A DNA stretch of 64,000 bases from a virus. Lineage: Duplodnaviria; Heunggongvirae; Uroviricota; Caudoviricetes. Where the stretch lies: IMG/VR virus record IMGVR_UViG_3300031413_000001. The stretch is one strand, 5' to 3'. The notes under the pieces were generated by a model. That model did not search any database. It worked only from the letters and a program-made list of their open reading frames with translations, and was not told where the DNA came from. The position numbers and the translations under genes were made by a program. Positions 1 through 64,000 of this stretch are shown here, piece by piece (positions within the stretch are counted from its first letter, which is position 1; each line of letters begins with the position of its first letter).

Positions 1-2
1 GC

Positions 3-1082
3 GTTGCTAGTGTTGGTTCTTGGTTCCAAGCCAGCAGTCCTCCGGGAAATGCCAGCGTTGGTATGTGGTTCCAAGCCAGCAGCCCTCCGGGAAATGCCAG
101 CATCAGTGAGTGGCAGGGAAGTGCCGATCAGAGAACCACTGATCTTTCCAAGGGAGTAATCTTTGCTGGCACGATCGCATTCAAGAAGATAAGCACCAGC
201 ACTTTCAATCCATTCAGCAATTTTGTCCTGACACAAAAGGCTAGAGCAAAGGTTCCCAGCAAGACCACATATTTGATTGACCAGAGGGCATTCAAGTATG
301 AGGACCAGCGTCAGAGTATTCGTCTTGCTGACAGTGCTGATCTAACCTATGAGCCATCGTTTGGTATCACAGCAACGTACACCAAGTTTACGCCAATATT
401 CCATCATGAGAACAATGTGGCTCCTCGTCGAGCAACAGTGTTCTTTTCCTATCAGGCAACCAAGGGTGATCGCAAAGCTGATGTCTCTTGGAGGGTAATG
501 CCAATGGGTCTTGGCCACCGTTATGCCGCTGGACACCTTCACCTCTATGGAACCGTTCTGCGGTATCACCAGAGGGATTGGGCGGATTACACCTACAAGA
601 ATGACCAGGTCTATGCACCCGGTCACTTCCATGTGGGAAATCACACCTTCCAGACTGCTGAGATGAAGACCGTGCATTTCGCAGGAGCGGAACTCCGAAT
701 CAAGCAGATTGCAGGCTATGTGGGCAAGCCAACGTTCCGCGCAGCGGAAATCAAGGGCAAAGCCGTAGTGGTGCCCACACTGAAGAAGGTATCGATCGCC
801 AGCGCAAAGCCGGCTTCGACCAGTCAGGTATCAGTAGCCAGGGCTGCATTTGGTGAGAACGCAATCAGCTGGCAGACTTTCCTGCCCCTTCAGACCGGTG
901 GTTTCGAGACTCCAGGAGAAGCAGAGTTCGCAGCTACGGCCTACAACAATGTCTTGCCCCTTACTGTCTATCAGCAGCCAGAGGGAACATTCAGCTATGT
1001 GTTCAAGCGCAACACTGAACTGGTATGTCAGATCAAGGGAACCAATATCTTTGCCGTCAAGTGGCTGATCGGAGGTGGCTAA
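3..1082 (+). CDS. probable virion structural protein, 5'-truncated by the window edge
   Basis: Frame is open from nt 3 (VASVGSWFQASSPPGNASVGMWFQASSPPGNAS...); beta-rich; coupled by a TAATG overlap to the Ig-like gene, followed by the LamG gene. Confidence 0.5.
   Translation, partial: VASVGSWFQASSPPGNASVGMWFQASSPPGNASISEWQGSADQRTTDLSKGVIFAGTIAFKKISTSTFNPFSNFVLTQKARAKVPSKTTYLIDQRAFKYEDQRQSIRLADSADLTYEPSFGITATYTKFTPIFHHENNVAPRRATVFFSYQATKGDRKADVSWRVMPMGLGHRYAAGHLHLYGTVLRYHQRDWADYTYKNDQVYAPGHFHVGNHTFQTAEMKTVHFAGAELRIKQIAGYVGKPTFRAAEIKGKAVVVPTLKKVSIASAKPASTSQVSVARAAFGENAISWQTFLPLQTGGFETPGEAEFAATAYNNVLPLTVYQQPEGTFSYVFKRNTELVCQIKGTNIFAVKWLIGGG
21..101 (+). repeat. 45-nt-period coding tandem repeat (WFQASSPPGNAS x2)
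   Basis: tggttccaagccagcag(t/c)cctccgggaaatgccagc at 21-56 and 66-101, one mismatch. Confidence 0.9.
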
Positions 1083-1759
1083 TGAGCGTTAGTTTGACCA
1101 ACACTCGTTTTGTACAGACGCATGCCAACGTAATTGATTTCGAGTGCCCCATGTTGGAATCAAACATTCCTCGTGGAGCCCGCGTTACATTCATTCCAAT
1201 TGACAACACGGCACCGGATTTCAGACCTGTCTATGGAATGTTCATGGACACTCTTCCCTACAATCCCGCGTGGGTTGAGGTGTGGCATGATGGCTTCCGT
1301 CTCGTCAACAGCACGTTGGATTTTGGAAAGACCTTCAGGGCTTTCCGTGTCAGCGGTCAGGTAATTTACTTTCAGGATCCCATCCTAGAAGGAACACTGA
1401 AGGTCTATGCCGATGGTGCATTCAACTATGATCTTCCCGAGTACACCATTGATGTCAACAACATCCAGGGCGCACAAACAAAGAACACCGTAGATGGGCA
1501 GATGCTCGCAGGGTATTTTTGTGAGCCAGTGATCCTCACGGAGCCTCGTCGTGGATACGTTCGACTTTCCGATGATCGCCACAGCTTGATCTTTATTCCT
1601 GAAACAGGTTGGGAAGGCTACGATAGCTTCAGCTACGTTATGATAAATGATCGTGGACAAGCCAGTGAGCCCAAGTGCGTTTTCATTACCGTTGGTGAGC
1701 CCAAGGGTCCAACCAAGCCTGTTACCGGCGAGGGTAGCACTGATGATCCCAAGGAGTAA
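1082..1759 (+). CDS. virion-associated protein with C-terminal Ig/cadherin-like (Big_9-type) domain
   Basis: GYVRLSDDRHSLIFIPETGWEGYDSFSYVMINDRG matches the Ig-like 'YTP..gf.G.DsFtY' pattern; ATG overlaps the upstream TAA. Confidence 0.6.
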   Translation: MSVSLTNTRFVQTHANVIDFECPMLESNIPRGARVTFIPIDNTAPDFRPVYGMFMDTLPYNPAWVEVWHDGFRLVNSTLDFGKTFRAFRVSGQVIYFQDPILEGTLKVYADGAFNYDLPEYTIDVNNIQGAQTKNTVDGQMLAGYFCEPVILTEPRRGYVRLSDDRHSLIFIPETGWEGYDSFSYVMINDRGQASEPKCVFITVGEPKGPTKPVTGEGSTDDPKE

Positions 1760-1762
1760 GCC

Positions 1763-2401
1763 ATGCTGGTAGGAACTATTCTATATGATGGCGTGGCACG
1801 AACTGACTTGTTGCTTCGCATGACCAACAGCTTTACCAATCAGGTAAACGGAGGGCAGTCAAGCCTGTCCAACAACGCTCGACCAACAACGGTCTCCAAC
1901 TATATGCTGTTCACTGGAACTCAGGCGGTTCGCTTTTCCAACAACAATGCAGTGTGGCATCTTTCCACCCCCTATAGTGTGGAAATGGAAGTTTACATTG
2001 ATGAGCCGGGTACCAGGTGGATTGCAACTTTGGGTGAAGGCTTTGGTGCGGGTTGGCCTGAGTGGACGATCAGTCACAATGGATCCAATATACTCTTCAA
2101 TAGCAGCACAACCAACAACGGCTACACAACCAGTTTGACCATGGTAAGCAATTACCAGGCAAAGCAATGGTACCGTCTGGGATTCATGTTTTACGCTCAG
2201 GGTGATAGCACGCGAGTCCGCTTGTATGTCAACAACACCCCAGTGGGCGACTATGCCATGCCGGTCCCCTACACGACGGCAAACGGCCTTTCAATTGGTT
2301 CGGACTGGACCTATAACACCTCAACGGGTGCCAGTGCTCGAATCTTCAAGGGTCGAATCCGCAATGTGACGATTGGTAGAAGTGGCTTTTGGACGGTGTG
2401 A
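1763..2401 (+). CDS. LamG/concanavalin A-like domain protein (tail-associated)
   Basis: YSVEMEVY...QWYRLGFMF...RLYVN...LSIG...FKGRIRNVTI pattern. Confidence 0.7.
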   Translation: MLVGTILYDGVARTDLLLRMTNSFTNQVNGGQSSLSNNARPTTVSNYMLFTGTQAVRFSNNNAVWHLSTPYSVEMEVYIDEPGTRWIATLGEGFGAGWPEWTISHNGSNILFNSSTTNNGYTTSLTMVSNYQAKQWYRLGFMFYAQGDSTRVRLYVNNTPVGDYAMPVPYTTANGLSIGSDWTYNTSTGASARIFKGRIRNVTIGRSGFWTV

Positions 2402-2464
2402 TCCAATAGTGATTTCTGGACACCAGGTGCGTTAGGGTATCCATAAATCCAAATGGAGAACCCA

Positions 2465-2872
2465 ATGAGCGAAAACTACCTGAACGAATATGGCGCCTTC
2501 GTGGATGCCGTGACCAGCGATGCCAGCAAGAACAAGGAAGCATTCCTAGCTCGTGTTGGTGACCTGTATGACCAGGGCTGCAATGTTGAGCGTCTTCTAA
2601 CCGGCGCATGTGGCATGAGTGCAGAGTCGGGCGAGTTCATGGAAATCGTCAAGAAGATGCTCTTCCAGGGCAAGCCTTTTGATGAGGCCAATAAGTATCA
2701 TATGATGCGCGAGCTCGGCGATGTGATGTGGTACTTTGCAAACGCCTGCACGGCACTGGGTCTGGACCCCTACGAGGTCTTGGACGAAAACGTCAAGAAG
2801 CTGGAAAGCCGCTTTCCTGGTGGCAAGTTCAGCATTGAGCGTAGTGAAAACAGAAAGTCTGGTGACATTTGA
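2465..2872 (+). CDS. MazG-like NTP pyrophosphohydrolase
   Basis: ESGEFMEIVKK...ELGDVMWY...NVKKLESRFP; GGAG RBS. Confidence 0.85.
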   Translation: MSENYLNEYGAFVDAVTSDASKNKEAFLARVGDLYDQGCNVERLLTGACGMSAESGEFMEIVKKMLFQGKPFDEANKYHMMRELGDVMWYFANACTALGLDPYEVLDENVKKLESRFPGGKFSIERSENRKSGDI

Positions 2873-3240
2873 TTGACCATCCATTTCTCTCCTTTAAGGA
2901 TCTAAGTGACGATGAGCTCTTGCAGAAAACGCAGGACATTCATCGTAACCTAAGCCGTGCCTCCATGTGGGGTTCCAGTCTTGACACCATCAACCAATTG
3001 GAGTGGATGTTGGAAATGATTGATGAGGAGAAAATGGAAAGGGCACAGAAGGCAAACTTCGACGCCATGGTTGCCATGTTCCCGGACACCGTTGAGTCCG
3101 ATCCCGATTTCAAGGCATCCAAGGGTGAGACTGAGGACGACAGCAAGACAACGATTGTCAAGCCAGCTTCTCGCAAGCCTCAGAATCTTCCTGCTCCCTT
3201 GTTTCACAAGGAATACACGGACAAAGACGACCAAAAATAA
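2869..3240 (+). CDS. hypothetical protein
   Basis: 123-aa ORF overlapping the upstream stop. Confidence 0.6.
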   Translation: MIDHPFLSFKDLSDDELLQKTQDIHRNLSRASMWGSSLDTINQLEWMLEMIDEEKMERAQKANFDAMVAMFPDTVESDPDFKASKGETEDDSKTTIVKPASRKPQNLPAPLFHKEYTDKDDQK

Positions 3241-3447
3241 TGACAAGACCCCAACCTGTTCACTATGGTATAAGAGATTAAACGTAGGAAACAGGTTGGG
3301 TTTTGAAGCTCAGGCACTAAATACCATGAACGACGACAGGATGTCCAATAGGGCTGCTCAAGTCTTGTGGTTGTGTTGCTGGCCAGCAATTAACCCTTCA
3401 TGCCGCATCCGCGGTAGTGTTCCTACGTTCCTTCTTTGGGGACTGTA

Positions 3448-4185
3448 ATGGACGAACACGACGACAACACCATGCCCAATCACCTGTTCATTAGCCTGCG
3501 CTATGAGTTCAAGGCTACCAGGATCATCGATCAGCGGCTTTCTCCCACCACCATCAAAATCAAAGCAGATGTGTCCACACTGGAACACGTTGACGATCAG
3601 GGCCTTCCCGTAGAGGAAGACTCCGACGACTACGGTACCCGTATGGAAGTCGCACTTGCAAAGATGAGCTACTGGGTAGAGCGTGTTCTAAACAACTCCA
3701 TCTTGCTTCACAGCGACAATGAGTGGGCACTTGATCGCTTTTCTGAAGGCGACAGTCCCAGTTGCACCAACGCACTCATCCTCTGCCCAGAGGAACCCAC
3801 CGATGCCTGCTTGGCGGAACTTCTGCTCTGCAAGTTCAAGGCATTAACCAAGGGTGCATTCTCATTCCATGCCATTGACATCGAGAGCACCGATGGTCGA
3901 GGAATGGGCTTTACCTTTGTGGGTCTTCGTCCCGGCGAGAGCTTTGCCAGCGACGTGGAATGGCTCACTGAAAGCAACTTCTTCTCGCGTCCTTGGTGGC
4001 ATCGCGATGACGCATCCAGCATGGATGTGGTTCCCGACGAAGGTGATGACTTGAATAAGCCACCAGCTTGGGCGTATAGTCTGGGCTTTATTGCGGATCA
4101 GATGGCGAATCCACAGGCACCCAGCAATGTGATTGTGCGTCCTGAATTCCGTCCCCGCGTAATTGATGGTGGTAAGGTAGACTGA
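3448..4185 (+). CDS. hypothetical phage protein
   Basis: Long ORF with phage-like codon use, coupled to the next gene. Confidence 0.7.
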   Translation: MDEHDDNTMPNHLFISLRYEFKATRIIDQRLSPTTIKIKADVSTLEHVDDQGLPVEEDSDDYGTRMEVALAKMSYWVERVLNNSILLHSDNEWALDRFSEGDSPSCTNALILCPEEPTDACLAELLLCKFKALTKGAFSFHAIDIESTDGRGMGFTFVGLRPGESFASDVEWLTESNFFSRPWWHRDDASSMDVVPDEGDDLNKPPAWAYSLGFIADQMANPQAPSNVIVRPEFRPRVIDGGKVD

Positions 4186-4718
4186 TGCAGTTCAAGGGCC
4201 GTTCAACTGACGAGTGGGGAAATGTGATCTTTGACACGGATGGTCTGATTGATCATCTGATGCGGGGAAATCACCTTACCAGTGAGATGACGGCCCACCC
4301 TGTAGAGGGCGTGGTGCGCTTTAATGCGCTCTGCAAGGAATACGACCACCCCGATGATCAGGTGGGCGAGTATCAGGAACCCACATTCCCAGTCAAGGAT
4401 TGGGACGAGGCTCACCAGAGCCAGTGGTTTATTCCCGAGCCCTATGCAAGTCTGGACGTCCAGGAGTTTCTCCTAATGAGGTGCCAGAATGAGGCACAAA
4501 TTGAGAGAATACTCTACGAGTGGACTCTCTTCGAGGAAAGGAACATGATTCCCCTTCTGCGCTTTCTCGTCTATGCGGTAAATCACTTCCGTGAGAATGA
4601 TATCGTGTGGGGTGTGGGACGTGGATCCAGTGTTGCCTCCTATGCACTTTTTCTAATTGGCGTGCATCGTGTTGACAGTATGGCGTTCGATCTGGACATT
4701 CGAGAGTTCCTCAAGTAA
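4185..4718 (+). CDS. short DNA polymerase III alpha (DnaE)-like protein
   Basis: IVWGVGRGSSVASYALFLIGVHRVD matches the DnaE GxGRGSxxxSLVxYxLgIT motif; only 177 aa. Confidence 0.75.
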   Translation: MQFKGRSTDEWGNVIFDTDGLIDHLMRGNHLTSEMTAHPVEGVVRFNALCKEYDHPDDQVGEYQEPTFPVKDWDEAHQSQWFIPEPYASLDVQEFLLMRCQNEAQIERILYEWTLFEERNMIPLLRFLVYAVNHFRENDIVWGVGRGSSVASYALFLIGVHRVDSMAFDLDIREFLK

Positions 4719-4775
4719 CCCGCTGGTTAACTACGCATAAATAAGAACATAGGGTCGTATAGGAGGAGCACCACA

Positions 4776-5144
4776 ATGGCTCGCAACGGTTTTAGGAACA
4801 AGGCAGTTTCCATGCGCGGTGTCGAAATTGACATGGACGCGCTGAGTGCCGCAAATGAAAGTAGCCGAGCAATCGGCAATGGGCGTATGAATGCTCGCGG
4901 CGACATCATGGGCGCCGGTGGTCAGATCGAGGTTCGTAGGGAACAGATTGCTCGTGACTACTATGCGAACAACCCTCAGGCAGCAAAGCAGGTTTCGTTG
5001 AAGCCCGCACTTCCTGATGTGTTCGAAACCCCGGAGGAAGCAATGAACCGTCTGGTCAGCAGCAGGGTCGCGGAGACCGATGCTCCTGAGGGATTGGCTC
5101 AGCGTCCAAGGGGTCGTAAGCTAGTGGACAAGAGTGACGACTAA
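4776..5144 (+). CDS. hypothetical phage protein
   Basis: AGGAGGAG RBS; TAAATA upstream at about 4738. Confidence 0.7.
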   Translation: MARNGFRNKAVSMRGVEIDMDALSAANESSRAIGNGRMNARGDIMGAGGQIEVRREQIARDYYANNPQAAKQVSLKPALPDVFETPEEAMNRLVSSRVAETDAPEGLAQRPRGRKLVDKSDD

Positions 5145-5174
5145 GAACTTTGGTTTGTAACCGGAGACATTCAA

Positions 5175-5516
5175 ATGAGTCGCTACAATTATTCAAAGAT
5201 CCGCGGTGACATTCGCCCAGTCCGAGATCACATCCTTGTGATCAACATGGAAAAGGGTGAAAAGGTTACCAAGGGTGGTATTATCACGCTTGATGACAAT
5301 GGCAAGGATCGGGGTATCCGTCCTCGCTGGGCACAGGTCTGGCGCGTTGGTCATGAGCAGACTGACATCAAGGTTGGACAGTGGGTTCTAGTGGAACATG
5401 GTCGTTGGACCTATGGCGTTGAAGCTGAGATTCCCGAGAGCGCCGATGAAGTACATTATGTTCAGCGCGTAGACGTAACTGGTGTATTGGGTGTTCAGGA
5501 TGACTGCCCCTTCTAA
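5175..5516 (+). CDS. groES: co-chaperonin GroES (Cpn10)
   Basis: IRPVRDHILV...TKGGII...VGHEQTDIKVGQWVL. Confidence 0.8.
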   Translation: MSRYNYSKIRGDIRPVRDHILVINMEKGEKVTKGGIITLDDNGKDRGIRPRWAQVWRVGHEQTDIKVGQWVLVEHGRWTYGVEAEIPESADEVHYVQRVDVTGVLGVQDDCPF

Positions 5517-5709
5517 TCCACTTAAAATGGTTGTCTGGATTCAAGACAACGATCATTTTCAAAACATGAATGATTTCATAGCATTCAACAGATCCAAAGT
5601 TGTCGATTATTCTTGGTATCACGGTTTCATAGGTGAGCCATCAAGTAGTTTGACAATTGAATTTGGCAATGTATCCGACGCTTTGCTGTTTAAGTTGAAG
5701 TACGGTTGA
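5500..5709 (+). CDS. FKLxW-motif family small protein
   Basis: C-terminal IEFGNVSDALLFKLKYG. Confidence 0.7.
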   Translation: MTAPSNPLKMVVWIQDNDHFQNMNDFIAFNRSKVVDYSWYHGFIGEPSSSLTIEFGNVSDALLFKLKYG

Positions 5710-5713
5710 AGTC

Positions 5714-6076
5714 ATGCAGGCAGAGCCCATCACACTGGATGGAACCTCAAGGGGTTCCATCCAAACCTTTTTCTATCCCGTCTGTTATGTTCAGATCTTC
5801 CGCCCCTGTAGCTGGACAGATCTCCACGCCTTTATGGAAGAAGGCGATACATTCCGACAGGAGATGAGCAAGCGAGCCCACTGGCTTGACGAGCAAAAGA
5901 TCCGACACCGTATGAAATATGATCGTGTGATTGACGATCCTGACCGTCCACACTATTATAGACTTTTCATAGAGTTCTCCACTATGGATGGAGCGGAGCA
6001 GTACATTGAACGGTGGACCGAGTGGGCAGCAGAATTAAGCACCAAGTTGCTCGATATGCTTGGGAAGTTGACGTAA
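5714..6076 (+). CDS. FKLxW-motif family protein (divergent)
   Basis: HWLDEQ...IEFSTMDGAEQYIERW. Confidence 0.55.
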   Translation: MQAEPITLDGTSRGSIQTFFYPVCYVQIFRPCSWTDLHAFMEEGDTFRQEMSKRAHWLDEQKIRHRMKYDRVIDDPDRPHYYRLFIEFSTMDGAEQYIERWTEWAAELSTKLLDMLGKLT

Positions 6077-6363
6077 CGTTCATTCGAACCTACGAGCGCT
6101 ATCCCCAGTCCCAGGGCAAGACCACTTCCACCAGCGTGACACTCAACGACATTCGAGACAAGCTGGTCCGAATGGGCGAGCACGAGAAGTGGCAAAACCG
6201 TGGCAAGGACTGGTGCGCCGAACATACAAAAGATCGGTGGACCTTTGGAGACTTCCGTGTCAAGGAAGATGGATCCGGAGATGTCCAGCGAGTAGAGACA
6301 AAGTTCACATTCAATGACCGACACGATGCAATCATGTTTCAGCTGGTCAAGGATCGACTATGA
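6013..6363 (+). CDS. FKLxW-motif family protein
   Basis: DWCAEH...FTFNDRHDAIMFQLV; start uncertain. Confidence 0.65.
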   Translation: MDRVGSRIKHQVARYAWEVDVTFIRTYERYPQSQGKTTSTSVTLNDIRDKLVRMGEHEKWQNRGKDWCAEHTKDRWTFGDFRVKEDGSGDVQRVETKFTFNDRHDAIMFQLVKDRL

Positions 6364-6680
6364 GCAATGAGCTCCGATCCGAGTATGAGCACGGACAGAT
6401 CTGGATAACACCAAGTGGTGAATATGCGGTCTTGATGTCTTACGATTTCCATGCACGAAGTACCTTTCTATCACGCGCTGACTATCTGTCCATGAAACTC
6501 CACGAAGATCTGTATGAGTGGCTTGATGCAATGGGACCCAAAGTTCCTCACATCACGAACCTCACCTGTGATATTCATCCCTGGAGACACCGGCCCTTTA
6601 TCCCAGGGTCGGAGGGACTTCATGCCTTCTTTTTCTATCGCCGGAGGAATGCCTCGTTGTTCAAGCTTCGCTGGACTTGA
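6360..6680 (+). CDS. FKLxW-motif family protein
   Basis: EWLDAM...FFFYRRRNASLFKLRWT. Confidence 0.75.
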   Translation: MSNELRSEYEHGQIWITPSGEYAVLMSYDFHARSTFLSRADYLSMKLHEDLYEWLDAMGPKVPHITNLTCDIHPWRHRPFIPGSEGLHAFFFYRRRNASLFKLRWT

Positions 6681-6710
6681 CAAACTGGTAGCCAGTGCTA
6701 ATATTGGAGC

Positions 6711-7142
6711 ATGAAGCACTACCGCCCCATAAAGACCTTTGCCACTTGGCTTCTTGAGCGCGTTTCAATCCACTTGCCTTTTGAGGGCGGACGTGATTGG
6801 GGCGGAAAAGATCACGAGCATTGGATCGAGGAGCATCTTGAATTAGATCGCCAGGTAACCGGTGATCTTCGAGCAAACATCTACAGTCACAGTGGAAGCG
6901 GCTTTCCCATAGCTGGACGTCCCCACCTTCACTATTTCAATTTTCCAACCGCTGAGCAAGCGGATCTTTTTCAAGCCACATGGGGTGGAGTCCGAAGCAC
7001 GGAGACTATGAAGGAAACAGCCCGGAGGAATGAATCCATCTGGGGCAACTTCACAGCCGATGATATGCTGCACCTCTATGGTGACCCACTTCCCAACATA
7101 ATTCAGTACCATCTTTCCTACATGCAGGATCATGGCGGTTAA
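6711..7142 (+). CDS. FKLxW-motif family protein with C-terminal extension
   Basis: HWIEEH...FNFPTAEQADLFQATWGG; TTGACA promoter-like element at about 6677. Confidence 0.65.
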   Translation: MKHYRPIKTFATWLLERVSIHLPFEGGRDWGGKDHEHWIEEHLELDRQVTGDLRANIYSHSGSGFPIAGRPHLHYFNFPTAEQADLFQATWGGVRSTETMKETARRNESIWGNFTADDMLHLYGDPLPNIIQYHLSYMQDHGG

Positions 7143-7160
7143 AGTAACCGCTTCAGTCAC

Positions 7161-7550
7161 ATGCACCAACAGTGGGCGCATCTTGATTGGGTTCCGGGTG
7201 CGTTTCTTCACAGGGATCGCCAGTGCCAAGATGACGAGATAGAAGTGATCTGCTGGTTCGCAGATACTCTACAGCATCAGGTTACCCCAGATGATGAGCA
7301 TGGGTGGCAGCGTCGTTGGCATCAGTACGCCAGCAACGTCTATGAGTTCGACGATCCCTATGTTGCCAAAATGTTCATGCTACGTTTTGGCTGCGATCCT
7401 ATTCCCGAGAAGTACCGCTTTCGTGGAGACGAGATTGCGCGGAAGCTGGTACCCCATGTTTCGGGCATTCGTCACGCAACGGGCAAAGGGTACATTTGGG
7501 AGAGGACGGCCAGCATACCCGATTACCAAAGTCCACTAATAAGGGGTTGA
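7161..7550 (+). CDS. FKLxW-motif family protein with C-terminal extension
   Basis: CWFADTL...YEFDDPYVAKMFMLRFG. Confidence 0.6.
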   Translation: MHQQWAHLDWVPGAFLHRDRQCQDDEIEVICWFADTLQHQVTPDDEHGWQRRWHQYASNVYEFDDPYVAKMFMLRFGCDPIPEKYRFRGDEIARKLVPHVSGIRHATGKGYIWERTASIPDYQSPLIRG

Positions 7551-8094
7551 ACCACTTCCAGTATTTGCGTGGAAGTTTTTCCCTCAGGACCTCTTCGGTT
7601 TCATTGGCGTCCTTGGTGTCCACGTAACCCCAGATATTCATGATACGATGAACGTGAGTGTCAACGGTCATGGTCGTTTGACCAAAGCCTGAATCCAAGG
7701 TCAGATTGGCGGTCTTTCGTCCCACGCCGGGAAGGCTCAAGAGGTCGTCCATGTTGTTGGGAACCTTGCCCCCAAAACGATCGATAATCTGCTGGCTGGT
7801 TTGTTGCACGAACTGAACCCGTCGACTGGTGTGTCCAAGGGGCCGTAGAAGCCCAGAGAGCTCCTCTACGGGCATCTGGGCGATCTGCTGGGGCGTTGAT
7901 GCTATTTCAAAGAGACTGTTCTCTACGCGCTCCACAGTTGCTCCACGAGCACGAAGACTGAGCAGTGTTCCTATCAGGGCACGAAAGGGTTCCTGTCGGT
8001 GGAAGCCCGTGTAAGCGTGACCAGTTTCCTTCTTCATGTACGCCTTCAGCGTATCAAGAGCCGCGGGCGCATCAAGCGTTTCGTTGGTAGACAT
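7399..8094 (-). CDS. nth: endonuclease III (HhH-GPD glycosylase/AP lyase, 4Fe-4S)
   Basis: LLSLPGVGRKTAN (HhH), VDTHVHRI, CWPSSPKCTLCPLRDEC. Confidence 0.93.
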   Translation of the reverse strand: MSTNETLDAPAALDTLKAYMKKETGHAYTGFHRQEPFRALIGTLLSLRARGATVERVENSLFEIASTPQQIAQMPVEELSGLLRPLGHTSRRVQFVQQTSQQIIDRFGGKVPNNMDDLLSLPGVGRKTANLTLDSGFGQTTMTVDTHVHRIMNIWGYVDTKDANETEEVLREKLPRKYWKWFNPLLVDFGNRVCWPSSPKCTLCPLRDECPKHGVPASAQSRLHESGTSRE

Positions 8095-8190
8095 AATCTA
8101 ACTTAGCAAACGGTTACCGAGACGCAAGAGTAAATTGACTCTGGACACCAGAACACCGTAATGTGTGGCATACCTGATAGGAGTTTTCCA

Positions 8191-9129
8191 GTGTCCACAC
8201 CAGACCTTTGGGTCGAGAAGTACCGCCCCAACACGCTCGAGGGATACGTCTTCAAGAACGACCATATTCGAGCACAGATTGAAAGCTGGATTCAAAATCC
8301 AGAGGGCAAGAACATTCCCTTCCCACACCTGCTTCTAAGTGGCAGCCCTGGCGTTGGTAAGACAACTCTGGCAAAACTTCTGCTCAACGAACTGGGCGTC
8401 AACAAGTATGATATCTTGGAGCTCAATGGATCCAGGGATAACGGTGTTGACTATGTTCGGGACACGATCGTCAACTTCTGTTCCACTTATCCAAATGGCG
8501 ATTACAAGGTTGTTCTACTGGATGAGGGCGACTACCTGACCCATCAGGCACAGGCTATTCTACGTAATGAAATGGAGCGTTTCAATGAAAGCGTTCGTTT
8601 CATCATCACTTGCAACCTGCCGCACAAGATCATGGCCGCGCTGCATAGCAGGATGCAGGGAATCCACTTTGATTCGCTGGACATGGAAAGCTTCTACGGT
8701 AGGGTTCTTGAGATCCTAACGCTGGAGAACGTCACGTTTGATATTGATGATCTGGAACTGTACGTCAGGAACTCCTTTCCCGATCTTCGAAAGTGCATCA
8801 ATCTTCTAGATCAGCATACGCAGAACAGCGTACTGACGCCCCTGAAGGAATCCAGTGCTACTTCACTCAATTACATGGAAGATGTCGTTGAGCTGTTCAA
8901 GGCACGGAACTTCACGCAGGCACGAAAGCTGATCGTCAGCAGCGCAGACATCAATGATTACGAGGACATCTTCCGTTTCCTCTACAAGAATCTTCAACTG
9001 TTTGGTGACACTGAGGAAGTGCAGAGCGCGGCCATTGTGGTGATCGCACGTGGTCTCCGCAGTCATGCGATTTGTGCCGACGCGGAGATCAACCTAGCAG
9101 CAACATTGGTAGAATTGAGTCAGCTATGA
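8191..9129 (+). CDS. clamp loader AAA+ subunit (gp44/RFC-like)
   Basis: LWVEKYRP, GSPGVGKTT, VLLDEGD, SRMQ; GTG start after GGAG. Confidence 0.93.
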   Translation: MSTPDLWVEKYRPNTLEGYVFKNDHIRAQIESWIQNPEGKNIPFPHLLLSGSPGVGKTTLAKLLLNELGVNKYDILELNGSRDNGVDYVRDTIVNFCSTYPNGDYKVVLLDEGDYLTHQAQAILRNEMERFNESVRFIITCNLPHKIMAALHSRMQGIHFDSLDMESFYGRVLEILTLENVTFDIDDLELYVRNSFPDLRKCINLLDQHTQNSVLTPLKESSATSLNYMEDVVELFKARNFTQARKLIVSSADINDYEDIFRFLYKNLQLFGDTEEVQSAAIVVIARGLRSHAICADAEINLAATLVELSQL

Positions 9130-9623
9130 GCGATCTACAAACGGCTATTGATGCCATGAACGGCACCACCAAATGGGACATTCGCTATCTAGAGATGGCA
9201 CGTCTGGTTGCCAGCTGGAGCAAGGACCCCAGCACGCAAACTGGTGCGGTGGTTGTTCGTCCCGACAACAGCGTTGCCAGCGTGGGCTATAATGGATTTC
9301 CACGTGGAATCCAGGATACTCCTGATCGCTATGAGGATCGTGAAGTCAAGTACAGCTACATCGTCCATTGTGAGATGAATGCCGTCTTGAGTGCCCACAC
9401 AACCGTGCGCGGTGACACACTCTACACTTGGCCATTCTTTTCCTGTGATCGGTGCGCCATGCACATGATTCAGGCTGGAATCACCAGGGTAGTGGCACCA
9501 AGTTGTCCACCGGACAAGCAGGATCGTTGGGCTGCAATTCTCGAAGACAGCAAGGCTCGCTTTCGTGAAGCCGGCGTGGAAGTCGTTGAAATTCCCTACG
9601 AGATCTTTGAGGAAAACAAATGA
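9126..9623 (+). CDS. dCMP deaminase
   Basis: SKDPSTQTGAV, GYNGFPRG, HCEMNA, SCDRC. Confidence 0.9.
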   Translation: MSDLQTAIDAMNGTTKWDIRYLEMARLVASWSKDPSTQTGAVVVRPDNSVASVGYNGFPRGIQDTPDRYEDREVKYSYIVHCEMNAVLSAHTTVRGDTLYTWPFFSCDRCAMHMIQAGITRVVAPSCPPDKQDRWAAILEDSKARFREAGVEVVEIPYEIFEENK

Positions 9624-10012
9624 GCAAATACTTGAGCGGCCGACCCTTTATGGTCATTTCCTACAGCTACGTTCTAGCTGCGGGACAAAAGAGCAACACG
9701 CCAGGCTTTGGCGCCACTGCAGAGTGGGATCCAATCGAGAACATGGTCATCGTTGATCGTGTTACCAACAAGCAGACGCAGAATGCAGAGTTGATCCTCG
9801 ATCTCTTTGAGAGCAAGGTTCTCAAGAGCAGGAACGTGGACAGTGATGAGGAAAAGTCCAAGCTGTTCAACATGTTCGTCTCCAAGTATTTTGAAGACGT
9901 CAAGGCCGCGCTGGTAAAGTGGATTGCCGCCGACAGCGCAAATCTATCCAAGGTTCAGAACTTTGTGGATGCCCACAATGCACGAAAGGTAGAAGAAGAT
10001 GACGGAAATTGA
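9620..10012 (+). CDS. hypothetical protein
   Basis: ATGA-coupled ORF. Confidence 0.65.
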   Translation: MSKYLSGRPFMVISYSYVLAAGQKSNTPGFGATAEWDPIENMVIVDRVTNKQTQNAELILDLFESKVLKSRNVDSDEEKSKLFNMFVSKYFEDVKAALVKWIAADSANLSKVQNFVDAHNARKVEEDDGN

Positions 10013-10310
10013 TCCAGAGACAATGATGAAGGTAGAAGTCCTCAAGATGGAATTGGTTTCCATCTTGTTGGAATTCATGTCGGATATGAATAACGAGGAG
10101 ACTCGTGCCAAAGTCGTAGAAGACTTCACCGACTACCTGGAGGCCAGCGAAGCATACGACTACACGGTTGTCTGCGACGAAAGCAACAATACTCCTGATC
10201 GTGTCAGCGATCTAGAGCTGTGGGTGGATGTTGCTGTGAACTTTGCTGAGGATGAAGATTACATCTACATTCCTCTTCGCCTGAGCCCGAGGTTTGTTGA
10301 TGAAGAGTAA
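9999..10310 (+). CDS. stand-alone tail-sheath C-terminal-like domain protein
   Basis: YDYTVVCDESNNTPDRVSDLELWVDVAV resembles the gp18-type 'DfrVvCDetNNTp..id.nel..di.i' motif. Confidence 0.7.
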   Translation: MTEIDPETMMKVEVLKMELVSILLEFMSDMNNEETRAKVVEDFTDYLEASEAYDYTVVCDESNNTPDRVSDLELWVDVAVNFAEDEDYIYIPLRLSPRFVDEE

Positions 10311-10893
10311 GGTCATCCTAACGGATTGTGATGAAGTCCTGTTCGATTGGGCAGGACCTTTTGAAACTTGGGTCCGTGCCAACTATCCTCAGCATTGTGA
10401 GGCTCCTGGTCTTCTAAAGGACTATTGGGACGTGGAGCGTTGGCTCTCCTGCCCCTATGAGGAATCTCGTGAGCTGATCAGGATCTTCAACAGCAACCCT
10501 GACTACTGGCCGTTCTTCAAGCCACTTCCCCGAGTGGTTGACAATGTTCAGAAGCTTCACAGCGAAGGCTACCGCTTTGTGGCTATCACGGCCTGTGACA
10601 CTGATCAGGCCACCTACAATGGTCGCTGGCAGAACCTCAATGAGGTCTTTGGCGTGGGAGTGTTTGACACTCTGCATTGTGTGGGATTGGCCGAAAGCAA
10701 AAAGGAGCACCTGGCTCGCTATGTTCCAACCTATTGGGTAGAGGACAAGATGAAGCATGCCAGCGCAGGAGTGGATGTGGGCCACACCAGCTTCTTGATC
10801 AACTACAAGCATAATGAAATGCACGAGGATCCAAGAGTTCAGCGCGTTGATAGCTGGGATGACATCTATGATCGGATCCACCAGGATCCATAA
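10300..10893 (+). CDS. HAD-superfamily 5'(3')-deoxyribonucleotidase-like protein
   Basis: ILTDCDEVL, AITA, WVEDK. Confidence 0.8.
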   Translation: MKSKVILTDCDEVLFDWAGPFETWVRANYPQHCEAPGLLKDYWDVERWLSCPYEESRELIRIFNSNPDYWPFFKPLPRVVDNVQKLHSEGYRFVAITACDTDQATYNGRWQNLNEVFGVGVFDTLHCVGLAESKKEHLARYVPTYWVEDKMKHASAGVDVGHTSFLINYKHNEMHEDPRVQRVDSWDDIYDRIHQDP

Positions 10894-11007
10894 CCGCCTA
10901 CTTATCTGTTTTCCAGCAGGCAATTAAACACACTGTTTAGCCACTCTCCAAGACTTAAATACTTGTGAGCAGCCCCACAACACCAACCCTCATTTTGGAG
11001 GTCGAAA

Positions 11008-11808
11008 GTGGCTAAACAGAATCGTGCAAAGGGTGCAAACCGCCCCAATCCTCGTGCAGACCGTAACATCGGCCCAACCCCTGGCGCCCGTGGCGGTCGC
11101 TATCAGCAGGATCGCACCTCGAATGTTATTGAGCTAAACTTCCCTCAGAAGCCAAAGAAGCAGCGCGTGGACATCGTTCCTCGCAATCTTGCACAGGAAA
11201 ACTTGGTTTCTAGCCTAGAGAACCCCAACAAGCATGTGGTTTTCGCCGTTGGTCCAGCTGGTACTGGTAAGACGCTTCTGGCCACCATGCACGCTATCAA
11301 GTGCTTTAAGGCTGGTCTGGTTGAGAAGATTGTTATCACCCGCCCCAACGTTGCAGTCGACGACAAGGACATTGGTTACTTGCCAGGCGACATCTTGAAG
11401 AAGATGACCCCATGGATGATGCCAGTTCTGGACGTCTTTGGTGAATACTTCACGCAGCCCGAGATTCAGGCAATGCTGGAAGAGAACATCATTGAAATGG
11501 TGCCAATCGCATTCATCCGTGGTCGCACGTTTAAGAACGCCTACATTCTGGTAGATGAGGCACAGGGCACAACTCCTAATTCGCTTCTCTCGATTCTCAC
11601 ACGTATTGGTGAGGGTTCCAAGATGGTTGTAACGGGCGATCTCGCTCAGAGCGATCGTGGATCCGACAACGGACTTGCCGACTTTTTGGGTCGCTTTCAG
11701 TCCAGCCCCTGCATTGACGTAATCAAGTTCCAGCGCGGAGACGTTGAGCGTCACCCTGTTGTCAAGGAACTCCTGGGTATCTACACGGGATTCAACGGCA
11801 ACATCTAA
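11008..11808 (+). CDS. phoH: PhoH-like ATPase
   Basis: GPAGTGKT, IGYLPG, RGRTF, DEAQ, TRIGEGSKMVVTGD.Q.D. Confidence 0.95.
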   Translation: MAKQNRAKGANRPNPRADRNIGPTPGARGGRYQQDRTSNVIELNFPQKPKKQRVDIVPRNLAQENLVSSLENPNKHVVFAVGPAGTGKTLLATMHAIKCFKAGLVEKIVITRPNVAVDDKDIGYLPGDILKKMTPWMMPVLDVFGEYFTQPEIQAMLEENIIEMVPIAFIRGRTFKNAYILVDEAQGTTPNSLLSILTRIGEGSKMVVTGDLAQSDRGSDNGLADFLGRFQSSPCIDVIKFQRGDVERHPVVKELLGIYTGFNGNI

Positions 11809-11822
11809 GAATACCACAAGCT

Positions 11823-11868
11823 AAAAGGAATAGGTCCCAGGGGTTGCTCTCTAGGGGCCTATTCTTTT
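11823..11868 (+). terminator. intrinsic terminator after phoH
   Basis: aaaaggaataggtccc...ggggcctattctttt stem with U-run. Confidence 0.7.
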
Positions 11869-11905
11869 GGTTGACAACCAGCTCTGTCCTCGTACAAAAG
11901 AACAT

Positions 11906-12439
11906 ATGAGCAACACAGCAATCTTCACGCCATCGGGCGTTCAACATAAGCGACTGAAGAAACTTGCCGCTGGCGGTGAGGATGTTACAGTCAGTCCCGA
12001 GGCCCTGGGCCCGCTCTATCAGGACGGCGACGACCTGAAGACGCTGGCGTGGGACTATTACAATATGGAGAACGCCGGTCGGCGCAACTTCATCCACTTC
12101 ATGGAGTTGGATGAGCCGGCTCTCGAGGGCGAGTTCCACATCGTACGGAAGAAGCTGACGCCGCTGGGCCAGCAGGCTCTCGCCGCACTGGAAATTGGTT
12201 GGTTCTGGAACTCCGAGACCAACGAGGAAGCCGTCCAGGCAACCTTCGATTTCTACCGCGATCTGATGAACAAGGGCAAGTTCTCCGTTCAGCACGCCGA
12301 CTGGATCGTGGGCAACGCCGACGAACGCTTTCGTGAGCTACGGAATGAGGTCGTGTACTTCAAGCTCAAGGCCAAGAGGATCGGCGACTTTTTCGTCGAG
12401 GACAAGGACGCAAGTTTGAGCGCGGGGATGATGCGGTAA
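11906..12439 (+). CDS. hypothetical protein
   Basis: ORF downstream of a TTGACA element at about 11871. Confidence 0.65.
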   Translation: MSNTAIFTPSGVQHKRLKKLAAGGEDVTVSPEALGPLYQDGDDLKTLAWDYYNMENAGRRNFIHFMELDEPALEGEFHIVRKKLTPLGQQALAALEIGWFWNSETNEEAVQATFDFYRDLMNKGKFSVQHADWIVGNADERFRELRNEVVYFKLKAKRIGDFFVEDKDASLSAGMMR

Positions 12440-13152
12440 TGGAGCGAGAGCCCTTTTTAAGCAACGACGTCTTGGCAGAAGTGGCAGGACGTCTACGCTT
12501 TGGGGGCCAGCCCCTGGAGCAGAAGATCGGAGAAATGTCCCAGCCGGAGCCAGCACCCTGGTCCTGGCCCACTCACCCCATGGACCGGACGGCCGCAATG
12601 TTTGGCCTCCGGGGGTTTGAGTTCAACACTCTCCAGCAAGAAGCCATTCGAGAGCTTCCCAACAACGTGATGCTTCAGGATGCTTACCGGAAGTTTCTGA
12701 TGATCGCCAAGCTGACTTGCGCGGAGGGTCTTCAGAAGGTTCGTGATCACGAGCAAAAGCAAGCTGAAGACAAGATGAAGCGCGACCGCGTCTATCAGGG
12801 CAAAAAGAAAGCCTATGATGAGCGGGTCAAGAGCCTGAGCAAGAGCTGGACGGCTGTTCGGGACACCATCCGGACGCGCTGGACTCGGATCGGTAAAAGC
12901 GTGGCAACCATGCTGGAGCGAAATGGCTCGCTGAAGAACATGACCGATCGTGATCGGGAGTTCATCGAGGAAATGGTGCGTCGCGGAGTCGCGGCAGTGG
13001 ACCGCTCGGATGGCGCGGTCATCTACTTTAATTGGGATAAGTTTGCGGACTTCTCAATCGAGGATATCAACGAGGTTGTCCTGATGCTAGATCAGCATTC
13101 CAGTGGTGGCTTCATCCGTAAGCCAGTGAAGACTCCGTTTAACGATCTTTAA
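12439..13152 (+). CDS. hypothetical protein
   Basis: TAATG-coupled 237-aa ORF. Confidence 0.65.
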   Translation: MEREPFLSNDVLAEVAGRLRFGGQPLEQKIGEMSQPEPAPWSWPTHPMDRTAAMFGLRGFEFNTLQQEAIRELPNNVMLQDAYRKFLMIAKLTCAEGLQKVRDHEQKQAEDKMKRDRVYQGKKKAYDERVKSLSKSWTAVRDTIRTRWTRIGKSVATMLERNGSLKNMTDRDREFIEEMVRRGVAAVDRSDGAVIYFNWDKFADFSIEDINEVVLMLDQHSSGGFIRKPVKTPFNDL

Positions 13153-13273
13153 CTGGAGCCTTCACGAGAAGTCGGCTTTCGATTGCCCTAACGTCGAGTG
13201 GTCTTTTGGTGCTTTCACCAAGAGACTTCTTGGCGTCTGCGGTCTTTGTATCCAATAGTTCCCAAAGTCGCAT
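13139..13273 (-). CDS. 44-aa protein MRLWELLDTK...VKDR (absent from the ORF track)
   Basis: GGAG RBS and exact TATAAATA upstream on the minus strand (13307-13314). Confidence 0.55.
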   Translation of the reverse strand: MRLWELLDTKTADAKKSLGESTKRPLDVRAIESRLLVKAPVKDR

Positions 13274-13304
13274 GTCAGTTCTCCACTGCTGGGTCATACC
13301 ATTG

Positions 13305-13330
13305 GGTATTTATACCAAACGGTAAATACC
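13305..13330. promoter_or_regulatory. divergent pair of T4-type late-promoter-like motifs
   Basis: TATAAATA on the minus strand and TAAATA on the plus strand, within an inverted repeat. Confidence 0.6.
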
Positions 13331-13347
13331 AGAACTAGGAGGATTTC

Positions 13348-13908
13348 ATGCCAGAAGCTAATCCACAACTATTCAAGCGACTGAGTGATTCGGAAAGTCT
13401 CACTGACGTCATGATCCAGATGGAGGACTTTATGGACTCTCTGGACCTCTACGTTTTTAAGAATTGGTTTGAGGGCGAGATCGTCCAGGGCCCAGAGATC
13501 CGCCGCTACTGGGTCTCGATGACACTCAAGTATGAGTACGAGGAGATGCCTGATCCAGCGGGAGCAGAGCGTCTTATTCGTCATGGTGCAAAGGTTGAAT
13601 ACCGAAAGGCCAAGAACGAGCAACCAGCGGAAGCCAAAGGTCCCGAGGACTTCACGGTCACTAACAAGCCCAAGATGATCCAAAAGGACATCTGGCTCGT
13701 TGATGTTCAGATTCCCCGCCGCTTTATCGAGGAACTCGACGACAGCGATCTGGAAATGCACGTGGACGATGAACTCGTTGACGTTGAGGATGTCTCGGAT
13801 GCCCGTGACGAAGACATTGATCAGGAAGCTGCATTTACCAAGGAGGGCGACGCAGAGCTCACCGATGGCGAAGATGAAGAGTCCGATGAAGACACCGGAG
13901 GTCTATAA
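13348..13908 (+). CDS. acidic hypothetical phage protein
   Basis: AGGAGG RBS; TAAATA upstream. Confidence 0.75.
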   Translation: MPEANPQLFKRLSDSESLTDVMIQMEDFMDSLDLYVFKNWFEGEIVQGPEIRRYWVSMTLKYEYEEMPDPAGAERLIRHGAKVEYRKAKNEQPAEAKGPEDFTVTNKPKMIQKDIWLVDVQIPRRFIEELDDSDLEMHVDDELVDVEDVSDARDEDIDQEAAFTKEGDAELTDGEDEESDEDTGGL

Positions 13909-14651
13909 TGGCTAATCTGTTCGAAGGACTCAAAGAGGGTGATCTTGAGGAGCTCGTGCTTTCCAAGATCTCCATTGATGAATATGAAAGCAAACTGGAC
14001 GATGACAGCATCGTGGTTGCATTCTACGTTCAAGATCGCGAACCAGCGGGTGACCTGAATCGCTTTATCCAAAAGGGCCCCACCGCCCTGCTGGATACCG
14101 ACGTCAGCCCGGCACCAAACGAAGATGGCTTTTATATGGTCTTTGTTGAGCTTCTTCGCGATGAGGAGTTTCCCAAGAAGGTCGTTGACATAACGGACAG
14201 CCTGCAGGGACTCACCGGTATTGAAAGCTGGACCGTGTTGGTCTATGGAAGCGAAGAAGAGCAGGAAGTAACCGAGGAATATCTCGCGACTGCGGTTCGC
14301 CTTCACAGCAAGGAAGACCACGAAGAAGAATCCGAAGACTCAGTTGATGAGAGCCTGACGGAGTTCTTCCGGAACAGCGATCTGGAGAATCTGGTCGTTG
14401 AGGGAAAGCGTGTTAGCTTCCAGGGACCAGTGGCAACTTTTGAGATGAACCTTGTGGACCTGGGAGCATTTGATTTGCTTCAGGAACGCAATGCGGTGCT
14501 CTCTCAGGGGCTAAGGCTTGATGAAGCAGCACAACACAATGTCAGCCGCTTGAAAGCTCTACTAGGCGATCTATGGGTGGTGGAGCATCTACAAAACCAC
14601 GTCCTGCTCAGCAATGTGTTGAGCGAAGACGTGGCCTTGTTCCGACTGTAA
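13908..14651 (+). CDS. acidic hypothetical phage protein
   Basis: TAATG-coupled ORF. Confidence 0.75.
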   Translation: MANLFEGLKEGDLEELVLSKISIDEYESKLDDDSIVVAFYVQDREPAGDLNRFIQKGPTALLDTDVSPAPNEDGFYMVFVELLRDEEFPKKVVDITDSLQGLTGIESWTVLVYGSEEEQEVTEEYLATAVRLHSKEDHEEESEDSVDESLTEFFRNSDLENLVVEGKRVSFQGPVATFEMNLVDLGAFDLLQERNAVLSQGLRLDEAAQHNVSRLKALLGDLWVVEHLQNHVLLSNVLSEDVALFRL

Positions 14652-15059
14652 TTAGAAAGTGGGCTTCATCGAGGATTCGCTGACTTCCTTGAAGGTGCCC
14701 GGCTCCAGGATGTAATAGGCGTTGTAGCTGGGCTCCTCACAGTCTTTGTGAAAGACCAGCTTGCCGGAGACCATTGCGTCCGAGATTGCCTGGAACATCT
14801 TGTCCCCATAGCAACCCCAGATGGACGTCATCTGCGAGTAGCCCTCGTTCCCACAGCCATCGCCCTCGCGAGCATAGATCGTGAGTTCGCCATTGGGACC
14901 AACCTGCAAGGGTCCCTTCCAGTCCGGCTGGTACTGGCACTCATCGTGGTAGAGCTCACCGATCTCGGTTTCGTCCATCAGCTTGGTGTTGAGCTGATCC
15001 AGATCCTTGATCGCGAGATCATCGACCTGATAGATCTCAAGATTAGTCCACAGTCCCAT
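14652..15059 (-). CDS. hypothetical protein
   Basis: AGGAG RBS, 135 aa. Confidence 0.65.
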   Translation of the reverse strand: MGLWTNLEIYQVDDLAIKDLDQLNTKLMDETEIGELYHDECQYQPDWKGPLQVGPNGELTIYAREGDGCGNEGYSQMTSIWGCYGDKMFQAISDAMVSGKLVFHKDCEEPSYNAYYILEPGTFKEVSESSMKPTF

Positions 15060-15348
15060 CTTCTTCTCCTTTATGAAATCTCAACTTGAACAGCATTGCT
15101 TTGTCGCGGGTCTCAAATTGGAACCCGCGCTTGTCCCCGCCCATGCTGAATGATTGCCAGTGAATCTTGGGCTCACCCACACTTGTTTCCAACCAATCGT
15201 AGGCTTCCTGCGTGATAAAGCGGTGCCTTGCGTGGTGAAGGTATGAGGGAAGATTCTCATCCGTGGGATCAAAAGGATCAAAGAGCTCGTCGGTTTCCTC
15301 TTTCGTCAAATAGACGACGTGGTCTCCATCTATCTCTTTGTACTCCAT
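15043..15348 (-). CDS. FKLxW-motif family protein
   Basis: DWLETSV...FQFETRDKAMLFKLRF. Confidence 0.75.
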   Translation of the reverse strand: MEYKEIDGDHVVYLTKEETDELFDPFDPTDENLPSYLHHARHRFITQEAYDWLETSVGEPKIHWQSFSMGGDKRGFQFETRDKAMLFKLRFHKGEEDGTVD

Positions 15349-15417
15349 GCCAGGGTCCTAGCAGAGCTTGGAAAGAAGTCAAGGAAAAGGGCCAGTGTTT
15401 CCACTGACCCCAAGTCC

Positions 15418-15657
15418 TTAGTTGCTGTCGGAACGATCGTTGTCGTTCTCGTGATCGATGATCAGGTACGTGACACCAGCGATGATGCCTGCACCGATCA
15501 GGACGGGAACGACCTGGCTCTTGCGCTTCTCGCTCTTGACGACCGGGGTGGTCGCATACGAACGGGTTGCATTCTGCACCGAGAGGCTCGAAGCAGGGTT
15601 GGCCATTGCGACCGTTGGCATGGTGAGCATTGCGGCTGCGATCAGAATCTTCTTCAT
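15418..15657 (-). CDS. small exported or membrane protein
   Basis: Signal peptide MKKILIAAAMLTMPTVAMA-NPASSLS plus C-terminal TM helix; AGGAG RBS. Confidence 0.75.
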   Translation of the reverse strand: MKKILIAAAMLTMPTVAMANPASSLSVQNATRSYATTPVVKSEKRKSQVVPVLIGAGIIAGVTYLIIDHENDNDRSDSN

Positions 15658-15715
15658 CTTGTATCTCCTTTGTTTGCCATGCTGCTTTGCAGCATAGAAA
15701 CCAGTCTGTCAACAG

Positions 15716-15746
15716 AAAAGGCAGAGTAGAAATACTCTGCCTTTTT
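15716..15746. terminator. bidirectional intrinsic terminator downstream of tRNA-Pro
   Basis: aaaaggcagagta-gaaa-tactctgccttttt. Confidence 0.75.
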
Positions 15747-15750
15747 GTAG

Positions 15751-15824
15751 TCGGGAATGTAGGATTCGAACCTACGACCCCCTGCTCCCAAAGCAGGTGC
15801 GCTACCAGGCTGCGCTAATCCCCG
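15751..15824 (-). tRNA. tRNA-Pro(TGG)
   Basis: CGGGGATTAGCGCAGCCTGGTAGCGC...CTGCT-TTGGG-AGCAG...GGTTCGAATCC...TTCCCGA. Confidence 0.93.
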
Positions 15825-15870
15825 TTGCAGCTCTATTTATACGCAGAGCCAGTGCGTTTTTCAATAACTT

Positions 15871-16677
15871 TTATGTCCACAGACTGCGACGAACCTTGAT
15901 CAAACGTATCAGCATTTCTTCGTCTTCTTCCTCGTAGAAAGCCTCAAGTTTGCTACGCGCTTCTGCGAGCTCCTTGTTGTGTGGTCGATTGAAGATTGCC
16001 GCAAAGCTTTGATCTTCACTGAGGTCCTGAGGCTCGTTGAACAGTGGATGCTCGTATGGGTCAGCCCGCGTTGGACGGACTTGAGTCCACCAGAGATAGA
16101 GAAGCTTTTTCTCTTTAGCGGATGCCGTCTGAGTACCCGAGGTTTCAGCAATTTCCCAGTCAAGATGCTTGAGACCAGAGCTAGGATTACGGATGCGCTT
16201 TCTCTTATAGCGCCGAAACTTTTTGCCAAAGTTTCCAAGAAAGCTGGAGATGTCATCGGTTTCGGGTTCATCCTCGGACGTTGCATCGTTCATAGCCGCC
16301 AGCTCAATCTCCACAAAGTCCTTGAGGATCTGAAAGTTGGCATGCAGGAGGATGTAATCGGGGTCGTGATAGTCCTTGCTGATTTCCATCTTCAGGACGT
16401 CGTAGCGATCCCAAGTGCGGAAACGGATCCAGTTGCGGACATTCTTTTTGCGCTGGGTGAAGTTGTGACTCCACCAGATGGGAACAGTATCCCAGATGAA
16501 GAAGCGCCAAGGAAAGCTGCTCTTCAGTCGGTCATCACGAACGCCCCACTGTCCAATGGGAAGGCTACGGGGTCCGTGGGGAGGTAGGATAAACCGCCGA
16601 GCGATCTTCTCGATGAAGGTACGATCTGCGGGATTACGATGGTGCGTAATTTTGGGAAGTTTGAATTTCATCATCAT
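15871..16677 (-). CDS. hypothetical phage protein
   Basis: 268-aa ORF between tRNA genes. Confidence 0.7.
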   Translation of the reverse strand: MMMKFKLPKITHHRNPADRTFIEKIARRFILPPHGPRSLPIGQWGVRDDRLKSSFPWRFFIWDTVPIWWSHNFTQRKKNVRNWIRFRTWDRYDVLKMEISKDYHDPDYILLHANFQILKDFVEIELAAMNDATSEDEPETDDISSFLGNFGKKFRRYKRKRIRNPSSGLKHLDWEIAETSGTQTASAKEKKLLYLWWTQVRPTRADPYEHPLFNEPQDLSEDQSFAAIFNRPHNKELAEARSKLEAFYEEEDEEMLIRLIKVRRSLWT

Positions 16678-16717
16678 GTCCTAGATCGATCTATAACATG
16701 ACATTCTCCTCAAGCGT

Positions 16718-16794
16718 TGGTGCCCCGGAAGGGATTCGAACCCCTGACCGTCGGTTTAGGAAACCGCTACTCTATCCGGCTGAGCTACCGGGGC
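16718..16794 (-). tRNA. tRNA-Arg(CCT)
   Basis: GCCCCGGTAGCTCAG...CGGT-TTCCTAA-ACCG...GGTTCGAATCC...GGGGCACCA (CCA encoded). Confidence 0.93.
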
Positions 16795-16799
16795 ATTTG

Positions 16800-16881
16800 T
16801 GCGCCTGGAGGGACTCGAACCCCCACACCTTGCGATACCAGGACCTAAACCTGGCGCGTCTACCAATTCCACCACAAGCGC
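16800..16881 (-). tRNA. tRNA-Leu(TAG)
   Basis: GCGCTTGTGGTGGAATTGGTAGACGCG CCAGG-TTTAGGT-CCTGG, long variable arm, GGTTCGAGTCC. Confidence 0.93.
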
Positions 16882-16917
16882 GTTGTTCTCTACTTATAAG
16901 AGAGAACTATACCGTTG

Positions 16918-17283
16918 TCAACATTGCGGGCACAAAGATCGCTCAAGAAACTGCTGATTGTTTACCATATAGGCAACCATGGAATCAGTGGCCTCGGGAA
17001 AGTCGAACAGCGAATGCCAGGCATAGCTTCCCTGACCCATGGGCTCATCAGAGACCCACACGTGAAATATCTGATGGACTGGATCCTCGATATAATCCAA
17101 CACCCACTCGTTGTCCTGTACATCTTGCCCCAAGGCAGTGCCGCAATCATCCATTGCCAGATAAACGATTGGTTTCTCATAATCGTTTGGCATATTGCTG
17201 GGAAAGCCCCACGAGTTGTTCTCTTGCCGGAGTAGAAAGCGTCCGGTTGTTCTGCTCTGGATAATCATCACGTTATGTTTCAT
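16918..17283 (-). CDS. hypothetical protein, possibly a degenerate NUDIX fold
   Basis: IIQSRTTGRFLLRQENNSWGFP resembles a NUDIX N-terminus, but the box glutamates are missing. Confidence 0.45.
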   Translation of the reverse strand: MKHNVMIIQSRTTGRFLLRQENNSWGFPSNMPNDYEKPIVYLAMDDCGTALGQDVQDNEWVLDYIEDPVHQIFHVWVSDEPMGQGSYAWHSLFDFPEATDSMVAYMVNNQQFLERSLCPQC

Positions 17284-17382
17284 ACCACTCCTCTAGCAGG
17301 GTGGAAATCCTGGGATCAATTGAATACTGACAATTCAGAGCATTTTCCCGTATAAAGAGAGAAGACCAAATAGGGAGTTCAT

Positions 17383-18030
17383 ATGAGTAAAAAATCTGGT
17401 ATGGAGAAGGGCGTGGCGGAAATCAAAGTTGAGTCCACTCCCGAGTCCACTACAGTTATGGCCACGGTTCCAGTCAACCCAGTTCCAACCTTGCGCGACA
17501 AGGGAATGTACTTTCTCAGCGGTGGCTTCAACAGTGAAAGCGCCAGCAAGATTGTCACGTGGATCCTCGAGGCCAACTTTGCTCCCAAGAATGATTTCGA
17601 TCATCTGACGCTGATCATCAACAGCCCTGGTGGTGAAGTCAACAGCGCCTTTGCGATCATCGACGCAATGGAGGGAAGCGCCATCCCCGTTCATACCGTT
17701 GGTCTGGGGATGATTGGTAGCTGCGGCTTCCTAACGTTCATTGCTGGTGCCAAGGGTCACAGGATCTTGACGCCCAACACTTCCATTCTAAGCCACCAGT
17801 GGTCTTGGGGTGATGCAGGCAAGGCACATGAGCTCTTTGCAACGGTTCGTGAATACGAGCTCACGCAGACGCGCATGATGAACCACTACATCAAGCACAC
17901 CGGACTTACCAAGGCGCAGATTGAGCAGAAGCTCTTGCCGCCACATGATATCTGGTTGAGTGCTCAGGAAGCCAAGGACCTTGGCGTCTGCGACGACATC
18001 AAGATCATGGGACAGGGAAACGCCAAGTAA
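17383..18030 (+). CDS. clpP: ATP-dependent Clp protease proteolytic subunit
   Basis: INSPGGEV, GMIGSCG (catalytic Ser), ILSHQ, DIWLSAQEAKDLG. Confidence 0.92.
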   Translation: MSKKSGMEKGVAEIKVESTPESTTVMATVPVNPVPTLRDKGMYFLSGGFNSESASKIVTWILEANFAPKNDFDHLTLIINSPGGEVNSAFAIIDAMEGSAIPVHTVGLGMIGSCGFLTFIAGAKGHRILTPNTSILSHQWSWGDAGKAHELFATVREYELTQTRMMNHYIKHTGLTKAQIEQKLLPPHDIWLSAQEAKDLGVCDDIKIMGQGNAK

Positions 18031-18434
18031 TGGAATACGTTGCAGGACTTCTCTTCAGCGACGAGGGTGACCGCGTTGCACTGATCTTGAAGAACCGGCC
18101 CGCATGGCAGGCTGGTTCCTACAATGCCATCGGTGGAAAGATTGAGCCCGGTGAGACTTCCTTCATGGCTATGAAGAGGGAGTTCATCGAGGAAGCAGGC
18201 GTGGACATTGACTGGGATCTGAGGATTACCCTTCAGGGTCCAGACTACAAGGTTCACTTCTTCTCCTGCTACAATAGCGAGGCGATGACGTACCTTCGTA
18301 CCTGTACGGACGAGATTGTGGAAGTGGTTGAAACCTACAACCTTCCCGAGAACGTGATCCCCAACCTTTGGTGGATTGTGCCCATGATGAATGACGAAAG
18401 CATCGAGGGACAGACCATTAAGGTCTCAGAGTAA
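18030..18434 (+). CDS. NUDIX hydrolase
   Basis: GGKIEPGETSFMAMKREFIEEAG Nudix box. Confidence 0.9.
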   Translation: MEYVAGLLFSDEGDRVALILKNRPAWQAGSYNAIGGKIEPGETSFMAMKREFIEEAGVDIDWDLRITLQGPDYKVHFFSCYNSEAMTYLRTCTDEIVEVVETYNLPENVIPNLWWIVPMMNDESIEGQTIKVSE

Positions 18435-18464
18435 ATAGTCTGAGATTCCTTAATGATGAGAGAT

Positions 18465-18683
18465 ATGAGTAAAGAAGACACACTGAAGATGAAGGGTCTA
18501 GTAACCGAGATCCTTCCAAACGCTCTATTTCGTATCAGGCTCGAGAATGACGCAATGATTATTGGTCATATCTCGGGCAAGATGCGTAAGAACAACATCA
18601 AAGTTCTTGTCGGCGATGCCGTGGATTTGGAGATGACTCCATATGACCTGACCAAAGGTCGGATCACGTTCCGCTACAAGTAA
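18465..18683 (+). CDS. infA: translation initiation factor IF-1
   Basis: MSKEDT...[11 protein letters not shown]...[32 protein letters not shown]. Confidence 0.96.
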
Positions 18684-18944
18684 TCAGCCCCACGTTAGCT
18701 TGAACAGCAAGGCAGTGTTGGGATCCTTGAAAAAGAAGTCCGCATTGCCATAACTGGGATAGCAGTAATATACCCAATCACTGTAGTATCGCTCGTCCGT
18801 GAGAACATGCGACTCCAGCCAATCCCTTACCTCTGGTAACAAAGCTGGCTGATTGGGCCAGTCCAATGATACCACGTTGTTCAGCGGTACCTCATGGACC
18901 GGATACATCCAGGGACCATTGCGACGTATCTGAACCGCATTCAT
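18684..18944 (-). CDS. FKLxW-motif family protein
   Basis: PEVRDWLESH...FFFKDPNTALLFKLTWG. Confidence 0.8.
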   Translation of the reverse strand: MNAVQIRRNGPWMYPVHEVPLNNVVSLDWPNQPALLPEVRDWLESHVLTDERYYSDWVYYCYPSYGNADFFFKDPNTALLFKLTWG

Positions 18945-19315
18945 AGCCAGGTAAGTTTGAACAACATGGCCTGATCCTTCCGCCGGAAGTAGATCCAGTT
19001 CCAGTGCTCTTTGTACTTTCCACTTGCGTTTTGTGGCATCAGGACAAAGTCGTCATCTGACAGATTGGCCTTGATCCAATCCATCATGGCCAGTTCCTGC
19101 GAGTCATCAACGGATCGGCCAATAAAGGCAACTGGCATGCCATGTGGGTGATCTTTGATCTCTTCCTCAAAGTTCATTTCGCTCTGACGAAGAAGTAGCT
19201 CACGCATCTGGAGGAAGAGCGAAGCACCATCAGCCCCCGGTTTGGAAAACTGGTCCTGAACCGCCTGGATCTTCTTGAGGATTTCCTCGTCGAAGTTTTC
19301 GTAGACGTTGCTCAT
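18941..19315 (-). CDS. FKLxW-motif family protein
   Basis: DWIKANL...IYFRRKDQAMLFKLTWL. Confidence 0.8.
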   Translation of the reverse strand: MSNVYENFDEEILKKIQAVQDQFSKPGADGASLFLQMRELLLRQSEMNFEEEIKDHPHGMPVAFIGRSVDDSQELAMMDWIKANLSDDDFVLMPQNASGKYKEHWNWIYFRRKDQAMLFKLTWL

Positions 19316-19608
19316 CGTCCACCCCACGTGAGCTTGATGTACGTGGCAGATCCCAGATCGTTCAAGAACAGAATGGGTTCCATAGACTGAAGGCGACGTT
19401 GTGGGCCTGATGGCATGGTAACAAAGGTCTTCTTGGTATGACGATGGTCGATCGCTTGGATCAAGACCTCGTAATCCACGTTTTCCTTTTTGCCCGACGA
19501 GATCAGCCAGGCTTCCACTTCTTCAAGGACCTCGGTGTTCTTCATGCGAATATGATGTGACCACGGCCCATGCTTTGCCAGCATGTAGAAGAGTGGCTTC
19601 AATGCCAT
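19312..19608 (-). CDS. FKLxW-motif family protein
   Basis: EVEAWLI...LFLNDLGSATYIKLTWG. Confidence 0.75.
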   Translation of the reverse strand: MALKPLFYMLAKHGPWSHHIRMKNTEVLEEVEAWLISSGKKENVDYEVLIQAIDHRHTKKTFVTMPSGPQRRLQSMEPILFLNDLGSATYIKLTWGGR

Positions 19609-19853
19609 GCGAGCTTGAACTTCATCGCATCGTTGTGATCATGGAAGGCAATCCTCAGACCACCATACTCCTTGTGCTCATAGAGGTACCAATGGCTCTT
19701 GACCATGTCCTGGAGCCAGCTCTTTACTTCTGGCACAACGGTAAAGTGGGTTCCATTCCGCTTGATGCTGGTCTTCCGAACGATCAGGTCCGACCGGACT
19801 TCTTCACTGTGGGGACGAACTTTCACTGGAACCTCTTTGTCTAATTGCCACAC
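19599..19853 (-). CDS. FKLxW-motif family protein
   Basis: PEVKSWLQD...IAFHDHNDAMKFKLAWH. Confidence 0.8.
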   Translation of the reverse strand: MWQLDKEVPVKVRPHSEEVRSDLIVRKTSIKRNGTHFTVVPEVKSWLQDMVKSHWYLYEHKEYGGLRIAFHDHNDAMKFKLAWH

Positions 19854-19887
19854 TTTTATTACATGAATAGAACAACGTCAACCGCTG

Positions 19888-20280
19888 TTAGATTCTCAGA
19901 CCCCAAACGTGACTCTTAAACTGGCCAGCCAGCTCACGGGTCTCAAACTGCACAAACCAAGCCTTGCCATCCCACAGTCCCTTTTTGTAGCTGGGAGAGT
20001 GTTCGGCGCCTGGAACGGGCACTAGGACGGGAACAACCTCGGGGGCAAAGTGTTCCAGCCAGACACGCTCCGCATACCGTATATCAATCTTACTGAACAG
20101 CATGTTGCCATGCTCCTTCCAATAGTTGATTGATCGCTTGTACTTGGAAGTCCGACGCCTCTTGATTCGCCGTGCCTTGGCACTTACGGGGCCTCCCCGT
20201 CCACTCAAACTTCTAAGAAATGCCCTGCCGGACATTCTCCGTGCCTTCGTACTCTTGGTGCGACTTTTTCTTTTTGCCAT
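19888..20280 (-). CDS. FKLxW-motif family protein with very basic N-terminus
   Basis: VWLEHF...VQFETRELAGQFKSHVW; K/R-rich first 50 aa. Confidence 0.65.
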   Translation of the reverse strand: MAKRKSRTKSTKARRMSGRAFLRSLSGRGGPVSAKARRIKRRRTSKYKRSINYWKEHGNMLFSKIDIRYAERVWLEHFAPEVVPVLVPVPGAEHSPSYKKGLWDGKAWFVQFETRELAGQFKSHVWGLRI

Positions 20281-20757
20281 TTAGCCCCACGCAAGTTTGA
20301 ACATCAGCGCAATGGATTCCTTCTTGAACAAGAAGACCTCACGCTCCCGCTTGTCAATCTCCACAATGCAGACTTGGTACTTAAAGTTCTGCTCACGAAG
20401 CCATGCAAGGATTGTGCGACGATGAGCAGTTCGTAGCTCAAGTGTTTCTTGATCCATACGGGGCAGGACCCATCGCTTTGCAGGAAGGTTGTCCACATTG
20501 GGAGCGCGAGTGACTTTGATCTCCCCGCCCTTTTGATGGAACTTGGGATCGTACTTGCTTTCCCAAGCCTTCCTCTGTGTGTAGTAACTCTGAGGCTTCA
20601 TGACTTCCTCACCTGGCTCAATGAAGTCATACCAAAATGGCATTGGAAACAGGATCTTGGGGTAGATAACATTACTGAAGGGTTGGAATATGGACTGGCT
20701 GATAGTGGTCTTGCCCATCTGCCGGCCAGCAATAATTGGATAGTGTCGTCCAGACAT
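20281..20757 (-). CDS. FKLxW-motif family protein with N-terminal terminase-like Walker A peptide
   Basis: IIAGRQMGKTT at the N-terminus; AWLREQ...FLFKKESIALMFKLAWG. Confidence 0.75.
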   Translation of the reverse strand: MSGRHYPIIAGRQMGKTTISQSIFQPFSNVIYPKILFPMPFWYDFIEPGEEVMKPQSYYTQRKAWESKYDPKFHQKGGEIKVTRAPNVDNLPAKRWVLPRMDQETLELRTAHRRTILAWLREQNFKYQVCIVEIDKREREVFLFKKESIALMFKLAWG

Positions 20758-20859
20758 AGGATCTCGCAAGCTATCGTGTCGATCTTTTCCTGCGATAACT
20801 CAATATAGTACCATGTACTCTGGAGTGCAAGAGTTGAGGGTGGCCGTTAAGCCACCCCC

Positions 20860-21750
20860 TTAGGCATTCCAAACTGGATCGAGAGCCACATCATCGACCG
20901 AGTAATCGTTCTTGCCAGCACTCCTCGAGAATGCTTCCAAGAAACGCTCACGTGCCTCGTCGAAACGATCCGGCATCACGGCCCTGACTTTGTTGACCAG
21001 CTTCTCAAAGGTGTTGACCTCCGAGTGATCCACTGGCGTACCAAACAAGAGTTCCAAGACAGCACTGGGTTCCGTTACGTGGTTCAAGCGAGAGAACCTG
21101 GGAGCACCAGGAACGCTTGTCTCGAACTCGTCTGCGGTCACCACGTTCATGCCCTGACCATCCCGCTTCAGCATCTTCCACTGACGGTACAAGCCCTTTT
21201 CCAAGTCAAAGCGGAAGCCCACTCTTGCGACACGGACTCCATCCTGCAGGAGTTCAAAGTCCTTGTGCATCTTGGCCAACACACCCAACATCGTGGACAA
21301 CATGACACCCTTGTAGGGGCTGTTGTCCTTGCCGGGCGAAAAGTGGCTGAACTTCAACCATTCAGGATTACCGGCCACGAAGTCAACCTGCACAAAACCC
21401 TTCTGAGGATCGCCAGCAACTGGGAAGGCAGTCTGAAACTGACCACCCTTGAGGGTCTTGGTCTGAACATGACCCGGAGGCAAGACTTCCCAAGCACGCT
21501 CGGCGAAAGCCCTCAAGCTGAACACCGGAAGATCGGCCTCACCGTGGAACCGGGCTGCCTTGTTGTTCAAGGCAAAGTCCAGATCGCCGCTGTCGGCCTG
21601 TTTTCCCGCGCTGCCCATCATGTTATCCATGGCGTACGCCATATCAAACCCAGGCATGTTCATTACGGATACAACATGATTTACAGTGGAGACAACATCC
21701 TCCCTTCGGACTCGCACCATCTGCAAGCCCGGAAACGCATTTCCGCCCAT
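20860..21750 (-). CDS. Pol-beta-superfamily nucleotidyltransferase
   Basis: MGGNAF...GSAGKQADSGDLD...VQVDF (hG[GS]x7-13DxD plus a third Asp). Confidence 0.7.
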   Translation of the reverse strand: MGGNAFPGLQMVRVRREDVVSTVNHVVSVMNMPGFDMAYAMDNMMGSAGKQADSGDLDFALNNKAARFHGEADLPVFSLRAFAERAWEVLPPGHVQTKTLKGGQFQTAFPVAGDPQKGFVQVDFVAGNPEWLKFSHFSPGKDNSPYKGVMLSTMLGVLAKMHKDFELLQDGVRVARVGFRFDLEKGLYRQWKMLKRDGQGMNVVTADEFETSVPGAPRFSRLNHVTEPSAVLELLFGTPVDHSEVNTFEKLVNKVRAVMPDRFDEARERFLEAFSRSAGKNDYSVDDVALDPVWNA

Positions 21751-21914
21751 GGAAAACCACCCTGAAAGGAGTAAAACCTCGCAGGGTGGCCAAATGTCAC
21801 GTCATCAAAGATGGTGCGCTAGTTAGGACCCTGCCGATCTCAAATAAGGCACCAATATATCATGACGTTTCCTTTGCTTCGAACCACAACTCTATAGTGG
21901 TTGGGTTCCACTTG

Positions 21915-22160
21915 TCAACCTATTGGATTGCTCTCGTTCTTTAGCTTCATCTTGTCTCGAATCAGCTGACGAACTTCCTCGTCGTCGGTCAAGATATCAA
22001 CAACGTCGGGGTGGAGTGCTGCTGAACCGCCACCCATTCCACTGAGCATCCGCTGGGAAACAAAGCACGTCATGACCGCAGCGGTCATGATCTGGCCAGG
22101 CTCTGCTGGGAATATGGGCCGGAGCCCATAAGCGATGATCTTCTTAGCCATAGTTGACAT
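21915..22160 (-). CDS. hypothetical protein
   Basis: Short ORF in the minus-strand operon. Confidence 0.55.
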   Translation of the reverse strand: MSTMAKKIIAYGLRPIFPAEPGQIMTAAVMTCFVSQRMLSGMGGGSAALHPDVVDILTDDEEVRQLIRDKMKLKNESNPIG

Positions 22161-22701
22161 TTCCCCCTGCCTTCACCGAACCATAGACGTCATCGCAGCT
22201 TACGCTGCCGCCGGCTTCCACGTTTCCGCCAACCTCATCACAAGAGACGGAACCGCTTGCCTTGACATCACCGCCCACGTCACCACAGGAAACGGATCCC
22301 TGAGCTGTCACGCTCTCCGTGACATTGCCCGTGATGGTGATCGACTGGTCGCTGGAGACGTTCTTCACATCGCCCTGGACCTTGATCTCTAGAACGGTGG
22401 ACATGTCCACGCCCGACTGATCGGTAACGTCCTTTCCATCAACGATGATGCGTCCACCAACCATCGAGATGTTGTTGCCGTGAAACGTCCGGCCATTGAC
22501 TTGCATTGTTCCCATGCCACTTCCCCTGTTGTTGAATCGCCCGACCACGTCACCGCCGGTCATGTCGCCATTGACGACCCTCGAATTCCTGTGCCCACTT
22601 TTGGCAGCTTTCTGGTAAGCGGCAATCACGATACAGATGCTCGTTCCTGCCATCATACCTAGAACAAAGATGATCGCTTGAAACCAAAACGGAATCATCA
22701 A
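22144..22701 (-). CDS. membrane-anchored protein with beta-solenoid repeats
   Basis: N-terminal TM helix; (A/S)GSVSC(G/D)(D/E)VGG.V repeated three to four times. Confidence 0.7.
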   Translation of the reverse strand: MMIPFWFQAIIFVLGMMAGTSICIVIAAYQKAAKSGHRNSRVVNGDMTGGDVVGRFNNRGSGMGTMQVNGRTFHGNNISMVGGRIIVDGKDVTDQSGVDMSTVLEIKVQGDVKNVSSDQSITITGNVTESVTAQGSVSCGDVGGDVKASGSVSCDEVGGNVEAGGSVSCDDVYGSVKAGGNVNYG

Positions 22702-22790
22702 CTATCTCCCATTGGCGCAAAGGCCAGTATCAACAAGGCAATCACCCCAACGGCCATCATGGCTATGAAGATGATAACGCCGCTGTTCAC
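22698..22790 (-). CDS. 30-aa single-TM peptide (absent from the ORF track)
   Basis: GTG start overlapping the upstream TGA; MNSGVIIFIAMMAVGVIALLILAFAPMGDS. Confidence 0.55.
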   Translation of the reverse strand: MNSGVIIFIAMMAVGVIALLILAFAPMGDS

Positions 22791-23251
22791 AGCCCCAGAG
22801 CCTTCAACTGCTCAATGGTGTCCTCGGCGCTGGTATGCAGGATCGCAACACCGCCGGCTTCAGTCCACCGATTGGTGTTCTTTTCCATGTCGTCGATCAG
22901 GATATCCCCTGGCGCCTTCATGTGCTTGGGCTTGTAACGCGACAAGCAGGTGATGATTGGAACGTGGAGACCAAGCTCACGATTCTTCCAGATGGTCTTG
23001 CCATCGGCGGCCTGCTGCATTCCACTGGATGGACAGCCGCTCAGGATCGTAGGCTCATACTTGGAAATGTAGGCCCACAGCTGAAGTGCACCTGGCATGG
23101 CGGGAAGCTGCTCCCAGTGGGCCATGTTGTCCTTGATGATCTTCCACATCACGAACTCGGGCACCTCATTGTGCTTTTTGCCGTATTGCATCTCGAACCC
23201 TCGTTCGAAATCAACCAGCACTCCATCAAAGTCACAGAATATGTGTGGCAT
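22787..23251 (-). CDS. HAD-superfamily 5'-nucleotidase (NT5C-like)
   Basis: IFCDFDGVLVDF, ILS, ILIDD. Confidence 0.85.
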   Translation of the reverse strand: MPHIFCDFDGVLVDFERGFEMQYGKKHNEVPEFVMWKIIKDNMAHWEQLPAMPGALQLWAYISKYEPTILSGCPSSGMQQAADGKTIWKNRELGLHVPIITCLSRYKPKHMKAPGDILIDDMEKNTNRWTEAGGVAILHTSAEDTIEQLKALGL

Positions 23252-23441
23252 CTTGTCTCCTCTTCATCGATCTTTCTGATTCCCTCTGAATCATTCTGAT
23301 CCCATATATAATAGCTACTCCGGACAGGGCTTACTTGGTACATGCAGATTGCATGTTTTCGGATAGCCCCTTCCAGCGGGCTGAACCGGAATAGCATGGA
23401 AATCCACATATCTCAATTAAGAACTGCCCAGAGGCGCGCCT

Positions 23442-23918
23442 TCAGTCCTTATCTTCCGCTAAGGACTTAGGCAATCCAAAAGTGGGTGGCGCGGGCTGGG
23501 ATGCGGCGTATTTGGCCCGCATGGTGTAGATGCTGCTATGTGGACCCTGCATGGGCGAAATCCCGAGAATATCCTGAGCAATCACGCGAGGCATCACGCG
23601 TCGAATAATGGGCAAGATAACCTTGCCAAAGACCGTCTTCTCATATGGCATACAGGGAACCCACACGAGCTTGAACCACGTGGCGTGCTTGGCATGCTGA
23701 AAGCTGATCAGGGTATCGTATGGGTACTCATTGAACCCCGGATAGCGTTCCTTGTAGTCGAGGCGCATTAGTGAGCTATCGTTGAGATTTGCCTTTATCA
23801 GAAGAGCCTCGAGCTCTTCCATGCGCTCAGGCATCAGATGGAATTGAAAGCCCAGCCTGAAGTGGCGCCTCTTCATCCGACTTGATTTCCAACGAGGCTT
23901 GCTTGAATTGGTTTTCAC
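23442..23918 (-). CDS. FKLxW-motif family protein fused to a major-capsid (gp23 Gol-region)-like peptide
   Basis: ISFQHAKHATWFKLVW followed by VILPIIRRVMPRVIAQDILGISPMQGP..IYTMRAKY; GGAG before the GTG start. Confidence 0.8.
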   Translation of the reverse strand: MKTNSSKPRWKSSRMKRRHFRLGFQFHLMPERMEELEALLIKANLNDSSLMRLDYKERYPGFNEYPYDTLISFQHAKHATWFKLVWVPCMPYEKTVFGKVILPIIRRVMPRVIAQDILGISPMQGPHSSIYTMRAKYAASQPAPPTFGLPKSLAEDKD

Positions 23919-24507
23919 GTCGTATCTCCGAATCGAGCATCATTACATATTGGGACCAGGAGGAGACCTCCATGTTCTCAACCCACTGGTCATACCAGGC
24001 CAGAGGATCACCAGTGGATTCATAATCCAGCATGATGATCTCCTTGCAGGGATTAAGACTCCGGCCTTTGATCTGGTGCATTGTGGGAAAGATGCCAGGA
24101 GTGGTCTGGCTTATCAGAGGCAGAGTCCACGTTGGAGCGTTGGCCGACATTGCGCCACGCCGTTGGGAGCCGGTCATGACTTTGCCAAAATGACTGTTGA
24201 GGGTGAGCTTTCCCATCCAAGTACGCATCTTTTCTGCGTAGTCTATCTTGGCGTCTTCGTTCCAGCTCAGCTTGAAACGGATGGCATCTTGTTTGCTGGT
24301 AAAGCGAACAATGGTCTCTGGGTTCTCATAGAAGGAATATAGTGGAGGCTTGTGGAGACGCCACTTTCGGCCCTTGACCCCAAACGCTTCCCCCAGGAAG
24401 TCCTGTAGCTCAGTTTCCCGCGTTCGCTCTACGAACAAGGAGATCTGATGACCAAACCAGTTTTCACCACGCTGTTCGGGTGTGCGATCTTTGAATGAAT
24501 ATTCCAT
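23827..24507 (-). CDS. FKLxW-motif family protein with a tail of enzyme-motif-like peptides
   Basis: VRFTSKQDAIRFKLSW followed by KLTLNSHFGK, NPCKEI and MLDYESTG. Confidence 0.75.
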   Translation of the reverse strand: MEYSFKDRTPEQRGENWFGHQISLFVERTRETELQDFLGEAFGVKGRKWRLHKPPLYSFYENPETIVRFTSKQDAIRFKLSWNEDAKIDYAEKMRTWMGKLTLNSHFGKVMTGSQRRGAMSANAPTWTLPLISQTTPGIFPTMHQIKGRSLNPCKEIIMLDYESTGDPLAWYDQWVENMEVSSWSQYVMMLDSEIRRENQFKQASLEIKSDEEAPLQAGLSIPSDA

Positions 24508-24548
24508 GTGGGTTTGTTGCGCTCACCCACATGGAAAGTTCAATATTC

Positions 24549-24854
24549 TTAGGGAACAAAAGCCAGCTTGAACATCAGTGCTTTGTTCTTGTCCTGAAAG
24601 CGCACGATGGTAACTGGGGTCAGTCTCCACTTTCCTGCCCAGGGATTTTGGGGTTCGTCCTTGGGCCACTCGTCCCGACGAGAGGTGGAACTAACTCGGT
24701 AGTCCACATGCTTTTGGTCTGAGCTTTCGGCCATGAACTCAATCACACGTTGTTTCATATTGTGGTGCCAGTTGGCACAATCAATATGGATCTCATGTTC
24801 AAAGAACGACCCACCGTTGTGCTTTTCAGGCTTGGTCGCTTGAACGTATTTCAT
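24549..24854 (-). CDS. FKLxW-motif family protein
   Basis: VIEFMAE...VRFQDKNKALMFKLAF. Confidence 0.75.
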   Translation of the reverse strand: MKYVQATKPEKHNGGSFFEHEIHIDCANWHHNMKQRVIEFMAESSDQKHVDYRVSSTSRRDEWPKDEPQNPWAGKWRLTPVTIVRFQDKNKALMFKLAFVP

Positions 24855-25186
24855 TCCGAGAGATCATCCTTGGCTTTTTGCTTCTTATCCCACTTCTTGA
24901 GCTTTCTGTCAATGTCTGCGTTCAACTGCGCGACCTTGTCCTCAAGAGTGACATTCTCCTCGTCGGGCATCTCATGGCAGTAGAGATCCATCGCGACGAT
25001 GATGCAGTCGGTTAGTTCCTCGCGAACATCCTCCCACGTCTTGTTCTTGCCGTTCTTTTCGCTGGAGATGCTTAGGTAGGCCTGACTTGCCTCACCATAC
25101 TCCTCACCCAGCTTGAGCAATCGGCGTGGAAAGATCTCCATGCTCCTCTTACGGTTGGCGTGCCAGATCTTTTCAAAAACGCTCAT
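24851..25186 (-). CDS. MazG-like pyrophosphohydrolase
   Basis: KLGEEYGEASQA...VREELTDCII. Confidence 0.75.
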   Translation of the reverse strand: MSVFEKIWHANRKRSMEIFPRRLLKLGEEYGEASQAYLSISSEKNGKNKTWEDVREELTDCIIVAMDLYCHEMPDEENVTLEDKVAQLNADIDRKLKKWDKKQKAKDDLSE

Positions 25187-25274
25187 TATGTTCTCCTCAT
25201 TGCTACCGATAATTATATGGAGGGCGGTACGTCAATTTTTGACAGACGCCCAAAATGCTTTATAGAGTGGGCTT

Positions 25275-26171
25275 ATGAAAGACTTCTACGCGATCCTAGG
25301 TGTTGAAAAGACAGCAGACGACACGGCACTGAAGAGTGCCTATCGAAAGCTGGCAAAAGAATACCACCCCGACACCAACAAGAGCCCAGGAGCGGAAGCC
25401 CGGTTCAAGGAGGTTAGTGAGGCCTATGAGACGCTGAAGGATCCGCAGAAGCGCGCCCAGCATGATATGATGATGCGATCGGGTCGTCCTGGTCCAGGTC
25501 CCAGTCCAACCGGTGGCAGCGGCGGTGCTTACTCGTGGGCCAACAATCCACACTTCCGCGGTGGACAGCGTGGGCCGGACATTGACATCGAGGAGATCTT
25601 GCGGGACTTGAAGAGATCGCGGGGATCGAGCCCCTTTGCCGAGGACGCCAAGAACCGCGACATCGTACTATCATATAGCATCACGCTGGAAGAGGCCTTT
25701 ACAGGCAAGGACGCAGACATCTCATACAATCTGCCGGGCAAGAACCAGCAGAAGATGCAGTTTAAGATTCCACCCGGCATCCAAGATGGCATCAAGCTTC
25801 GCTTTCAGGGCAAGGGCGATGACCAGATGAAGCACGTGGCTCCCGGCGATCTGTATGTCAAGGTCACCATCGTTCCACATCATTCCTTTATCCGAATGGG
25901 CAACAATCTTCTGACCAGCATCTCAATCGATTATTTTGATGCCCTACTGGGAACCGAGAAGGAAGTGCCCACCATCGACGGAAAGCGGATCAAGATGAAG
26001 GTGCCCGCAGGCATCCTCCCCGGTCAAAGTCTCCGTGCTGGTGGAAAGGGAATGCCCATCAACCCCGACAAGAGGGGCGATATGATGGTCGAGGTAACCT
26101 TTGAGAGCGTAAAGCTGACGTTGGATCAAAAAGATCTGATTGAGCAAGCAAGAAGCAAAAAGAGCCCTTGA
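25275..26171 (+). CDS. DnaJ-class (CbpA-like) co-chaperone without zinc finger
   Basis: J-domain with YHPD, G-rich linker, DnaJ C-terminal domain (GDLYV). Confidence 0.93.
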   Translation: MKDFYAILGVEKTADDTALKSAYRKLAKEYHPDTNKSPGAEARFKEVSEAYETLKDPQKRAQHDMMMRSGRPGPGPSPTGGSGGAYSWANNPHFRGGQRGPDIDIEEILRDLKRSRGSSPFAEDAKNRDIVLSYSITLEEAFTGKDADISYNLPGKNQQKMQFKIPPGIQDGIKLRFQGKGDDQMKHVAPGDLYVKVTIVPHHSFIRMGNNLLTSISIDYFDALLGTEKEVPTIDGKRIKMKVPAGILPGQSLRAGGKGMPINPDKRGDMMVEVTFESVKLTLDQKDLIEQARSKKSP

Positions 26172-26255
26172 CTTCTCTCCTCTAAGCATTATTTAGAAGA
26201 GGACTGAACAAAAAGCGGTTCTCTTCCAGATCGACTACTGTGTGAAGGAGAACGC

Positions 26256-28613
26256 ATGTCCTTGGATAATTTCGATCCAACAAAGGCTCAGGAAGTCTTT
26301 GAACGTGCTTCGCAGATTGCGGAGCGACACGACCACGAATACGTGACACTTGAGCATCTTCTTGCCAGTGTCATGCAGGATCCCAAGGTTCTGGAAACCC
26401 TTCAGGAAATTGGCGCCAACACTTCTGACCTTTCGGCGGACTTGTTGGCTCACTTCAAGACGGATCTTCTGGGCAAAGGCAACGGACGTGCGCCTCGCCA
26501 GACGCAGCCACTGGCTCGCGTTGTCAACAGGGTGGTCGCTCAGTGCTTTTTCAGTGGTCGAATGGACATTCGCCCCATTGACATCCTGATCTCCATCTTG
26601 AACGAAAAGGATGAGAACAGTCACGCTTGCTATTTTCTGGCAAAGCAGGGCGTTGAACTTCTGGACGTAAAGCTGGCAGTCAGCCACGACAGCGATCTCG
26701 ATGATGACGAGCCCACGGTCAAGGAAGTCGACGAAAACGGCAACGAGATTCCCGAGGAAGAGGGCAAGGTCCGCAAGACCAAGGCCGAGCGTCTTCTCGA
26801 GAAGTTCTGCGTGAACTTGAACGAGGCTGCACTGGCCGGCAAAATCGACCCACTGATTGGTCGCGAGTCGGAAGTTGCCACGCTGGTGTTGACGACTGCT
26901 CGTCGCACGAAGAACAACGTGGTGCTGGTCGGTGAGCCGGGCGTTGGTAAGACCGCAGTAGTCGAGGGTCTGGCCAAGATGATTGCAGAGGAGCAGGTTC
27001 CCGACGCGATCAAGGGCAGCATCGTTTACTCGCTGGAAATCGGCGCACTGATGGCAGGCACCAAGTTCCGTGGTGACATGGAAGAGCGCGTCAAGCAGAT
27101 CATCGATGCAGTGGAAAAGGTTGGCGAAGAGAAGGGTATCCTGCCCATCTTGTTCATCGACGAAATCCACACCATCATGGGCGCAGGCGCTGGTTCATCG
27201 GGTGCCCTGGACGTTGCCAACTTGCTCAAGCCCGCGCTGGCCAAGGGAAAGCTTCGCTGCATCGGCGGAACAACCTACGAGGAATATCGTAAGCACTTTG
27301 AAAAGGACCGGGCTCTGCTCCGTCGTTTCCAGAAGCTGGATGTTCTGGAGCCCAGCATCGAGGACGCCAAGCGGATCTTGATTGGTCTCAGCAAGGTCTA
27401 TCAGGACTACCACGGCGTTACCTACGATGTGGACGCCCTGGAAGCCGCAGTGGACTTGACTGCCCGCTACGTCACGGACCGGATGCTTCCTGACAAGGCC
27501 ATCGACGTCATCGACGCCGCTGGTGCTCGACAGAAGATTGCCCCCGAGGCAGACCGGAAGCTGATCATCGACACGCTTCTCATCGAACAGGAAGTCTCGA
27601 GGATTGCAAAGATCCCCGCACGGACGGTTCATGAGGATGAGACCGACAAGCTGGCTCACCTGAAGAGTGATCTGCTGAAGGCAGTGTTTGGTCAGGACAC
27701 CGCAGTGGAGACCGTTGACAATGCGGTCATCCTGAGCCGTGCTGGTCTCCGTGACCCCAACAGGCCACAGGGCAACTACTTGTTCGCTGGTCCAACGGGT
27801 GTTGGCAAGACGGAACTTGCCAAGCAATTGGCGTCCACGCTGAGCATTCCTCTCCATCGCTTTGATATGAGCGAGTACTTGGAAAGCCACAGCATCAGCA
27901 AGTTCATCGGTTCGCCTCCGGGCTACGTGGGCTTTGGCGACGGTCAGGCTGGTTCGGGTCTTCTGGCAAACGCCATCGAGGGAAGCCCACACAGCATTCT
28001 CTTGTTGGACGAAATGGAGAAGGCGCATCCAGACATCTTCAACATTTTCCTGCAGATCATGGACAACGGTGAGTTCACGACCAGCGCAGGCAAGAAGATC
28101 AACTGTCGCAACCTGATCCTGATCATGACCACCAATGCTGGTGCCAAAGAACTTCAGAAGAACAGCTTGGGCTTTGGGGGCAACAGTGTGGCGGGCAATG
28201 ATGACAAGGTCATCGAGAGCACGTTCACTCCGGAGTTCCGCAACCGCCTGGACGCCATCGTCAAGTTCAATGCGCTGAAGAGCGAGAACATGATCTTGAT
28301 CGTGGACAAGTTCATCGGTCAGCTGAACGCAATGGCCAAGCTGAAGAACGTTCAGATCATGCTCAGCGACAAGGCCCGCGAGTACCTGGCAGTCAAGGGA
28401 TACGATCCCAAGATGGGTGCGCGTCCTCTGAATCGACTGATTCAGAATGAGCTGTCCCAGCCACTGAGCCGCGCAATGCTGTTCGGTGATCTGAAGAACG
28501 GTGGTACTGCGATGGTCGACGCCGACGAGGGCGCACTGATCGTCCAGACGTTCCCCACCCCTCCGGCAACCCCGGAAGTCGTAGCTGAGTTTGCTGCCGA
28601 CACCGCTGCCTAA
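26256..28613 (+). CDS. clpA: ATP-dependent Clp protease ATP-binding subunit ClpA
   Basis: HEYVTLEHLL N-domain, GEPGVGKT, FIDEIH, GPTGVGKT, LLDEMEKAHPD, SLGF ClpP-docking loop, no ClpB middle domain. Confidence 0.95.
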   Translation: MSLDNFDPTKAQEVFERASQIAERHDHEYVTLEHLLASVMQDPKVLETLQEIGANTSDLSADLLAHFKTDLLGKGNGRAPRQTQPLARVVNRVVAQCFFSGRMDIRPIDILISILNEKDENSHACYFLAKQGVELLDVKLAVSHDSDLDDDEPTVKEVDENGNEIPEEEGKVRKTKAERLLEKFCVNLNEAALAGKIDPLIGRESEVATLVLTTARRTKNNVVLVGEPGVGKTAVVEGLAKMIAEEQVPDAIKGSIVYSLEIGALMAGTKFRGDMEERVKQIIDAVEKVGEEKGILPILFIDEIHTIMGAGAGSSGALDVANLLKPALAKGKLRCIGGTTYEEYRKHFEKDRALLRRFQKLDVLEPSIEDAKRILIGLSKVYQDYHGVTYDVDALEAAVDLTARYVTDRMLPDKAIDVIDAAGARQKIAPEADRKLIIDTLLIEQEVSRIAKIPARTVHEDETDKLAHLKSDLLKAVFGQDTAVETVDNAVILSRAGLRDPNRPQGNYLFAGPTGVGKTELAKQLASTLSIPLHRFDMSEYLESHSISKFIGSPPGYVGFGDGQAGSGLLANAIEGSPHSILLLDEMEKAHPDIFNIFLQIMDNGEFTTSAGKKINCRNLILIMTTNAGAKELQKNSLGFGGNSVAGNDDKVIESTFTPEFRNRLDAIVKFNALKSENMILIVDKFIGQLNAMAKLKNVQIMLSDKAREYLAVKGYDPKMGARPLNRLIQNELSQPLSRAMLFGDLKNGGTAMVDADEGALIVQTFPTPPATPEVVAEFAADTAA

Positions 28614-28620
28614 CTGAAGA

Positions 28621-28653
28621 GCACCAGAGTACAAATAATATGTACTCTGGTGC
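28621..28653 (+). terminator. 13-bp perfect hairpin after clpA
   Basis: GCACCAGAGTACA-aataata-TGTACTCTGGTGC. Confidence 0.65.
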
Positions 28654-28782
28654 ACCTTTGGTGTTGACTTCCCCCTACATTATGTTAAATCAGTCATAGC
28701 AGATACTTCTGCTGTTCAGCTTTGAACGACCAAGATCGAAATGACGTTCCTGCGATCGGACCGTTACTAGGAGTCGTTTCGA

Positions 28783-29142
28783 ATGGACAGCAAGCTCGCA
28801 GAAGCTCTAATTGCACGTAATCTACTTCCCGCGGGAACAGAAGTTCGCGCCAAGCATCTAGCTATGGGGTTGGGCTCTGTGAACAACGTTATGGTAAGCA
28901 GCGATTTTTCGATCGCTGGGCACAAGATCAAGGAAGATGGCAGCATTGTATTCCGGCTGGCAGATCTTCGCAGTGGTGCTCCCAGCAACGTTGATGCCGA
29001 GGCTATCGAGGACATTGACGGAATGGATCCGGTCCGCTATGCAGCGGTTTGGGATATCACTAGCGATGGTGGTAAGGCAGTGGTCGGCAAGCGTCGTGGT
29101 CGCAAGCCCAAGGACCGCAGCATTAAGATTGAGGCCGAATAA
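28783..29142 (+). CDS. hypothetical phage protein
   Basis: AGGAG RBS; basic GKRRGRKPK tail. Confidence 0.7.
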   Translation: MDSKLAEALIARNLLPAGTEVRAKHLAMGLGSVNNVMVSSDFSIAGHKIKEDGSIVFRLADLRSGAPSNVDAEAIEDIDGMDPVRYAAVWDITSDGGKAVVGKRRGRKPKDRSIKIEAE

Positions 29143-29143
29143 G

Positions 29144-29254
29144 ATGGACGTGTTTATCAAGGCCATTGCCATTCTAGTAACAGTGGGCGCTCTAGCCATA
29201 TTTGGACTGGCACTTGTGACCTTGATAGCAGCTTTGAGGTTGGCACTCGGATGA
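29144..29254 (+). CDS. small membrane peptide
   Basis: MDVFIKAIAILVTVGALAIFGLALVTLIAALRLALG. Confidence 0.5.
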   Translation: MDVFIKAIAILVTVGALAIFGLALVTLIAALRLALG

Positions 29255-29478
29255 GCAATGTAGTGGAATTCCAATCCCCAACTCAGCTACGCAAGATGCT
29301 GGCTGACAGGGACGAGGAGGTTGCCCGGCTAAAGGCAGAGGTCGTAGCCGTAACTGGAACCAAGGAAATGCTCAAGCTACAGATCTTGGATCTACAGGAT
29401 CAGATGCAGGGCATGGTCGATCAGATGGGGCAAATCCAACGCAATCTTAGCAGCTTGATGAGCAAGTTGGACTCCTAA
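29251..29478 (+). CDS. coiled-coil hypothetical protein
   Basis: Heptad pattern; ATGA coupling. Confidence 0.6.
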   Translation: MSNVVEFQSPTQLRKMLADRDEEVARLKAEVVAVTGTKEMLKLQILDLQDQMQGMVDQMGQIQRNLSSLMSKLDS

Positions 29479-29514
29479 CTGGTAAATAACATACCAGTTA
29501 ATAGGAGGCCCAAC

Positions 29515-29694
29515 ATGGCTCAGATTCACGAAGAAGTTGTCGCTATCAAGGTCAGCAAGTTGCTCAAGGATGGCGAGCAGCAAGAGATCGTCCTCAACGA
29601 GGATATGAAGACTGCTCTGGCACAGATCGTCGAACAGTTCTTGAACGAAGTAGACGCCAAGTTGTTAATTGAGGTTCTCGATCTGGGGGAGTAA
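29515..29694 (+). CDS. 59-aa protein MAQIHEEVVAIKVSKLLKD... (absent from the ORF track)
   Basis: AGGAGG RBS, TAAATA upstream, clean frame to TAA. Confidence 0.7.
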   Translation: MAQIHEEVVAIKVSKLLKDGEQQEIVLNEDMKTALAQIVEQFLNEVDAKLLIEVLDLGE

Positions 29695-29701
29695 ATCTCC
29701 C

Positions 29702-30085
29702 CTATTCCCTCCAGTTAATCTGCTTTTCAACTTCCCCAATCCACTCCAAGATCCTTTCGCGATCGTAGGTTTCCTTGCTCCAGTCCATGGCAGTACGGAT
29801 GCCCTTTAACACACTGAAGGCCTCGCGGTCTTTCATGAGCTCTACGCTTAGGCCAATGCACAAAAGCAGGGTCTCGGCGTGGAGCTCTTCCCATTTACGG
29901 GCTGCAAGATGGATGCTGGCACCAAAGACAGCTTTTGTGGCGATCGTATAGAACCCCTCAACTGTCATAGGGTACCCATGTATAAAGACGAATGTCTTAC
30001 TATCATGCTGGGCGACTACGGGGCGTCCTGATAGTTTGCTGGTGATAGCGTGGCTTCGAACAAACTTCTGCAACTCTTCGCTCAT
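29702..30085 (-). CDS. hypothetical protein
   Basis: ATGA-coupled to the upstream nucleotidyltransferase. Confidence 0.6.
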   Translation of the reverse strand: MSEELQKFVRSHAITSKLSGRPVVAQHDSKTFVFIHGYPMTVEGFYTIATKAVFGASIHLAARKWEELHAETLLLCIGLSVELMKDREAFSVLKGIRTAMDWSKETYDRERILEWIGEVEKQINWRE

Positions 30086-30903
30086 GCTGGCAACTCCAAT
30101 CCCAATTTTGCTGCGGCCTTCTGAAGCGCCTTGCTGTCAAAGACCTTGGTGTCCATGATCTCTTCAACCTTGGCATCATGATCGTAGTTGGCCGTTGGTC
30201 GCTCATTGTCAAAGATTGCATGGGCTCCAACGATATCCAGACCTGACTCCGTGATGGTTGTGAACAACCCGGGTTCAGGCAGGAAGCCGTGGTTGATGTA
30301 CTTTACCATTCGTCCCACGACCGTCAGCTTGCTGACACGTCCCACTTGCGCGAGACGAAGGACACCAGCGTTGATGTCCTCAAGTGCAGTCTGGGTATAG
30401 GCAATCCGCTTTCCATCGGTTGCTACCTGGCAGACCGAAAAGTCAAAGTCGCCAAACAGTTCACCCAAATCCTTGTAGAACTTTCGCTTGATGATCTGCA
30501 CCTTCAAGCCGTTGACCATAAAGGTTCGTGCTTTTCCACTGGAGTGAACCAGTTCATAGCTGGATAGAACCTTGTCAAACTTCAACCAGTCCCCTGCATC
30601 GGTAAAGAAGAGATCAACATCGCCATCATCAATGGCCTTTCCCTGAAGGATGCGACGAACCGCTCCTCCTGCGAGAAAGGGACCAAACTTCAAACTCAGC
30701 GGGGGCATGAGTTCCATGAGTTCTCTGAGCTGCTCCGTTCCCGGACCCTCTTCCATTTCCCTGTACTGATGAGGTGCGGGCGGCATGGTGTAAACCTGCG
30801 GTCCCTCCTCTGCATCAGCAAAGATACTGGGCATAGTAGAGGCAGTCCAGCTGGCTCCTGCGGATCGCGCTTTGATGCGCTGGATGATGTTTGCTGCGTT
30901 CAT
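30082..30903 (-). CDS. CCA/poly(A)-polymerase-head-like nucleotidyltransferase
   Basis: FLAGGAVRR...GDVDLFF...VQII...FDFSVCQ. Confidence 0.75.
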   Translation of the reverse strand: MNAANIIQRIKARSAGASWTASTMPSIFADAEEGPQVYTMPPAPHQYREMEEGPGTEQLRELMELMPPLSLKFGPFLAGGAVRRILQGKAIDDGDVDLFFTDAGDWLKFDKVLSSYELVHSSGKARTFMVNGLKVQIIKRKFYKDLGELFGDFDFSVCQVATDGKRIAYTQTALEDINAGVLRLAQVGRVSKLTVVGRMVKYINHGFLPEPGLFTTITESGLDIVGAHAIFDNERPTANYDHDAKVEEIMDTKVFDSKALQKAAAKLGLELPA

Positions 30904-30975
30904 AGTTCTGGATTATGTGGTCTGCTTTCTGTTTGTCACTATTGATTAAATAGGTTGAGCAAATAGGAGCACTCA

Positions 30976-31404
30976 ATGACCAACACAGTTCTGATGATGG
31001 GCAACAGCCAGGAACACGCCAACCTAGCTGGCGATCCAGTAAAAGCTGATGGCTGGTATGGCCATACTGATGGTCTCCACACAGTGGTTGTTCAGGTGGT
31101 CAACTTCACTGGTCGCATCTACATTGAAGCATCCTTGGAACTGGACCCAGGAGCAACTGATTGGTTTCCAATTGAGTTGACCAAGGGGCAGAGCTGGATT
31201 GAATTCCCTCTGATCTCTCAGAAGCCCACAGGTGATTATGAGAGCGGTGGAGACACCAAGACGGTTGGCTTCACATTCAAGATCAACGCGCTGTGGCTTC
31301 GTGCTCGATTGGATCGAGATTACCTGAACACGCTTCTCTATGACAATGACTCCCAGGCCCTGGCCGATCTGGGCAACGTCAAGAAGATCACATTGGCCCG
31401 CTAA
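30976..31404 (+). CDS. probable virion protein
   Basis: Beta-rich; TAAATA upstream; first gene of the tail-fibre block. Confidence 0.6.
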   Translation: MTNTVLMMGNSQEHANLAGDPVKADGWYGHTDGLHTVVVQVVNFTGRIYIEASLELDPGATDWFPIELTKGQSWIEFPLISQKPTGDYESGGDTKTVGFTFKINALWLRARLDRDYLNTLLYDNDSQALADLGNVKKITLAR

Positions 31405-31463
31405 CCCAGGGCTTCCAATATGGGCTAAATATCAAGAACCCCCATAACTGAGGATGACCAAAC

Positions 31464-34400
31464 ATGGCAGACAAGTCAGGACCCACTCCCAACAAGCCTG
31501 GAACTTACCTACCAGTTCCTGGTCAGCCTACGAGCAAGGATCCAACCAACAACGACGCGGCCAATGAGTCGAAGATCGGAAATCAGAACGCCACAACCAG
31601 CGAACCTGGCGCAACTTCCAATGACATTAGGGTCGAGCAGACTGCCAATGATGGAAAGCGTTATTTTGCCGCTGGAAAGCTGTCCGATGAGACTCCCGTA
31701 CTTGGTAGCGGTGGTGTAGCCACTGTCGTTGGTCCTCCTGGACCCAAGGGTGATACTGGTCCCAAGGGTGACAAGGGTGACCAAGGATTCACTGGCGTCA
31801 CTGGTGCAGATGGCCCTGCTGGTCCACGAGGACCCAAGGGTGAGAATGGCTCCACCGGTGCAACTGGTCCTGCTGGCGCCAAGGGCGACAAAGGTGAAAA
31901 GGGCGATAAGGGAGACAAGGGCGATACTGGTGCCCAGGGTCCCGCAGGTGCGTCGGGCAACGGCGCGGCTGTAATTGTCGCTGAACGAAACTACGATGAA
32001 AACGGCGGATACGTTGACACCCCAGCGATCAATCCAACAGCTCGCATTGCCTTCACTGGCGCGGGCGTTGAGGTCCTGACTGAGGACGCGCATGTTTCCA
32101 CGGCAGTGGTTCACATTCCAGGATTGGAAGTTCGCCAGGCAACCATTGATCCCACAAGCCAGCCACCAGGTCTGGTCTATGACGATGCGCTGGAAACCTC
32201 GTCGCTTACCTTTGTGGGTGGTGCGTTGGTTCAGGCCAACCCCGATGATGAATACGACACGGTGGTTTTTGTCAGCACCAAAGTTACTGGTCCTGCTGGA
32301 GGCTCGCTTCCCAACTTTCCAATGAATGTTTCCAACGCTGGCTACAATGAGGTCAACGCTTGGAACTTTAACTTTGGTCCAGGCTTCATGGTTGCTCCTG
32401 GTCAGAATCCAGGCGACGTCTTCATTGATCTTGATGGCGCCGGCGGTGACGGTGGCGGCTCACAGCCAGTTCTGATCAAGCCCGGTGAAGTTGGCGGACA
32501 GCGTTTTCCAATTGGTGAATTGACCATTGGTGATGGTCTGGATATTGGCTTCCCATATGGCTATCAGGATCAGAATGGCGACTATCAGCAGGGTCCTCTG
32601 GTTCTTCAAAGCGAAGGAACAGAACTCTGGGGATGGAACCCTGGCATCAACGGCGGTCAGGGTGGCTTCATTGACTACGGCTATCAGAGGCAGATGCGCT
32701 TTCAGGCTGGTGATGGCATCCAGCTGGACTATCAGGACAGCAATGAAGATGGTCAGTATGGTCAAAAGAAGATCGTCATCAGTGCAACTGGTGGCGGTGG
32801 CGGTGCCGGTTCGGTTGGCCCTACTGGTCCACAAGGTCCTGCTGGTCCCACTGGTCCACAAGGCGAGAAAGGCGATACTGGACCTGCAGGTCTAGACAGG
32901 CAGCCTGCTACGGTTGTTGGCCCGAACGGCCAAGACCCAATTACAGGTGTTAATCGTTTTAGCTTTGGCACTGGATTCAATGTTTCCAGCAGCGCAGTAA
33001 CCGGCGAAGCTGTCATCAACTTCACGGGTGGATCAAGTGGTGGCACGGCTGCACCACTCCGAATTTGGACTCGCAACGGTGATATTCAGGTTGCTAATGA
33101 TGTCACACAAATTGGACTTGATGGCCTCGTTTTGAAGCCTACAAGCGGACAGAACTATCCAACTCTTACTTGGCCAGGTCTATACGTTAATGTCTATAGT
33201 CCTAGTCTTGGCGGATATATTCCCAGTCAGAGTACTCAGACGTCGATTTATTTCAAGGCTGGTACTGGTATTTCGCTTGAAGCGACAACAGCTTATACCA
33301 ACCAACGAGTGGTTACTATCAATTCAACGGTAACTGGTACTCAGGGTGCCACAGGCGCTACTGGTGCTACTGGTGCTACAGGTGCCATCGGCCCTCAGGG
33401 TCCTGCTGGTCCTACTGGTGCCGCAGGCCCCAAGGGTGATACTGGCCCAGCTGGCACCAATGGCACCAATGGCAGTTATGTGTCTTCCGCAGACGTTGTA
33501 AGTGATTCCTTGGTCCTCACAATGAGCGACAACACCAAGGTCAATGTCAGCGGTACTGTTCGTGGTTCCAAGGGCGATACTGGTGAACAAGGCCCTGCAG
33601 GAACTGCCGGTGCAACTGGTGCCGTTGGCCCAGCTGGTCGAAATGTTGTTGGTGCTGCGGTAACCAACTCTCACTTGATCCTTGCAATGAGCGACAGCAC
33701 CAACATTGATGCCGGTAATATCACTGGCCCCAAGGGTGATACTGGTGCAAAGGGCGACACAGGATCGCAGGGACCAACTGGCGCAACTGGACCCAAGGGT
33801 GATACTGGCGCAAGCGGTCGTGGTATCGTTTCGGCAGTTATCAACGCTGAAGGAAACTTGGTTGTTGATTACTCCGATAGCACGTCATCTATCGCTGGTA
33901 AGGCTCGCGGTGACAAGGGTGATACTGGTGCAAAGGGTGATACCGGTGCAAGTGGTCCAGCAGGTCGAAGCGTAACTTCGGCAAGCATCAACCAGACCAC
34001 GGGTGACTTGACACTGGCTCTGAGCGATGGAACGTCGGTCAATGCTGGCAACTCCAAGGGAACCGCAGGACGTGGTGTAACCAACGCCGCTATTGATGGC
34101 AATGGCAAGCTGATCGTTACCTACACGGATGGTGCCACTGTTGATGCAGGTCAGGCACGCGGACTAAAGGGTGATACAGGATCCACAGGTGCCACTGGCC
34201 CAGCTGGTGAGACCGGTCCCGCAGGCGTTGCTGGTCCACAGGGAGTCAAGGGTGACAAGGGTGATACTGGCACGGCTGGTACGAACGGAAACATCACGGC
34301 AGTTCAAAGCAGTGGTGCAACGACTAAAGCTAATCCAACGTTCATCAACTTCACCGGCACTGGCGTAACGGTCAATGCAAGTGGTACTGGTGTTGATGTT

Positions 34401-34766
34401 AATATCGCTGCTGGGTCAGGTGGTTCAGGTGGTTCGGGTGGAGGAAACGCCAACGTACTCAGCTTCGTAGCTAACTTTGATAGCAGCGGTGCGCTGTCAA
34501 CAGTAGAGGGTGCATCTGCTGGTATGACTGTGACCAAAACTGGTACCAACTCAGTTGATGTCACTTATACGGCTCCTCTGGGATATCCAGGTATCGTTGG
34601 ATGTTTTGGTACCAACGGATCCACCGGGGTTACTACGTGGAAGGTATCCCCTGGTTTTACAGTTACAGTTGCGGCCGCTGGCAGCTTCTCAATGACAAAC
34701 GTTGCAGCAACACAATCAGGCGCAACGCCAAACGGTAAGGCACGTATCAGCTTCACTATGGTATAA
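31464..34766 (+). CDS. collagen-like tail fibre protein
   Basis: Multiple Gly-X-Y runs (GPKGDTG, GATG) alternating with 'GR.V..A.I...G.L.v.ySDg' knob repeats. Confidence 0.85.
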
Positions 34767-34776
34767 GGAGACGTAG

Positions 34777-35856
34777 ATGGCCATTGCTCCGACATTCCTA
34801 CCTAAGGCAACCTTCGCAGTGTATGAAGAAACTGCCCTCTGGGATGAAGATGATAACTCAGGCGACCCTTATTTGGGGGTCGCCTACCAGTGGAGGGTGA
34901 CTTTTGATGTCACTCCCCAACAGCACTCCAGTCATATTACTCTGACTGCCAACTATTATACAGGCTCAGATGTTCGAATCGGCGACTGGTACTCAAGTGG
35001 AATCAATGGTAAAGCTGTTCTAGTCCGCGAGATCGAATCACAGAACGACTTTTCCGTTACAGCAATCGTGGAAGATTACGAGCGTTGGAATTTGTTCTCT
35101 GATCCCAATCTGCAGGGTTATGGTATGGTGGATTATGGGGCAGGATTCTTTTTCCGATTGAATGCTGATGGCTTCCCTATTCTGGGACCAATCGAAGAAT
35201 TCTACCTCTCCTCCAAATCAATTGAAGATCTCGAAGCACGTTTCATGGCTCGAAATGGCGCTCGAGACTTTGTTCTAGTCCGTCAGGTAAACCATGGATT
35301 CTTTCCCGGCGATGTGATTTATGCTGACTCAGTAGCCGATACCGGATATAAGAAAGTGGATAGAAACAACATTCAGAAAGCACTTGGCATCGTCACAGAA
35401 ATCAACGTGCCTGGACTCTATTACTTCAGCTATCGCCCTCTTGGACGCCTGATCAACAATGTGAATCCACCCCTGTGGGGACAACATGGTGACACATACT
35501 ATCTGGACCCCAATGAACCAGGTGCGCTGACCATTGATAAGCCAGCCCTGAATGCTATTCCAGTTTACTTTCAGCTAGACCTTCCTACCCGCGCCATTCA
35601 GCTTGAGCGCGGTATTGAAGTTGCCCAGAAGTCTCAGAGTGAAACCAATAAATACGACGTAGAGAATGTGGCTTCCGGTCAGACCACGTTCACATTACCA
35701 AGTGATGCCAAAGAGGTTCTCTACATGGCGATCAATGGTATTGAAAACGAGAACTTTACTTTTGACACCGGGTCAAAGGTATTGGTATTCGACCCCGTAG
35801 AAACCGGTTACGGTGTCGATGTAGATGATGAAGTATTCTTCATGTACAAATCCTAA
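34777..35856 (+). CDS. probable virion or tail-associated protein
   Basis: Lies between fibre genes; C-terminal GQTTFTLP...INGI module related to the next gene's C-terminus. Confidence 0.65.
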   Translation: MAIAPTFLPKATFAVYEETALWDEDDNSGDPYLGVAYQWRVTFDVTPQQHSSHITLTANYYTGSDVRIGDWYSSGINGKAVLVREIESQNDFSVTAIVEDYERWNLFSDPNLQGYGMVDYGAGFFFRLNADGFPILGPIEEFYLSSKSIEDLEARFMARNGARDFVLVRQVNHGFFPGDVIYADSVADTGYKKVDRNNIQKALGIVTEINVPGLYYFSYRPLGRLINNVNPPLWGQHGDTYYLDPNEPGALTIDKPALNAIPVYFQLDLPTRAIQLERGIEVAQKSQSETNKYDVENVASGQTTFTLPSDAKEVLYMAINGIENENFTFDTGSKVLVFDPVETGYGVDVDDEVFFMYKS

Positions 35857-35881
35857 GTTGATCAACGAGGAGAAGATATAA

Positions 35882-37987
35882 ATGGCACAGCTACGCGCAA
35901 AGCAGATGAAACTCGTCGCCCAAGACGATCTGCTGATTGGTGGCGCTGGCGGCAATGGTGCTGTTCTCAGCAAGGGTACGGCTGGTCAGGTCCTCAAGGT
36001 CCTAGCTGGTGGAGCTCTTGGTTATGAGAAGGTCATTGCTGCTGACACCACATTCGCAGACGCTTCCTTTACTGCTACCAACGTCGCTGCGGCGCTGATT
36101 GAAGCAAAGAAGGCAGCAACCGACGAGGCAACTCGTGCAACTGCCAAGGAAGGCGCACTACAGACCGAGTTGGACGCAACTCAGACTGGCGCAGGACTTG
36201 GTGCAGACGGCACGTATGTTGCCGACGCAACCACCGAATACCTGAAGACTGCAACTTCGCTCAAGGGCGCAGACAAGATGCTGGACACGGCAATCAAGTC
36301 GGTCAAGGATCAGGTTGATGCACTGGGTTCGGGTTCGATCACCAGCTTGCAGGCAGAAGTTGATGCCCTTGAGGCCGCTGTGGGTACCAACCCAGACGGC
36401 ACCTACAAGCCAAGCACCAACGCTGTTATCTCGGCAGCAACTTCGGTTCTGAACGCCGACGAACTGTTGGCCGCAGCTATCACGTCCGAGGCAGCAACTG
36501 CCCGTGCCGCTGAAGGTGCAAACGCAACGGCAATTGGTGCTGAAACAACTCGCGCAACTGGCGTTGAGGGTGTTCTCCGTACTGATGTTGATGCAGCACA
36601 GGCAGATGCCGATGCAGCAAACGCCGCAGTGGCAGCAGAAACCACTCGTGCAACTGGTGCTGAGGGAACGCTTCGCACTGACCTGGCATCGGAAGTTACC
36701 CGTGCAACTGGTCGTGAAGATGCAATCGAAGACGCTGTGGATGCAGAAGTTCTTCGTGCAACGGCCGCAGAAGGCGATCTTGCCCAGGACATCGCAGACG
36801 AGGCAACTCGCGCAACGGCTGTCGAGGGTGGAATCCAGAGCGAGCTAGACGCAACGCAGGCTGGTGCAGGTCTTGGTGCAACTGGTGCTTACGTGGCAGA
36901 AACCACGTCTAACTACATCAACGGTGCAACCACGCTCAAGGGCGCGGACATGCTCCTCGATGCAGCGATCAAGGCACTCGACAATGCAACTGATACCCGT
37001 CTTGACGACCTGGAAGCAAAGACCGGCACTTCGACCGATCTGATCCAGGCTGAGATTGACGCAATCGAAACCGCTGTTGGCCTGAACGCTGATGGCACGT
37101 TTGCTCCAATCACTGGTTCCAACTACCTCAACGATGCGGCTACCTTCCGTGCAGCTGACTTGGTCCTGGACACACAGGTAAAGGCAGTCAACGACCGCGT
37201 TACGGCACTTGGTGCGGCATTCAACTATGTTGGTACCGTTGCTGGTGGTGAGAACACTGGTGCAGCTTATGACCTCAACACTCTACCAGACGGCGGACGT
37301 GATGCTGGTGACTACTATAAGGTTGCAACTGCTGGTTACTTCAAGGTTGGCGCTGGTGCTCCATTCTACGTTAACGTCAACGATGGTCTGGTCTGGAACA
37401 AGACTGGTTCGGTTGATGTCATCGACAACACCAATGCAAACGTTCTGGCTGGCACCAACATCGCAGTGACCGGTTCGGCCGACACTGGCTTCACTGTTGC
37501 ACTCGCTGGCATCGTGCCAACGACCAACGGTGGTACTGGTAAGGCAGCTCTCGAGAGCGTGACTGCTGGCAGCGCGGAAATCGTGCTTTCGGCTGGTGCA
37601 GCAAACTCGGTAGTGAACGCGTTCACGGTTTCGTTGGATTCGACCAAGGTTGATTTCCAGACGCTGAAGAACGTTAATGCTCCAGGCGCAGCACAGGTTG
37701 GCAAGTTCCTCAAGTGGACTGCAACTGGTCTTGCATACGTTTCGGCAGCAGAAGTTGGTTCGACCGTTCGCGCGGAAGAGGACTTCGCTCCTGCAACGGC
37801 AGCAAACGCTTCGGTTACTCTGGCACACACCCCAACGGGCGACGTGGCAGTTTACATCAACGGCGTCAAGCTCAAGAAGGCTGGTTACACGATTGCTGGT
37901 ACGACTGTTTCGATGGTTGACTCGGCAAACGGCTACGGCGTTGATCTGGGCGACACTGTTAGCGTCAGCTACCAGTACGCTGCTTAA
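35882..37987 (+). CDS. coiled-coil fibre (whisker or tail fibre)-like protein
   Basis: E(T/A)TRAT(G/A)(A/V)E repeats; repeated ELDATQ.GAGL...G.Y...A..L..AD..LD..IK units; VYINGVKL C-terminal module. Confidence 0.75.
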   Translation: MAQLRAKQMKLVAQDDLLIGGAGGNGAVLSKGTAGQVLKVLAGGALGYEKVIAADTTFADASFTATNVAAALIEAKKAATDEATRATAKEGALQTELDATQTGAGLGADGTYVADATTEYLKTATSLKGADKMLDTAIKSVKDQVDALGSGSITSLQAEVDALEAAVGTNPDGTYKPSTNAVISAATSVLNADELLAAAITSEAATARAAEGANATAIGAETTRATGVEGVLRTDVDAAQADADAANAAVAAETTRATGAEGTLRTDLASEVTRATGREDAIEDAVDAEVLRATAAEGDLAQDIADEATRATAVEGGIQSELDATQAGAGLGATGAYVAETTSNYINGATTLKGADMLLDAAIKALDNATDTRLDDLEAKTGTSTDLIQAEIDAIETAVGLNADGTFAPITGSNYLNDAATFRAADLVLDTQVKAVNDRVTALGAAFNYVGTVAGGENTGAAYDLNTLPDGGRDAGDYYKVATAGYFKVGAGAPFYVNVNDGLVWNKTGSVDVIDNTNANVLAGTNIAVTGSADTGFTVALAGIVPTTNGGTGKAALESVTAGSAEIVLSAGAANSVVNAFTVSLDSTKVDFQTLKNVNAPGAAQVGKFLKWTATGLAYVSAAEVGSTVRAEEDFAPATAANASVTLAHTPTGDVAVYINGVKLKKAGYTIAGTTVSMVDSANGYGVDLGDTVSVSYQYAA

Positions 37988-38079
37988 TATACGTGAGGTG
38001 AAAACCTCATAGATAGCGGTAAATAGGGCGTGGGAGGCAGATGCTTTCCACGCTCTATCCTTGAGTGGGAGATCGAACT

Positions 38080-38625
38080 ATGGCAAAAACAAAGGACGAC
38101 AACCTCGGTCACATCGACCAGACTGAGAGTTGGCTGAACAGGTCTTGGCGACCAGCAGCCGCGGTGGTGTACTTGATCATCTGTATGTTTGACTTTGTTC
38201 TTGCACCAGCCTTCATGGGCTTTAAGAGCAGCAACATTGCGATGATGTCACAGAGTCTCAAGGGACTGGATCCAGCCGTCGCGATTGCAATCATTCAAAA
38301 TAGGACTCCTTGGATTCCACTTACCATGCAGGGAAGTGGTTTGTTTCACGTGGCGTTTGGTGCCATCCTTGGTGTCGCGGCATGGACCCGTGGTAACGCT
38401 GCAATTGAGCAGATCAAGCAGACTGGTGAGAGTGATCGTTCACCCAACACTCCAATGATGGTTCCCACATATTATATTCCAGGATCCATGGGCGCACAGC
38501 CCATGCCTGGTGTTCCCCAGCAGCCAATGCCACAGATGCCTCCCATGCAGGTAAACGTGAACGCAACGGCCGCACAGGACTCTGCTTCCGTTGATAATCC
38601 AGACGCGGAGCCAGATAAGTATTAA
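38080..38625 (+). CDS. membrane protein, putative holin
   Basis: WLNRSWRPAAAVVYLIICMFDFV and FHVAFGAILGVAAWTRG TM segments. Confidence 0.55.
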   Translation: MAKTKDDNLGHIDQTESWLNRSWRPAAAVVYLIICMFDFVLAPAFMGFKSSNIAMMSQSLKGLDPAVAIAIIQNRTPWIPLTMQGSGLFHVAFGAILGVAAWTRGNAAIEQIKQTGESDRSPNTPMMVPTYYIPGSMGAQPMPGVPQQPMPQMPPMQVNVNATAAQDSASVDNPDAEPDKY

Positions 38626-38626
38626 T

Positions 38627-39232
38627 ATGACGGAAATTCCTCTTTACATACGACTGAAGACGAGTTCGCCTCTTCCCAAAGAGGAGGCGATCGCGTGGTA
38701 TCATACTGTTAAGAACCTCGCTCCCAGCGGCGTGCTGGCGAGCGTGCAGACTACTAATCCTCAGGGCGACCCCGATGTGGTCTTTATGGTCCATAAAGAA
38801 ACCAAAGGTGGAGTCCACTATTATGAAATTCCTCTGACCCGTGATCTCACCGAGAGTGAAACGGAAGTGATTGAAGAAGCATATCCCGAGGGCGAGATTG
38901 AAACAAGTTCTGAAGAAGTAAAAGCCGCGCGTCAAGGACCAGCTGACGCTGTTGTAATGGACGAGGACGATTACAACTCCCTTTGTGAAACGCTGGCTAA
39001 GCACCAACACCAACGCTGGTTTGAGGAGCGATCCCTTGCCGGTTGGTCATTTGGTCTAACGCTTAACGAGAGGAATAAGGTACATCCGCTGATGCGCCCC
39101 TGGGAACAACTACCTCAACAATATCGCAAGATTGACTACGAGCTGCCGCATCTCTTTATGAACATGCTGGCAGAGCAGGGTTTTGCCGTAGTAAGCCGCA
39201 AGGATCTTACCAAGTGGTTGAACAAGGGCTGA
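38627..39232 (+). CDS. RyR-domain protein
   Basis: LAKHQHQRW...GWSFG...KVHPLMRPWEQLP...KID matches the RyR repeat signature. Confidence 0.8.
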   Translation: MTEIPLYIRLKTSSPLPKEEAIAWYHTVKNLAPSGVLASVQTTNPQGDPDVVFMVHKETKGGVHYYEIPLTRDLTESETEVIEEAYPEGEIETSSEEVKAARQGPADAVVMDEDDYNSLCETLAKHQHQRWFEERSLAGWSFGLTLNERNKVHPLMRPWEQLPQQYRKIDYELPHLFMNMLAEQGFAVVSRKDLTKWLNKG

Positions 39233-39237
39233 GGGCG

Positions 39238-39639
39238 ATGTCAGGATCACTTGATATCGTCCTCCTCTTGATGGACCCCAAACAGGATCACCGCGCTGTG
39301 ATTCGAGACGCCTGGAACTCCGACAATGAGGAATTCTTCATTGGTCTGGACATGGCCATCAACCCCTCGCTGGAGTTTGGACTCGCGAAGGTTCCGGGTT
39401 TGCCCGATGACGACTTGGAGCCAGGCACACTTTCCTTTTCAGCTTTTTACAATTTGGCCATGACGCTTGCCAACCAGCATCCAACCAATGGTGCTGATCT
39501 GGTTGAAGAGGCCGCGCTAACGGCTAACGCGCAGGAATGGAATCTCTGGTATCGCAGGATCCTACTAAAGAGCCTTCACAAACATCTCCCCATGGAAGTC
39601 ATCCAGTCTGAGCTAATCCGCTTGACAACAGAGCAATAG
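39238..39639 (+). CDS. ATP-dependent phage DNA ligase N-terminal-domain-like fragment
   Basis: FFIGLDMAINPSLEFGLAKVP...WNLWYRRILLK resembles a phage ATP-ligase N-domain; no KxDG. Confidence 0.55.
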   Translation: MSGSLDIVLLLMDPKQDHRAVIRDAWNSDNEEFFIGLDMAINPSLEFGLAKVPGLPDDDLEPGTLSFSAFYNLAMTLANQHPTNGADLVEEAALTANAQEWNLWYRRILLKSLHKHLPMEVIQSELIRLTTEQ

Positions 39640-39680
39640 GTGCTAAGTCTGTTGTTATAGATCGGACATGAGGAGCACAG

Positions 39681-41690
39681 ATGAAGCGGGAACAGGCCAA
39701 CAACGTGGAGCAGGGAACGGTAGATCAGTTCGTTGCATCCGACGTCGCTCTCGAGATTCTCTCGGGCGATCGTGAGGCAACCGAACAGGACCTCGTATAT
39801 GTTCTGACCGAGGCATCCGATCTCTTCCACAACAGCGAGGATGGCAACAGCTTCATCACTGATCAGCAGTATGATGAACTGGAAAAGATGCTGAAGGTCC
39901 TGGCCCCCAGCAATCGGTTCCTCACCACGGTGGGTTCGGATGTTCGCGGTGGCAAGGTCGACCTTCCCCATCCCATGGGCTCACTCGATCAGTGCTATGA
40001 AGGCGAGACCATCGAGTGGGTCACGAAGAACGGCTGGCTCGATGAACTGTTCGTTGTTTCGGACAAACAGGACGGAACGTCGGCCCTCAACGTTCACACC
40101 AAGAACAAGCTGCAGATTTCCTACTCCCGTGGTAATGGCTACCAGGGCGCGGACATCACGCGTCATATGACGCGCATCAAAGCGGTCCCCACCAAGGCCA
40201 AGCTGAACGCAACGGTTCGTCTTGAGGTCATCATGGCCGACGACGTGTTCGCTGCAATGCGGACTCAGGCCGAGGCAGAGGGTGGTCGCGTATATAAGAA
40301 CGCCCGCAATTACGTTGCAGGTCGTATGAACGCCAGCGAGTCGCCGGACAGCTTCTACGACAACGTCAGTGTTATCGCTACTTCGGTGGTCGAGCCCAAG
40401 ATGGGCAAGCTGGAGCAGATCAAGCTTCTCGAGGAAGCTGGCTATCGGTGTTCCCCATACGTTGCGGTTCGTGGTCGTGAACTCACGGACGCATATCTGA
40501 CGGAGCGGCTCAATCGACGCCGCGCAGAAAGCCCAACGGCTCTCGATGGTCTGGTCATCGATCTCGATGATGCAACGATCCGCGCCAACTTGCGACGCAA
40601 TTCCAGCAGCCTCAATCCCATGTACTCGCGGAAGTTCAAGGTCGGCGGCGAAGACAACGTGGCGATCGCCGAGGTCGTGAAGGTTCACTGGAACCCCAGC
40701 AAGAGCGGCTACTTGAAGCCTCGCGTGGAGATCAAGCCGGTCGACCTCGTGGGTGTGACGATCACTTACGCGACGGGCTTCAACGCCAAGTTCATCAAGG
40801 AACGGTCGATCGGGCCGGGCGCCAAGATCCAGATCACTCGCAGCGGCGATGTCATCCCCTTCATCCAGAAGGTCGTGGAGCCGGCAGCAACCTGGCAGGA
40901 GCCCAGCGAGGCCGAGTTCGGCGAGCTCTGCTGGACCGAGGGCGACGTCGATCTCTTCCTGAAGGATCCCACGCAGAATCGACAGGTTCAGCTGGAAATC
41001 ATCAACAGCTTCTTTGGCTCGCAGGGCCTGGACGTTCCCCATCTTCGTGAGGGCAGCATCGAGAAGCTCTATGATGCAGGGCTGAAGACGCCGGCTTCCA
41101 TCATCCTGGCCGACGAGGCAACGCTCAAGGCAGGGGCCGGTGACAGCGCAGGCACCAAGATCTACAACGGGCTCAAGCTCAAGCTGGGCAACGTGGAACT
41201 GGGTATCCTCGCAGGCTCCAGCAACCTGATGGGCCGCGGCATCGGTCGCCGAAAGATGACCAAGCTGATCGAGGCAATGGGCAGCGACCCCGTGTTGGTG
41301 GCCTTCCCGGGTGTTCAGCTGGCCAAGGAAATCTCCGCCCTCGATGGCTTCGGCGATATCATCGCCCGCACGATCGTGGAAAACCTCGACACCTTCCGGG
41401 CGTTCCTGAAGGAAATCGACGGCCACTACACGCTGGTACAGCCCAAGGAAAAGGTCACCGGTGGTGATCTCGATGGCGTAACGGTCGTGTTCACGGGTAT
41501 CCGGGACAAGGATCTGGAGGCCAAGATTGAGGCACGTTCGGGTCGGATCGGCTCCTCGGTCAACAAGGACACCACGTACTTGGTGGCCAAGGATCCCGAC
41601 GGCAAGAGCAGCAAGCTGGTAAAGGCCGCTGATCTTATCGGACAGGAGAACATCATCTCCATCGCGAAGGCAAAGGAACTCTGGGGATAA
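39681..41690 (+). CDS. ligA: NAD-dependent DNA ligase
   Basis: ITDQQYDEL, HPMGSL, KQDG, SRGNG..G.DIT, DGLVI, RSGDVIP, C-terminal BRCT (VVFTG). Confidence 0.93.
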   Translation: MKREQANNVEQGTVDQFVASDVALEILSGDREATEQDLVYVLTEASDLFHNSEDGNSFITDQQYDELEKMLKVLAPSNRFLTTVGSDVRGGKVDLPHPMGSLDQCYEGETIEWVTKNGWLDELFVVSDKQDGTSALNVHTKNKLQISYSRGNGYQGADITRHMTRIKAVPTKAKLNATVRLEVIMADDVFAAMRTQAEAEGGRVYKNARNYVAGRMNASESPDSFYDNVSVIATSVVEPKMGKLEQIKLLEEAGYRCSPYVAVRGRELTDAYLTERLNRRRAESPTALDGLVIDLDDATIRANLRRNSSSLNPMYSRKFKVGGEDNVAIAEVVKVHWNPSKSGYLKPRVEIKPVDLVGVTITYATGFNAKFIKERSIGPGAKIQITRSGDVIPFIQKVVEPAATWQEPSEAEFGELCWTEGDVDLFLKDPTQNRQVQLEIINSFFGSQGLDVPHLREGSIEKLYDAGLKTPASIILADEATLKAGAGDSAGTKIYNGLKLKLGNVELGILAGSSNLMGRGIGRRKMTKLIEAMGSDPVLVAFPGVQLAKEISALDGFGDIIARTIVENLDTFRAFLKEIDGHYTLVQPKEKVTGGDLDGVTVVFTGIRDKDLEAKIEARSGRIGSSVNKDTTYLVAKDPDGKSSKLVKAADLIGQENIISIAKAKELWG

Positions 41691-41869
41691 TGCCCGACAG
41701 CGCAGTCAAGTGGATCTTTATCGCAATGATGTCACCAATGGCCTTCATGGCCATTGGTACAGCAGTGGAAGGTTATTCCAAAAACATGGCGAAGCGTGAC
41801 ATAATTGTTGCTTGTTATCAGGCAGGCAATAAGGATTGTGACAGGCTTTGGAACAAGGAGATCAAGTGA
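41690..41869 (+). CDS. 59-aa membrane protein (absent from the ORF track)
   Basis: TAATG and TGATG coupling on either side; MPDSAVKWIFIAMMSPMAFMAIG... Confidence 0.6.
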   Translation: MPDSAVKWIFIAMMSPMAFMAIGTAVEGYSKNMAKRDIIVACYQAGNKDCDRLWNKEIK

Positions 41870-42273
41870 TGAGCACCGGCGGTTTTAATCCCATTGCAGG
41901 CATTGGCCTGACCCCGCAGTTCCAGGACCCCGGCGAAAAGCGTTTCAGTTCCGCGGACTGCCTTCAGGCTCTGATGGACCGAATCAAGGACGAGCCCGAG
42001 TTGGTTCGAAACCAGTTCAACATCGTCTCCAAGGAAGAGTCCGGCGAGATGCACATGAAGTTCTGGCCGGCGATCTTCGACGCTGACAACTGGACCCGCA
42101 AGTCCACTCATCGCCCCACGCACAACGCGGAGGGTGAATCGCTCGGCGGCACCAATCGCGAAGTGCGGGAATACGAGAATGACTTCTGGCTCGACGAGCG
42201 GAAGTTTCTCGAGGGCACGGTGACCACCGAGTTCGGCGAAGTCATCGACGTCACGGTGGTTGCTCGCTGGTGA
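41869..42273 (+). CDS. hypothetical protein
   Basis: AGGAG RBS. Confidence 0.65.
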   Translation: MSTGGFNPIAGIGLTPQFQDPGEKRFSSADCLQALMDRIKDEPELVRNQFNIVSKEESGEMHMKFWPAIFDADNWTRKSTHRPTHNAEGESLGGTNREVREYENDFWLDERKFLEGTVTTEFGEVIDVTVVARW

Positions 42274-42494
42274 GCAAAGCCGAGAAGTACGACCGAACGC
42301 ACAAACTTCTCCAAGCCGGCCTTGAGGAGAAGTATTTTGGCGGTCAGGAAGTCACGGACCGGCTCCGGCACAAGCTGGACGTGATGTGGAAGCTCTCGGT
42401 GGAATCCACGATGGATTGGTCTGAATCCGTCAACGATGAAATCCAGGGAATCAAAGACTATTATGCAATCTTAGTTGACCTCGTGGTCACCTAA
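42270..42494 (+). CDS. hypothetical protein
   Basis: GTGA coupling. Confidence 0.55.
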   Translation: MSKAEKYDRTHKLLQAGLEEKYFGGQEVTDRLRHKLDVMWKLSVESTMDWSESVNDEIQGIKDYYAILVDLVVT

Positions 42495-42526
42495 GTTGTT
42501 GAAATGCGCGGGGTCGCGCACTAAGT

Positions 42527-43567
42527 ATGAGTATGAGTGATGCACCCCGCGTAGGATTCTGTTGCAAGTTTGAGACCTCCGACAAGGTCCTTGCAAAGAC
42601 CATGAACCAAGCGTCCACGACGCTTACCGCCCTCCGAAAGATGGCACCCAAAGAGGCATACGATAAGATCCATGGCCTCGTAACCCACAACGTCGCAACC
42701 CTTTACCGGCAGCTGGAATGGATCAGCCTCCAGCCCAAAGAGATGCGACTGTTTCGTATTGGCTCGGACTTTCTCCCCGCCTTTACGGTAACTGATCTGG
42801 AATGGATCTATCAGGACGCAGACATGAAGCGTCTGATCGAGGACGGCCTCCGGGACGTGCGAAAGACCGCTGATGCTTCGGGCATTCGTCTCTGCACCCA
42901 CCCCGGTCAGTTCACGATCCTTTGCAGCCAGAAGCCCACGGTGGTCGACAATGCAATCATCGACTTGAACTACCACGCCTACTTGGCAGAGCGTATGAGC
43001 TATGGCGACACCTACCATAGCAGCGGCTTTGCCATCAACATCCACGCCAACAACAATCTCGATCCTGGTCTGGTACAGCTCAAGGACGTGATCGCCAATC
43101 GTCTGAGCCCCACACTTCGGAATCTTCTGACCATTGAGAATGATGAGTTCGGTTGCTCCGTGGACGAGATCATCGCAGCCAAGCTGTATGATCACGTGGC
43201 GTTGGTTCTTGATATCCATCACCACTGGGTTGAGAGCAACGGCGAGTACATTCTACCAACCGATCCACGTATCGACTTTTACAAGGCAAGCTGGCACGGC
43301 ATTCGTCCGCTCAGCCACTTTTCAACTTCCAGCGAGGAGTTGCTAAATGGTGCTTGCTCTGTGACGCGACCAGACTTTATAGCACTTGGTACGGCTGGTC
43401 ACAAACCCAGCAAGCTACGGGCGCATTCTTATGGTTGCTGGAACGAAAGCAGCAATGAGTGGGCTCTAAGCCACTTGGTTTGGACTGACATTGAAGTCGA
43501 GGCGAAGGGAAAGCAAATTGCGTCACGGCAACTTTATGAACAAGCCAAAAGGACCGGTGTGGTATAA
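42527..43567 (+). CDS. uvsE: UV-damage endonuclease
   Basis: VGFCCK, LFRIGSD, HPGQF, TIENDE, LDIHHHW, EVEAK. Confidence 0.92.
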   Translation: MSMSDAPRVGFCCKFETSDKVLAKTMNQASTTLTALRKMAPKEAYDKIHGLVTHNVATLYRQLEWISLQPKEMRLFRIGSDFLPAFTVTDLEWIYQDADMKRLIEDGLRDVRKTADASGIRLCTHPGQFTILCSQKPTVVDNAIIDLNYHAYLAERMSYGDTYHSSGFAINIHANNNLDPGLVQLKDVIANRLSPTLRNLLTIENDEFGCSVDEIIAAKLYDHVALVLDIHHHWVESNGEYILPTDPRIDFYKASWHGIRPLSHFSTSSEELLNGACSVTRPDFIALGTAGHKPSKLRAHSYGCWNESSNEWALSHLVWTDIEVEAKGKQIASRQLYEQAKRTGVV

Positions 43568-43979
43568 GGAGCCGGTAAAGTGGCTATTTGAATCGCAGGA
43601 AGGCTACCTCCTGCTATTCATCCTAGTAGCCACTGCCCCGCTTTGCTGGGCCCTCTGGGAAGGCTTCCGTGACGCTTCGTTGGGGCGGGCAACCGTATTC
43701 CGAGGCAGCATCGGCATCGTAGGAGTCGCGGGCGCAATGTGGCTTCAGATGGGCAATCCACTTAACTGGTGGCAGCCCTTCTTTGGTCAGCAGATGACCG
43801 TCAACAAGGACAAGATCGCCCGGCGAGAACAGTCGGGTGAAACTGCCGGTGCAGTTCAGCAAGAGATCCGAGACTGGGTCAAGGAGATGGCCAAGAGCCG
43901 CTTCTATGAACTGAATCCCTACACGTACAAGTTCCTGAAAAAGGCTGATGCAGCGATGTTCAAGTTGGCCTGGGGCTGA
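43536..43979 (+). CDS. FKLxW-motif family protein with two N-terminal TM helices
   Basis: EIRDWVKE...YKFLKKADAAMFKLAWG. Confidence 0.75.
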   Translation: MNKPKGPVWYKEPVKWLFESQEGYLLLFILVATAPLCWALWEGFRDASLGRATVFRGSIGIVGVAGAMWLQMGNPLNWWQPFFGQQMTVNKDKIARREQSGETAGAVQQEIRDWVKEMAKSRFYELNPYTYKFLKKADAAMFKLAWG

Positions 43980-44230
43980 TGGACGACGCGCTGTCCTACC
44001 TGCTGAACTCCCGGACGGTCTTCTGGGAGGACATTGGGTTGCCCACCAGATCACAAATGGATACTCCGCTGACTTGCCATCTTCGGAATATGTGGGATAC
44101 CGACGTCAGTCCCTGGTTGCAGGAGTTCATCGTTCACGACTATCATGAGCACGGTGCAGGTGTTTGGTTTGCTGATCGAATGGATGCCATCCACTTTATG
44201 CTTGTGTGGAACCGACGGCTAAATCCATAG
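43979..44230 (+). CDS. FKLxW-motif family protein
   Basis: PWLQEF...VWFADRMDAIHFMLVW. Confidence 0.7.
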   Translation: MDDALSYLLNSRTVFWEDIGLPTRSQMDTPLTCHLRNMWDTDVSPWLQEFIVHDYHEHGAGVWFADRMDAIHFMLVWNRRLNP

Positions 44231-44267
44231 CAGGGTAAATACTGGGAAGCCCACTGGAGGTAACCCA

Positions 44268-45026
44268 ATGCCCAACACTATTTTTGAAGCCCTCGTAACC
44301 GAGGCACAGTTTCGCGTTGCCAAGCACGCTATTCTGGGAAACACAATCAATGAAGCGATCGAGGAAGTCTCGCGTGAAATGGAACTCGAAGAGTCCGAGA
44401 TCCGCGAACTATCGGAGCGCGTGAAGAAGCCACTCCCGGTCCAGGAAGACGATGAGTCGGAGCCCGAGTACCCTGTTGCAGGGGAGAACGGTGATGATAT
44501 CATTGAAGCTTCCCCGTCGTCCAGCGACACAATCTACTTCAATAGTGCCGATGAGCTCGAGACTGCCGTTGGCGTCCTGATGTACAAGGGCATTCCCTGG
44601 GTAACCAAGGGTGAAGACAACATCGTGTTCCAGGATAGCAGCTTCGTGGCCAAGGCCCATGATGCACTCAAGCGCCGCTGGGACTTTGTCAATCAGGATG
44701 AGCGCACGGTTGCCATCTTGGAGTTTGACAACTTGGACGACTACCAAAAGGTTCTGGATTTTATCGCCAGCAAGAACATGAGCGTTCTAAAGGGAACCAA
44801 CGATGAGCTAATGGGTGACCTGGATCAGGAACTCAGTGAGGCAGAAGCAGCCCACAAGCGCGCAGCCAAGGATGCCAAGGAAAGCGGACGTCCTGCTCCT
44901 GAGGCTCCCAGCCAGAGCATGAGCTATCGTGCCCTCCACAAGGACAAGCTCACTGATGTCTCGTCCCTTGATGCAGCCTATGATCGCACGTCGCGTTGTC
45001 TTCGAGTTGTCAAGCGTTGGAAATAA
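44268..45026 (+). CDS. acidic hypothetical protein
   Basis: GGAGG RBS; TAAATA upstream. Confidence 0.7.
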   Translation: MPNTIFEALVTEAQFRVAKHAILGNTINEAIEEVSREMELEESEIRELSERVKKPLPVQEDDESEPEYPVAGENGDDIIEASPSSSDTIYFNSADELETAVGVLMYKGIPWVTKGEDNIVFQDSSFVAKAHDALKRRWDFVNQDERTVAILEFDNLDDYQKVLDFIASKNMSVLKGTNDELMGDLDQELSEAEAAHKRAAKDAKESGRPAPEAPSQSMSYRALHKDKLTDVSSLDAAYDRTSRCLRVVKRWK

Positions 45027-45083
45027 TGACAAACGGGTACCAGGTTGTCCATAGTGGGTTAAGATATCCACTAGGAGAATGCA

Positions 45084-45341
45084 ATGACTACCCCAAATCT
45101 CAGCCAGGAAGACACCAAGAAGCTCAAGCGTGTCGTTGACGAGGGCCTGAAGATCATGCAAGAGGTCAGCGACCTCAAGGCTGGTTTCAAGGACGTCGTC
45201 AAGGCAGTTTCGGAAGAGCTTCAGCTGAAGCCCGCGCTGGTCAACCGTGCAATCACGGCAGCGTTCAAGGCCTCGCTGGAAGAGGACAAGGCAGCAATGG
45301 ACGAGGTCGAGGAAATCCTCGCAGCCGTCGGTCGCGCCTAA
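45084..45341 (+). CDS. small dsDNA-binding protein (T4 DsbA/GapR-like)
   Basis: KLKRVVDEG...DLKAGFKDVVKAVSEELQLKPALVNRAI helical pattern. Confidence 0.6.
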   Translation: MTTPNLSQEDTKKLKRVVDEGLKIMQEVSDLKAGFKDVVKAVSEELQLKPALVNRAITAAFKASLEEDKAAMDEVEEILAAVGRA

Positions 45342-45348
45342 CCAGACT

Positions 45349-45374
45349 AGGGGAGAGGAAACTCTCCCCTTTTC
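45349..45374 (+). terminator. intrinsic terminator
   Basis: GGGGAGAG-GAAA-CTCTCCCC-TTTT. Confidence 0.85.
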
Positions 45375-45464
45375 TATGTCAGAGTGTCCTGAATATTGGC
45401 TCCATGATTGTTCTGGTGCTACGGTAAATATGCACCCTACAGTAAGAACATAAGGAGAATCTGT

Positions 45465-48443
45465 ATGTCCTATGTCGACGCAATGTATGACAAAGAAAAG
45501 GACGAGATTCTCATCGTAGAGCGCATTGGTGGTCAGCGGGTCTATAATACGATCCCAGCCAACTATGTGTTCTATTATGAAGATCCTCGCGGAGGTCGCT
45601 ACAAGGATATGTGGGGTCGCCCCGTATCCAAGAGCAGCTTTACCTCCAACAAAGCATTCCAGCGTGAGCTGAAGATGCAGGGAAGCCGCAAGATTTATGA
45701 AAGCGATGTCAACCCAATTTTCCGCTGCCTAGAGGAAAACTACAAGGGAATTGAGTCGCCGGTACTGAACATTGGCTTCTTCGATATTGAAACGGACTTT
45801 GATCCGGCTCGTGGCTTTGCGGATCCTTGGGATCCATTCAGTGCCATCACGGCAATTTCCGTTCATCGAACTTCCGACAACACCCTCTACACGATGGCGC
45901 TCAAGCCCAACCTGCCTGTCAATGACAAGGATCACCTGACTTGGGAGGCCGCGGATGCAATCTGTCGTTCACTTCCCAACACGATCCTTTGCAATGACGA
46001 AGTGCAGATGCTGAACATGTTCCTCGACTTGATTGAGGACTGTGATGTTCTCTCGGGCTGGAACAGCAAGGGATACGATATCCCCTATGTTATCAATCGC
46101 ATCGAGCGTTTGATGGGCAAAGACCACAGCAAGAGGATGTGTCTCTGGAACCAGCGTCCTCGTCGCCGAAAGTACATTGAGTTCAAGAAGGAAAAGGAAA
46201 CATACGAGCTAGTTGGCCGTATCCACCTGGACTACTTGGAACTCTATAAGAAGCACAATCCCAGCGAGCTTCACAGCTACCGACTGGATTATGTTGGTGA
46301 AATCGAGACTGGTGAAAACAAGGTTGCCTACAGTGGAACCTTGGACAACCTGTACAAGCGGGACTTTCACAAGTTCCTGGAGTACAATCGCCAGGACACC
46401 GCACTGCTGAACAAGATTGACCAGAAGAAGCGATTCATCGAACTGGCCAATCAGATTGCTCACACGAATACCGTTCTGCTTCCAACGACCATGGGCTCCG
46501 TGGCGCTGATTGAGCAGAGCATTATCAATGAAGCGCATGAGCGTGGAATGTGTGTCAGCAATCGTAAGCGTCCAGACTTTGAAGTCGATATGGACGAGGA
46601 CGATTGGGACGAGGACGAAGATGGTCCAAGGCCAGCAGGCTTTGGTGAAAAGCGACCAGTTGTGGGTGCCTATGTGGCAAAGCCAAAGATTGGCATCCAT
46701 GAGGAGATTGCTTGCTGCGACATCAACAGTCTGTATCCATCGGCACTTCGCGCACTCAACATGGGTCCCGAGACGCTGATTGGTCAGATTCGTCTGGACC
46801 GAACCAACGCGCTGATTGACAGTCGTTTGGCTCAGGGTATTCCTGGTCCGGAATGTTGGGAAGGCTTGTTCTGTACTCTTGAGTACACGATGGTCAATGA
46901 AAAGTCCAAGGAAGCAATGACTGTGGACTTTGAAGATGGTCACAGCATCCAGGTAACTGGTGAGCAGCTTTATGAGTACATCTTCCTTCAGGGCAATCCC
47001 TACTGCATCACGGCAAATGGTACGATCTTCCGTACTGACGTGGAAGCCATTATTCCAGGCTTGCTTGGTAAGTGGTACAGCCAGCGTAAGGAAATGCAGT
47101 TCAAAGAAACTGTCTACTCGGAAGCACTGGCACAGAGCAAGGGCTTTAAGGTACAGTGGGAAAAGTTCACCCCCGATCAGCACACTGGTCGCAATGGTGT
47201 GGACTTCAAGGAACTTCCCGAGTACATCCGCCTGGGTGACATGGACGCAATCAACATGCTGGTCAGCGACAACCTGATCCGCATCGATGGTGACAGGATC
47301 TTCATCGAGCCAGATGGCAAGTTGGAAGGCGAAAGTCTCCGAGTGTTTTGGAATCAGCGACAGCAGGCTCGTAAGATTTTGCTGAACTCCTTGTACGGCG
47401 CATTGCTGAACGAGGGCTGCCGATTCTATGACGCACGTATTGGTCAGAGCGTTACGCTGAGTGGTCGTTCGATCACCAAGCATATGAGCAGCAAGACCAA
47501 CGAGATCATCACTGGACAGTATGACGTTCGTGGTGACGCCATTCTCTACAATGATACTGACTCGGTGTATTTCACGGCTGTAAAGATGCTGGAGGCGGAT
47601 CCTGAGATGGCTCCCATGCTTCAGGATCGTGATGCGATGATTGAGCTGTATGATGGTATCGGTGATGCAGTAAATGACAGCTTTCCGCCCTTTATGGATG
47701 AGTGGTTTAACACTGGTCTGGAGCGCGGTGGCATCATCAGGGCTGGTCGAGAACTGATTGCAAGTCGTGGTCTGTTCATCACCAAGAAGCGTTATGCGCT
47801 CCTGATCTACGATCAGGACAACGTTCGAAAGGACGTCGATGGAAAGCCCGGAAAGATCAAAGCCGTTGGCTTGGATCTGAAGCGCGCTGACACGCCCAAG
47901 ATGATGCAGGAATTCCTTGAAAAGGTCATCACCACATTGCTTGATGGTGGAACCAAGGAAACGATCATTGACATGATCAAGACGTTCCGAACAGAGTTCC
48001 GAGGACTTTCGGGCTGGCTCAAGGGAACGCCCAAGAAGGTCAATGGCATCACGGGCTACATGTCTCGTCTCAATGAGGGTGAGGGCAAGGAACTGATCAA
48101 GGCTGGTGCCAGGGAAAAGGTACGAGTTCCCGGTCACGTTCAGGCAGCCATCAACTGGAACAAGCTCAGAAGGCTCTACGGAGACAACTACTCCATGGAG
48201 ATCACCGATGGTCAGAAGGTCATCGTCTGCAAGCTTCGTCCCAACAGCATGAAGATGGACAGCGTCGCGTATCCCTTTGACGAGCCGCATCTTCCGCAGT
48301 GGTACAAGGAACTTCCCTTCAACGATGAGGAAATGGAGAACGCCATTATTGACAAAAAGGTGTCAAACCTCATTGGTGTGTTGAAGTGGGATCTGAGTGC
48401 AACGCGCGAAGACACAACGTTCAATGACCTATTCAGCTTTTAA
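45465..48443 (+). CDS. family B DNA polymerase
   Basis: ExoI FDIET, ExoII WNSKGYD, DINSLYPS, KILLNSLYG, YNDTDS, KKRY. Confidence 0.96.
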   Translation: MSYVDAMYDKEKDEILIVERIGGQRVYNTIPANYVFYYEDPRGGRYKDMWGRPVSKSSFTSNKAFQRELKMQGSRKIYESDVNPIFRCLEENYKGIESPVLNIGFFDIETDFDPARGFADPWDPFSAITAISVHRTSDNTLYTMALKPNLPVNDKDHLTWEAADAICRSLPNTILCNDEVQMLNMFLDLIEDCDVLSGWNSKGYDIPYVINRIERLMGKDHSKRMCLWNQRPRRRKYIEFKKEKETYELVGRIHLDYLELYKKHNPSELHSYRLDYVGEIETGENKVAYSGTLDNLYKRDFHKFLEYNRQDTALLNKIDQKKRFIELANQIAHTNTVLLPTTMGSVALIEQSIINEAHERGMCVSNRKRPDFEVDMDEDDWDEDEDGPRPAGFGEKRPVVGAYVAKPKIGIHEEIACCDINSLYPSALRALNMGPETLIGQIRLDRTNALIDSRLAQGIPGPECWEGLFCTLEYTMVNEKSKEAMTVDFEDGHSIQVTGEQLYEYIFLQGNPYCITANGTIFRTDVEAIIPGLLGKWYSQRKEMQFKETVYSEALAQSKGFKVQWEKFTPDQHTGRNGVDFKELPEYIRLGDMDAINMLVSDNLIRIDGDRIFIEPDGKLEGESLRVFWNQRQQARKILLNSLYGALLNEGCRFYDARIGQSVTLSGRSITKHMSSKTNEIITGQYDVRGDAILYNDTDSVYFTAVKMLEADPEMAPMLQDRDAMIELYDGIGDAVNDSFPPFMDEWFNTGLERGGIIRAGRELIASRGLFITKKRYALLIYDQDNVRKDVDGKPGKIKAVGLDLKRADTPKMMQEFLEKVITTLLDGGTKETIIDMIKTFRTEFRGLSGWLKGTPKKVNGITGYMSRLNEGEGKELIKAGAREKVRVPGHVQAAINWNKLRRLYGDNYSMEITDGQKVIVCKLRPNSMKMDSVAYPFDEPHLPQWYKELPFNDEEMENAIIDKKVSNLIGVLKWDLSATREDTTFNDLFSF

Positions 48444-48452
48444 GGAAAAGAA

Positions 48453-48749
48453 GTGAACCGAGTTCTCCTAATCAACAAGACCAAGTCTCCCTCACGCGAG
48501 GAACTCACAACGTGTGAGCGTCGAACGGGAGAACTCATGTTCGCAGACTTTCCAGAGCTGCGGTATGCAGGATATGTGATCGTAAAGGGTCGCGGTATCA
48601 AGGCAGCCAACTGGATTGTTCCCAAGGAGAGTTTTGAAAGCTTCAAGACTTTCCTCCAGGGAATTGATCCGGAGTTCTACGAGATCCAGCTGTTCACCGA
48701 TGGCACGACGCCGTCTGGTGGGCAGACAGAAGTTCTCGTCGATCTGTAA
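48453..48749 (+). CDS. hypothetical protein
   Basis: AAGGA RBS, GTG start. Confidence 0.55.
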   Translation: MNRVLLINKTKSPSREELTTCERRTGELMFADFPELRYAGYVIVKGRGIKAANWIVPKESFESFKTFLQGIDPEFYEIQLFTDGTTPSGGQTEVLVDL

Positions 48750-48818
48750 CCAAATATTGAAACCCAACCTGGTTTGTTGTAGAACTGGTTGTAAGAAAAG
48801 CAAAAAGGATTACGCCCG

Positions 48819-49574
48819 ATGCGTGAAACACTCCAAGACATCGTAAAGCACACTGGCGATCTCGGTTTCATTGAAACTGTGAAGATCAACGGTGGTGACG
48901 AAAAGACCTTGATTGAGGCCATGGACAATGACCGGACGGTTATCGTCAAGGGTGCTCTACTCCAGGTTGACACAGATCTGAAGGGCGAGTTCGGCATGTC
49001 CAACTTGGGTCTTCTCAAGGGTCTGGTAACCAACGCGCTCTTTAAGAGCGACGAAGCAACCATCAGCGTCAAGCGTCGTGAGCGCAATGGCGTGCAGACT
49101 CCAGAAGAGATCGTCTTCTCGGGTCTGGGCGGCAAGACTGGCGGTACTTACCGTCTGATGGCCAAGGACTTGGTTCCCGAGCAGGCAAAGTTCCTGGGCA
49201 CTCAGTGGGACGTGGAAGTCGATCCCTCGCAGAGCAAGCTCAAGGAACTGCAGGCCCTCGCTGGTCTCTACAGCTCGTTTGAAAACTACTTCATGGTCAA
49301 GACCGTGGCAAACGACGAAGGCAAGAACGAACTCCGGTTCTACATTGGTGACGAAGGTTCGTCCATGCACCGTGCATTCCTGACCCTCCATGAGGATGTC
49401 GAGGGAACGCTGGGTGGCGATCTTCACTGGCCAATCGACCGCGTTCTCAGCATCTTGAAGCTGGGCGCGGACGAGAACTTGAAGCTTCAGTTCAGCAGCC
49501 GTGGTGCTCTTCAGATCACCATGACCAGCGCAACTGCCAAGTACGAGTTCATTCTTCCCGCAAAGAAGAAGTAA
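48819..49574 (+). CDS. probable sliding clamp (gp45/PCNA-like)
   Basis: About 250 aa, two-domain alpha/beta pattern, YEFILPA C-terminus, next to PolB. Confidence 0.65.
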   Translation: MRETLQDIVKHTGDLGFIETVKINGGDEKTLIEAMDNDRTVIVKGALLQVDTDLKGEFGMSNLGLLKGLVTNALFKSDEATISVKRRERNGVQTPEEIVFSGLGGKTGGTYRLMAKDLVPEQAKFLGTQWDVEVDPSQSKLKELQALAGLYSSFENYFMVKTVANDEGKNELRFYIGDEGSSMHRAFLTLHEDVEGTLGGDLHWPIDRVLSILKLGADENLKLQFSSRGALQITMTSATAKYEFILPAKKK

Positions 49575-49725
49575 GAGATTGGGAGGATTCGTCCTCCCAA
49601 TGTTCCCTAGGGAACAAGCCAAGCTGCCATTTATTCTCTTGAGGAGGTGATTCCTTTTTACGCAGGGTCGGCAGATCCAGAGCAGCTTGGCGGGGGAGGC
49701 GTCCCCCAAGATCGAGGAGAATGAC

Positions 49726-50418
49726 ATGAACCGTCTCACCAACAACCGCGCACTGACCGACAAGATATTGGCAAAAGAACTGCTGAAAACAGTGGTCGAA
49801 GATGCTTACACCAAAGATGAACTGGTGGACTTCTTTGTTCGCATTGTAGAGTCTGCGATGATCAAGGGAATCACCACAACTGAGGTGCTGGCAGAGCAGG
49901 CGACGGCTGTCATTCTACGAGGAAAAGTAGTCCAGAAAAACGGCTACGATGTGGAAATTCCTGATAACGGTCTTAAGATTGAGGTCAAAACCTTTGGTCA
50001 AAAGCCAGGAGTTGAGGGAAAGACTTCTCCCCGTAGGGCTTACGCACCACTGACAGCAAGTAAGCACGAATCAGATTATATCGTGGCATTGGTGACCAGG
50101 AACCTTCCAGCAGTTGATGGTGAATCTGACCTGATCATCTACACGATTCCAACTGATGAACTAATTGCTGAAGACGGAAGTCTACTGCGTTCTTTGAACT
50201 TCAAGTACGATGAGGATGGATATCCAGATCCCACGTGCCCGTTCAAGAACTATATTGTACCGTCATTGGGTGACATCTATGATGCGGTAATGAACAACCC
50301 AATTAAGCGTGTCATGACTGAATGCTTCTCAGGAAAACTCTGGGTACCACTTCCCAAGAGCACACCGGACTATTCGATGGCGGTGTACACAGATGCAGAT
50401 CCTTCTCTGTTCGTTTAA
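49726..50418 (+). CDS. putative PD-(D/E)xK nuclease
   Basis: LAEQ...GYDVEIPDNGLKIEVKT; lower GC than flanks. Confidence 0.55.
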   Translation: MNRLTNNRALTDKILAKELLKTVVEDAYTKDELVDFFVRIVESAMIKGITTTEVLAEQATAVILRGKVVQKNGYDVEIPDNGLKIEVKTFGQKPGVEGKTSPRRAYAPLTASKHESDYIVALVTRNLPAVDGESDLIIYTIPTDELIAEDGSLLRSLNFKYDEDGYPDPTCPFKNYIVPSLGDIYDAVMNNPIKRVMTECFSGKLWVPLPKSTPDYSMAVYTDADPSLFV

Positions 50419-50498
50419 CGGTTGACTCCAGGTGTCCGTGCTTGTAGGTCGTTTCTAGCCACTCGCTGCTAGATCGACTTAACGGCACGGATTTCCAT

Positions 50499-50807
50499 AT
50501 GTGGTGGCCTTTTAGCAATACTGAGCCTGTTCCTTGTTCTGAGGAAAAATCATCCGACGTACATCGCCTTCATGTGAACAGGTCGATGCCGGTTGAGAAT
50601 GGAGAGCCCTACTTGATCCAGATTGGCCTCACGCAGATTGGTGACACGGAGCGATTCCGTGTCTTCTATATGGTGAACAAGACCAAGATCTATCCCCGTC
50701 AGGTTCCAATGTCGTTGACAAAGGCCCTCAGGATCGTGAATGTCTGGGACATGGCATTTCAAGTGACCTACGATGTGGGTCTTGAGCAAAAGGTGTGTGA
50801 TCTATGA
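50499..50807 (+). CDS. hypothetical protein
   Basis: ORF after a TTGACT element. Confidence 0.55.
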   Translation: MWWPFSNTEPVPCSEEKSSDVHRLHVNRSMPVENGEPYLIQIGLTQIGDTERFRVFYMVNKTKIYPRQVPMSLTKALRIVNVWDMAFQVTYDVGLEQKVCDL

Positions 50808-51373
50808 TTGACCCCAGGGACGTCACAAAGTTTGATCGAACGCAAGCAGAGCTGGAAGAGTTCTGGCTCTTTTGCCTGACGGTTGCCGGCAAGACTGCGA
50901 TGACTCAAGCCAAGCTGCTTGATGCCTTCCTGACCGTCAATCGCACCACTCCCACCCAGACACCTTTTGAGACAATCCAAGAGCTGGTCGATGATGACGA
51001 TCTGCTTACGGCGCTCAAGCTGAGCAGGCTGGGCCAGTACACGCGCTTGGAACGTGCCATGAGGGAAAGTCTCTCCTTGAAGCTTTCCACGGACTCAGTG
51101 GATGCTTTTGAAGCCATACCCGGCGTTGGTTCCAAGACGGCCAGGTTCTTTCTTCTCCACACCCGTGCTGATCAAAAGATTGCTGTCCTTGACACCCACG
51201 TGCTGCGCCACATGCGAGACTTGGGTCTAACGGAGCAGGTTGGTACTCCTCCCAAGGGACCCAAATATGCCGCGCTGGAACAGATGTTCATTGACTTAGC
51301 GGAAAAGAACAATATGTCCATTGCTGACTATGACCTTCACATCTGGCGGACCGGCAGTGGAAATACCCTCTAG
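50804..51373 (+). CDS. HhH DNA glycosylase (Ogg-like)
   Basis: IPGVGSKTARFFL...AVLDTHVLRHM...YDLHIW. Confidence 0.75.
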   Translation: MIDPRDVTKFDRTQAELEEFWLFCLTVAGKTAMTQAKLLDAFLTVNRTTPTQTPFETIQELVDDDDLLTALKLSRLGQYTRLERAMRESLSLKLSTDSVDAFEAIPGVGSKTARFFLLHTRADQKIAVLDTHVLRHMRDLGLTEQVGTPPKGPKYAALEQMFIDLAEKNNMSIADYDLHIWRTGSGNTL

Positions 51374-51377
51374 GGAC

Positions 51378-51877
51378 GTGGCCATTGGGCTACCAAGGAC
51401 ACTATTTCGATGGGTAGACAGAGATCCACACGACAAGGCGTTGAGGTGGTCCCGCAAGGTCATGATACTGGTACCGGAGCTCAAAGAGTGGATGGACGCA
51501 CAGAATGTGGAGTACCGGACCTACATTCAGAAGAGGCCCAGCCCGGGCGCGGAGGACCCCAACAACGAAGCTGGGAAATGGTCCTACCGCTTGGCGATTC
51601 GTTTGAACGATCGAAAGGTCGCCCGGCTCCTAGTGCTAGTCTGGCAGATATACCCGACGCGCATATCTTTTCTGTCACGACCCTCGTTGAAAACAACTGG
51701 CTCGAAAGCCTCCACCAAGGCCCCTGTCCACCCCTCAAAGAAGAAGTCAAAGAGTGGCTGGAGGAAGTGGGGATCGAGCACACACTTGATATTCGACCCA
51801 TCTGGGCGTCCAGTGCCAGCACCATAACGATCCTCAGGGCTGATCATGCGATGCTTTTCAAGTTGAGGTGGTTATGA
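51378..51877 (+). CDS. two FKLxW-family domains in overlapping frames (51378-51827 and about 51641-51877)
   Basis: Frame 1: PELKEWMD...IRLNDRKVARLLVLVW; -1 frame: EEVKEWLEE...ITILRADHAMLFKLRWL. Confidence 0.65.
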
Positions 51878-52089
51878 GAACCTTTGAACTCCGCGAGGGT
51901 GACCACTACACGGTTCAGTACCATCAGGTATTCAATAAGCATGCCATCCGTTTCATCCGTCCCGAGCTCAGTGTCTGGCTCAACCAGTTTGGTGTCATCT
52001 ACACCCTGCACTACACTCTTGATTCCAAATACACCATTGGTATCGAGGACGATCGACAAGCTGCTCACTTCAAACTGACGTGGATGTAA
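51874..52089 (+). CDS. FKLxW-motif family protein
   Basis: PELSVWLNQ...IGIEDDRQAAHFKLTWM. Confidence 0.8.
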   Translation: MRTFELREGDHYTVQYHQVFNKHAIRFIRPELSVWLNQFGVIYTLHYTLDSKYTIGIEDDRQAAHFKLTWM

Positions 52090-52346
52090 TGCAAATCTCA
52101 GAAGAAATAGCAGAAATCTCCATGCGGACGTTTGTTCTAAACTCCAAGCAGGTGGTACGATACAACAAACATTCCACGAAGCCTTCTGATCCCTATTACA
52201 CTTCAGAATACCGACTTCGCCCCGATATGGAAATCTGGATTCGTAACCTGAAGATGCCATTTCAATGGAAGGCTGGATATGGCGTCCATCGAATCATCTT
52301 TGATAACCCCAAGGATGCCATGCTGTTCAAACTGACGTGGATGTAA
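52069..52346 (+). repeat. exact 21-nt direct repeat ending two adjacent genes
   Basis: ttcaaactgacgtggatgtaa at 52069-52089 and 52326-52346. Confidence 0.9.
52089..52346 (+). CDS. FKLxW-motif family protein
   Basis: PDMEIWIRN...IIFDNPKDAMLFKLTWM. Confidence 0.8.
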   Translation: MQISEEIAEISMRTFVLNSKQVVRYNKHSTKPSDPYYTSEYRLRPDMEIWIRNLKMPFQWKAGYGVHRIIFDNPKDAMLFKLTWM

Positions 52347-52382
52347 ATTGCACCAGAGTTGACTATCTGCTATAAGAAGTGG

Positions 52383-52757
52383 ATGAGCAACGAACAATTC
52401 AAAATGATCTGGGTCACATTCCAGAAAGAGGGTATTCACCTCTACCCCGCAGCCAAGGATGATCCCAAGCTGAGTGATGTCAGCTTTCTAGGATATCCCC
52501 ATCGTCACCTGTTCAAGTTCAAGGTGTGGATCGAAGTGTTCCACGATGACCGGGATTTGGAGTTTATTCAGTTCAAGCGTTGGCTTGAGGGAATGTACAA
52601 TGATGAGACACTTCAGCTCAATCACAAGAGCTGTGAGATGATCAGCGATGACCTGTATGGCACGATCATGACCAAGTATCCTGGACGCCACATTTCCATC
52701 GAGGTATCCGAGGATGGCGAGAACGGCAGCTTTGCAGAGTATCCGGTGAAAGCATGA
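52383..52757 (+). CDS. queD: QueD-like 6-carboxytetrahydropterin synthase (T-fold)
   Basis: EGIHLYP...HRHLF...SCEM...VSEDGENG; located in the folE/queE cluster. Confidence 0.7.
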   Translation: MSNEQFKMIWVTFQKEGIHLYPAAKDDPKLSDVSFLGYPHRHLFKFKVWIEVFHDDRDLEFIQFKRWLEGMYNDETLQLNHKSCEMISDDLYGTIMTKYPGRHISIEVSEDGENGSFAEYPVKA

Positions 52758-53839
52758 CCATTTACATCATGGCTCTTGAGCCACTTGACACGCGATACAC
52801 TGGACAATGGTTCAACGGCCTTCCCAGCCTTATCAGGTCGGAGGCCGAGAGCCGTGGTGTGCAGGTTGAAGTGGTCAACATTGCTGGTGAGCAAACCAGC
52901 AGCACGGTAACCGAGGGAGCCTTTCTAGACTTCTTCGCAACCAACATCTGGAAGAACACACAAGTCAACGAGCTGGTTCGTCGCTTTCAAGCAGGCGAGG
53001 TCAAAGCTGGTGACAAGGTGCTGTTCACGGATGCCTGGCACACTGGTATCACACAGGTTCGCTACATGAGTGAACTGATGAACATTCCAGTTGAGATTCA
53101 CAGCATGTGGCATGCTGGATCCTATGATCCCCAGGACTTTTTGGGTCGGCTGATCAAGGACAAGAAGTGGACGTTCAATACTGAGCGTGGTCTGTTCTTT
53201 GCAGCGGATTTCAACTACTTTGCGACTACGTATCATCGCGATCTGTTCATAGACACCCTGTTCATTCACGCAGATGCGTGGGAACGCTATGAGGCACGAA
53301 AGCGTTGCCTGATTAGCGGACAGCCCCACAACGCACTCGTTGAAGCACTGGAACCGTTCCGTGGCATGCAGAAGGAACGACTGGTTCTCTTTCCCCACAG
53401 GTTGGCTCCGGAAAAGCAGGTTGAGATCTTCCGAGATCTTTCGACGCGGATGCCGGGTACCAAGTTTGTGGTCTGTCAGGATGAAAAGCTAACCAAGGAT
53501 CAGTACCATGATCTCTTGGGTCGTGCCATGATGGTTTTCAGTGCCAACTTGCAGGAAACCCTGGGTATCAGTGCCATGGAGGGTGTTCTCGTGGATGCCA
53601 TGCCATGCTTGCCCAACCGGCTTTCCTATACTGAGATGTATGAGGAAAAGTACCTCTACCCTAGTGAGTGGACCAAGGACTGGAAGAGCTATGTGGCTCA
53701 CCGCGATGAACTGATCAGCCACATGAACGTGATGATGGATGACTACTGGGAAACCTGCGAGGTGTTGAAGCAGCAAAAGACCAGGCTCCTAGATCACTAC
53801 TTGAGTTGTAAGCCAATGCTGGATGGATTGTTGGGATGA
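52754..53839 (+). CDS. GT-B glycosyltransferase
   Basis: FPHRLAPEKQ...ETLGISAMEG (Ex7E motif). Confidence 0.8.
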   Translation: MTIYIMALEPLDTRYTGQWFNGLPSLIRSEAESRGVQVEVVNIAGEQTSSTVTEGAFLDFFATNIWKNTQVNELVRRFQAGEVKAGDKVLFTDAWHTGITQVRYMSELMNIPVEIHSMWHAGSYDPQDFLGRLIKDKKWTFNTERGLFFAADFNYFATTYHRDLFIDTLFIHADAWERYEARKRCLISGQPHNALVEALEPFRGMQKERLVLFPHRLAPEKQVEIFRDLSTRMPGTKFVVCQDEKLTKDQYHDLLGRAMMVFSANLQETLGISAMEGVLVDAMPCLPNRLSYTEMYEEKYLYPSEWTKDWKSYVAHRDELISHMNVMMDDYWETCEVLKQQKTRLLDHYLSCKPMLDGLLG

Positions 53840-54279
53840 CCGCCATTCTCGTAACCAAGGCTCGCAGGAGTCGTTACATTTCCAAGGAAGTCTTTGAGAA
53901 TCGTGCCGACGCTCGTGGAACAGCGCCCACGTGGGTTCCTGCGCCTGGTTACGAGGACCTAGTCAGGGCCTTTATCAACAACAAAGCCTACGCGGAGTTT
54001 GTCACCGCGTATTTTGATGACATGGATAGAGGTCGCGGAAGTGACTATGAGGACATCGATGAATGGATCATGGACCTCAAGGACTTCTGTGATCGCAACT
54101 GCACAGGGCTGTGGACCTACCATCAGAACTACCGGCGGAACAGCGACTTCAACAGCAAGACGCATCACTACTCCTACCATGACACTGGCACTGGTCGACT
54201 GAGTGTTCACTTTGAAAACGAAGCAGACGTCGAGATGTTTCTAACCAAGTGCCCAATTTTCCAAAATGATAAATCATAA
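53836..54279 (+). CDS. FKLxW-motif family protein (divergent)
   Basis: KDFCDRNCTGLW...VHFENEADVEMFL. Confidence 0.55.
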   Translation: MTAILVTKARRSRYISKEVFENRADARGTAPTWVPAPGYEDLVRAFINNKAYAEFVTAYFDDMDRGRGSDYEDIDEWIMDLKDFCDRNCTGLWTYHQNYRRNSDFNSKTHHYSYHDTGTGRLSVHFENEADVEMFLTKCPIFQNDKS

Positions 54280-54349
54280 ACACCCTACAAATTGACATCT
54301 CACCAGTTTCTAAGTAGAAGTGTAGAACAAATATAAGGAGAGACAGATA

Positions 54350-55180
54350 ATGTCCGATACCAAACTTACCGACGGTTGCGGCTCCAATGATTGCGAGGGC
54401 GCAAACTGCGGGCAAGAGGTTACGCCAACTGAGCCATCTTACATGGTCAAGCGCGATCTCATCCTACGTGATGGAAAGGGCGGTTTCATCAATGAAACTG
54501 CCAACGATCCAATTTCGGAAATCATTCGTGCGCGCCTTCTGGCAAACGGCGTTCAGTTCCACTGCAATGACAACATCTCCGAGTATGTGACCGACGAAGA
54601 GCGGGCACTATTGGTTGACGAAGTTGCGGAAAAGATGCAGGGAGTTCTCCGGAGTCTCGTCATCGACACTGACAATGATCACAACACCATGGGCACGGCT
54701 CGTCGCGTTGCAAAGATGTATGTCAATGAAACCTACAGCGGTCGCTATCGCGCGGCTCCTCCGATCACCAGCTTTCCCAACGTGGGATACAATGACCTGT
54801 ACACCGCAGGTCCGATCAGCATTCGCAGCACTTGCGCGCACCACTTTCAGAACATCGTGGGCCGTTGCTGGGTTGGCATCTTCCCTGAGGACCATGTGAT
54901 TGGTCTCTCGAAGTTCAATCGACTGGTTCACTGGATCTCGGAGCGTCCGCAGATTCAGGAAGAGATGACCACACAGATTGCCGACGCACTGGTTGAGTAC
55001 GCTCAGACCGAGAACGTGGCAGTCGTGCTCAAGGCAGAACACCACTGCATGACACATCGCGGCGTCAAGGAGCATGAGTCAGACATGACCACTGCGATCA
55101 TGCGTGGCAAGTTCCGCGAAGATGCACACCTCAAGGATGAGTTCTACAAGCTGATGCTCAGCATGAAGGGCCACATCTAA
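54350..55180 (+). CDS. folE: GTP cyclohydrolase I
   Basis: TARRVAKMY, STCAHH, GLSKFNR, RPQIQE, HHCMTHRGV. Confidence 0.95.
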   Translation: MSDTKLTDGCGSNDCEGANCGQEVTPTEPSYMVKRDLILRDGKGGFINETANDPISEIIRARLLANGVQFHCNDNISEYVTDEERALLVDEVAEKMQGVLRSLVIDTDNDHNTMGTARRVAKMYVNETYSGRYRAAPPITSFPNVGYNDLYTAGPISIRSTCAHHFQNIVGRCWVGIFPEDHVIGLSKFNRLVHWISERPQIQEEMTTQIADALVEYAQTENVAVVLKAEHHCMTHRGVKEHESDMTTAIMRGKFREDAHLKDEFYKLMLSMKGHI

Positions 55181-55684
55181 GTGGTTCCCGGTAAGATTCA
55201 TTATACCAATGAGCAAATGAAGGGTGATCTCCATGAGATCATCCGTCAGGTAATCACATCGGGATTTGTTCCCGATGTGATTGTTGGTATCGCTCGTGGT
55301 GGATTGGTTCCGGCAACCATGCTCAGTCACTACTTCAACGCACCACTGGTCTGTCTAAACGTTAGCCTACGGGACAACAAGGTCGACAACGGCCACGACA
55401 GCATGGACACTCTGGCCGATGACATTCGGCATGAAAAGAGGATCCTGCTAGTCGATGATATTTGCGACTCTGGTGCAACCCTGCGTATGATATACGAGAA
55501 GGTCGACACCTGGCGTGCCTTTTCCGAGGACTTTGAGGGCTGGCGCAATCGCGTTCGAACCGCAGTTCTCTGGAACAACACAGCTCAGGATGAGTTCGAA
55601 GCAGATTATGTGGGTCGAGAGATCAGTCGAGCGGACGATGAACGCTGGGTTATCTTTCCCTATGAGGAATGGTGGAAAGCATGA
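55181..55684 (+). CDS. type I phosphoribosyltransferase (Gpt-like)
   Basis: GIARGGLVPA, LLVDDICDSGAT, WVIFPYE. Confidence 0.88.
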   Translation: MVPGKIHYTNEQMKGDLHEIIRQVITSGFVPDVIVGIARGGLVPATMLSHYFNAPLVCLNVSLRDNKVDNGHDSMDTLADDIRHEKRILLVDDICDSGATLRMIYEKVDTWRAFSEDFEGWRNRVRTAVLWNNTAQDEFEADYVGREISRADDERWVIFPYEEWWKA

Positions 55685-56184
55685 GCTTTGATAACAACGT
55701 CACTTGGGCAGTGATTGTTGGTGTGATAGCATTGGTATGGCAGATATTTCTAAAGGATATCGTCGAATCTCGTCGCCGGTATAAACTGATATACCGAACG
55801 TATGTTCAGGAGGCAATGGAAATTGGAGCCAAGATTGAGGATCCTAATTCTAGCCCCTCCGATCTTTTGACCTTATTCGATGAACTTGATAGAATCTCTA
55901 GAAAGCTACGAGATGAATCTTGGGGTCTGCTTTCTATGTGGGGTTTATTTCTGGCTCCCTCGGCATACGCTGATATCAACTGGTGTACGAATACGATTCG
56001 CCACGCAGTACCATCATGGCTTGCACGAAATAGTGGATGCAATATGAATATCAATGGCTTTCAGAATAAGGATTATCAAACAGCCTATCAATTGATTGAC
56101 GATATCATTGTTGTATCAGCATTCAAAGCTCGCTTCATCCTCTCAAAATATCGGTATGAGAGGTACAAGAATGGGAAGTCCTGA
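55681..56184 (+). CDS. AT-rich hypothetical membrane protein
   Basis: N-terminal TM helix; composition differs from flanks. Confidence 0.55.
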   Translation: MSFDNNVTWAVIVGVIALVWQIFLKDIVESRRRYKLIYRTYVQEAMEIGAKIEDPNSSPSDLLTLFDELDRISRKLRDESWGLLSMWGLFLAPSAYADINWCTNTIRHAVPSWLARNSGCNMNINGFQNKDYQTAYQLIDDIIVVSAFKARFILSKYRYERYKNGKS

Positions 56185-56668
56185 GAGATCTCGAGAATGG
56201 CTTCTTCGCAAAAAGTTCAACATGAGTCAAGCAATCTACGACCGACTTTCTGAGGAACAGAACCATGTTTGCTACATCTGCCATGGGCGCGATGACTTCA
56301 GCGAGTTTATGGCAGTAGATCATTGTCATACCAACGGGCATGTTCGAGGACTTCTATGTAGGAATTGTAATCGAGCCCTTGGACAGTTTCAGGATAATGT
56401 AGACTTTCTGGAACGGGCCATAGTATATCTTAAGAAAGATCCCCCGGTACTTGGGGAACCTGAGCCACCAAAACCAGCAAAACCTCACAGAAGTAGGGCG
56501 CGTTGGCGTTGCATAGTAACAACCCCAGATCAGACATTCTCTTCCTATAAAGAAGCAGGAGATCATTTTGGAGTTCATGCTACCACGGTGATGGGTTGGT
56601 GTCTCGAAGGAAAGAGCAAGCGTGCCGGCTTCTCATCAGAAAAGGTATTTGGTGCAGAGCATGAATGA
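56171..56668 (+). mobile_element. endonuclease VII-type homing endonuclease
   Basis: CYIC...AVDHCHTNGHVRGLLCRNCNRALG; C-terminal NUMOD/HTH-like FSSYKEAGDHFGV. Confidence 0.85.
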
Positions 56669-57536
56669 GAAAAAATATCGTTATTCCGAGATCTTCGGAC
56701 AAACTATTCAAGGCGAAGGCCAGTTCACCGGACGGCCAACAGCATGGCTTCGTGTCTGGGGCTGTAACTTTGAGTGCGCGGGCTTTGGTCAGGACACTCC
56801 TGAGGATCCCAGCACTTACGATCTGGACCATCAGAACATTGATCCCAGTGCTTACAAGGCAATGGAAGAACTGCCCGTGTTCCATCGTGGCTGCGACAGT
56901 TCCTACAGCTGGGCAAAGAAGTTCTCCCATCTGGCACATCAGGATACGGCCGCAGATATCTGCACCAACATCGAGGCAGTATTGCCGGGTGGAAAGTTCC
57001 TGCACCCACAAAGCAAGCAGTGGACACACATGGCATTCACTGGTGGTGAGCCAATGATGAGCCAGACGGCCATCGTGGACGTAATGGAGAACTTTGCTCT
57101 CCGGAACAACACTCCCAAGTACATTACCATTGAGACGAACGGAACGCAGAAGCCACGTCCGGCTTTTGAGAACTTGTTTGCCAACCACGATGGTGAATTG
57201 TTTTGGAGTGTGAGTCCCAAGCTCTACTTGAGTGGAGAGATGTGGGACAACGCGATCAAGCCGGAAGTTCTTGCTCACTACCGTGACATCAGTCGCGCTG
57301 GTCAGCTGAAGTTCGTCAGCAACGGCACTGATCGTTCGTGGGACGAGGTTGCGCGAGCAACCGACTTGTTCCGCAAAGCTGGCATCGAGTGGGACGTCTG
57401 GATTATGCCCGTGGGCGCTGATCGTGAGATGCAGGAAAGTCACCAGGCAAAGATCACCGAAATGGCGGTTGAGCGTGGTTATTCAGTAGCAGCAAGGGTC
57501 CACACATGGATCTTTGGAAATGTGATTGGAAAGTAA
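56661..57536 (+). CDS. queE: 7-carboxy-7-deazaguanine synthase (radical SAM)
   Basis: TIQGEG..TG, GCNFEC...CDS, FTGGEP, IETNGT, SVSPK. Confidence 0.92.
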   Translation: MNEKKYRYSEIFGQTIQGEGQFTGRPTAWLRVWGCNFECAGFGQDTPEDPSTYDLDHQNIDPSAYKAMEELPVFHRGCDSSYSWAKKFSHLAHQDTAADICTNIEAVLPGGKFLHPQSKQWTHMAFTGGEPMMSQTAIVDVMENFALRNNTPKYITIETNGTQKPRPAFENLFANHDGELFWSVSPKLYLSGEMWDNAIKPEVLAHYRDISRAGQLKFVSNGTDRSWDEVARATDLFRKAGIEWDVWIMPVGADREMQESHQAKITEMAVERGYSVAARVHTWIFGNVIGK

Positions 57537-57588
57537 ATCCTGCTTTTAAGGGTTTGACATCCAGACTCCAGTAGCGTAGGCTTCTCGT

Positions 57589-57960
57589 ATGTATTTGTCA
57601 GGAATCAGAGAAGCCTACGACTATCCAACGATGGAGGGCTGGTGGGTTATCTATTCCACATATCCTCAGGAAAACTTCAGGAAGTGGATGGAAGACTTTC
57701 CCTATGATTGCTGGTGCAGCACCGTTGAGCTGGGCAAAGATGGACTGGCCCAAGACAAGCGGAGGGATTGGGACTACATTATCCTGATCAAAAATCCTGC
57801 GGCCTACCTGCACTTTCGGTCAACGTGGCAAACTGATCATGAGTACATGGTCTGCCATGAGCCCCACAACATCAACAGTGCCCAATACCATTTCGCGGAA
57901 CACATGCCAAATGGTTGGATGTATGACGACAATCTTCCCATTCACAGTTTTCAAGCATGA
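57589..57960 (+). CDS. FKLxW-motif family protein (divergent)
   Basis: RKWMED...ILIKNPAAYLHFRSTW. Confidence 0.55.
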   Translation: MYLSGIREAYDYPTMEGWWVIYSTYPQENFRKWMEDFPYDCWCSTVELGKDGLAQDKRRDWDYIILIKNPAAYLHFRSTWQTDHEYMVCHEPHNINSAQYHFAEHMPNGWMYDDNLPIHSFQA

Positions 57961-58520
57961 CAGATCGAACCCCGCACAAGAACGAGGCTGCCGTGAAAGT
58001 CATCAATATATTCGGAGGACCGGGCGCTGGTAAGAGTACCACCGCAGCCGGTCTTTTCTATGAAATGAAGAAGCGTAGGATCCAGGTCGAACTCGTAACC
58101 GAGTATGCCAAGGACATGACGTGGGAAAAGCGCCACAACGTACTGAGCGATCAGCTCTACATTCTGGCCAAACAAAACCGCCGCATCCAGCGATTGATTG
58201 GGCAAGTTGAGTGGGTGATCACCGACAGTCCACTTCCAATTGGCCTGGTCTATGCAGAGCCCAACTACTTTCCCACATTTGAGCCCATGGTCATGGAACT
58301 GTGGAACTCCTATGACAACATCAACTTTCTACTAGGTCGGGACTTTGAATACCAGACCGAGGGGCGGAATCAAACTGCCGAGGAAGCAATTGGTGTTGAT
58401 GCTGCGATGATGGCCCTATTGGAGCGCACTCGCATCTCCCACACGAGGATCTATCACAACCCAGAGGTTGATCGCGTTCAACAGATCATCGACCTCATTG
58501 GGGTAAATACCTCAAGTTAA
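57957..58520 (+). CDS. P-loop kinase/ATPase (NadR/AAA_28-like)
   Basis: GGPGAGKST, VTEYAK, ITDSP, EGRNQ. Confidence 0.8.
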   Translation: MTDRTPHKNEAAVKVINIFGGPGAGKSTTAAGLFYEMKKRRIQVELVTEYAKDMTWEKRHNVLSDQLYILAKQNRRIQRLIGQVEWVITDSPLPIGLVYAEPNYFPTFEPMVMELWNSYDNINFLLGRDFEYQTEGRNQTAEEAIGVDAAMMALLERTRISHTRIYHNPEVDRVQQIIDLIGVNTSS

Positions 58521-58533
58521 GTAAGAGGTTAAA

Positions 58534-59400
58534 ATGGCAAAGATCAACAGGCTGATCCCTTTCAGCTGGTGGCCAGCAAACTGGGGATTGACAGGAAGCC
58601 GCCGGGCTAGGGCGCACGCCGAGTATTATCTCGACGGCGAAGACTTGGCTTACCGGCTTCTGGACATTGAGTACCCCGAGCTCTCCGATAAGGAAGAGAC
58701 GTGGGCACAGGAATACCGCACTGACAAGCTCAAGCTGGATTATCGCTATCACAAGATTGGCGAGTTCGACTATGGCTTGGGCTTGATTGAGAACAATCCC
58801 AAACTCACAATCAACGACCGTGCTCGTGAGATTGCCAAGTACCGCCACAGGTTTGGTAAGATCACCAGTGAGGAACTTGAGTACAAGCTGCTAGATCTCT
58901 CCTATGAGGTAAAGGACACCGAAGCCTTCAACCGTGACAAGTTGAAGCTGGATGTTCGCTTTGGAAAGAAGACGCAAGAGCAAGCCGACCGAGAGCTCCT
59001 TGATCTAAAGTATCCCGACAAGGATGTCGTTGAATACAAAAAGGAAGTTCTGCAGCTTGAGCGAAAGCATGGCAAGATCTCCCAGAATGAGCTTGAAAAG
59101 CAAACGGCAACCTTGGACGAAGAGCCTTGGTTCAACTTTCTAGGTGCTGACAAGCGGATCACCGGCGACACTGTTCGTGCCGCTGTTGAGCTGGACTGGA
59201 ATGAATACTTTCCTCCCTATCTGATCTCCCAGGGATGGACTGGCGCCACCGACGATGAGATCGTTGACAAGTGGTTTGAAGCCATGATGCGCGACATGCT
59301 GAACATCGCGGACGATCAGGTGATTGACGATGGAAGCGAAGATCCGCTGCCACTGGCCAGCAAGGTTCAGCGAGACGATGGTCTAACTGAGTACCGCTGA
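58534..59400 (+). CDS. phage protein with four internal helical repeats
   Basis: Repeated L.l...(fg)K(I/K)s..E...(LLD) units; C-terminal ELDWNEYF. Confidence 0.7.
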   Translation: MAKINRLIPFSWWPANWGLTGSRRARAHAEYYLDGEDLAYRLLDIEYPELSDKEETWAQEYRTDKLKLDYRYHKIGEFDYGLGLIENNPKLTINDRAREIAKYRHRFGKITSEELEYKLLDLSYEVKDTEAFNRDKLKLDVRFGKKTQEQADRELLDLKYPDKDVVEYKKEVLQLERKHGKISQNELEKQTATLDEEPWFNFLGADKRITGDTVRAAVELDWNEYFPPYLISQGWTGATDDEIVDKWFEAMMRDMLNIADDQVIDDGSEDPLPLASKVQRDDGLTEYR

Positions 59401-59657
59401 TGTTTTCCTGTTCCTACAAAAAGGTCATAGATCCCGCAGATTTGGAACCTGTTTTGATGATGGTGACCACTAGCCAGCGACGTCTTAGAAAGTCTCTTAG
59501 AAAGATGGTCAACTTCACAGTTCGCAGGGTAGAGGCCAGACCATGGTTTGGCATTCCTATGACTTACATGGTGATCCATTGCGCTGACCAAGCGGACTAC
59601 GATGTAATACTAAAATGGTTCCCCTTCCAACGGATTTCGATGACCGAACCCAAGTAA
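59400..59657 (+). CDS. hypothetical protein, possibly a divergent FKLxW member
   Basis: VIHCADQADYDVILKW. Confidence 0.45.
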   Translation: MFSCSYKKVIDPADLEPVLMMVTTSQRRLRKSLRKMVNFTVRRVEARPWFGIPMTYMVIHCADQADYDVILKWFPFQRISMTEPK

Positions 59658-59713
59658 GAATAATGACATAAAGAGCTCCTGAGTGTTACTTTATGTGATA
59701 CTCAGGAGTTTCT

Positions 59714-60763
59714 ATGACTGCAACATACGTCCTTGTTGATTCACACAATCTGTTTCACCGAGCAAAGCACGTGACGCAGGGTGATGCGGCCACCAAGGCC
59801 GGTATGGCTCTGCACATCTGCTTTAACAGCTTGAAGAAGCTATGGCGAGAGTTTGGCGCAACCCACATCGTGGTTGCCACGGAGGGCCGAAGCTGGCGCC
59901 GTGAGGTTTATGCCGACTACAAGGCACACCGCCGAGTCGCCGAAGCCATTAAGACAAAAAGCGAGCGCGAGGAAGACGAGCTCTACTTTGACACCATGAA
60001 GCTCTTTATCGAGTTTCTGGAAAAGCGCACCAACGTCACGGTTCTTCACAGCAAGGGCTGTGAGGCGGATGACTTGATCGCCCGCTGGATCCAACTCCAC
60101 CCCGACGACAACCACATTATCTTCTCCGGCGACAGCGATTTCTATCAGTTGCTGGCCGACAATGTGAAGATTTACGATGGCGTCAAAGGCTGGACGATCA
60201 CCAAGGACGAGGTCCTAGATGAGAATGGAAAGCCAGCAACACGCGAGCGCACGGTTACCGAGAAGGTAATTGGCAAGAGCGGAAAGGTCCGCGAGGTAAA
60301 GTCCAAGGTGGTTGAATCCATCATTCCACCGGATCCCGAATATGAACTCTTCAAGAAGATTGTTCGCGGTGACTCCTCGGACAATATCATGAGTGCAAAG
60401 CCAGGCGTTCGGGAAAATGGCAGCGCCAAGAAGCCAGGTATTCGCGAAGCATACAATGACCGGGTTGGTCGTGGTTATGACTGGACAGTGTTCATGCAAG
60501 AGGAGTGGGAAGACCACGAAGGCAACATGATCAAGGTTCAGGATGCCTACAAGCAAAACCAAAAGCTGATTGATCTCACACAACAACCCGAAGAGATCAT
60601 CGAGCTCATGGATGCAGTAATCATGGCCGCTGTACAGAATCCACGTAAGAGTCAGGTTGGCATTTACTTTCTGCGCTTTTGTGAGGAAATGGCTTTGGCA
60701 AACATTGCCAAAAATCCCAACGACTATGCAGCGTTCCTTCAGGCGCCCTATAGTCAGGCATAA
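59714..60763 (+). CDS. RNase H / 5'-3' exonuclease (T4 Rnh/FEN-like)
   Basis: LVDSHNL, SWRR..Y..YK, EADDLIA, SGDSDFYQL, GDSSDNI. Confidence 0.9.
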   Translation: MTATYVLVDSHNLFHRAKHVTQGDAATKAGMALHICFNSLKKLWREFGATHIVVATEGRSWRREVYADYKAHRRVAEAIKTKSEREEDELYFDTMKLFIEFLEKRTNVTVLHSKGCEADDLIARWIQLHPDDNHIIFSGDSDFYQLLADNVKIYDGVKGWTITKDEVLDENGKPATRERTVTEKVIGKSGKVREVKSKVVESIIPPDPEYELFKKIVRGDSSDNIMSAKPGVRENGSAKKPGIREAYNDRVGRGYDWTVFMQEEWEDHEGNMIKVQDAYKQNQKLIDLTQQPEEIIELMDAVIMAAVQNPRKSQVGIYFLRFCEEMALANIAKNPNDYAAFLQAPYSQA

Positions 60764-60856
60764 TTGGTAACTGGCTTTGGTGAGGGTTTGCACCAACAAA
60801 AGGTGTTGACCCTCACAGCCGTAGAAGTAATACAACGATCGGTAGGAGAAGTTTGC

Positions 60857-61435
60857 GTGCCCATTGAAAGAGAGTTTAAGTTCATTCTCCACTCTCCCGA
60901 AAAGGTCTTGGAAAAGGTACTCAGGGATGCCAGTTGCACTGGTAACGCTGATATCAATCAGGGCTATCTAAGTAAGGGAGGTCGTGTTCGGAGCCGGAAG
61001 TGGTGGATGAAGGGTGGGCAGATCTTCTATGATTCGCCTGCGCTTGCGAAGATTGAATACATCTTCACCTACAAGCATGATCTTTCAAGCCAGCCTGGTG
61101 TGCTGGAGATTGAAACCGAGCTCAGCGAAGATGACTTCAAGCTGGCTTGGGCGGATGCCGATCACAAGATCGTCAAGGCGCGATACCTTCTGACTGGCGA
61201 GGGAAAGCAAGTCTGGGAACTAGACTTTTTCCGAGACAGTCAGGGAAACTACCTTGCACTAGCGGAACTTGAGGTGCCGGCCGATTCCGGTCCTCCCGAT
61301 CGACTTCATCCGCTGGTCGAAGAGTTTTTGCTCTACACTGTACCAGAAGGTGATAGTCGGTTTGCCAATCGCAGACTTTGTACCCGTGAGAAGGTAGAAG
61401 TATTGCTCCAGGAGATCGCCCAACAAAATGGCTAA
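60857..61435 (+). CDS. CYTH-domain triphosphatase
   Basis: IEREFKF (ExExK), INQGYL, K.RY, WELDFF, LAELE; GTG start after AGGAG. Confidence 0.8.
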   Translation: MPIEREFKFILHSPEKVLEKVLRDASCTGNADINQGYLSKGGRVRSRKWWMKGGQIFYDSPALAKIEYIFTYKHDLSSQPGVLEIETELSEDDFKLAWADADHKIVKARYLLTGEGKQVWELDFFRDSQGNYLALAELEVPADSGPPDRLHPLVEEFLLYTVPEGDSRFANRRLCTREKVEVLLQEIAQQNG

Positions 61436-61856
61436 ACCACGTTTGAATCTACGTCGCTATCACAACAAGATCTATTTTCCAGAATCAACAGCCATGATGT
61501 GCTTGGAGTTTTTCGGACAGATCAAGGACGTGGACGTCACATACCATGCAGCAGAACAGCTCATGGAAGACCGTAGGGGTATCATCCCGCTGCCAAGCAG
61601 GGAAGAACTACTCCATAACAGCAACACCCTTGTGGAGTTCTACGAGGTCTTGGATGACTACAATGCCCCACAGGGTACCATCCAAAAGATGCTGATTCGT
61701 GTCCACAATCTCTCGGAGACCTATGATTACTCCTACGTTCTAGCCCGTGAGGGTTACATCGTGAGTGCATGGGCCAATGACAAAACGGACGATCATCGTC
61801 TGGACAGTCGTGCATCGCGGGACTATTATCGTCCTCGTGAAATGGCGGACGCCTAA
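61428..61856 (+). CDS. hypothetical phage protein
   Basis: Coupled ORF; WANDKTDDH motif. Confidence 0.65.
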   Translation: MAKPRLNLRRYHNKIYFPESTAMMCLEFFGQIKDVDVTYHAAEQLMEDRRGIIPLPSREELLHNSNTLVEFYEVLDDYNAPQGTIQKMLIRVHNLSETYDYSYVLAREGYIVSAWANDKTDDHRLDSRASRDYYRPREMADA

Positions 61857-62188
61857 TGAGTGATCAGCCGGTAAGAGACGCGCAGGCAAAGGTCATGATG
61901 GACCTGAAGGTTCTGATGCTGCTCAACGAGGAAGCCATCAGGAGCGCACCGTTGGTCGAAGAGGCCAACTTTGACAACCTGATGTTCTTGATCAACAAGG
62001 GACTGGAGCGAAACAACCGCGTTCCCGTGGACAAGACGGGACGGTGGATTGGCTTCGTACAATGCGCGCTGATCATTCGCCGCATTCTAGATACCAAAAC
62101 GGAACGTGAGCAGACTCGCGCATTGTTCCACGCGGCATACCTGGCCACCGGTCAGGAAATCCCCGAGACCATCAACATCGACGACTGA
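61856..62188 (+). CDS. hypothetical phage protein
   Basis: TAATG coupling; DKTGRWIGFVQ. Confidence 0.65.
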   Translation: MSDQPVRDAQAKVMMDLKVLMLLNEEAIRSAPLVEEANFDNLMFLINKGLERNNRVPVDKTGRWIGFVQCALIIRRILDTKTEREQTRALFHAAYLATGQEIPETINIDD

Positions 62189-62247
62189 GTTTATTGCACT
62201 CTGGTAAGTTACTCTGTTAAAACGGAGTAACTAACCGGAGGTCGCAA

Positions 62248-62715
62248 ATGAGCAAGATGCTCCAACTAACCAGTAATAGCTGGTTGATTCGTTCAGCGTC
62301 AGGTACGTCGGGCGTTCTATTCAATACTGACGAGGGCTACCTCTTCATGAGCCCCACAAGCCGTATCGAGTTTGATGACTTGGATGCGGTAAAGAAAAAG
62401 TTCGGAAAGCTGGACATTGAGCACCGGCAGGACGAAGATGAAGTCAGTCAGATCCATGGCTATCCTGTAAAGCACGAGCACATCGTGATCACCAGCGAGA
62501 GCCCTCCCCTGTACACCACGGGTGGCAAGGTACAATTCTCAGCTGGCTACTGGGGGCTGAAGTTTCCCAACGGCTGGAAGGTTGCCTTTTGCCCCAAGCA
62601 AAAGACCACCACAGAGTACGAAAGCGTGGGTCCATTCCGTAACAAGATGGAACTTCAAAATCACATCAGTGCCCTTGTGACCGCTGAGAACCTGAGGGCG
62701 AGTACCGGCCAGTGA
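62248..62715 (+). CDS. hypothetical phage protein
   Basis: GGAGG RBS. Confidence 0.7.
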   Translation: MSKMLQLTSNSWLIRSASGTSGVLFNTDEGYLFMSPTSRIEFDDLDAVKKKFGKLDIEHRQDEDEVSQIHGYPVKHEHIVITSESPPLYTTGGKVQFSAGYWGLKFPNGWKVAFCPKQKTTTEYESVGPFRNKMELQNHISALVTAENLRASTGQ

Positions 62716-62930
62716 GCAATGAAACAGTCAAGCGGTTTATTGAAAAGGTGCGTCACACCGCTCGCACCCAGAGCAAGCAGGTGGCGCTTCCAATGGATGA
62801 TGCCCAGGATCTTGCCAACAACATGGCTTTGCTTCTCTTGCGGGAAAACGAACTCCTGCAGGAGATCAGCGAACTAAAGAGCGCCGGGGCGATCACTGAG
62901 GTGATCATCGGCGGAGGTGGTTTCAAGTGA
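62712..62930 (+). CDS. hypothetical phage protein
   Basis: GTGA coupling; GGGF C-terminus. Confidence 0.65.
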   Translation: MSNETVKRFIEKVRHTARTQSKQVALPMDDAQDLANNMALLLLRENELLQEISELKSAGAITEVIIGGGGFK

Positions 62931-63802
62931 AGATAGACTTCTGCTCCGACCTACACGTTGATGCGTGGCATCACACCACAAAGCTCTACGATCCCACGCG
63001 AAAGCGGTGGCTGGGTGAGCCCTTTCAAAGCACCTTTGTGGACATTGACTGGGAGCAATACAAGAACCCAGACAGCGAGATTCTGATCATCGCCGGAGAC
63101 ATCTCCAACGATATGATGAGCAGTACCAATGTCGTAGAGTGTGCGAGCCTAGTCTATGACTATGTGGTAGTCGTTGATGGAAATCACGACCATTACAACA
63201 ATGACGTGCCGGTTGAAGAAGCAATGGAGTTGTTCAAGCAGAACATCAGCCGCTTTACCAACGTCTACTATCTTGATGGTCAGCATAGCTTGACCCTGGA
63301 GGGAATTCGCTTCCTGGGAGTCACGGGTTGGTACGACTGGAAGGCTTATGAGACACAGGGCATCAGCGACTTCACGGCCAAGCGTACCTGGGGTCAGTAC
63401 AGCAATGACAGCCGTTACCCAACATTCGTCTGCGATGGTCCCAACAGTCTCGCGATGCAGCAGGCTGTCAATCTCGCAGATCAGGTTCGCCTCGCAAACG
63501 AAGACGATACCGTTGACAATGTGGTTATCACTACCCACATGAGCCCCCGAGCGGATCTAATGGAGTGGAAGCCCAATGATCCCGTGTGGAATGCTCTGAC
63601 TCCCAGCTATGTGAATACCGCGATGGATATGGTCCTTCGCGAGAATACCAATGGGAAGATTGGTCACTGGATCTACGGCCACACTCACGCACGTCAGATG
63701 GTACAAAAGGATGGCATTCTCTACATGAACAATGCTCGCGGCTATCCGCGTGAGAATCCACCCTTTACACTGGTTCAGTTCGAGATCAACTCAACCACCT
63801 AA
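62927..63802 (+). CDS. calcineurin-like metallophosphoesterase
   Basis: SDLH, AGDI, GNHDH, THMSP, GHTH. Confidence 0.92.
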   Translation: MKIDFCSDLHVDAWHHTTKLYDPTRKRWLGEPFQSTFVDIDWEQYKNPDSEILIIAGDISNDMMSSTNVVECASLVYDYVVVVDGNHDHYNNDVPVEEAMELFKQNISRFTNVYYLDGQHSLTLEGIRFLGVTGWYDWKAYETQGISDFTAKRTWGQYSNDSRYPTFVCDGPNSLAMQQAVNLADQVRLANEDDTVDNVVITTHMSPRADLMEWKPNDPVWNALTPSYVNTAMDMVLRENTNGKIGHWIYGHTHARQMVQKDGILYMNNARGYPRENPPFTLVQFEINSTT

Positions 63803-64000
63803 CGCTTTGGACTTCATCAAGATAGATGCGGTCCACACAAGCCTGAACGCGATCCACTTGCCCAAACATCTCTACCATGTAGGGAGAACGGGGCAAGTGG
63901 ATGTCAAACACCTTGGGCCAATGCGTTTCGGTCTCGGCCTGATAAATTGGATCGGATCCTGGCGCCTTATATGTGGGCCATTTTGCCTCATAGGCCTCAT

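What the first reader, a model, noticed from the sequence alone, without database searches (positions are those of the whole stretch)
5500..59657. A family of about 20 hypervariable small proteins sharing one [h]xFx4-5AxxFKLxW motif, mostly in tandem arrays
Seen: arrays at 5500-7550 (6 genes), 18684-20757 (6), 23442-24854 (3), 43536-44230 (2) and 51378-52346 (4 domains), plus singletons at 15043, 53836, 57589 and possibly 59400. Example endings are DALLFKLKY, NASLFKLRW, KAMLFKLRF, TALLFKLTW, QAMLFKLTW, DAMKFKLAW, IALMFKLAW, DAIRFKLSW, DAAMFKLAW and DAMLFKLTW. Most members also have an upstream helix 'PEv.eWl.e'; the rest cannot be aligned by eye. Codons in the motif vary synonymously, so the constraint is mainly on the protein. 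Inference: a constant small docking fold carrying variable surfaces or cargo (TM helices, a basic tail, core-protein mimic peptides). That would make it an adaptor or effector repertoire analogous to F-box/BTB expansions, probably for counter-defence or host takeover. I cannot name a characterised family for it.
Basis: partly seen in the sequence, partly recalled or inferred. Interest (0 to 1): 0.85.

Follow-up and report, generated by a model that had tools for sequence, protein, structure and literature searches.

The report
Hundred-copy small-protein family, jumbo phage
A roughly 460-kb uncultured phage spends about one gene in seven on very diverged copies of one small, uncatalogued protein domain. 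About 22 copies lie in this window, and one of them carries a copy of the most conserved peptide of the phage's own capsid protein, which gives a first testable clue to what the family does.

Summary
The motif A..FKL.[WFY] occurs 14 times in the window, against 0.06 in shuffles. A family HMM finds 16 ORFs at E<=1e-4, and profile comparison adds 6 more, giving 22 supported members. 5714-6076 and 19888-20280 stay uncertain, and 59400-59657 is not supported.

- 92 ORFs in the nearest 416-kb record.
- 57-76 in Sinorhizobium phage Phosso and two complete ~460-kb relatives.
- 3 in Pseudomonas phage PA5oct.
- 4,810 cluster representatives in metagenomes.
- No match in Pfam, PHROGs, NCBIfam or the PDB.

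Two members fold into the same confident beta-alpha-beta-beta-alpha domain, which is a generic split beta-alpha-beta fold.

Copies are under purifying selection (pN/pS 0.10), so they are not hypervariable between strains. Positional orthologues still diverge much faster than flanking genes. Whole cassettes are gained or lost by recombination inside the shared 3' motif.

New here: member 23442-23918 fuses the domain to a diverged copy of the invariant 'Gol' segment of the major capsid protein. This fusion is conserved in five relatives.

Function is untested. The best reading is a repertoire of cytoplasmic binders or decoys for host takeover or counter-defence. This scan already reported the same family from neighbouring windows of this genome and from other genomes.

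The parts
5482..5709 (+). family member (75 aa)
   Evidence: HMM E 2.2e-7. Ends ...FKLKYG. Largely replaced by another copy in G001.
5714..6076 (+). uncertain divergent member
   Evidence: HMM E 1.4. hhalign score 11.7 over 45 columns in the right register, but within the range of the negatives.
6013..6363 (+). family member (FQL variant)
   Evidence: HMM E 1.9e-10. 6 synonymous and 0 non-synonymous changes against G001.
6360..6680 (+). family member (106 aa)
   Evidence: HMM E 1.4e-13. 17 synonymous and 0 non-synonymous changes.
6711..7142 (+). divergent member (LFQATWGG)
   Evidence: hhalign probability 53%, score 21.5, 52 columns.
7161..7550 (+). divergent member (MFMLRFG)
   Evidence: HMM E 0.045. 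hhalign score 19.8, 49 columns.
15043..15348 (-). family member, singleton, 10-residue tail after the motif
   Evidence: HMM E 1.9e-13.
18684..18944 (-). family member (86 aa), folded
   Evidence: HMM E 2.9e-14. AF2 model m26186cb2cb59 with domain pLDDT 86-94. No orthologue in G002-G004.
18941..19327 (-). family member with helical N-terminal extension
   Evidence: HMM E 8.3e-12. Positional orthologues at 37-44% identity in G002-G004.
19312..19608 (-). divergent member (YIKLTWGG)
   Evidence: hhalign probability 78%. Orthologues at 39-47% in G002 and G003.
19599..19853 (-). family member (84 aa), folded
   Evidence: HMM E 7.7e-13. AF2 model m10fb3988d141: E35-39, H41-50, E55-59, E66-70, H73-83.
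19888..20280 (-). probable divergent member with a ~55-residue Arg/Lys-rich N-terminal tail
   Evidence: Not found by the HMM. A profile of 4 orthologues aligns its last 22 columns to the family motif (probability 44%, score 21.3). Conserved in G002-G004 at 33-43%.
20281..20769 (-). family member with a 110-residue N-terminal extension
   Evidence: HMM E 2.9e-10. The 110-aa ORF of the G004 orthologue (49% identity) has no room for most of the extension.
23442..23918 (-). family member fused to a mimic of the capsid protein's Gol segment
   Evidence: Family domain at ORF residues 35-93, E 2.6e-9. Pfam Gp23 positions 4-48 at protein residues 97-141, E 2.1e-11, 44.3 bits against a cut-off of 24.4. 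60% identical to residues 81-120 of the phage's own MCP. Aligns to T4 gp23 residues 89-132.
23827..24507 (-). family member with the domain at the N-terminus and a 140-residue C-terminal extension of unknown kind
   Evidence: HMM E 4.6e-8. Orthologues in G002-G004. The extension has no match in Pfam or among G001 ORFs.
24549..24854 (-). family member (101 aa)
   Evidence: HMM E 1.7e-7.
43491..43979 (+). membrane-anchored member (two predicted TM helices, then the domain)
   Evidence: HMM E 1.2e-7. The only one of 90 G001 members with a hydrophobic window. 8 synonymous and 0 non-synonymous changes.
43979..44230 (+). divergent member (HFMLVW)
   Evidence: HMM E 8.8e-5. hhalign probability 91%. 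No counterpart in G001.
51378..51650 (+). divergent domain copy (LVLVW), frame A
   Evidence: HMM E 0.0066. hhalign probability 87%. Four substitutions against G001 are synonymous only in this frame.
51686..51877 (+). domain copy in the -1 frame, with no canonical start codon nearby
   Evidence: HMM E 1.5e-11. No ATG, GTG or TTG in this frame from 51599 up to the domain at 51686. Substitutions are synonymous in this frame.
51868..52089 (+). family member (73 aa)
   Evidence: HMM E 7.9e-8.
52080..52346 (+). family member (88 aa), a cassette absent from G001
   Evidence: HMM E 2e-8. The 237-bp difference (52090-52326) has its junction inside the 21 nt TTCAAACTGACGTGGATGTAA shared by both gene ends.
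53836..54279 (+). divergent member
   Evidence: HMM E 0.0045. hhalign probability 67%.
57589..57960 (+). divergent member (HFRSTWQ) with a 40-residue C-terminal tail
   Evidence: hhalign probability 58%, score 21.6, 51 columns.

Best explanation
These genes encode a very large, old paralogous family of small (57-230 aa), almost always soluble cytoplasmic proteins. Each is built on one ~55-60-residue beta-alpha-beta-beta-alpha scaffold.

The conserved residues are mostly core residues: W and L in helix 1, an aromatic residue in strand 2, F.F in strand 3, and A..FKL.W plus a capping G in the last helix. The N-terminal region, the loop after helix 1 and occasional extensions differ completely between copies.

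The most likely job is a repertoire of specific binders or decoys made inside the infected cell. Each copy would be kept for its own partner, whether a host factor, a defence sensor or a phage assembly or translation factor.

The one sub-lineage that can be read carries a diverged copy of the invariant Gol segment of the major capsid protein. In T4 this segment binds EF-Tu and triggers the Lit abortive-infection protease. That sub-lineage therefore probably competes with or pre-empts whatever binds this capsid peptide.

The arrays grow and shrink by unequal homologous recombination within the shared 3' coding motif.

Shown: the family, the predicted fold class, selection, cassette turnover and the capsid-peptide fusion. 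Inferred: binding, decoy action and timing of expression.
For: FAMILY IS REAL.
- HMM and leave-one-out tests.
- No hits among shuffled G001 ORFs.
- 92 ORFs in G001; 57 in Phosso; 74, 76, 65 and 29 in IMG/VR relatives; 4,810 cluster representatives at E<=1e-3.

SAME FOLD IN TWO MEMBERS..

CONSERVATION IS MOSTLY CORE. High-information columns are almost all hydrophobic or aromatic. pI ranges from 4.4 to 9.8, like the background, so there is no common charge character.

CYTOPLASMIC. Only 1 of 90 members has TM segments.

EACH COPY IS MAINTAINED. pN/pS is 0.10 for the family against 0.04 for other genes.

FAST-EVOLVING ACCESSORY BEHAVIOUR. In the slot between IF-1 and the 296-aa gene, flanking proteins are 67-83% identical in G002-G004. 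Array orthologues are 33-50% identical, and each lineage holds a different subset.

CASSETTE GAIN OR LOSS AT THE MOTIF..

CAPSID-PEPTIDE FUSION.
- Pfam Gp23 hit at E 2e-11.
- Conserved in G001-G004, and present in a related form in Phosso.
- The MCP segment itself is 98-100% identical across these phages. The mimics keep the LP.IRRVMP..IA..I.G..PM core but are only 38-67% identical to it.
- The Gol region binds EF-Tu and activates Lit (PMC3014915). Capsid proteins are recurrent triggers of defence systems (PMC9712102).
Against: - No binding partner, expression timing or phenotype is known for any member.
- Seven of the eight contiguous positions A-[MLV]-[LM]-F-K-L-[TAR]-W of the last helix are conserved, including a 94% lysine. 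That is more than packing one helix face requires, and it fits a shared docking surface (the adaptor rival) at least as well.
- Only one sub-lineage carries a recognisable cargo. Of 35 longer G001 members, only that one has any Pfam match.
- No other extension resembles another ORF of at least 150 aa in G001.
- The fold is generic (best Z 5.9), so it says nothing about function.
Confidence: 0.45

Rival explanations
1. Common-hub adaptor. The constant domain, and above all its almost fully conserved C-terminal helix, docks on one shared partner. The variable parts bring different targets or cargo to it. Candidate hubs are the phage ClpP/ClpA machine, EF-Tu or the ribosome, RNA polymerase, or the sliding clamp.
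For: - Seven of eight contiguous helix positions are conserved, with K at 94%.
- Cargo-like appendages exist: TM helices, a basic tail, a capsid peptide.
- Arrays flank ClpP, DnaJ and ClpA-like genes in the window.
- In PA5oct two of the three members lie just downstream of ClpP, separated from it by one opposite-strand gene.
Against: - Family members are frequent across the whole window, so proximity to any given gene is expected by chance.
- In the window the array is convergent with ClpP, not in its operon.
- AF2 places the helix inside the fold at pLDDT above 90, not as a free peptide.
- No hub has been identified.
Confidence: 0.2
2. Nucleic-acid-binding regulators. The split beta-alpha-beta fold with aromatic residues on its strands acts like an RRM, KH or ACT-type module that binds RNA or DNA. 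The copies would regulate different phage or host transcripts.
For: - The weak structural neighbours are RRM, KH, ACT and Cas6-type domains.
- Both faces of strand 3 are hydrophobic or aromatic.
- W is enriched 2.9-fold.
- One probable member has a poly-basic tail.
Against: - All structural matches are at Z<=5.9 or Foldseek E>0.7, the level of a common arrangement.
- 38 of 90 members are acidic (pI<6), and the family has no basic bias.
- The fourth strand of the ferredoxin-like fold is absent.
Confidence: 0.1
3. Virion-associated proteins. The domain would target variable proteins into or onto the capsid as internal, injected or decoration proteins. Fusions to capsid-protein fragments would serve as anchors.
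For: - Fusions to two different conserved MCP segments occur. The N-terminal Gol segment is fused in the window and G001-G004. MCP profile positions 305-354 are fused in Phosso and G002.
- T4 internal proteins are a precedent for variable proteins sharing a targeting element (my own knowledge).
Against: - The three PA5oct members carry no 'ESI-MS/MS' virion note, while the nearby ClpP and baseplate hub do. That study lists 93 virion proteins (PMC7318152).
- No conserved N-terminal leader or protease site exists, because the N-termini are not alignable.
- One member is a membrane protein.
Confidence: 0.1
4. Largely neutral or selfish expansion. Recombination at the shared motif keeps generating copies with little individual function.
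For: - Cassette gain and loss occur exactly at the motif.
- Three of 17 window members examined lack a full counterpart in a 97%-identical genome.
Against: - Purifying selection acts on individual copies (pN/pS 0.10; several copies show only synonymous changes).
- Positional orthologues are retained across phages whose flanking proteins are only 67-83% identical.
- Paralogues are too diverged for recent duplication. Most pairs are undetectable by BLASTP.
Confidence: 0.05

Closest known systems
Lineage-specific expansions in jumbo phages, for example the ~35-copy zinc-ribbon family of Bacillus phage G (Iyer et al. 2021, PMC7824862)
   Same: One small domain multiplied many times within a single jumbo-phage genome, with function inferred only from context.
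   Different: The copy number is two to three times higher (57-92 per genome). The domain is a different, uncatalogued alpha/beta fold. The family spans several phage lineages (Phosso, PA5oct, many metagenomic contigs). It is not mentioned in that survey.
Hyperplastic regions of T4-type phages with PeSL-mediated modular shuffling (Arbiol et al. 2010, PMC2839356)
   Same: Blocks of small non-essential genes differ between close relatives by whole-gene insertions, deletions and replacements at short repeated sequences.
   Different: In T4-type regions the genes are unrelated ORFans, and the repeat is an intergenic promoter plus stem-loop. Here all genes are paralogues. The recombining repeat is the coding sequence of the conserved C-terminal helix, and genes abut or overlap with no cassette between them.
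Multigene families of large eukaryotic DNA viruses (ASFV MGF110/360/505, poxvirus Bcl-2-like proteins), from my own knowledge
   Same: Old, highly diverged paralogues of one small fold sit in tandem arrays. Copy number varies between isolates, and in those viruses the copies act as host-range and immune-evasion binders.
   Different: The fold is unrelated and the host is bacterial. No member here has a demonstrated target. This is an analogy of organisation only.
Gol peptide of the T4 major capsid protein gp23 and the Lit/EF-Tu exclusion system (PMC3014915, PMC9712102)
   Same: The C-terminal part of 23442-23918 is homologous to the same, most conserved part of the gp23 family. It aligns to T4 gp23 residues 89-132. 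From memory, not checked here, the Gol peptide is about residues 93-122.
   Different: Here the peptide is a separate, diverged copy fused to the family domain, not part of a capsid protein. Whether it binds EF-Tu or any sensor is untested. No Lit homologue was sought.
Split beta-alpha-beta / ferredoxin-like small domains (RRM, ACT, KH, secretin N-domains)
   Same: The order of secondary-structure elements, beta-alpha-beta-beta-alpha, with two helices packing on one face of a small sheet.
   Different: The last strand is missing and there is no sequence similarity. Structural scores are only at the level of a common arrangement: Z<=5.9 for model 1, Z<=3.2 for model 2, Foldseek E>0.7.

Membership tests
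Any curated protein family (Pfam-A, PHROGs v4, NCBIfam 20) | A significant profile match of the shared domain | tested here: not met
   Across 93 domain sequences and 10 full proteins, no family was matched by more than one member. The best single E-values were 0.016-0.1. PHROGs and NCBIfam gave 0 families.
Proteins with a solved structure (PDB, by sequence) | A profile match to any PDB chain | tested here: not met
   The best E-value was 0.17, and the hits were unrelated short stretches.
RRM / ferredoxin-like fold | beta-alpha-beta-beta-alpha-beta topology with a clear structural match | tested here: inconclusive
   Both models show beta-alpha-beta-beta-alpha without the last strand. RRM chains appear only at Z 2.4-4.3 and Foldseek E>1.7.
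RRM / ferredoxin-like fold | RNP1/RNP2 aromatic motifs and RNA binding | not tested
   Strand 3 carries a conserved F.F, but no RNP motif comparison and no binding assay were done.
Gp23 major capsid protein family (PF07068), for the C-terminal segment of 23442-23918 only | A match above the Pfam gathering score | tested here: met
   44.3 bits against a cut-off of 24.4, E 2.1e-11. Only profile positions 4-48 of 376 are matched, so this is a fragment and not a capsid protein.
T4-type internal proteins with a capsid targeting sequence | A shared N-terminal leader followed by a prohead-protease site | tested here: not met
   The shared element is C-terminal. With it masked, the N-terminal parts do not cross-detect: 12 of 14 are lost.
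PeSL mobile regulatory cassettes | An intergenic sigma-70 promoter plus terminator stem-loop between the shuffled genes | tested here: not met
   Many array genes overlap or abut, with spacings of -1, -4, -10 and similar. Promoter-like and terminator-like sites are not enriched in 14.5-25.5 kb: 5 against 8.4 expected and 12 against 9.7 expected. The recombination junction is coding.

The most novel reading that the evidence does not exclude
The family is a modular decoy system. A constant, stable beta-alpha-beta-beta-alpha carrier presents variable peptides or surfaces that imitate the phage's own conserved molecular patterns or host interaction sites. This would soak up or blind abortive-infection sensors and host factors. 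The clearest candidate pattern is the invariant capsid Gol segment that binds EF-Tu and triggers Lit-type suicide. The ~100 copies would then be a catalogue of the host interactions and immune triggers this phage lineage has met.
Probability: 0.13. Interest if true: 0.9.

Novelty: new variant of a known kind. Interest (0 to 1): 0.72.

Why it matters
SCALE. About 15% of the genes of a ~460-kb phage lineage belong to one protein family that no database names. The lineage includes the cultured Sinorhizobium phage Phosso. The family also accounts for thousands of metagenomic protein clusters. It is a large, coherent piece of viral dark matter with a confident predicted fold.

HOW THE ARRAYS CHANGE. 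The arrays show directly how a phage builds and edits a gene library, by unequal recombination at a conserved coding motif.

A CONCRETE ENTRY POINT. A conserved member carries a diverged copy of the capsid protein's invariant Gol segment. A defined peptide with a known partner in T4 (EF-Tu, and through it the Lit defence) can now be tested. Phosso offers a cultivable system with 57 copies.

IF THE FAMILY NEUTRALISES DEFENCE SENSORS OR HOST FACTORS. It would be a rich source of new anti-defence specificities and of small, stable binding scaffolds.

Tried and rejected
- DNA search of the phage collection with 18-25 kb of the window found no match.
- tblastn of single members against 50,697 phage records found nothing, or only Phosso at E 0.03. 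Single-sequence searches are too weak for this family.
- The search for homologous proteins with the profile returned only the query's own cluster, because the word index cannot reach such diverged copies.
The genomic context of metagenomic hits could therefore not be read.
- The three top hits of the large library search (1,882-2,701 aa) are HYR/Ig-repeat surface proteins. They match only the variable loop region and are false positives.
- A 686-aa 'cluster member' is a protein that looks like a sigma-54-type activator, so this is a clustering artefact.
- Structure searches (Foldseek against the PDB twice, BFVD once, VIA-align wide twice) gave only generic small alpha/beta domains.
- The weak Pfam hit to T4_y05I_C (E 0.02-0.2 in one member) is at the level expected by chance over 93 scans.
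- The T4 late-promoter word TATAAATA occurs only 8 times in G001 and never upstream of a family gene, so timing cannot be read from it.
- The C-terminal GG of many copies recalled ubiquitin-like tails. It is not conserved (G at only about half of the copies) and follows a helix, so it is better read as a helix cap.
- The Walker-A-like 'AGRQMGKTT' at the start of 20281-20769 has no BLAST match among G001 ORFs.
- No 1:1 orthologues were found between the window's members and the Phosso loci examined.
- No supplementary files of the PA5oct omics paper are held, so no per-gene expression data could be read.

Full report
WHAT THE WINDOW IS. The window is part of a T4-related jumbo phage.
- It encodes a ClpA/B-type AAA protein, a collagen-repeat protein, an NAD ligase, a family-B DNA polymerase and a 5'-3' exonuclease.
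- It also encodes ClpP, a NUDIX protein, an IF-1 homologue and DnaJ.
- Its own assembly is not held. The nearest record, G001 (IMG/VR, 416,714 bp), is about 97% identical and collinear with window 21-63784.
- An identical copy of one member lies on a 463,863-bp contig.
- The closest cultured relatives by DNA polymerase are Sinorhizobium phage Phosso (57.5%) and Agrobacterium phage Atu_ph07 (52.2%).

- The motif A..FKL.[WFY] occurs 14 times, against 0.06 in shuffles. Eleven occurrences end within two residues of a stop.
- In a leave-one-out HMM test, 13 of 14 copies ranked first and one ranked second (E 1.5e-3 to 2.5e-10). With the last nine residues masked, only two were recovered. From the window alone, the family is therefore held together mainly by the C-terminal helix.
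- Adding the paralogues of G001 sharpens the second element. Helix 1 has W at 97% of copies, L/C after it, and E/D four residues before it.
- The iterated HMM finds 16 window ORFs at E<=1e-4 and 3 more at E 0.004-0.05. The best reversed-sequence control is E 1.1.
- hhalign of single sequences against the profile supports seven of the weaker candidates (scores 19.8-28.2). Twenty-one other small genes score at most 13.9.
- The tally is 22 supported members. 5714-6076 and 19888-20280 are uncertain, and 59400-59657 is not supported.
- A profile of four orthologues of 19888-20280 aligns its end to the motif in the right register (probability 44%).

- G001 holds 92 ORFs at E<=1e-3, and shuffled ORFs give none.
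- In G001 the copies form two convergent mega-arrays at 194.5-210.9 kb and further arrays at 403.8-408.4 and 415.4-416.2 kb. All of these lie outside this window.
- Phosso has 57 matches and Atu_ph07 has five weak ones.
- Two complete ~460-kb IMG/VR genomes have 74 and 76. A 182-kb fragment has 65, a 39.5-kb fragment has 29, and a 77-kb provirus has 6.
- PA5oct has 3.
- A profile search of 1.84 billion cluster representatives gives 4,810 proteins at E<=1e-3. Most of the 150 best hits listed are 55-110 residues long with the domain at the C-terminus, and some have two domains in tandem.
- The exact motif AMLFKLTWG occurs in only one of 185,579 bacterial species genomes. That is a prophage-like region of Novosphingobium guangzhouense, downstream of a helicase. 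It also occurs in one 35.7-kb viral region of an isolate genome.
- Pfam, PHROGs, NCBIfam and PDB sequences have no match. Sources call the proteins 'hypothetical'.

FOLD.
- Two members were folded with different alignments (18684-18944 with 93 rows, 19599-19853 with 122 rows). Both give the same domain: strand, helix, two-strand hairpin, helix. pLDDT is 86-94 in the domain and low in the N-terminal extension.
- Short full-length relatives (57-72 aa) consist of just this unit.
- Structure searches return only generic small alpha/beta domains such as RRM, ACT, KH, secretin N-domains and Cas6. For model 1 the best Z is 5.9; for model 2 it is 3.2. Foldseek E-values are above 0.7.
- The viral library returns many uncharacterised proteins of uncultured phages. 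The ESM Atlas returns only unnamed viral clusters.

EVOLUTION.
- Against G001 the members show 130.5 synonymous and 50.5 non-synonymous changes, giving pN/pS 0.10. Thirty-three other genes give 0.04. The members are real, constrained genes and are not hypervariable between strains.
- Paralogues within the window are mostly undetectable to each other by BLASTP, so the duplications are old.
- In the slot between IF-1 and a conserved 296-aa gene, the flanking proteins (ClpP, NUDIX, IF-1 and the 296-aa protein) are 67-83% identical in G002-G004. The array is unalignable as DNA there, and its proteins are 33-50% identical.
- Each lineage holds a different subset of that slot. 18684-18944 has no orthologue at all.
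- Turnover is by whole cassettes. 52080-52346 is absent from G001. The junction lies inside the 21 nt that encode the shared F-K-L-T-W-M-stop of two adjacent genes.
- 43979-44230 has no counterpart in G001, and 5482-5709 is largely replaced there.
- Codons at the conserved residues vary freely, so the constraint is on the protein.

WHAT VARIES.
- pI runs from 4.4 to 9.8, like the background. W is enriched 2.9-fold.
- Only one of 90 members has TM segments, which is the orthologue of 43491-43979. From its N-terminal lysines and two predicted TM spans I infer that its domain faces the cytoplasm (topology not computed).
- 19888-20280 and its orthologues have an Arg/Lys-rich N-terminal tail of about 55 residues.

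THE NEW CLUE.
- A search for the capsid protein family in G001 unexpectedly gave a second hit inside a family member.
- In the window this is 23442-23918. The family domain is followed by 45 residues that match Pfam Gp23 positions 4-48 (E 2.1e-11, above the gathering score).
- The segment is 60% identical to residues 81-120 of the phage's own major capsid protein. It aligns to T4 gp23 residues 89-132.
- That part of gp23 is the Gol region. It is the most conserved part of the protein, it binds EF-Tu domains II and III, and it thereby lets the Lit protease of prophage e14 cleave EF-Tu (PMC3014915). Capsid proteins are recurrent triggers of defence systems (PMC9712102). The residue numbers 93-122 for Gol are from my memory and were not checked.
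- The fusion is conserved in G001, G002, G003 and G004, and occurs in a related form in Phosso.
- The capsid segment itself is 98-100% identical among G001, G002, G003 and Phosso. The mimics keep the core LP.IRRVMP..IA..I.G..PM but are only 38-67% identical to it, and 38-64% identical to each other apart from the window/G001 pair at 93%. This looks like an old copy that retains a binding epitope while being free of capsid-assembly constraints.
- Other members in Phosso and G002 are fused to a second conserved capsid segment, profile positions 305-354.
- Among 35 longer G001 members no other Pfam domain appears. No other extension resembles another G001 ORF, apart from one weak paralogue-level match between two family-bearing ORFs.

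CONTEXT.
- In the window the arrays lie beside ClpP-NUDIX-IF-1 (convergent) and behind a small gene that is divergent from DnaJ and ClpA/B.
- In PA5oct two of three members lie just downstream of ClpP, separated from it by one opposite-strand gene. None of the three carries the virion mass-spectrometry note that the nearby ClpP and baseplate hub carry (PMC7318152).
- A strong promoter-like word, AACTGGTTGAC-N13-TGGTGCTA, occurs about 40 times in G001, mostly at 218-390 kb. It does not occur in the window or upstream of the arrays. The arrays therefore belong to another, unidentified regulatory class.
- Many array genes overlap or abut, as in operons with translational coupling.

INTERPRETATION.
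- The data fit a constant scaffold with diversified surfaces and occasional appended cargo. Each copy is kept by selection, and the set is edited by cassette recombination.
- I rank a repertoire of specific intracellular binders or decoys first (0.45), and a common-hub adaptor second (0.20). The adaptor stays alive because seven of eight contiguous positions of the last helix are conserved.
- Nucleic-acid binding, virion targeting and neutral expansion follow.
- No function has been tested anywhere.
- The same family was already reported by this scan from neighbouring windows of this genome and from other genomes. Those reports reached the same general reading.
- This report adds the dispersed members of the replication/chaperone region, the cross-detection controls, the counts in Phosso, PA5oct and metagenomes, and the conserved capsid-peptide fusion.

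Noticed in passing
window 51321-51877: Two adjacent domain copies lie in different frames. The downstream copy (51686-51877) has no ATG, GTG or TTG in its frame from 51599 up to the domain at 51686. The upstream frame runs on to 51827 through sequence that looks out of frame. Substitutions against G001 are synonymous in frame A at 51479-51512 and in the -1 frame at 51841-51856. This could be a frameshifted two-domain gene, a programmed shift or a long overlap. The arrangement is the same in G001.
   Followed up: partly
G001 218-390 kb (L045-L054); none in the window: A promoter-like word, AACTGGTTGAC, 13 bases, TGGTGCTA, occurs about 40 times. It is strand-consistent, usually about 30-40 nt before a ribosome-binding site. 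It is absent from the family arrays. It is probably the promoter class of another temporal module.
   Followed up: partly
window 21918-21889 (-) and 25239-25268 (+): Two sites share the identical hexamer pair TTGACA-18-TAGAGT. They stand at the heads of the transcription units that include the arrays 20769-18684 and the DnaJ/ClpA genes. Both are conserved in G001.
   Followed up: partly
window 16698-17264 (+): This ORF shows 1.5 synonymous against 13.5 non-synonymous differences to G001 (pN/pS 2.9). The annotated frame is probably wrong, and the real gene may be 16918-17283 on the minus strand.
   Followed up: no
window 49715-50416, 55684-56650 and 59396-59655: These stretches are absent from the 97%-identical G001. 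G001 in turn has about 300 and 500 extra bases at window positions 43975-44000 and 57538-57546. These are gene-sized indels outside the family as well.
   Followed up: no
window 20281-20769 (-), first ~25 residues: The N-terminus contains a Walker-A-like AGRQMGKTT that recalls the terminase large-subunit P-loop. BLASTP against G001 ORFs gave no match.
   Followed up: partly
window 23827-24507 (-) and 23442-23918 (-): In G002-G004 both neighbours, or their orthologues, continue after the motif with a similar acidic W-[DE]-P-C linker and then a long extension. The window's own 23827-24507 lacks the cysteine. They look like a tandem pair of 'domain plus cargo' genes. The 140-residue cargo of 23827-24507 matches nothing.
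   Followed up: partly
window 18453-18683 (+): The phage encodes a translation initiation factor IF-1 homologue (Pfam eIF-1a, E 5e-22) next to ClpP and a NUDIX protein.
   Followed up: no
MK797984.1 (PA5oct) 181548-182187: Two family members (EST35_0274 and EST35_0275) lie just downstream of the phage ClpP gene (EST35_0272), separated from it by one opposite-strand gene. This echoes the ClpP-adjacent array of the window.
   Followed up: partly

Follow-up and report, generated by a model that had tools for sequence, protein, structure and literature searches.

The question that this locus raises is why a small protein ending in the FKLxW signature should carry, close to its N-terminus, a Walker A motif of the type found in the large terminase (TerL), and what such a segment might do there. 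The window—by which we mean the whole stretch of 64,000 nucleotides analyzed—comes from a very large, uncultured phage, whose nearest record, here G001, is a 416.7-kb IMG/VR virus with 57% of the sampled 31-mers in common; cultured phages gave neither a DNA nor a protein match. The gene, designated P0001, occupies positions 20281–20757 on the minus strand and encodes 158 amino acids followed by a stop codon, in a translation that starts MSGRHYPIIAGRQMGKTTIS and terminates in ALMFKLAWG. A TTG at 20769, four codons upstream of the ATG, is a possible alternative start; since homologues of 53–65% identity have the same 'MS[GS]..YP' beginning, the ATG is the likely start codon. Orthologues at 92–93% identity are found in G001 and in two other contigs. 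The intergenic region 5' of the gene (20770–20859, minus strand) contains, as read by eye, a 7-bp GC-rich hairpin at about 20838–20857, directly past the stop codon of the preceding gene, together with a weak promoter-like site, TTGCAC-17-TATATT; a consensus scan of the same region called neither of the two. Within the gene, codon 52 (20602–20604, minus strand) is an internal ATG (M52, ...GGTGAGGAAGTCATGAAG), where the sequence GAGGA is more Shine–Dalgarno-like than its counterpart at the annotated start, and several homologues, P0003 and P0018 among them, begin at exactly this residue, so that the same gene could also yield an isoform lacking the tail.

Codons 1–18 correspond to 20704–20757, and residues 10–18 read AGRQMGKTT, in which the general Walker A pattern GxxxxGK[ST] takes the TerL form RQxGK[ST]; the motif proper, GRQMGKTT (residues 11–18), lies at 20704–20727 on the minus strand. 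The translation of 20281–20757 bears out the preliminary description, which had reported a terminase-type Walker A peptide at the N-terminus of an FKLxW protein of about 158 residues. The comparison with the Walker A of terL came out as identity: RQMGKTT recurs letter for letter in the TerL of the three nearest jumbo-phage records (G001, G005, and G006), and therefore this phage's own TerL, as judged from these relatives, very probably carries the same motif. At this site the G001 TerL reads ...NRYTIALTARQMGKTTCAAGF... and, over a longer stretch, ...LWPYQEDMIDSFHKNRYTIALTARQMGKTTCAAGFLLWKAMFEPD..., letters that are the same in the TerL of the other two, both complete relatives of ~465 kb. The TerL sequences used for comparison, also with the tails of the three further motif-bearing clades described below, are those of relatives of this phage (G001, G005, G006). 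Immediately before the motif stands YPIIA (residues 6–10; 20728–20742, minus strand), a short hydrophobic run at the place where TerL has its strand beta-1 (TIALT), and in a local Smith–Waterman alignment of the P0001 tail to TerL residues 69–102 the strand and the P-loop were aligned together, with a z of about 4 and 1 of 500 shuffles scoring as well. At the DNA level, 18 nucleotides (CAGATGGGCAAGACCACT) are identical between P0001 and the G001 terL. Because the flanking DNA is unrelated and codon usage alone would give such codon identity over the motif with a P of about 0.017, we do not read those nucleotides as a recent conversion tract, and a recent gene conversion from terL is accordingly unsupported.

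The preliminary description had also stated that the protein lacks an ATPase body, and the AlphaFold2 models agree. In the model of P0001, obtained from an alignment of 13 sequences, residues 1–78 were left unstructured, with a pLDDT below 50; in that of the distant homologue P0043, obtained from 43 sequences, the pLDDT was about 50 for the tail and 83–95 for the C-terminal domain. In both models the tail is nearly devoid of secondary structure and unattached to the C-terminal domain, which predicted disorder is a soft call because the alignments were shallow. What does fold is the C-terminal FKLxW domain (residues 80–158; 20284–20520, minus strand), a beta-alpha-beta-beta-alpha arrangement of the RRM/ACT type with a pLDDT of 74–90 in P0001, for which fold searches returned RRM/ACT/ferredoxin-like matches of a weak and generic kind (VIA-align Z about 5; Foldseek E above 0.1). 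Such a domain of four to five elements is the sole folded part, and the three-layer alpha/beta fold of an ATPase is absent from both of these shallow-alignment models. Beyond the P-loop we could place neither a Walker B (hhhhDE) nor a catalytic carboxylate. The conserved CxVxID strand is part of the FKLxW domain, and P-loop-less members have it too. The Pfam and PHROG profiles matched nothing significantly in either the whole protein or its tail, and neither Terminase_6N (PF03237) nor the PHROG terminase matched P0001 even at an E of up to 10, ATP-synt_ab being the sole P-loop Pfam family to match the tail, below threshold (E 0.07–0.36). Finally, we found no longer fused homologue with an ATPase body among proteins of 278–2000 residues. 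With the fold, the Walker B, the profile match, and the fused form all absent, a real NTPase can be ruled out, and P0001—so far as these models and searches can tell—is not one.

A weaker version of enzymatic function would be a minimal nucleotide-binding element, in which the strand, the P-loop, and the helix (along with a YQ motif in some clades) fold upon oligomerization or contact with a partner and bind ATP or another nucleotide in trans, so that the protein would be a sensor or regulator rather than a mimic. A precedent is offered by beta-(P-loop)-alpha polypeptides that were designed at a comparable size and are reported to bind nucleotides and nucleic acids, and the kept motifs, YQ and Walker A, are those through which TerL touches the adenine and the phosphates. 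Nevertheless, we consider this alternative improbable: the Walker B and the catalytic glutamate are missing, the tail is unfolded and free of the C-terminal domain in the two AlphaFold2 models, the beta-1 spacer has been shortened to only 3–5 residues in P0001 and P0038, and most family members lack the element altogether. As a separate observation on the same region, residues 17–52 (SIFQPFSNVIYPKILFPMPFWYDFIEP; window 20602–20709, minus strand) matched Crov539, a protein of FNIP repeats (PDB 7zal), at each of its repeats, with a summed E of 3.6e-7; because every repeat taken alone has an E of 12 or worse, we rejected the FNIP-repeat reading, the likeness being probably due to chance.

P0001 heads a row of six small minus-strand genes (18684–20769), each encoding a product with an FKLxW-like end, the five tandem paralogues directly downstream (18684–18944, 18941–19327, 19312–19608, 19599–19853, and 19888–20280) being without a P-loop. 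The row is thus a tandem array of diverged paralogues of the FKLxW family, small proteins of jumbo phages that form an undescribed group, and P0001 itself has the family tail, ...A[LVM][ML]FKL[AT]W[G], on a strand-strand-helix unit. There are 13 real FKLxW-tailed open reading frames in the window, and from 39 to 63 in G001, depending on the filter. The product of the paralogue at 19888–20280 (minus strand) has a deviant tail, QFKSHVWGLRI, and its first 50 residues are extremely rich in arginine and lysine (MAKRKSRTKSTKARR...RRIKRRRTSKYKR), an arm whose composition suggests nucleic-acid binding. The preliminary description had put forward the open reading frame at 53836 as a weaker example of the same kind; that frame (53836–54279; MTAILVTKARRSRYIS...) has neither an FKLxW end nor a GK[ST], and we dismiss it as a family member and as a carrier of a P-loop. 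No Pfam family but PF24448 (T4_y05I_C) was matched by two or more members of the P0001 orthogroup; it was found in 4 of 43 with a best E of 0.038 and in P0001 with 12.4 bits (E 0.21), all below the curated cut-off of 27 bits. The matches cover the last strand and helix of the FKLxW domain, as at 20284–20388 (minus strand) in the window, and a distant link between that domain and a T4-type small-protein domain is possible. Among the BFVD fold matches of the FKLxW domain, too, are small proteins of T4-like phages.

The genes around the array are of other kinds. Directly upstream, at 20860–21750 (minus strand), lies the gene of a 296-residue protein in which GSAGKQADSGDLDF is similar to the signature G[SG]...DxD of nucleotidyltransferases of the polymerase-beta type, though Pfam and PHROG gave no match to it. 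The open reading frame at 22144–22701 (minus strand), of 185 residues, has an N-terminal membrane helix followed by GG[DN]V.A.GSVSC..V repeats that, as read by eye, look like a bactofilin-type beta-helix. Farther on, the plus strand encodes a ClpB/ClpA-like double AAA+ protein (26256–28613), a collagen-repeat protein of 1100 residues (31464–34766), an NAD-dependent ligase (39681–41690), UvdE (42527–43567), and a family-B polymerase (45408–48443).

We examined the distribution of the motif in an orthogroup sample of 43 members, with a maximum-likelihood tree built from their conserved part. Conservation is high over the C-terminal ~100 residues, in the blocks RKAWES..., LPAKRWV, KYQxCxVxI, and VFLFKKExxALMFKLAWG, and the linker RKAWESKYDPKF...LPAKRWV (residues 62–97; 20467–20574, minus strand), mostly of low pLDDT, defines the orthogroup through the invariant K63, W65, E66, S67, L91, P92, W96, and V97. 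The N-terminal tails, for their part, are hypervariable or absent; that of P0001 (residues 1–58; 20584–20757, minus strand) is hypervariable according to two alignments and predicted to be disordered from its pLDDT of below 50. The pattern R[QS]xGK[ST] occurs in 7 of the 43 tails, spread over four separate clades of the tree: as PI[IT]AGRQMGKT[TS] in the P0001 clade, as LSLIATGRSTGKSMM, containing GRSTGKS, in the P0037/P0043 clade, as LYGR[QS]MGK[ST][ST] in the P0038/P0044 clade, and as IFIHARQHGKS in P0013. The preliminary description had taken conservation among homologues as decisive for the motif, and on this point the outcome is divided: the P-loop is missing from 36 of the 43 members, yet has been kept in four deep clades. 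IMG/VR scans with P0038, P0043, and P0013 gave no match, and the scan of one metagenome added no further P-loop-bearing members.

Three of these clades have more than one sequence, and in two of the three no part of the tail is conserved better than the motif. P0037 and P0043 are identical at 24 of 24 residues over the strand and the P-loop, with flanks that are 50–60% identical; P0038 and P0044 have kept DLYDYQKAxLYGRxMGK, and their Walker A cores differ only by Q/S and SS/TT, which substitutions preserve the pattern. In the P0001 clade the dN/dS was 0.26–0.30 for the tail versus 0.05–0.10 for the remainder of the gene, and a tail with such values is both coding and constrained.

These data bear on the possibility that a P-loop-like string of low information arose by chance or convergence in hypervariable tails and has nothing to do with TerL. 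A single 6-mer shared with a large phage protein is indeed to be expected: exact 6-mers common to the FKLxW variable regions and the large G001 proteins numbered 5, against 4.2 expected by chance, so that there is no excess indicating a general borrowing of motifs across the FKLxW family (the small-ORF control of that test was unusable, as it contained overlapping and paralogous frames). The identity of codons with terL, moreover, is explicable by codon usage at a P of about 0.017, with unrelated flanks, and RQxGKT-type P-loops are also found in the alpha subunits of the F1-ATPase. Because one shared 6-mer is expected by chance, it is the recurrence in clades and not the single match that carries the argument: composition-preserving shuffles of the tails would give 0.004 motif-bearing sequences, against the 7 seen, and none of 5000 shuffles reached 7. 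Since the motif has been kept in four distant branches of the orthogroup, its recurrence there is, on the sequences compared, not due to chance; and with the conservation within clades, the colinear YQ motif in two of them, and the top rank of TerL in an independent profile added to the shuffles, the chance reading as a whole is largely refuted and retains in our estimate but a slight probability.

That profile comprised 21 columns built from the three other clades only, with none from the P0001 lineage, and was run against the 676 non-overlapping proteins of G001. TerL ranked first of the 676 (14.4 bits, E 8e-4) and the G001 orthologue of P0001 second (E 2e-3), the next protein having an E of 0.5; the other P-loop proteins of G001, ClpB and the helicases included, all had E values above 0.5. 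The designation of the Walker A as terminase-type, made in the preliminary description, thus stands insofar as the other-clade profile puts TerL first; it does not stand as an exclusive property of the letters, as RQxGKT also occurs outside terminases (ATP-synt_ab, E 0.07).

Alignments of single tails point in the same direction. The P0043 tail is colinear with TerL from LLPYQ (LWPYQ in TerL) through the strand and the P-loop into the next helix (z 4.2–4.5, 0 of 500 shuffles), and the P0044 tail aligned over the YQ and the P-loop (z 2.8–3.9). By raw Smith–Waterman score among the 676 proteins, TerL ranked first for P0043, second for P0044, first among the non-self proteins for P0001, and nineteenth for P0013. 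The upstream adenine motif of TerL, L-x-[PD]-Y-Q, is present in the TerL order in two sister clades, in one of them with a TerL-like spacing. In an ESM Atlas language-model look-up, the closest clusters with a name included short fragments of terminase ATPases (score 0.81), which is a weak lead. Phmmer searches with single tails against all G001 open reading frames failed to find TerL, and hhalign gave no alignment of the whole-family alignment with TerL. A likeness of the P-loop-less tails to TerL through the YQ motif was considered and rejected, as the best alignments were scattered along TerL, z did not exceed 2.5, and of the 22 just 4 lay near the ATP site. Separately, residues 7–32 of P0035, a distant homologue (SSRQQYTGNRVQIVILDELKPMKPN), aligned without gaps to the arginine-finger/Walker B stretch of TerL (TSKDAGRGLSITLLYLDEFAFVQPN) with a z of 2.1–2.5, which makes it a lead at most; if that alignment is real, another lineage displays a different TerL motif.

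Likeness to TerL would also follow if the tail were a reused relic of a fusion, in which a 5' piece of terL—or of a TerL-ATPase paralogue such as T4 vs.8—was captured at the front of an FKLxW gene, which thereby gained its start, with the P-loop letters afterwards kept in a few lineages as a glycine-rich basic loop for some contact unrelated to TerL (with phosphate, nucleic acid, or a partner of its own). The TerL-like order and spacing of YQ and Walker A in P0043 are what true descent predicts, the C-terminal fold resembles the RNA- or ligand-binding RRM/ACT domains, and the tails have often been truncated or replaced in the orthogroup, for which last reason the TerL-like segment appears to be dispensable in most of its lineages. 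What such a history leaves unaccounted for is the choice of letters: those conserved are the exact TerL signature (R, Q/S, GK, S/T) and not those of any basic loop, and the signature was kept in four clades while the rest of the supposed fragment decayed. We therefore hold this reuse to be a serious rival, with perhaps one chance in four.

In our judgment the tail of P0001 is very probably a selected, non-enzymatic segment of the TerL type. The protein consists of two parts, a C-terminal FKLxW domain of ~80 residues and, before it, the linker RKAWES...LPAKRWV with a tail of ~55 residues that AlphaFold2 leaves unfolded. The ATP-site segment of TerL, from the Q motif through beta-1 and the P-loop to the start of alpha-1, would have been the source or the model of the tail, and selection would have preserved its least variable letters in some lineages while removing the segment from most. 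As to function we are far more guarded: that the tail works as a mimic or competitor is a tentative proposal, to which we give well under an even chance, and the full statement, in which a TerL-type segment acts as a linear stand-in, we regard as no likelier than that.

Among the proteins that give a phage away to bacterial immune sensors (Avs1-3, Upx), the terminase is one of the foremost. In the proposed mechanism, the FKLxW domain would hold out a linear TerL segment as a stand-in, and the displayed segment would compete with nascent or unfolded TerL for some factor that binds this stretch of it. A host sensor of the Upx type may be the most plausible candidate; since Upx has been modeled as threading unfolded TerL ATPase strands, a target for a linear stand-in is conceivable. 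A protease or a chaperone would be an alternative. That one FKLxW branch displays the TerL Q motif and Walker A on a disordered arm so as to blunt host immunity or proteolysis directed against nascent or unfolded TerL is a more speculative step, which we think rather doubtful. To our knowledge, self-mimicry of a core-protein motif as a counter-defense is a principle undescribed for phages, and we know of no phage that answers sensing by copying the sensed terminase segment. What the comparisons document is a TerL-type ATP-site segment that selection has kept, within uncultured jumbo phages and in four old lineages, on a small unrelated protein whose tail is predicted to be unfolded. Should the tail titrate a TerL-binding factor, it would give a first functional handle on a family that counts roughly a hundred genes in each of these genomes; should it not, the case would remain a documented example of a core-enzyme fragment pared down to its signature letters and nonetheless retained.

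The preliminary description had interpreted the motif as a decoy presenting a terminase Walker A epitope to the STAND receptors Avs1-3. Such a decoy would agree with the terminase type of the motif in the other-clade profile, and Avs1-3 do sense TerL through contacts that include the ATP site (PMC13601566). EcAvs2, however, binds the folded ATPase domain, burying about 2830 A2 of it together with a bridging ATP (PMC13601566), and in at least 12 of 14 Avs families the receptor wraps around the folded core of its target through broad, shape-complementary interfaces (PMC13581612). The tail has no fold and has been lost in most homologues; because a disordered stretch of 20 residues cannot copy a folded TerL interface, sensors of the Avs type are a poor fit, and we consider an Avs1-3 decoy very unlikely.

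Among known systems, the TerL ATPase of the T4 gp17 type (Terminase_6N, PF03237) resembles the tails in having [GA]R[QS]xGK[ST][ST] after a hydrophobic run and, as regards two sister clades, in placing the adenine motif L-x-P/D-Y-Q likewise ahead of it, but the tails hold about 20–50 of the roughly 250 residues of that domain, are predicted to be unfolded, and lack the Walker B, the catalytic glutamate, the arginine finger, the nuclease domain, and any Pfam match. The alpha/beta domain of the F1/V1-ATPase (PF00006) gave the best Pfam match to residues 2–26, at the subthreshold E values given above; nothing else is similar, however, and the phage has no such ATPase, TerL being the specific match in its proteome. 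The likeness to PF24448 is limited to the last strand and helix of the FKLxW domain, with all scores far under the cut-off. Upx has been modeled to bind the unfolded TerL ATPase strands beta-1, 4, 5, and 6 by a backbone beta-augmentation that is independent of sequence (PMC13601566). Thus the unfolded ATP-site region of TerL, beta-1 included, can be a binding target; the recognition being sequence-independent, though, it would not explain the conservation of RQxGK[ST]. The Gol peptide of T4 gp23, which acts with EF-Tu and the Lit protease, is, as outlined in PMC13581612 (its refs 46–47), a linear peptide of a core protein that is read by a defense system, and hence a precedent for a host factor that recognizes a brief, unvarying segment of a core protein of the virion or of packaging; according to the same outline, Gol lies within the real capsid protein and triggers the defense, whereas the TerL-like stretch sits on a separate small protein. 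T4 vs.8, finally, is an accessory protein of small size that resembles the TerL ATPase and shows toxicity together with EcAvs2 (PMC13601566). Compared by description only, vs.8 has a folded ATPase-like domain with Walker A and B, whereas P0001 carries linear motifs on an unrelated domain, but each is an extra phage protein that repeats the ATP-site motifs of TerL beside the real terminase.

Follow-up and report, generated by a model that had tools for sequence, protein, structure and literature searches.

Why would a phage gene carry, behind a small folded domain, a string of short peptides resembling the catalytic-site motifs of unrelated enzymes? The question is raised by an open reading frame (ORF) at 23827-24507 on the minus strand of the window, as we call the whole 64,000-nucleotide stretch of DNA analysed. 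The ORF encodes a protein of 226 aa (P0001), composed of an FKLxW scaffold domain and a motif-bearing tail, and has orthologues in a syntenic locus. Its source is a jumbo phage of the Phosso/Atu_ph07 type (contig of 463,863 bp); the polymerase encoded in the window is 57.5% identical to that of Sinorhizobium phage Phosso and 52% to that of Agrobacterium phage Atu_ph07. Related DNA over the locus was found in two further plant / phyllosphere studies. The original prediction had placed four peptides in one frame after FKLSW, and all four are present, at 24184-24210, 24085-24162, 24016-24054 and 24010-24027 (DYESTG). We refer to such pieces as beads.

The ORF has about 35 relatives (the full profile search gave 33 matches, two of them spurious, and another search added five). 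All 11 relatives whose surroundings were examined occupy one common locus, with a MazG-like gene, another FKLxW gene or a capsid-bead gene as neighbours, and we therefore regard the ORF as a conserved orthologous gene whose tail varies. The FKLxW pattern itself has 14 matches within the window and about 75 credible family members in G002, a relative of 417 kb that is 93% identical. Nearly all of these proteins stop within a few residues of the motif and long C-terminal tails are exceptional; the two long-tailed genes considered here, the ORF and its neighbour, adjoin each other. Recognisable beads occur in only a handful of the G002 genes.

As a single sequence, neither the ORF nor its tail found a meaningful match in Pfam, PHROGs, PADLOC, cultured phages (tblastn) or the PDB (phmmer), the ORF having one Pfam match (PRO8NT) below the cut-off, which implies that the bead signal requires a family profile. 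A named family for the protein was not found in Pfam, PHROG, PADLOC or Atlas, and the screen of the gene against defence systems that had been suggested likewise returned nothing from PADLOC. A literature search, with most subscription journals outside its coverage, yielded no account of an FKLxW tail protein family or of such decoys. The bead-tailed FKLxW protein is a real, selected and apparently undescribed kind of protein.

According to AlphaFold2, residues 1-85 fold into a small alpha/beta domain, of which residues 1-82 (24262-24507, minus strand) form the FKLxW scaffold in a ferredoxin/ACT-like arrangement (pLDDT about 75-96). Residues 90-108 are predicted as a helix ending in bead 1, residues 111-161 as disordered and residues 184-207 as a second helix. 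The structure search with the scaffold domain was unspecific and returned unrelated alpha/beta domains (best Z 6.2, rmsd 2.8, 66 residues aligned); ClpS is absent among the listed fold matches, and the only look-alikes are uncharacterised phage proteins. The conserved C-terminal helix W..Y...LD.EI..E (23914-23958, minus strand) has no PDB match and no known source.

The identity of the beads was tested with family profiles searched blind against 177,635 PDB sequences. Rows for the bead-1 and bead-3 profiles were partly chosen for the motif, and the cleanest test is the unselected profile of 16 tails: it gave five matches at E <=10, all of them alpha subunits of ribonucleotide reductase (RNR), of three kinds. 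Single PDB E-values for beads are weak (0.02-1.4), and control profiles of the scaffold and of two C-terminal blocks matched no replication enzyme in the PDB.

Bead 1 (24184-24210, minus strand), at the end of the predicted helix 90-108, carries the motif B signature of family-B DNA polymerases (PolB), K-x3-N-S-x-[YF]-G, on a helix; the tyrosine slot is F in the ORF and Y in most relatives. The proposed resemblance to motif B is borne out by its conservation in 15 of the 35 tails and by the best PDB match of the profile, motif B of phi29 polymerase (residues 376-395, E 0.026). Three unrelated protein types are interspersed among the matches, which also include an 898-aa DNA polymerase (residues 556-570). 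Motif C occurs in none of the 35 tails, motif A in only three relatives, and a palm fold with motifs A and C is absent. Searched against the Phosso and G002 proteomes, the bead-1 profile did not have the phages' own PolB in its top four.

Bead 2 (24085-24174, minus strand) is an RNR-alpha mimic, in which a loop-2-like GxxRRGA is fused to an APT..I...TPGIxP substrate-phosphate segment, in a region predicted as disordered (pLDDT <50). It had been taken for a capsid-like peptide. All 16 PDB matches of its profile, however, are RNR alpha subunits (best E 0.052, aligned to E. coli 612-637), so that the bead is the RNR segment R-N..PT..TxGIxP. Its BLOSUM62 score against the neighbour's capsid peptide is only 23, its conserved residues are without capsid counterpart, and the Gp23/Gol pattern RR..P..IA.DI.GV.PM is lacking; we have abandoned the capsid label. 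A second weak alignment sets the GGxRRGA piece against RNR 295-309; such a loop-2 piece, overlooked in the original prediction, is present in 4 of the 35 tails. Between beads 2 and 3 lies a Q-x-K-[GS]-R block resembling SF2 helicases (24061-24075, minus strand), which in relatives is preceded by a PTGSGKT Walker A that the ORF lacks.

Bead 3 (24016-24054, minus strand), NPCxEI-x-L-x-DYES, mimics the thiyl (finger) loop of RNR, as had been suggested. It occurs in 10 of the 35 tails, and the profile spanning beads 3 and 4 matched only T. maritima NrdJ, a class II RNR, in the PDB (residues 314-331, E 1.4). This match extends through DYE. The simplest reading of the fourth bead, formerly assigned to the DxETTG motif of a DEDDh exonuclease (ExoI), is thus that it closes the RNR loop and is absorbed into bead 3. 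The TG is confined to one strain lineage (one of the 35 tails, and the 93% relative G002), a family match is lacking, only D-x-E is conserved (D in 100% and E in 94% of 18 rows), and the set of ExoI, ExoII and ExoIII is absent, for which reasons the exonuclease label was dropped. DYES might possibly be a DxE exonuclease piece or a piece of PolB motif A, since in a neighbour gene in L098 it leads into SYPSVI.

The tail thus has the RNR signatures N-x-C-x-E (thiyl loop) and PT..TxGIxP. The full 10-stranded barrel of RNR alpha (PF02867) with colinear motifs was not found: Pfam and PHROG matches are lacking, the pieces are out of order and the region is predicted as disordered. The order in RNR is 295-300, 437-441 and 612-637 (E. 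coli numbering, in which we take the thiyl loop to lie at 437-441), as against 295, 612-637 and 437 in the tail, with the polymerase piece in front. An hhalign comparison of the tail with Phosso RNR gave a probability of 0.7%, and bead profiles searched against the Phosso and G002 proteomes only were weak, with RNR in second place for the whole tail and for bead 2.

Do the motifs exceed chance, as the original prediction expected? In 200,000 shuffles of the 144-aa tail, with patterns written after the data were seen, the motifs arose at frequencies of 2.7e-4 (PolB motif B), 6e-5 (NPCxEI), 8e-5 (PT..TxGIxP) and 3.5e-4 (DxETG). Among the 35 tails, PolB motif B occurs 15 times (one out of place) against a shuffle mean of 0.006, the RNR loop 10 times against 0.003, TxGIxP 12 times against 0.23 and helicase motif VI 8 times against 0.025. 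None of these four is found in the scaffold halves of the same 35 proteins, and most unrelated motifs tested in the tails (PolA, ThyA, ligase, DHFR, primase, PolB motif C) were absent. The enrichment over shuffled tails is clear; since the tails share ancestry, the counts indicate conservation and not independent events.

The beads are also conserved relative to the linkers at the amino-acid level, in line with the second expectation. Conservation of the modal residue reaches 0.61, 0.45 and 0.61 within the beads, compared with 0.36, 0.21 and 0.32 in the linkers beside them. Three divergent pairs give a bead pN of 0.09-0.32 at a pS of 0.42-0.92, while linker pN is 0.36-0.67 and scaffold pN about 0.36, all of these being raw proportions over few codons. 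The beads vary less than the linkers in amino acids, synonymous sites are saturated, and both AGT and TCC are in use as codons for the serine of bead 1. We conclude from the enrichment together with the conservation that the tail is a selected multi-motif mimic; and selection on the amino acids of peptides that are unable to catalyse suggests that something binds them. In bead 1, K, N, S, [YF] and G are kept, and the slot between S and Y is filled by H, Q, N, T or S, which is not polymerase-like. Helix geometry would put K, N and Y/G on one face, as if a surface and not a fold were maintained. A role at the DNA level, as a decoy for homing endonucleases or CRISPR, was considered and rejected, as the beads share one strand and reading frame, their synonymous sites are saturated and repeats do not flank them.

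The bead order of close relatives is stable (PolB motif B, loop 2, TxGIxP, Walker A, QxKxR, loop, DxE). Pieces are gained or lost, and the reshuffling that had been anticipated is largely absent. Distant relatives carry other sets, among them helicase motif VI running into the RNR segment RN..T..P (P0027, P0036, P0038), an RGxGKS Walker A and PolB motif A; the Walker A and helicase VI pieces do not figure in the original prediction. Against Pfam, the tail of P0012 matched ResIII at E 8.7e-4, below the curated cut-off, over a 54-residue ResIII-like stretch, and the tails of distant relatives matched DNA_pol_B_2 at E 0.095. A BRCT-like reading of the C-terminal block in distant relatives was unsupported by a profile search against the PDB.

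Capsid peptides do occur at this locus, on a separate gene. The neighbouring FKLxW gene (23442-23918, minus strand) bears 40 aa copied from the Gol region of gp23 (23505-23624; Pfam Gp23, E 2e-11). The copy is identical to the G002 capsid protein at 22 of 38 positions, and the gene is kept in most orthologous loci; the pattern RR..P..IA.DI.GV.PM is found both in this neighbour and in the orthologue P0023. In L096 the Gol peptide sits on the same scaffold in place of the ORF's beads, and in L098 the gene that normally holds Gol bears a Walker A like that of terminases together with a PolB motif A-like piece. Tail-fibre-like genes are inserted directly 3' of the Gol-bead gene in G003 (112557-113788) and L088 (5199-5705). 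Directly 3' of the same gene in the window (23301-23450, minus strand) lies a structured element of about 130 nt, a candidate ncRNA or cis element, which has four copies in G002, a conserved place in L001, L003, L088, L091, L094 and G003, and no match in Rfam.

Further FKLxW genes contain peptides of other core proteins. The gene at 20281-20769 has an N-terminal peptide (20707-20739, minus strand) like the Walker A of terminases (RQMGKT of the G002 and Phosso enzymes), which is absent in the G003 orthologue. The gene at 19888-20280 (minus strand), conserved across the clade, has a basic N-terminus, an FKLxW-like end and an internal peptide (19951-20001) resembling the N-terminal P.YK.G.WDG of UvsW (blastp to Phosso UvsW, E 0.012), which is kept in the orthologues of L094-L098 and G003. 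The capsid C-terminal peptide YxPYxPL is found on separate scaffolds in G002, G005 and Phosso. A Phosso FKLxW-like gene begins with NPCGEIAL, the start of the RNR loop; in that genome, capsid C-terminal, Gol-like and RNR-loop peptides lie at W01 113923-114303 (-), 182175-182855 (+) and 450403-450795 (+), two of the three small genes being FKLxW-like. A match in SCTP-2 was discarded as a bead gene, being the true capsid gene of SCTP-2. When 147 FKLxW proteins were compared by blastp with genome-wide long ORFs, 9 matches had E<0.05 as against 2-4 for shuffles, and the Gol bead alone was clearly significant, which indicates that most beads are below the range of blastp.

What unites the beads is that each copies the least variable peptide of a core protein. 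At the level of the compared sequences, we show that the pieces are selected, out of native order and exchangeable for other invariant peptides (capsid Gol, terminase) in one locus.

Other small ORFs of these genomes are recorded here as separate observations. A free-standing 103-aa ORF in the window (9999-10310, plus strand) matches part of a 1091-aa, tail-sheath-like Phosso protein (38% over 85 aa, E 4e-11). In G003, a 131-aa ORF that is not of the FKLxW kind (14903-15298, plus strand) contains 44 aa of the Walker A region of an AAA ATPase (match to G002 120713-121936, E 7e-6). A nucleotidyltransferase-like gene at 30082-30903 (minus strand), 5.6 kb from the ORF, is 61% identical to an L001 gene annotated as Pfam Gad2 (anti-Gabija), which is weak context in favour of the bait reading considered below.

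The expression of the ORF may be regulated. An RNA hairpin at 24496-24542 (minus strand, z -4.85) buries its AUG, which is paired at p>0.9 in 6 of 10 orthologues by stems of differing sequence, and in a seventh except for the first base. RNAalifold found no consensus for the hairpin because the 5' arms misalign, and covariation was accordingly not counted. From these folding predictions, translational control by the hairpin is a reasonable supposition. A conserved AATA[TA]TGA box precedes it, in an intergenic gap of 41-42 bp. One RNA run yielded low-depth reads over 23363-23682 only, and gave no sign that the ORF is transcribed.

What, then, might bind the beads? It is possible, though we would stop short of calling it probable, that the ORF encodes a peptide-display bait for host factors that read linear peptides. 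The folded FKLxW domain carries a mostly disordered tail, whose pieces copy residues that are invariant and touch nucleotides in RNR alpha and in family-B polymerases, with helicase and Walker A pieces added in relatives; the pieces would have originated as short in-frame gene fragments. They may persist because a host factor reads such peptides as linear or nascent-chain signs of infection; the bait would engage this factor without activating it productively, and the real enzymes would thereby be shielded, with the start-codon hairpin limiting the timing and amount of the bait. In the source enzymes the bead motifs line buried active sites, so a reader of these motifs would act on nascent or unfolded chains. 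In favour of the bait are the blind profile searches with their controls, the enrichment and conservation of the beads, their exchange within the locus, their occurrence on separate scaffolds, and the sensing of Gol and of a tail-tip peptide described below. Against it are the weak single E-values, the small number of G002 genes with recognisable beads, an NPC-type loop that is not the one in the RNRs of the clade, and the failure to find an RNR in G002.

Alternatively, the tail may be a near-neutral collage, in which short gene fragments settle downstream of FKLxW domains, conserved motifs being retained as the sole sites for recombination or conversion between distant phages, only the conserved pieces being recognised by us. 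We consider this unlikely. The overlap of motifs at shared residues in P0027, P0036 and P0038 is what microhomology joints would produce, conversion from enzyme genes would also yield synonymous-rich differences, and the gene has been replaced or fused in L096. However, bead residues include some that the donors' motifs seldom show, bead order and spacing are inherited vertically among proteins about 35-50% identical, the beads all share one strand and reading frame and lack flanking repeats, and the tail between the beads is likewise under constraint.

A display directed at competitors, by which beads copying the motifs of other phages or of the host trip immunity against co-infecting phages or act as guarded bait for competitor effectors, is rather unlikely in our view. 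The loop bead is of the NPC type and differs from the RNR loops of the clade (SNMCVEI in Phosso, SNLCQEI in G005), bead 1 best matches a phi29-type polymerase, and a start codon buried in a hairpin is expected for a risky product. Yet the Gol, terminase, UvsW-VI and PolB motif A beads resemble the clade's own proteins, and tripped immunity would also harm the carrier. The idea that the clade lacks RNR did not hold up, as nrdA is present in G005 and Phosso; searches of the 417-kb G002 found no RNR, but the segment in which G005 keeps nrdA may fall in the part missing from G002. The type and position of nrdA vary (295.5-298.2 kb in Phosso, 81.9-83.5 kb in G005) and the slot of Phosso nrdAB is empty in G002, which suggests that RNR is mobile in the clade.

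It is improbable that the beads act as bait or as client mimics, by which a host factor is caught or a chaperone occupied, and that the scaffold delivers this target to the phage's ClpAP/DnaJ for destruction. In every long locus examined, clpA-dnaJ flanks the block on one side and infA-nudix-clpP on the other, which speaks for such delivery, but FKLxW genes are spread genome-wide and mostly distant from clp genes.

PolB motifs A and B, RNR loop 2, the finger loop, the PT segment, Walker A and helicase motif VI all line nucleotide sites in their enzymes, and the tail could accordingly be a nucleotide-binding or -sensing module, for instance a sponge for dNTPs, NDPs or a signal. We hold this to be quite improbable, given that residues 111-161 are predicted as disordered, that the same slot can hold a capsid peptide, which is no nucleotide binder, and that the tyrosine and the cysteine are often substituted. 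That the tail is the remnant of an RNR or helicase gene joined to the scaffold, or a product of chance alone, is very improbable in spite of three pieces from one enzyme and the ResIII-like stretch of P0012, considering the scrambled order behind a polymerase piece, the purifying selection across the clade and the shuffle probabilities of 1e-4 each.

Returning to the peptide-display bait, a broader and more doubtful version would have the FKLxW family of the clade serve as a display library of invariant core peptides (polymerase, RNR, helicase, terminase, capsid), driven by an undescribed bacterial immunity that reads linear or nascent-chain peptides. If the proteins are baits, phage genomes list the invariant peptides that bacterial immunity reads, including active-site loops of RNR and PolB, for which the literature search found no described sensor; each bead would be a ready probe for sensor pull-down and the bead catalogue a set of sensor epitopes. 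Even without an immune role, a selected collage that joins catalytic-site peptides of unrelated enzymes represents a mode of gene construction not described so far, and the bead-tailed gene is a first handle on the very large unexplained FKLxW family, with its roughly 75 copies in G002. Bead genes can also mislead annotation, as such genes are called 'Gp23'. Phosso, which is cultured, infects Sinorhizobium meliloti and possesses bead genes, provides a tractable experimental system.

The source type of the ORF's beads is given by RNR alpha (E. coli NrdA, T. maritima NrdJ) and family-B polymerases (phi29, T4 gp43), from which the ORF differs in having no barrel, palm or other such fold and in holding pieces of 9-26 aa out of order. 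A functional likeness exists with the Gol/Lit/EF-Tu system of T4, where a short, maximally conserved core-protein peptide suffices to be read by a host defence: the 29-residue Gol peptide of gp23 is read by EF-Tu / Lit (PMC3014915), and the adjacent gene and P0023 carry the Gol region. In T4, however, the trigger lies inside the capsid protein, while here the peptides are on a separate scaffold and the ORF's beads derive from polymerase and RNR. The free Gol peptide activates Lit and does not block it (PMC3014915), so a Gol copy could be a trigger, which argues against the bait.

In the HepS system a defence protein likewise binds a linear phage peptide, being activated by the lambda tail-tip J peptide (as reviewed in PMC13434031); the peptide is different and no phage-side copy or decoy is described there. 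The targets of Avs1-21 include capsid, terminase, polymerase and helicase, classes also represented among the beads, whereas the polymerase sensed is of family A and RNR is not among the listed targets (bioRxiv 10.64898/2026.01.04.697583). STAND/Avs sensors recognise folds through extended interfaces, and the one for polymerase works without the catalytic Asp (same source); because they read folds, sensors of the STAND type are poor candidates for readers of the beads. Finally, Ocr, a DNA mimic, and Acb2/Tad, nucleotide sponges, resemble the proposed bait in competitively occupying a host defence site (EVADES, bioRxiv 10.1101/2025.06.06.658234). These proteins imitate DNA, or use folded domains to bind signals, while the peptides considered here form a string of pieces from core enzymes, for which the consulted passages of this source give no counterpart.
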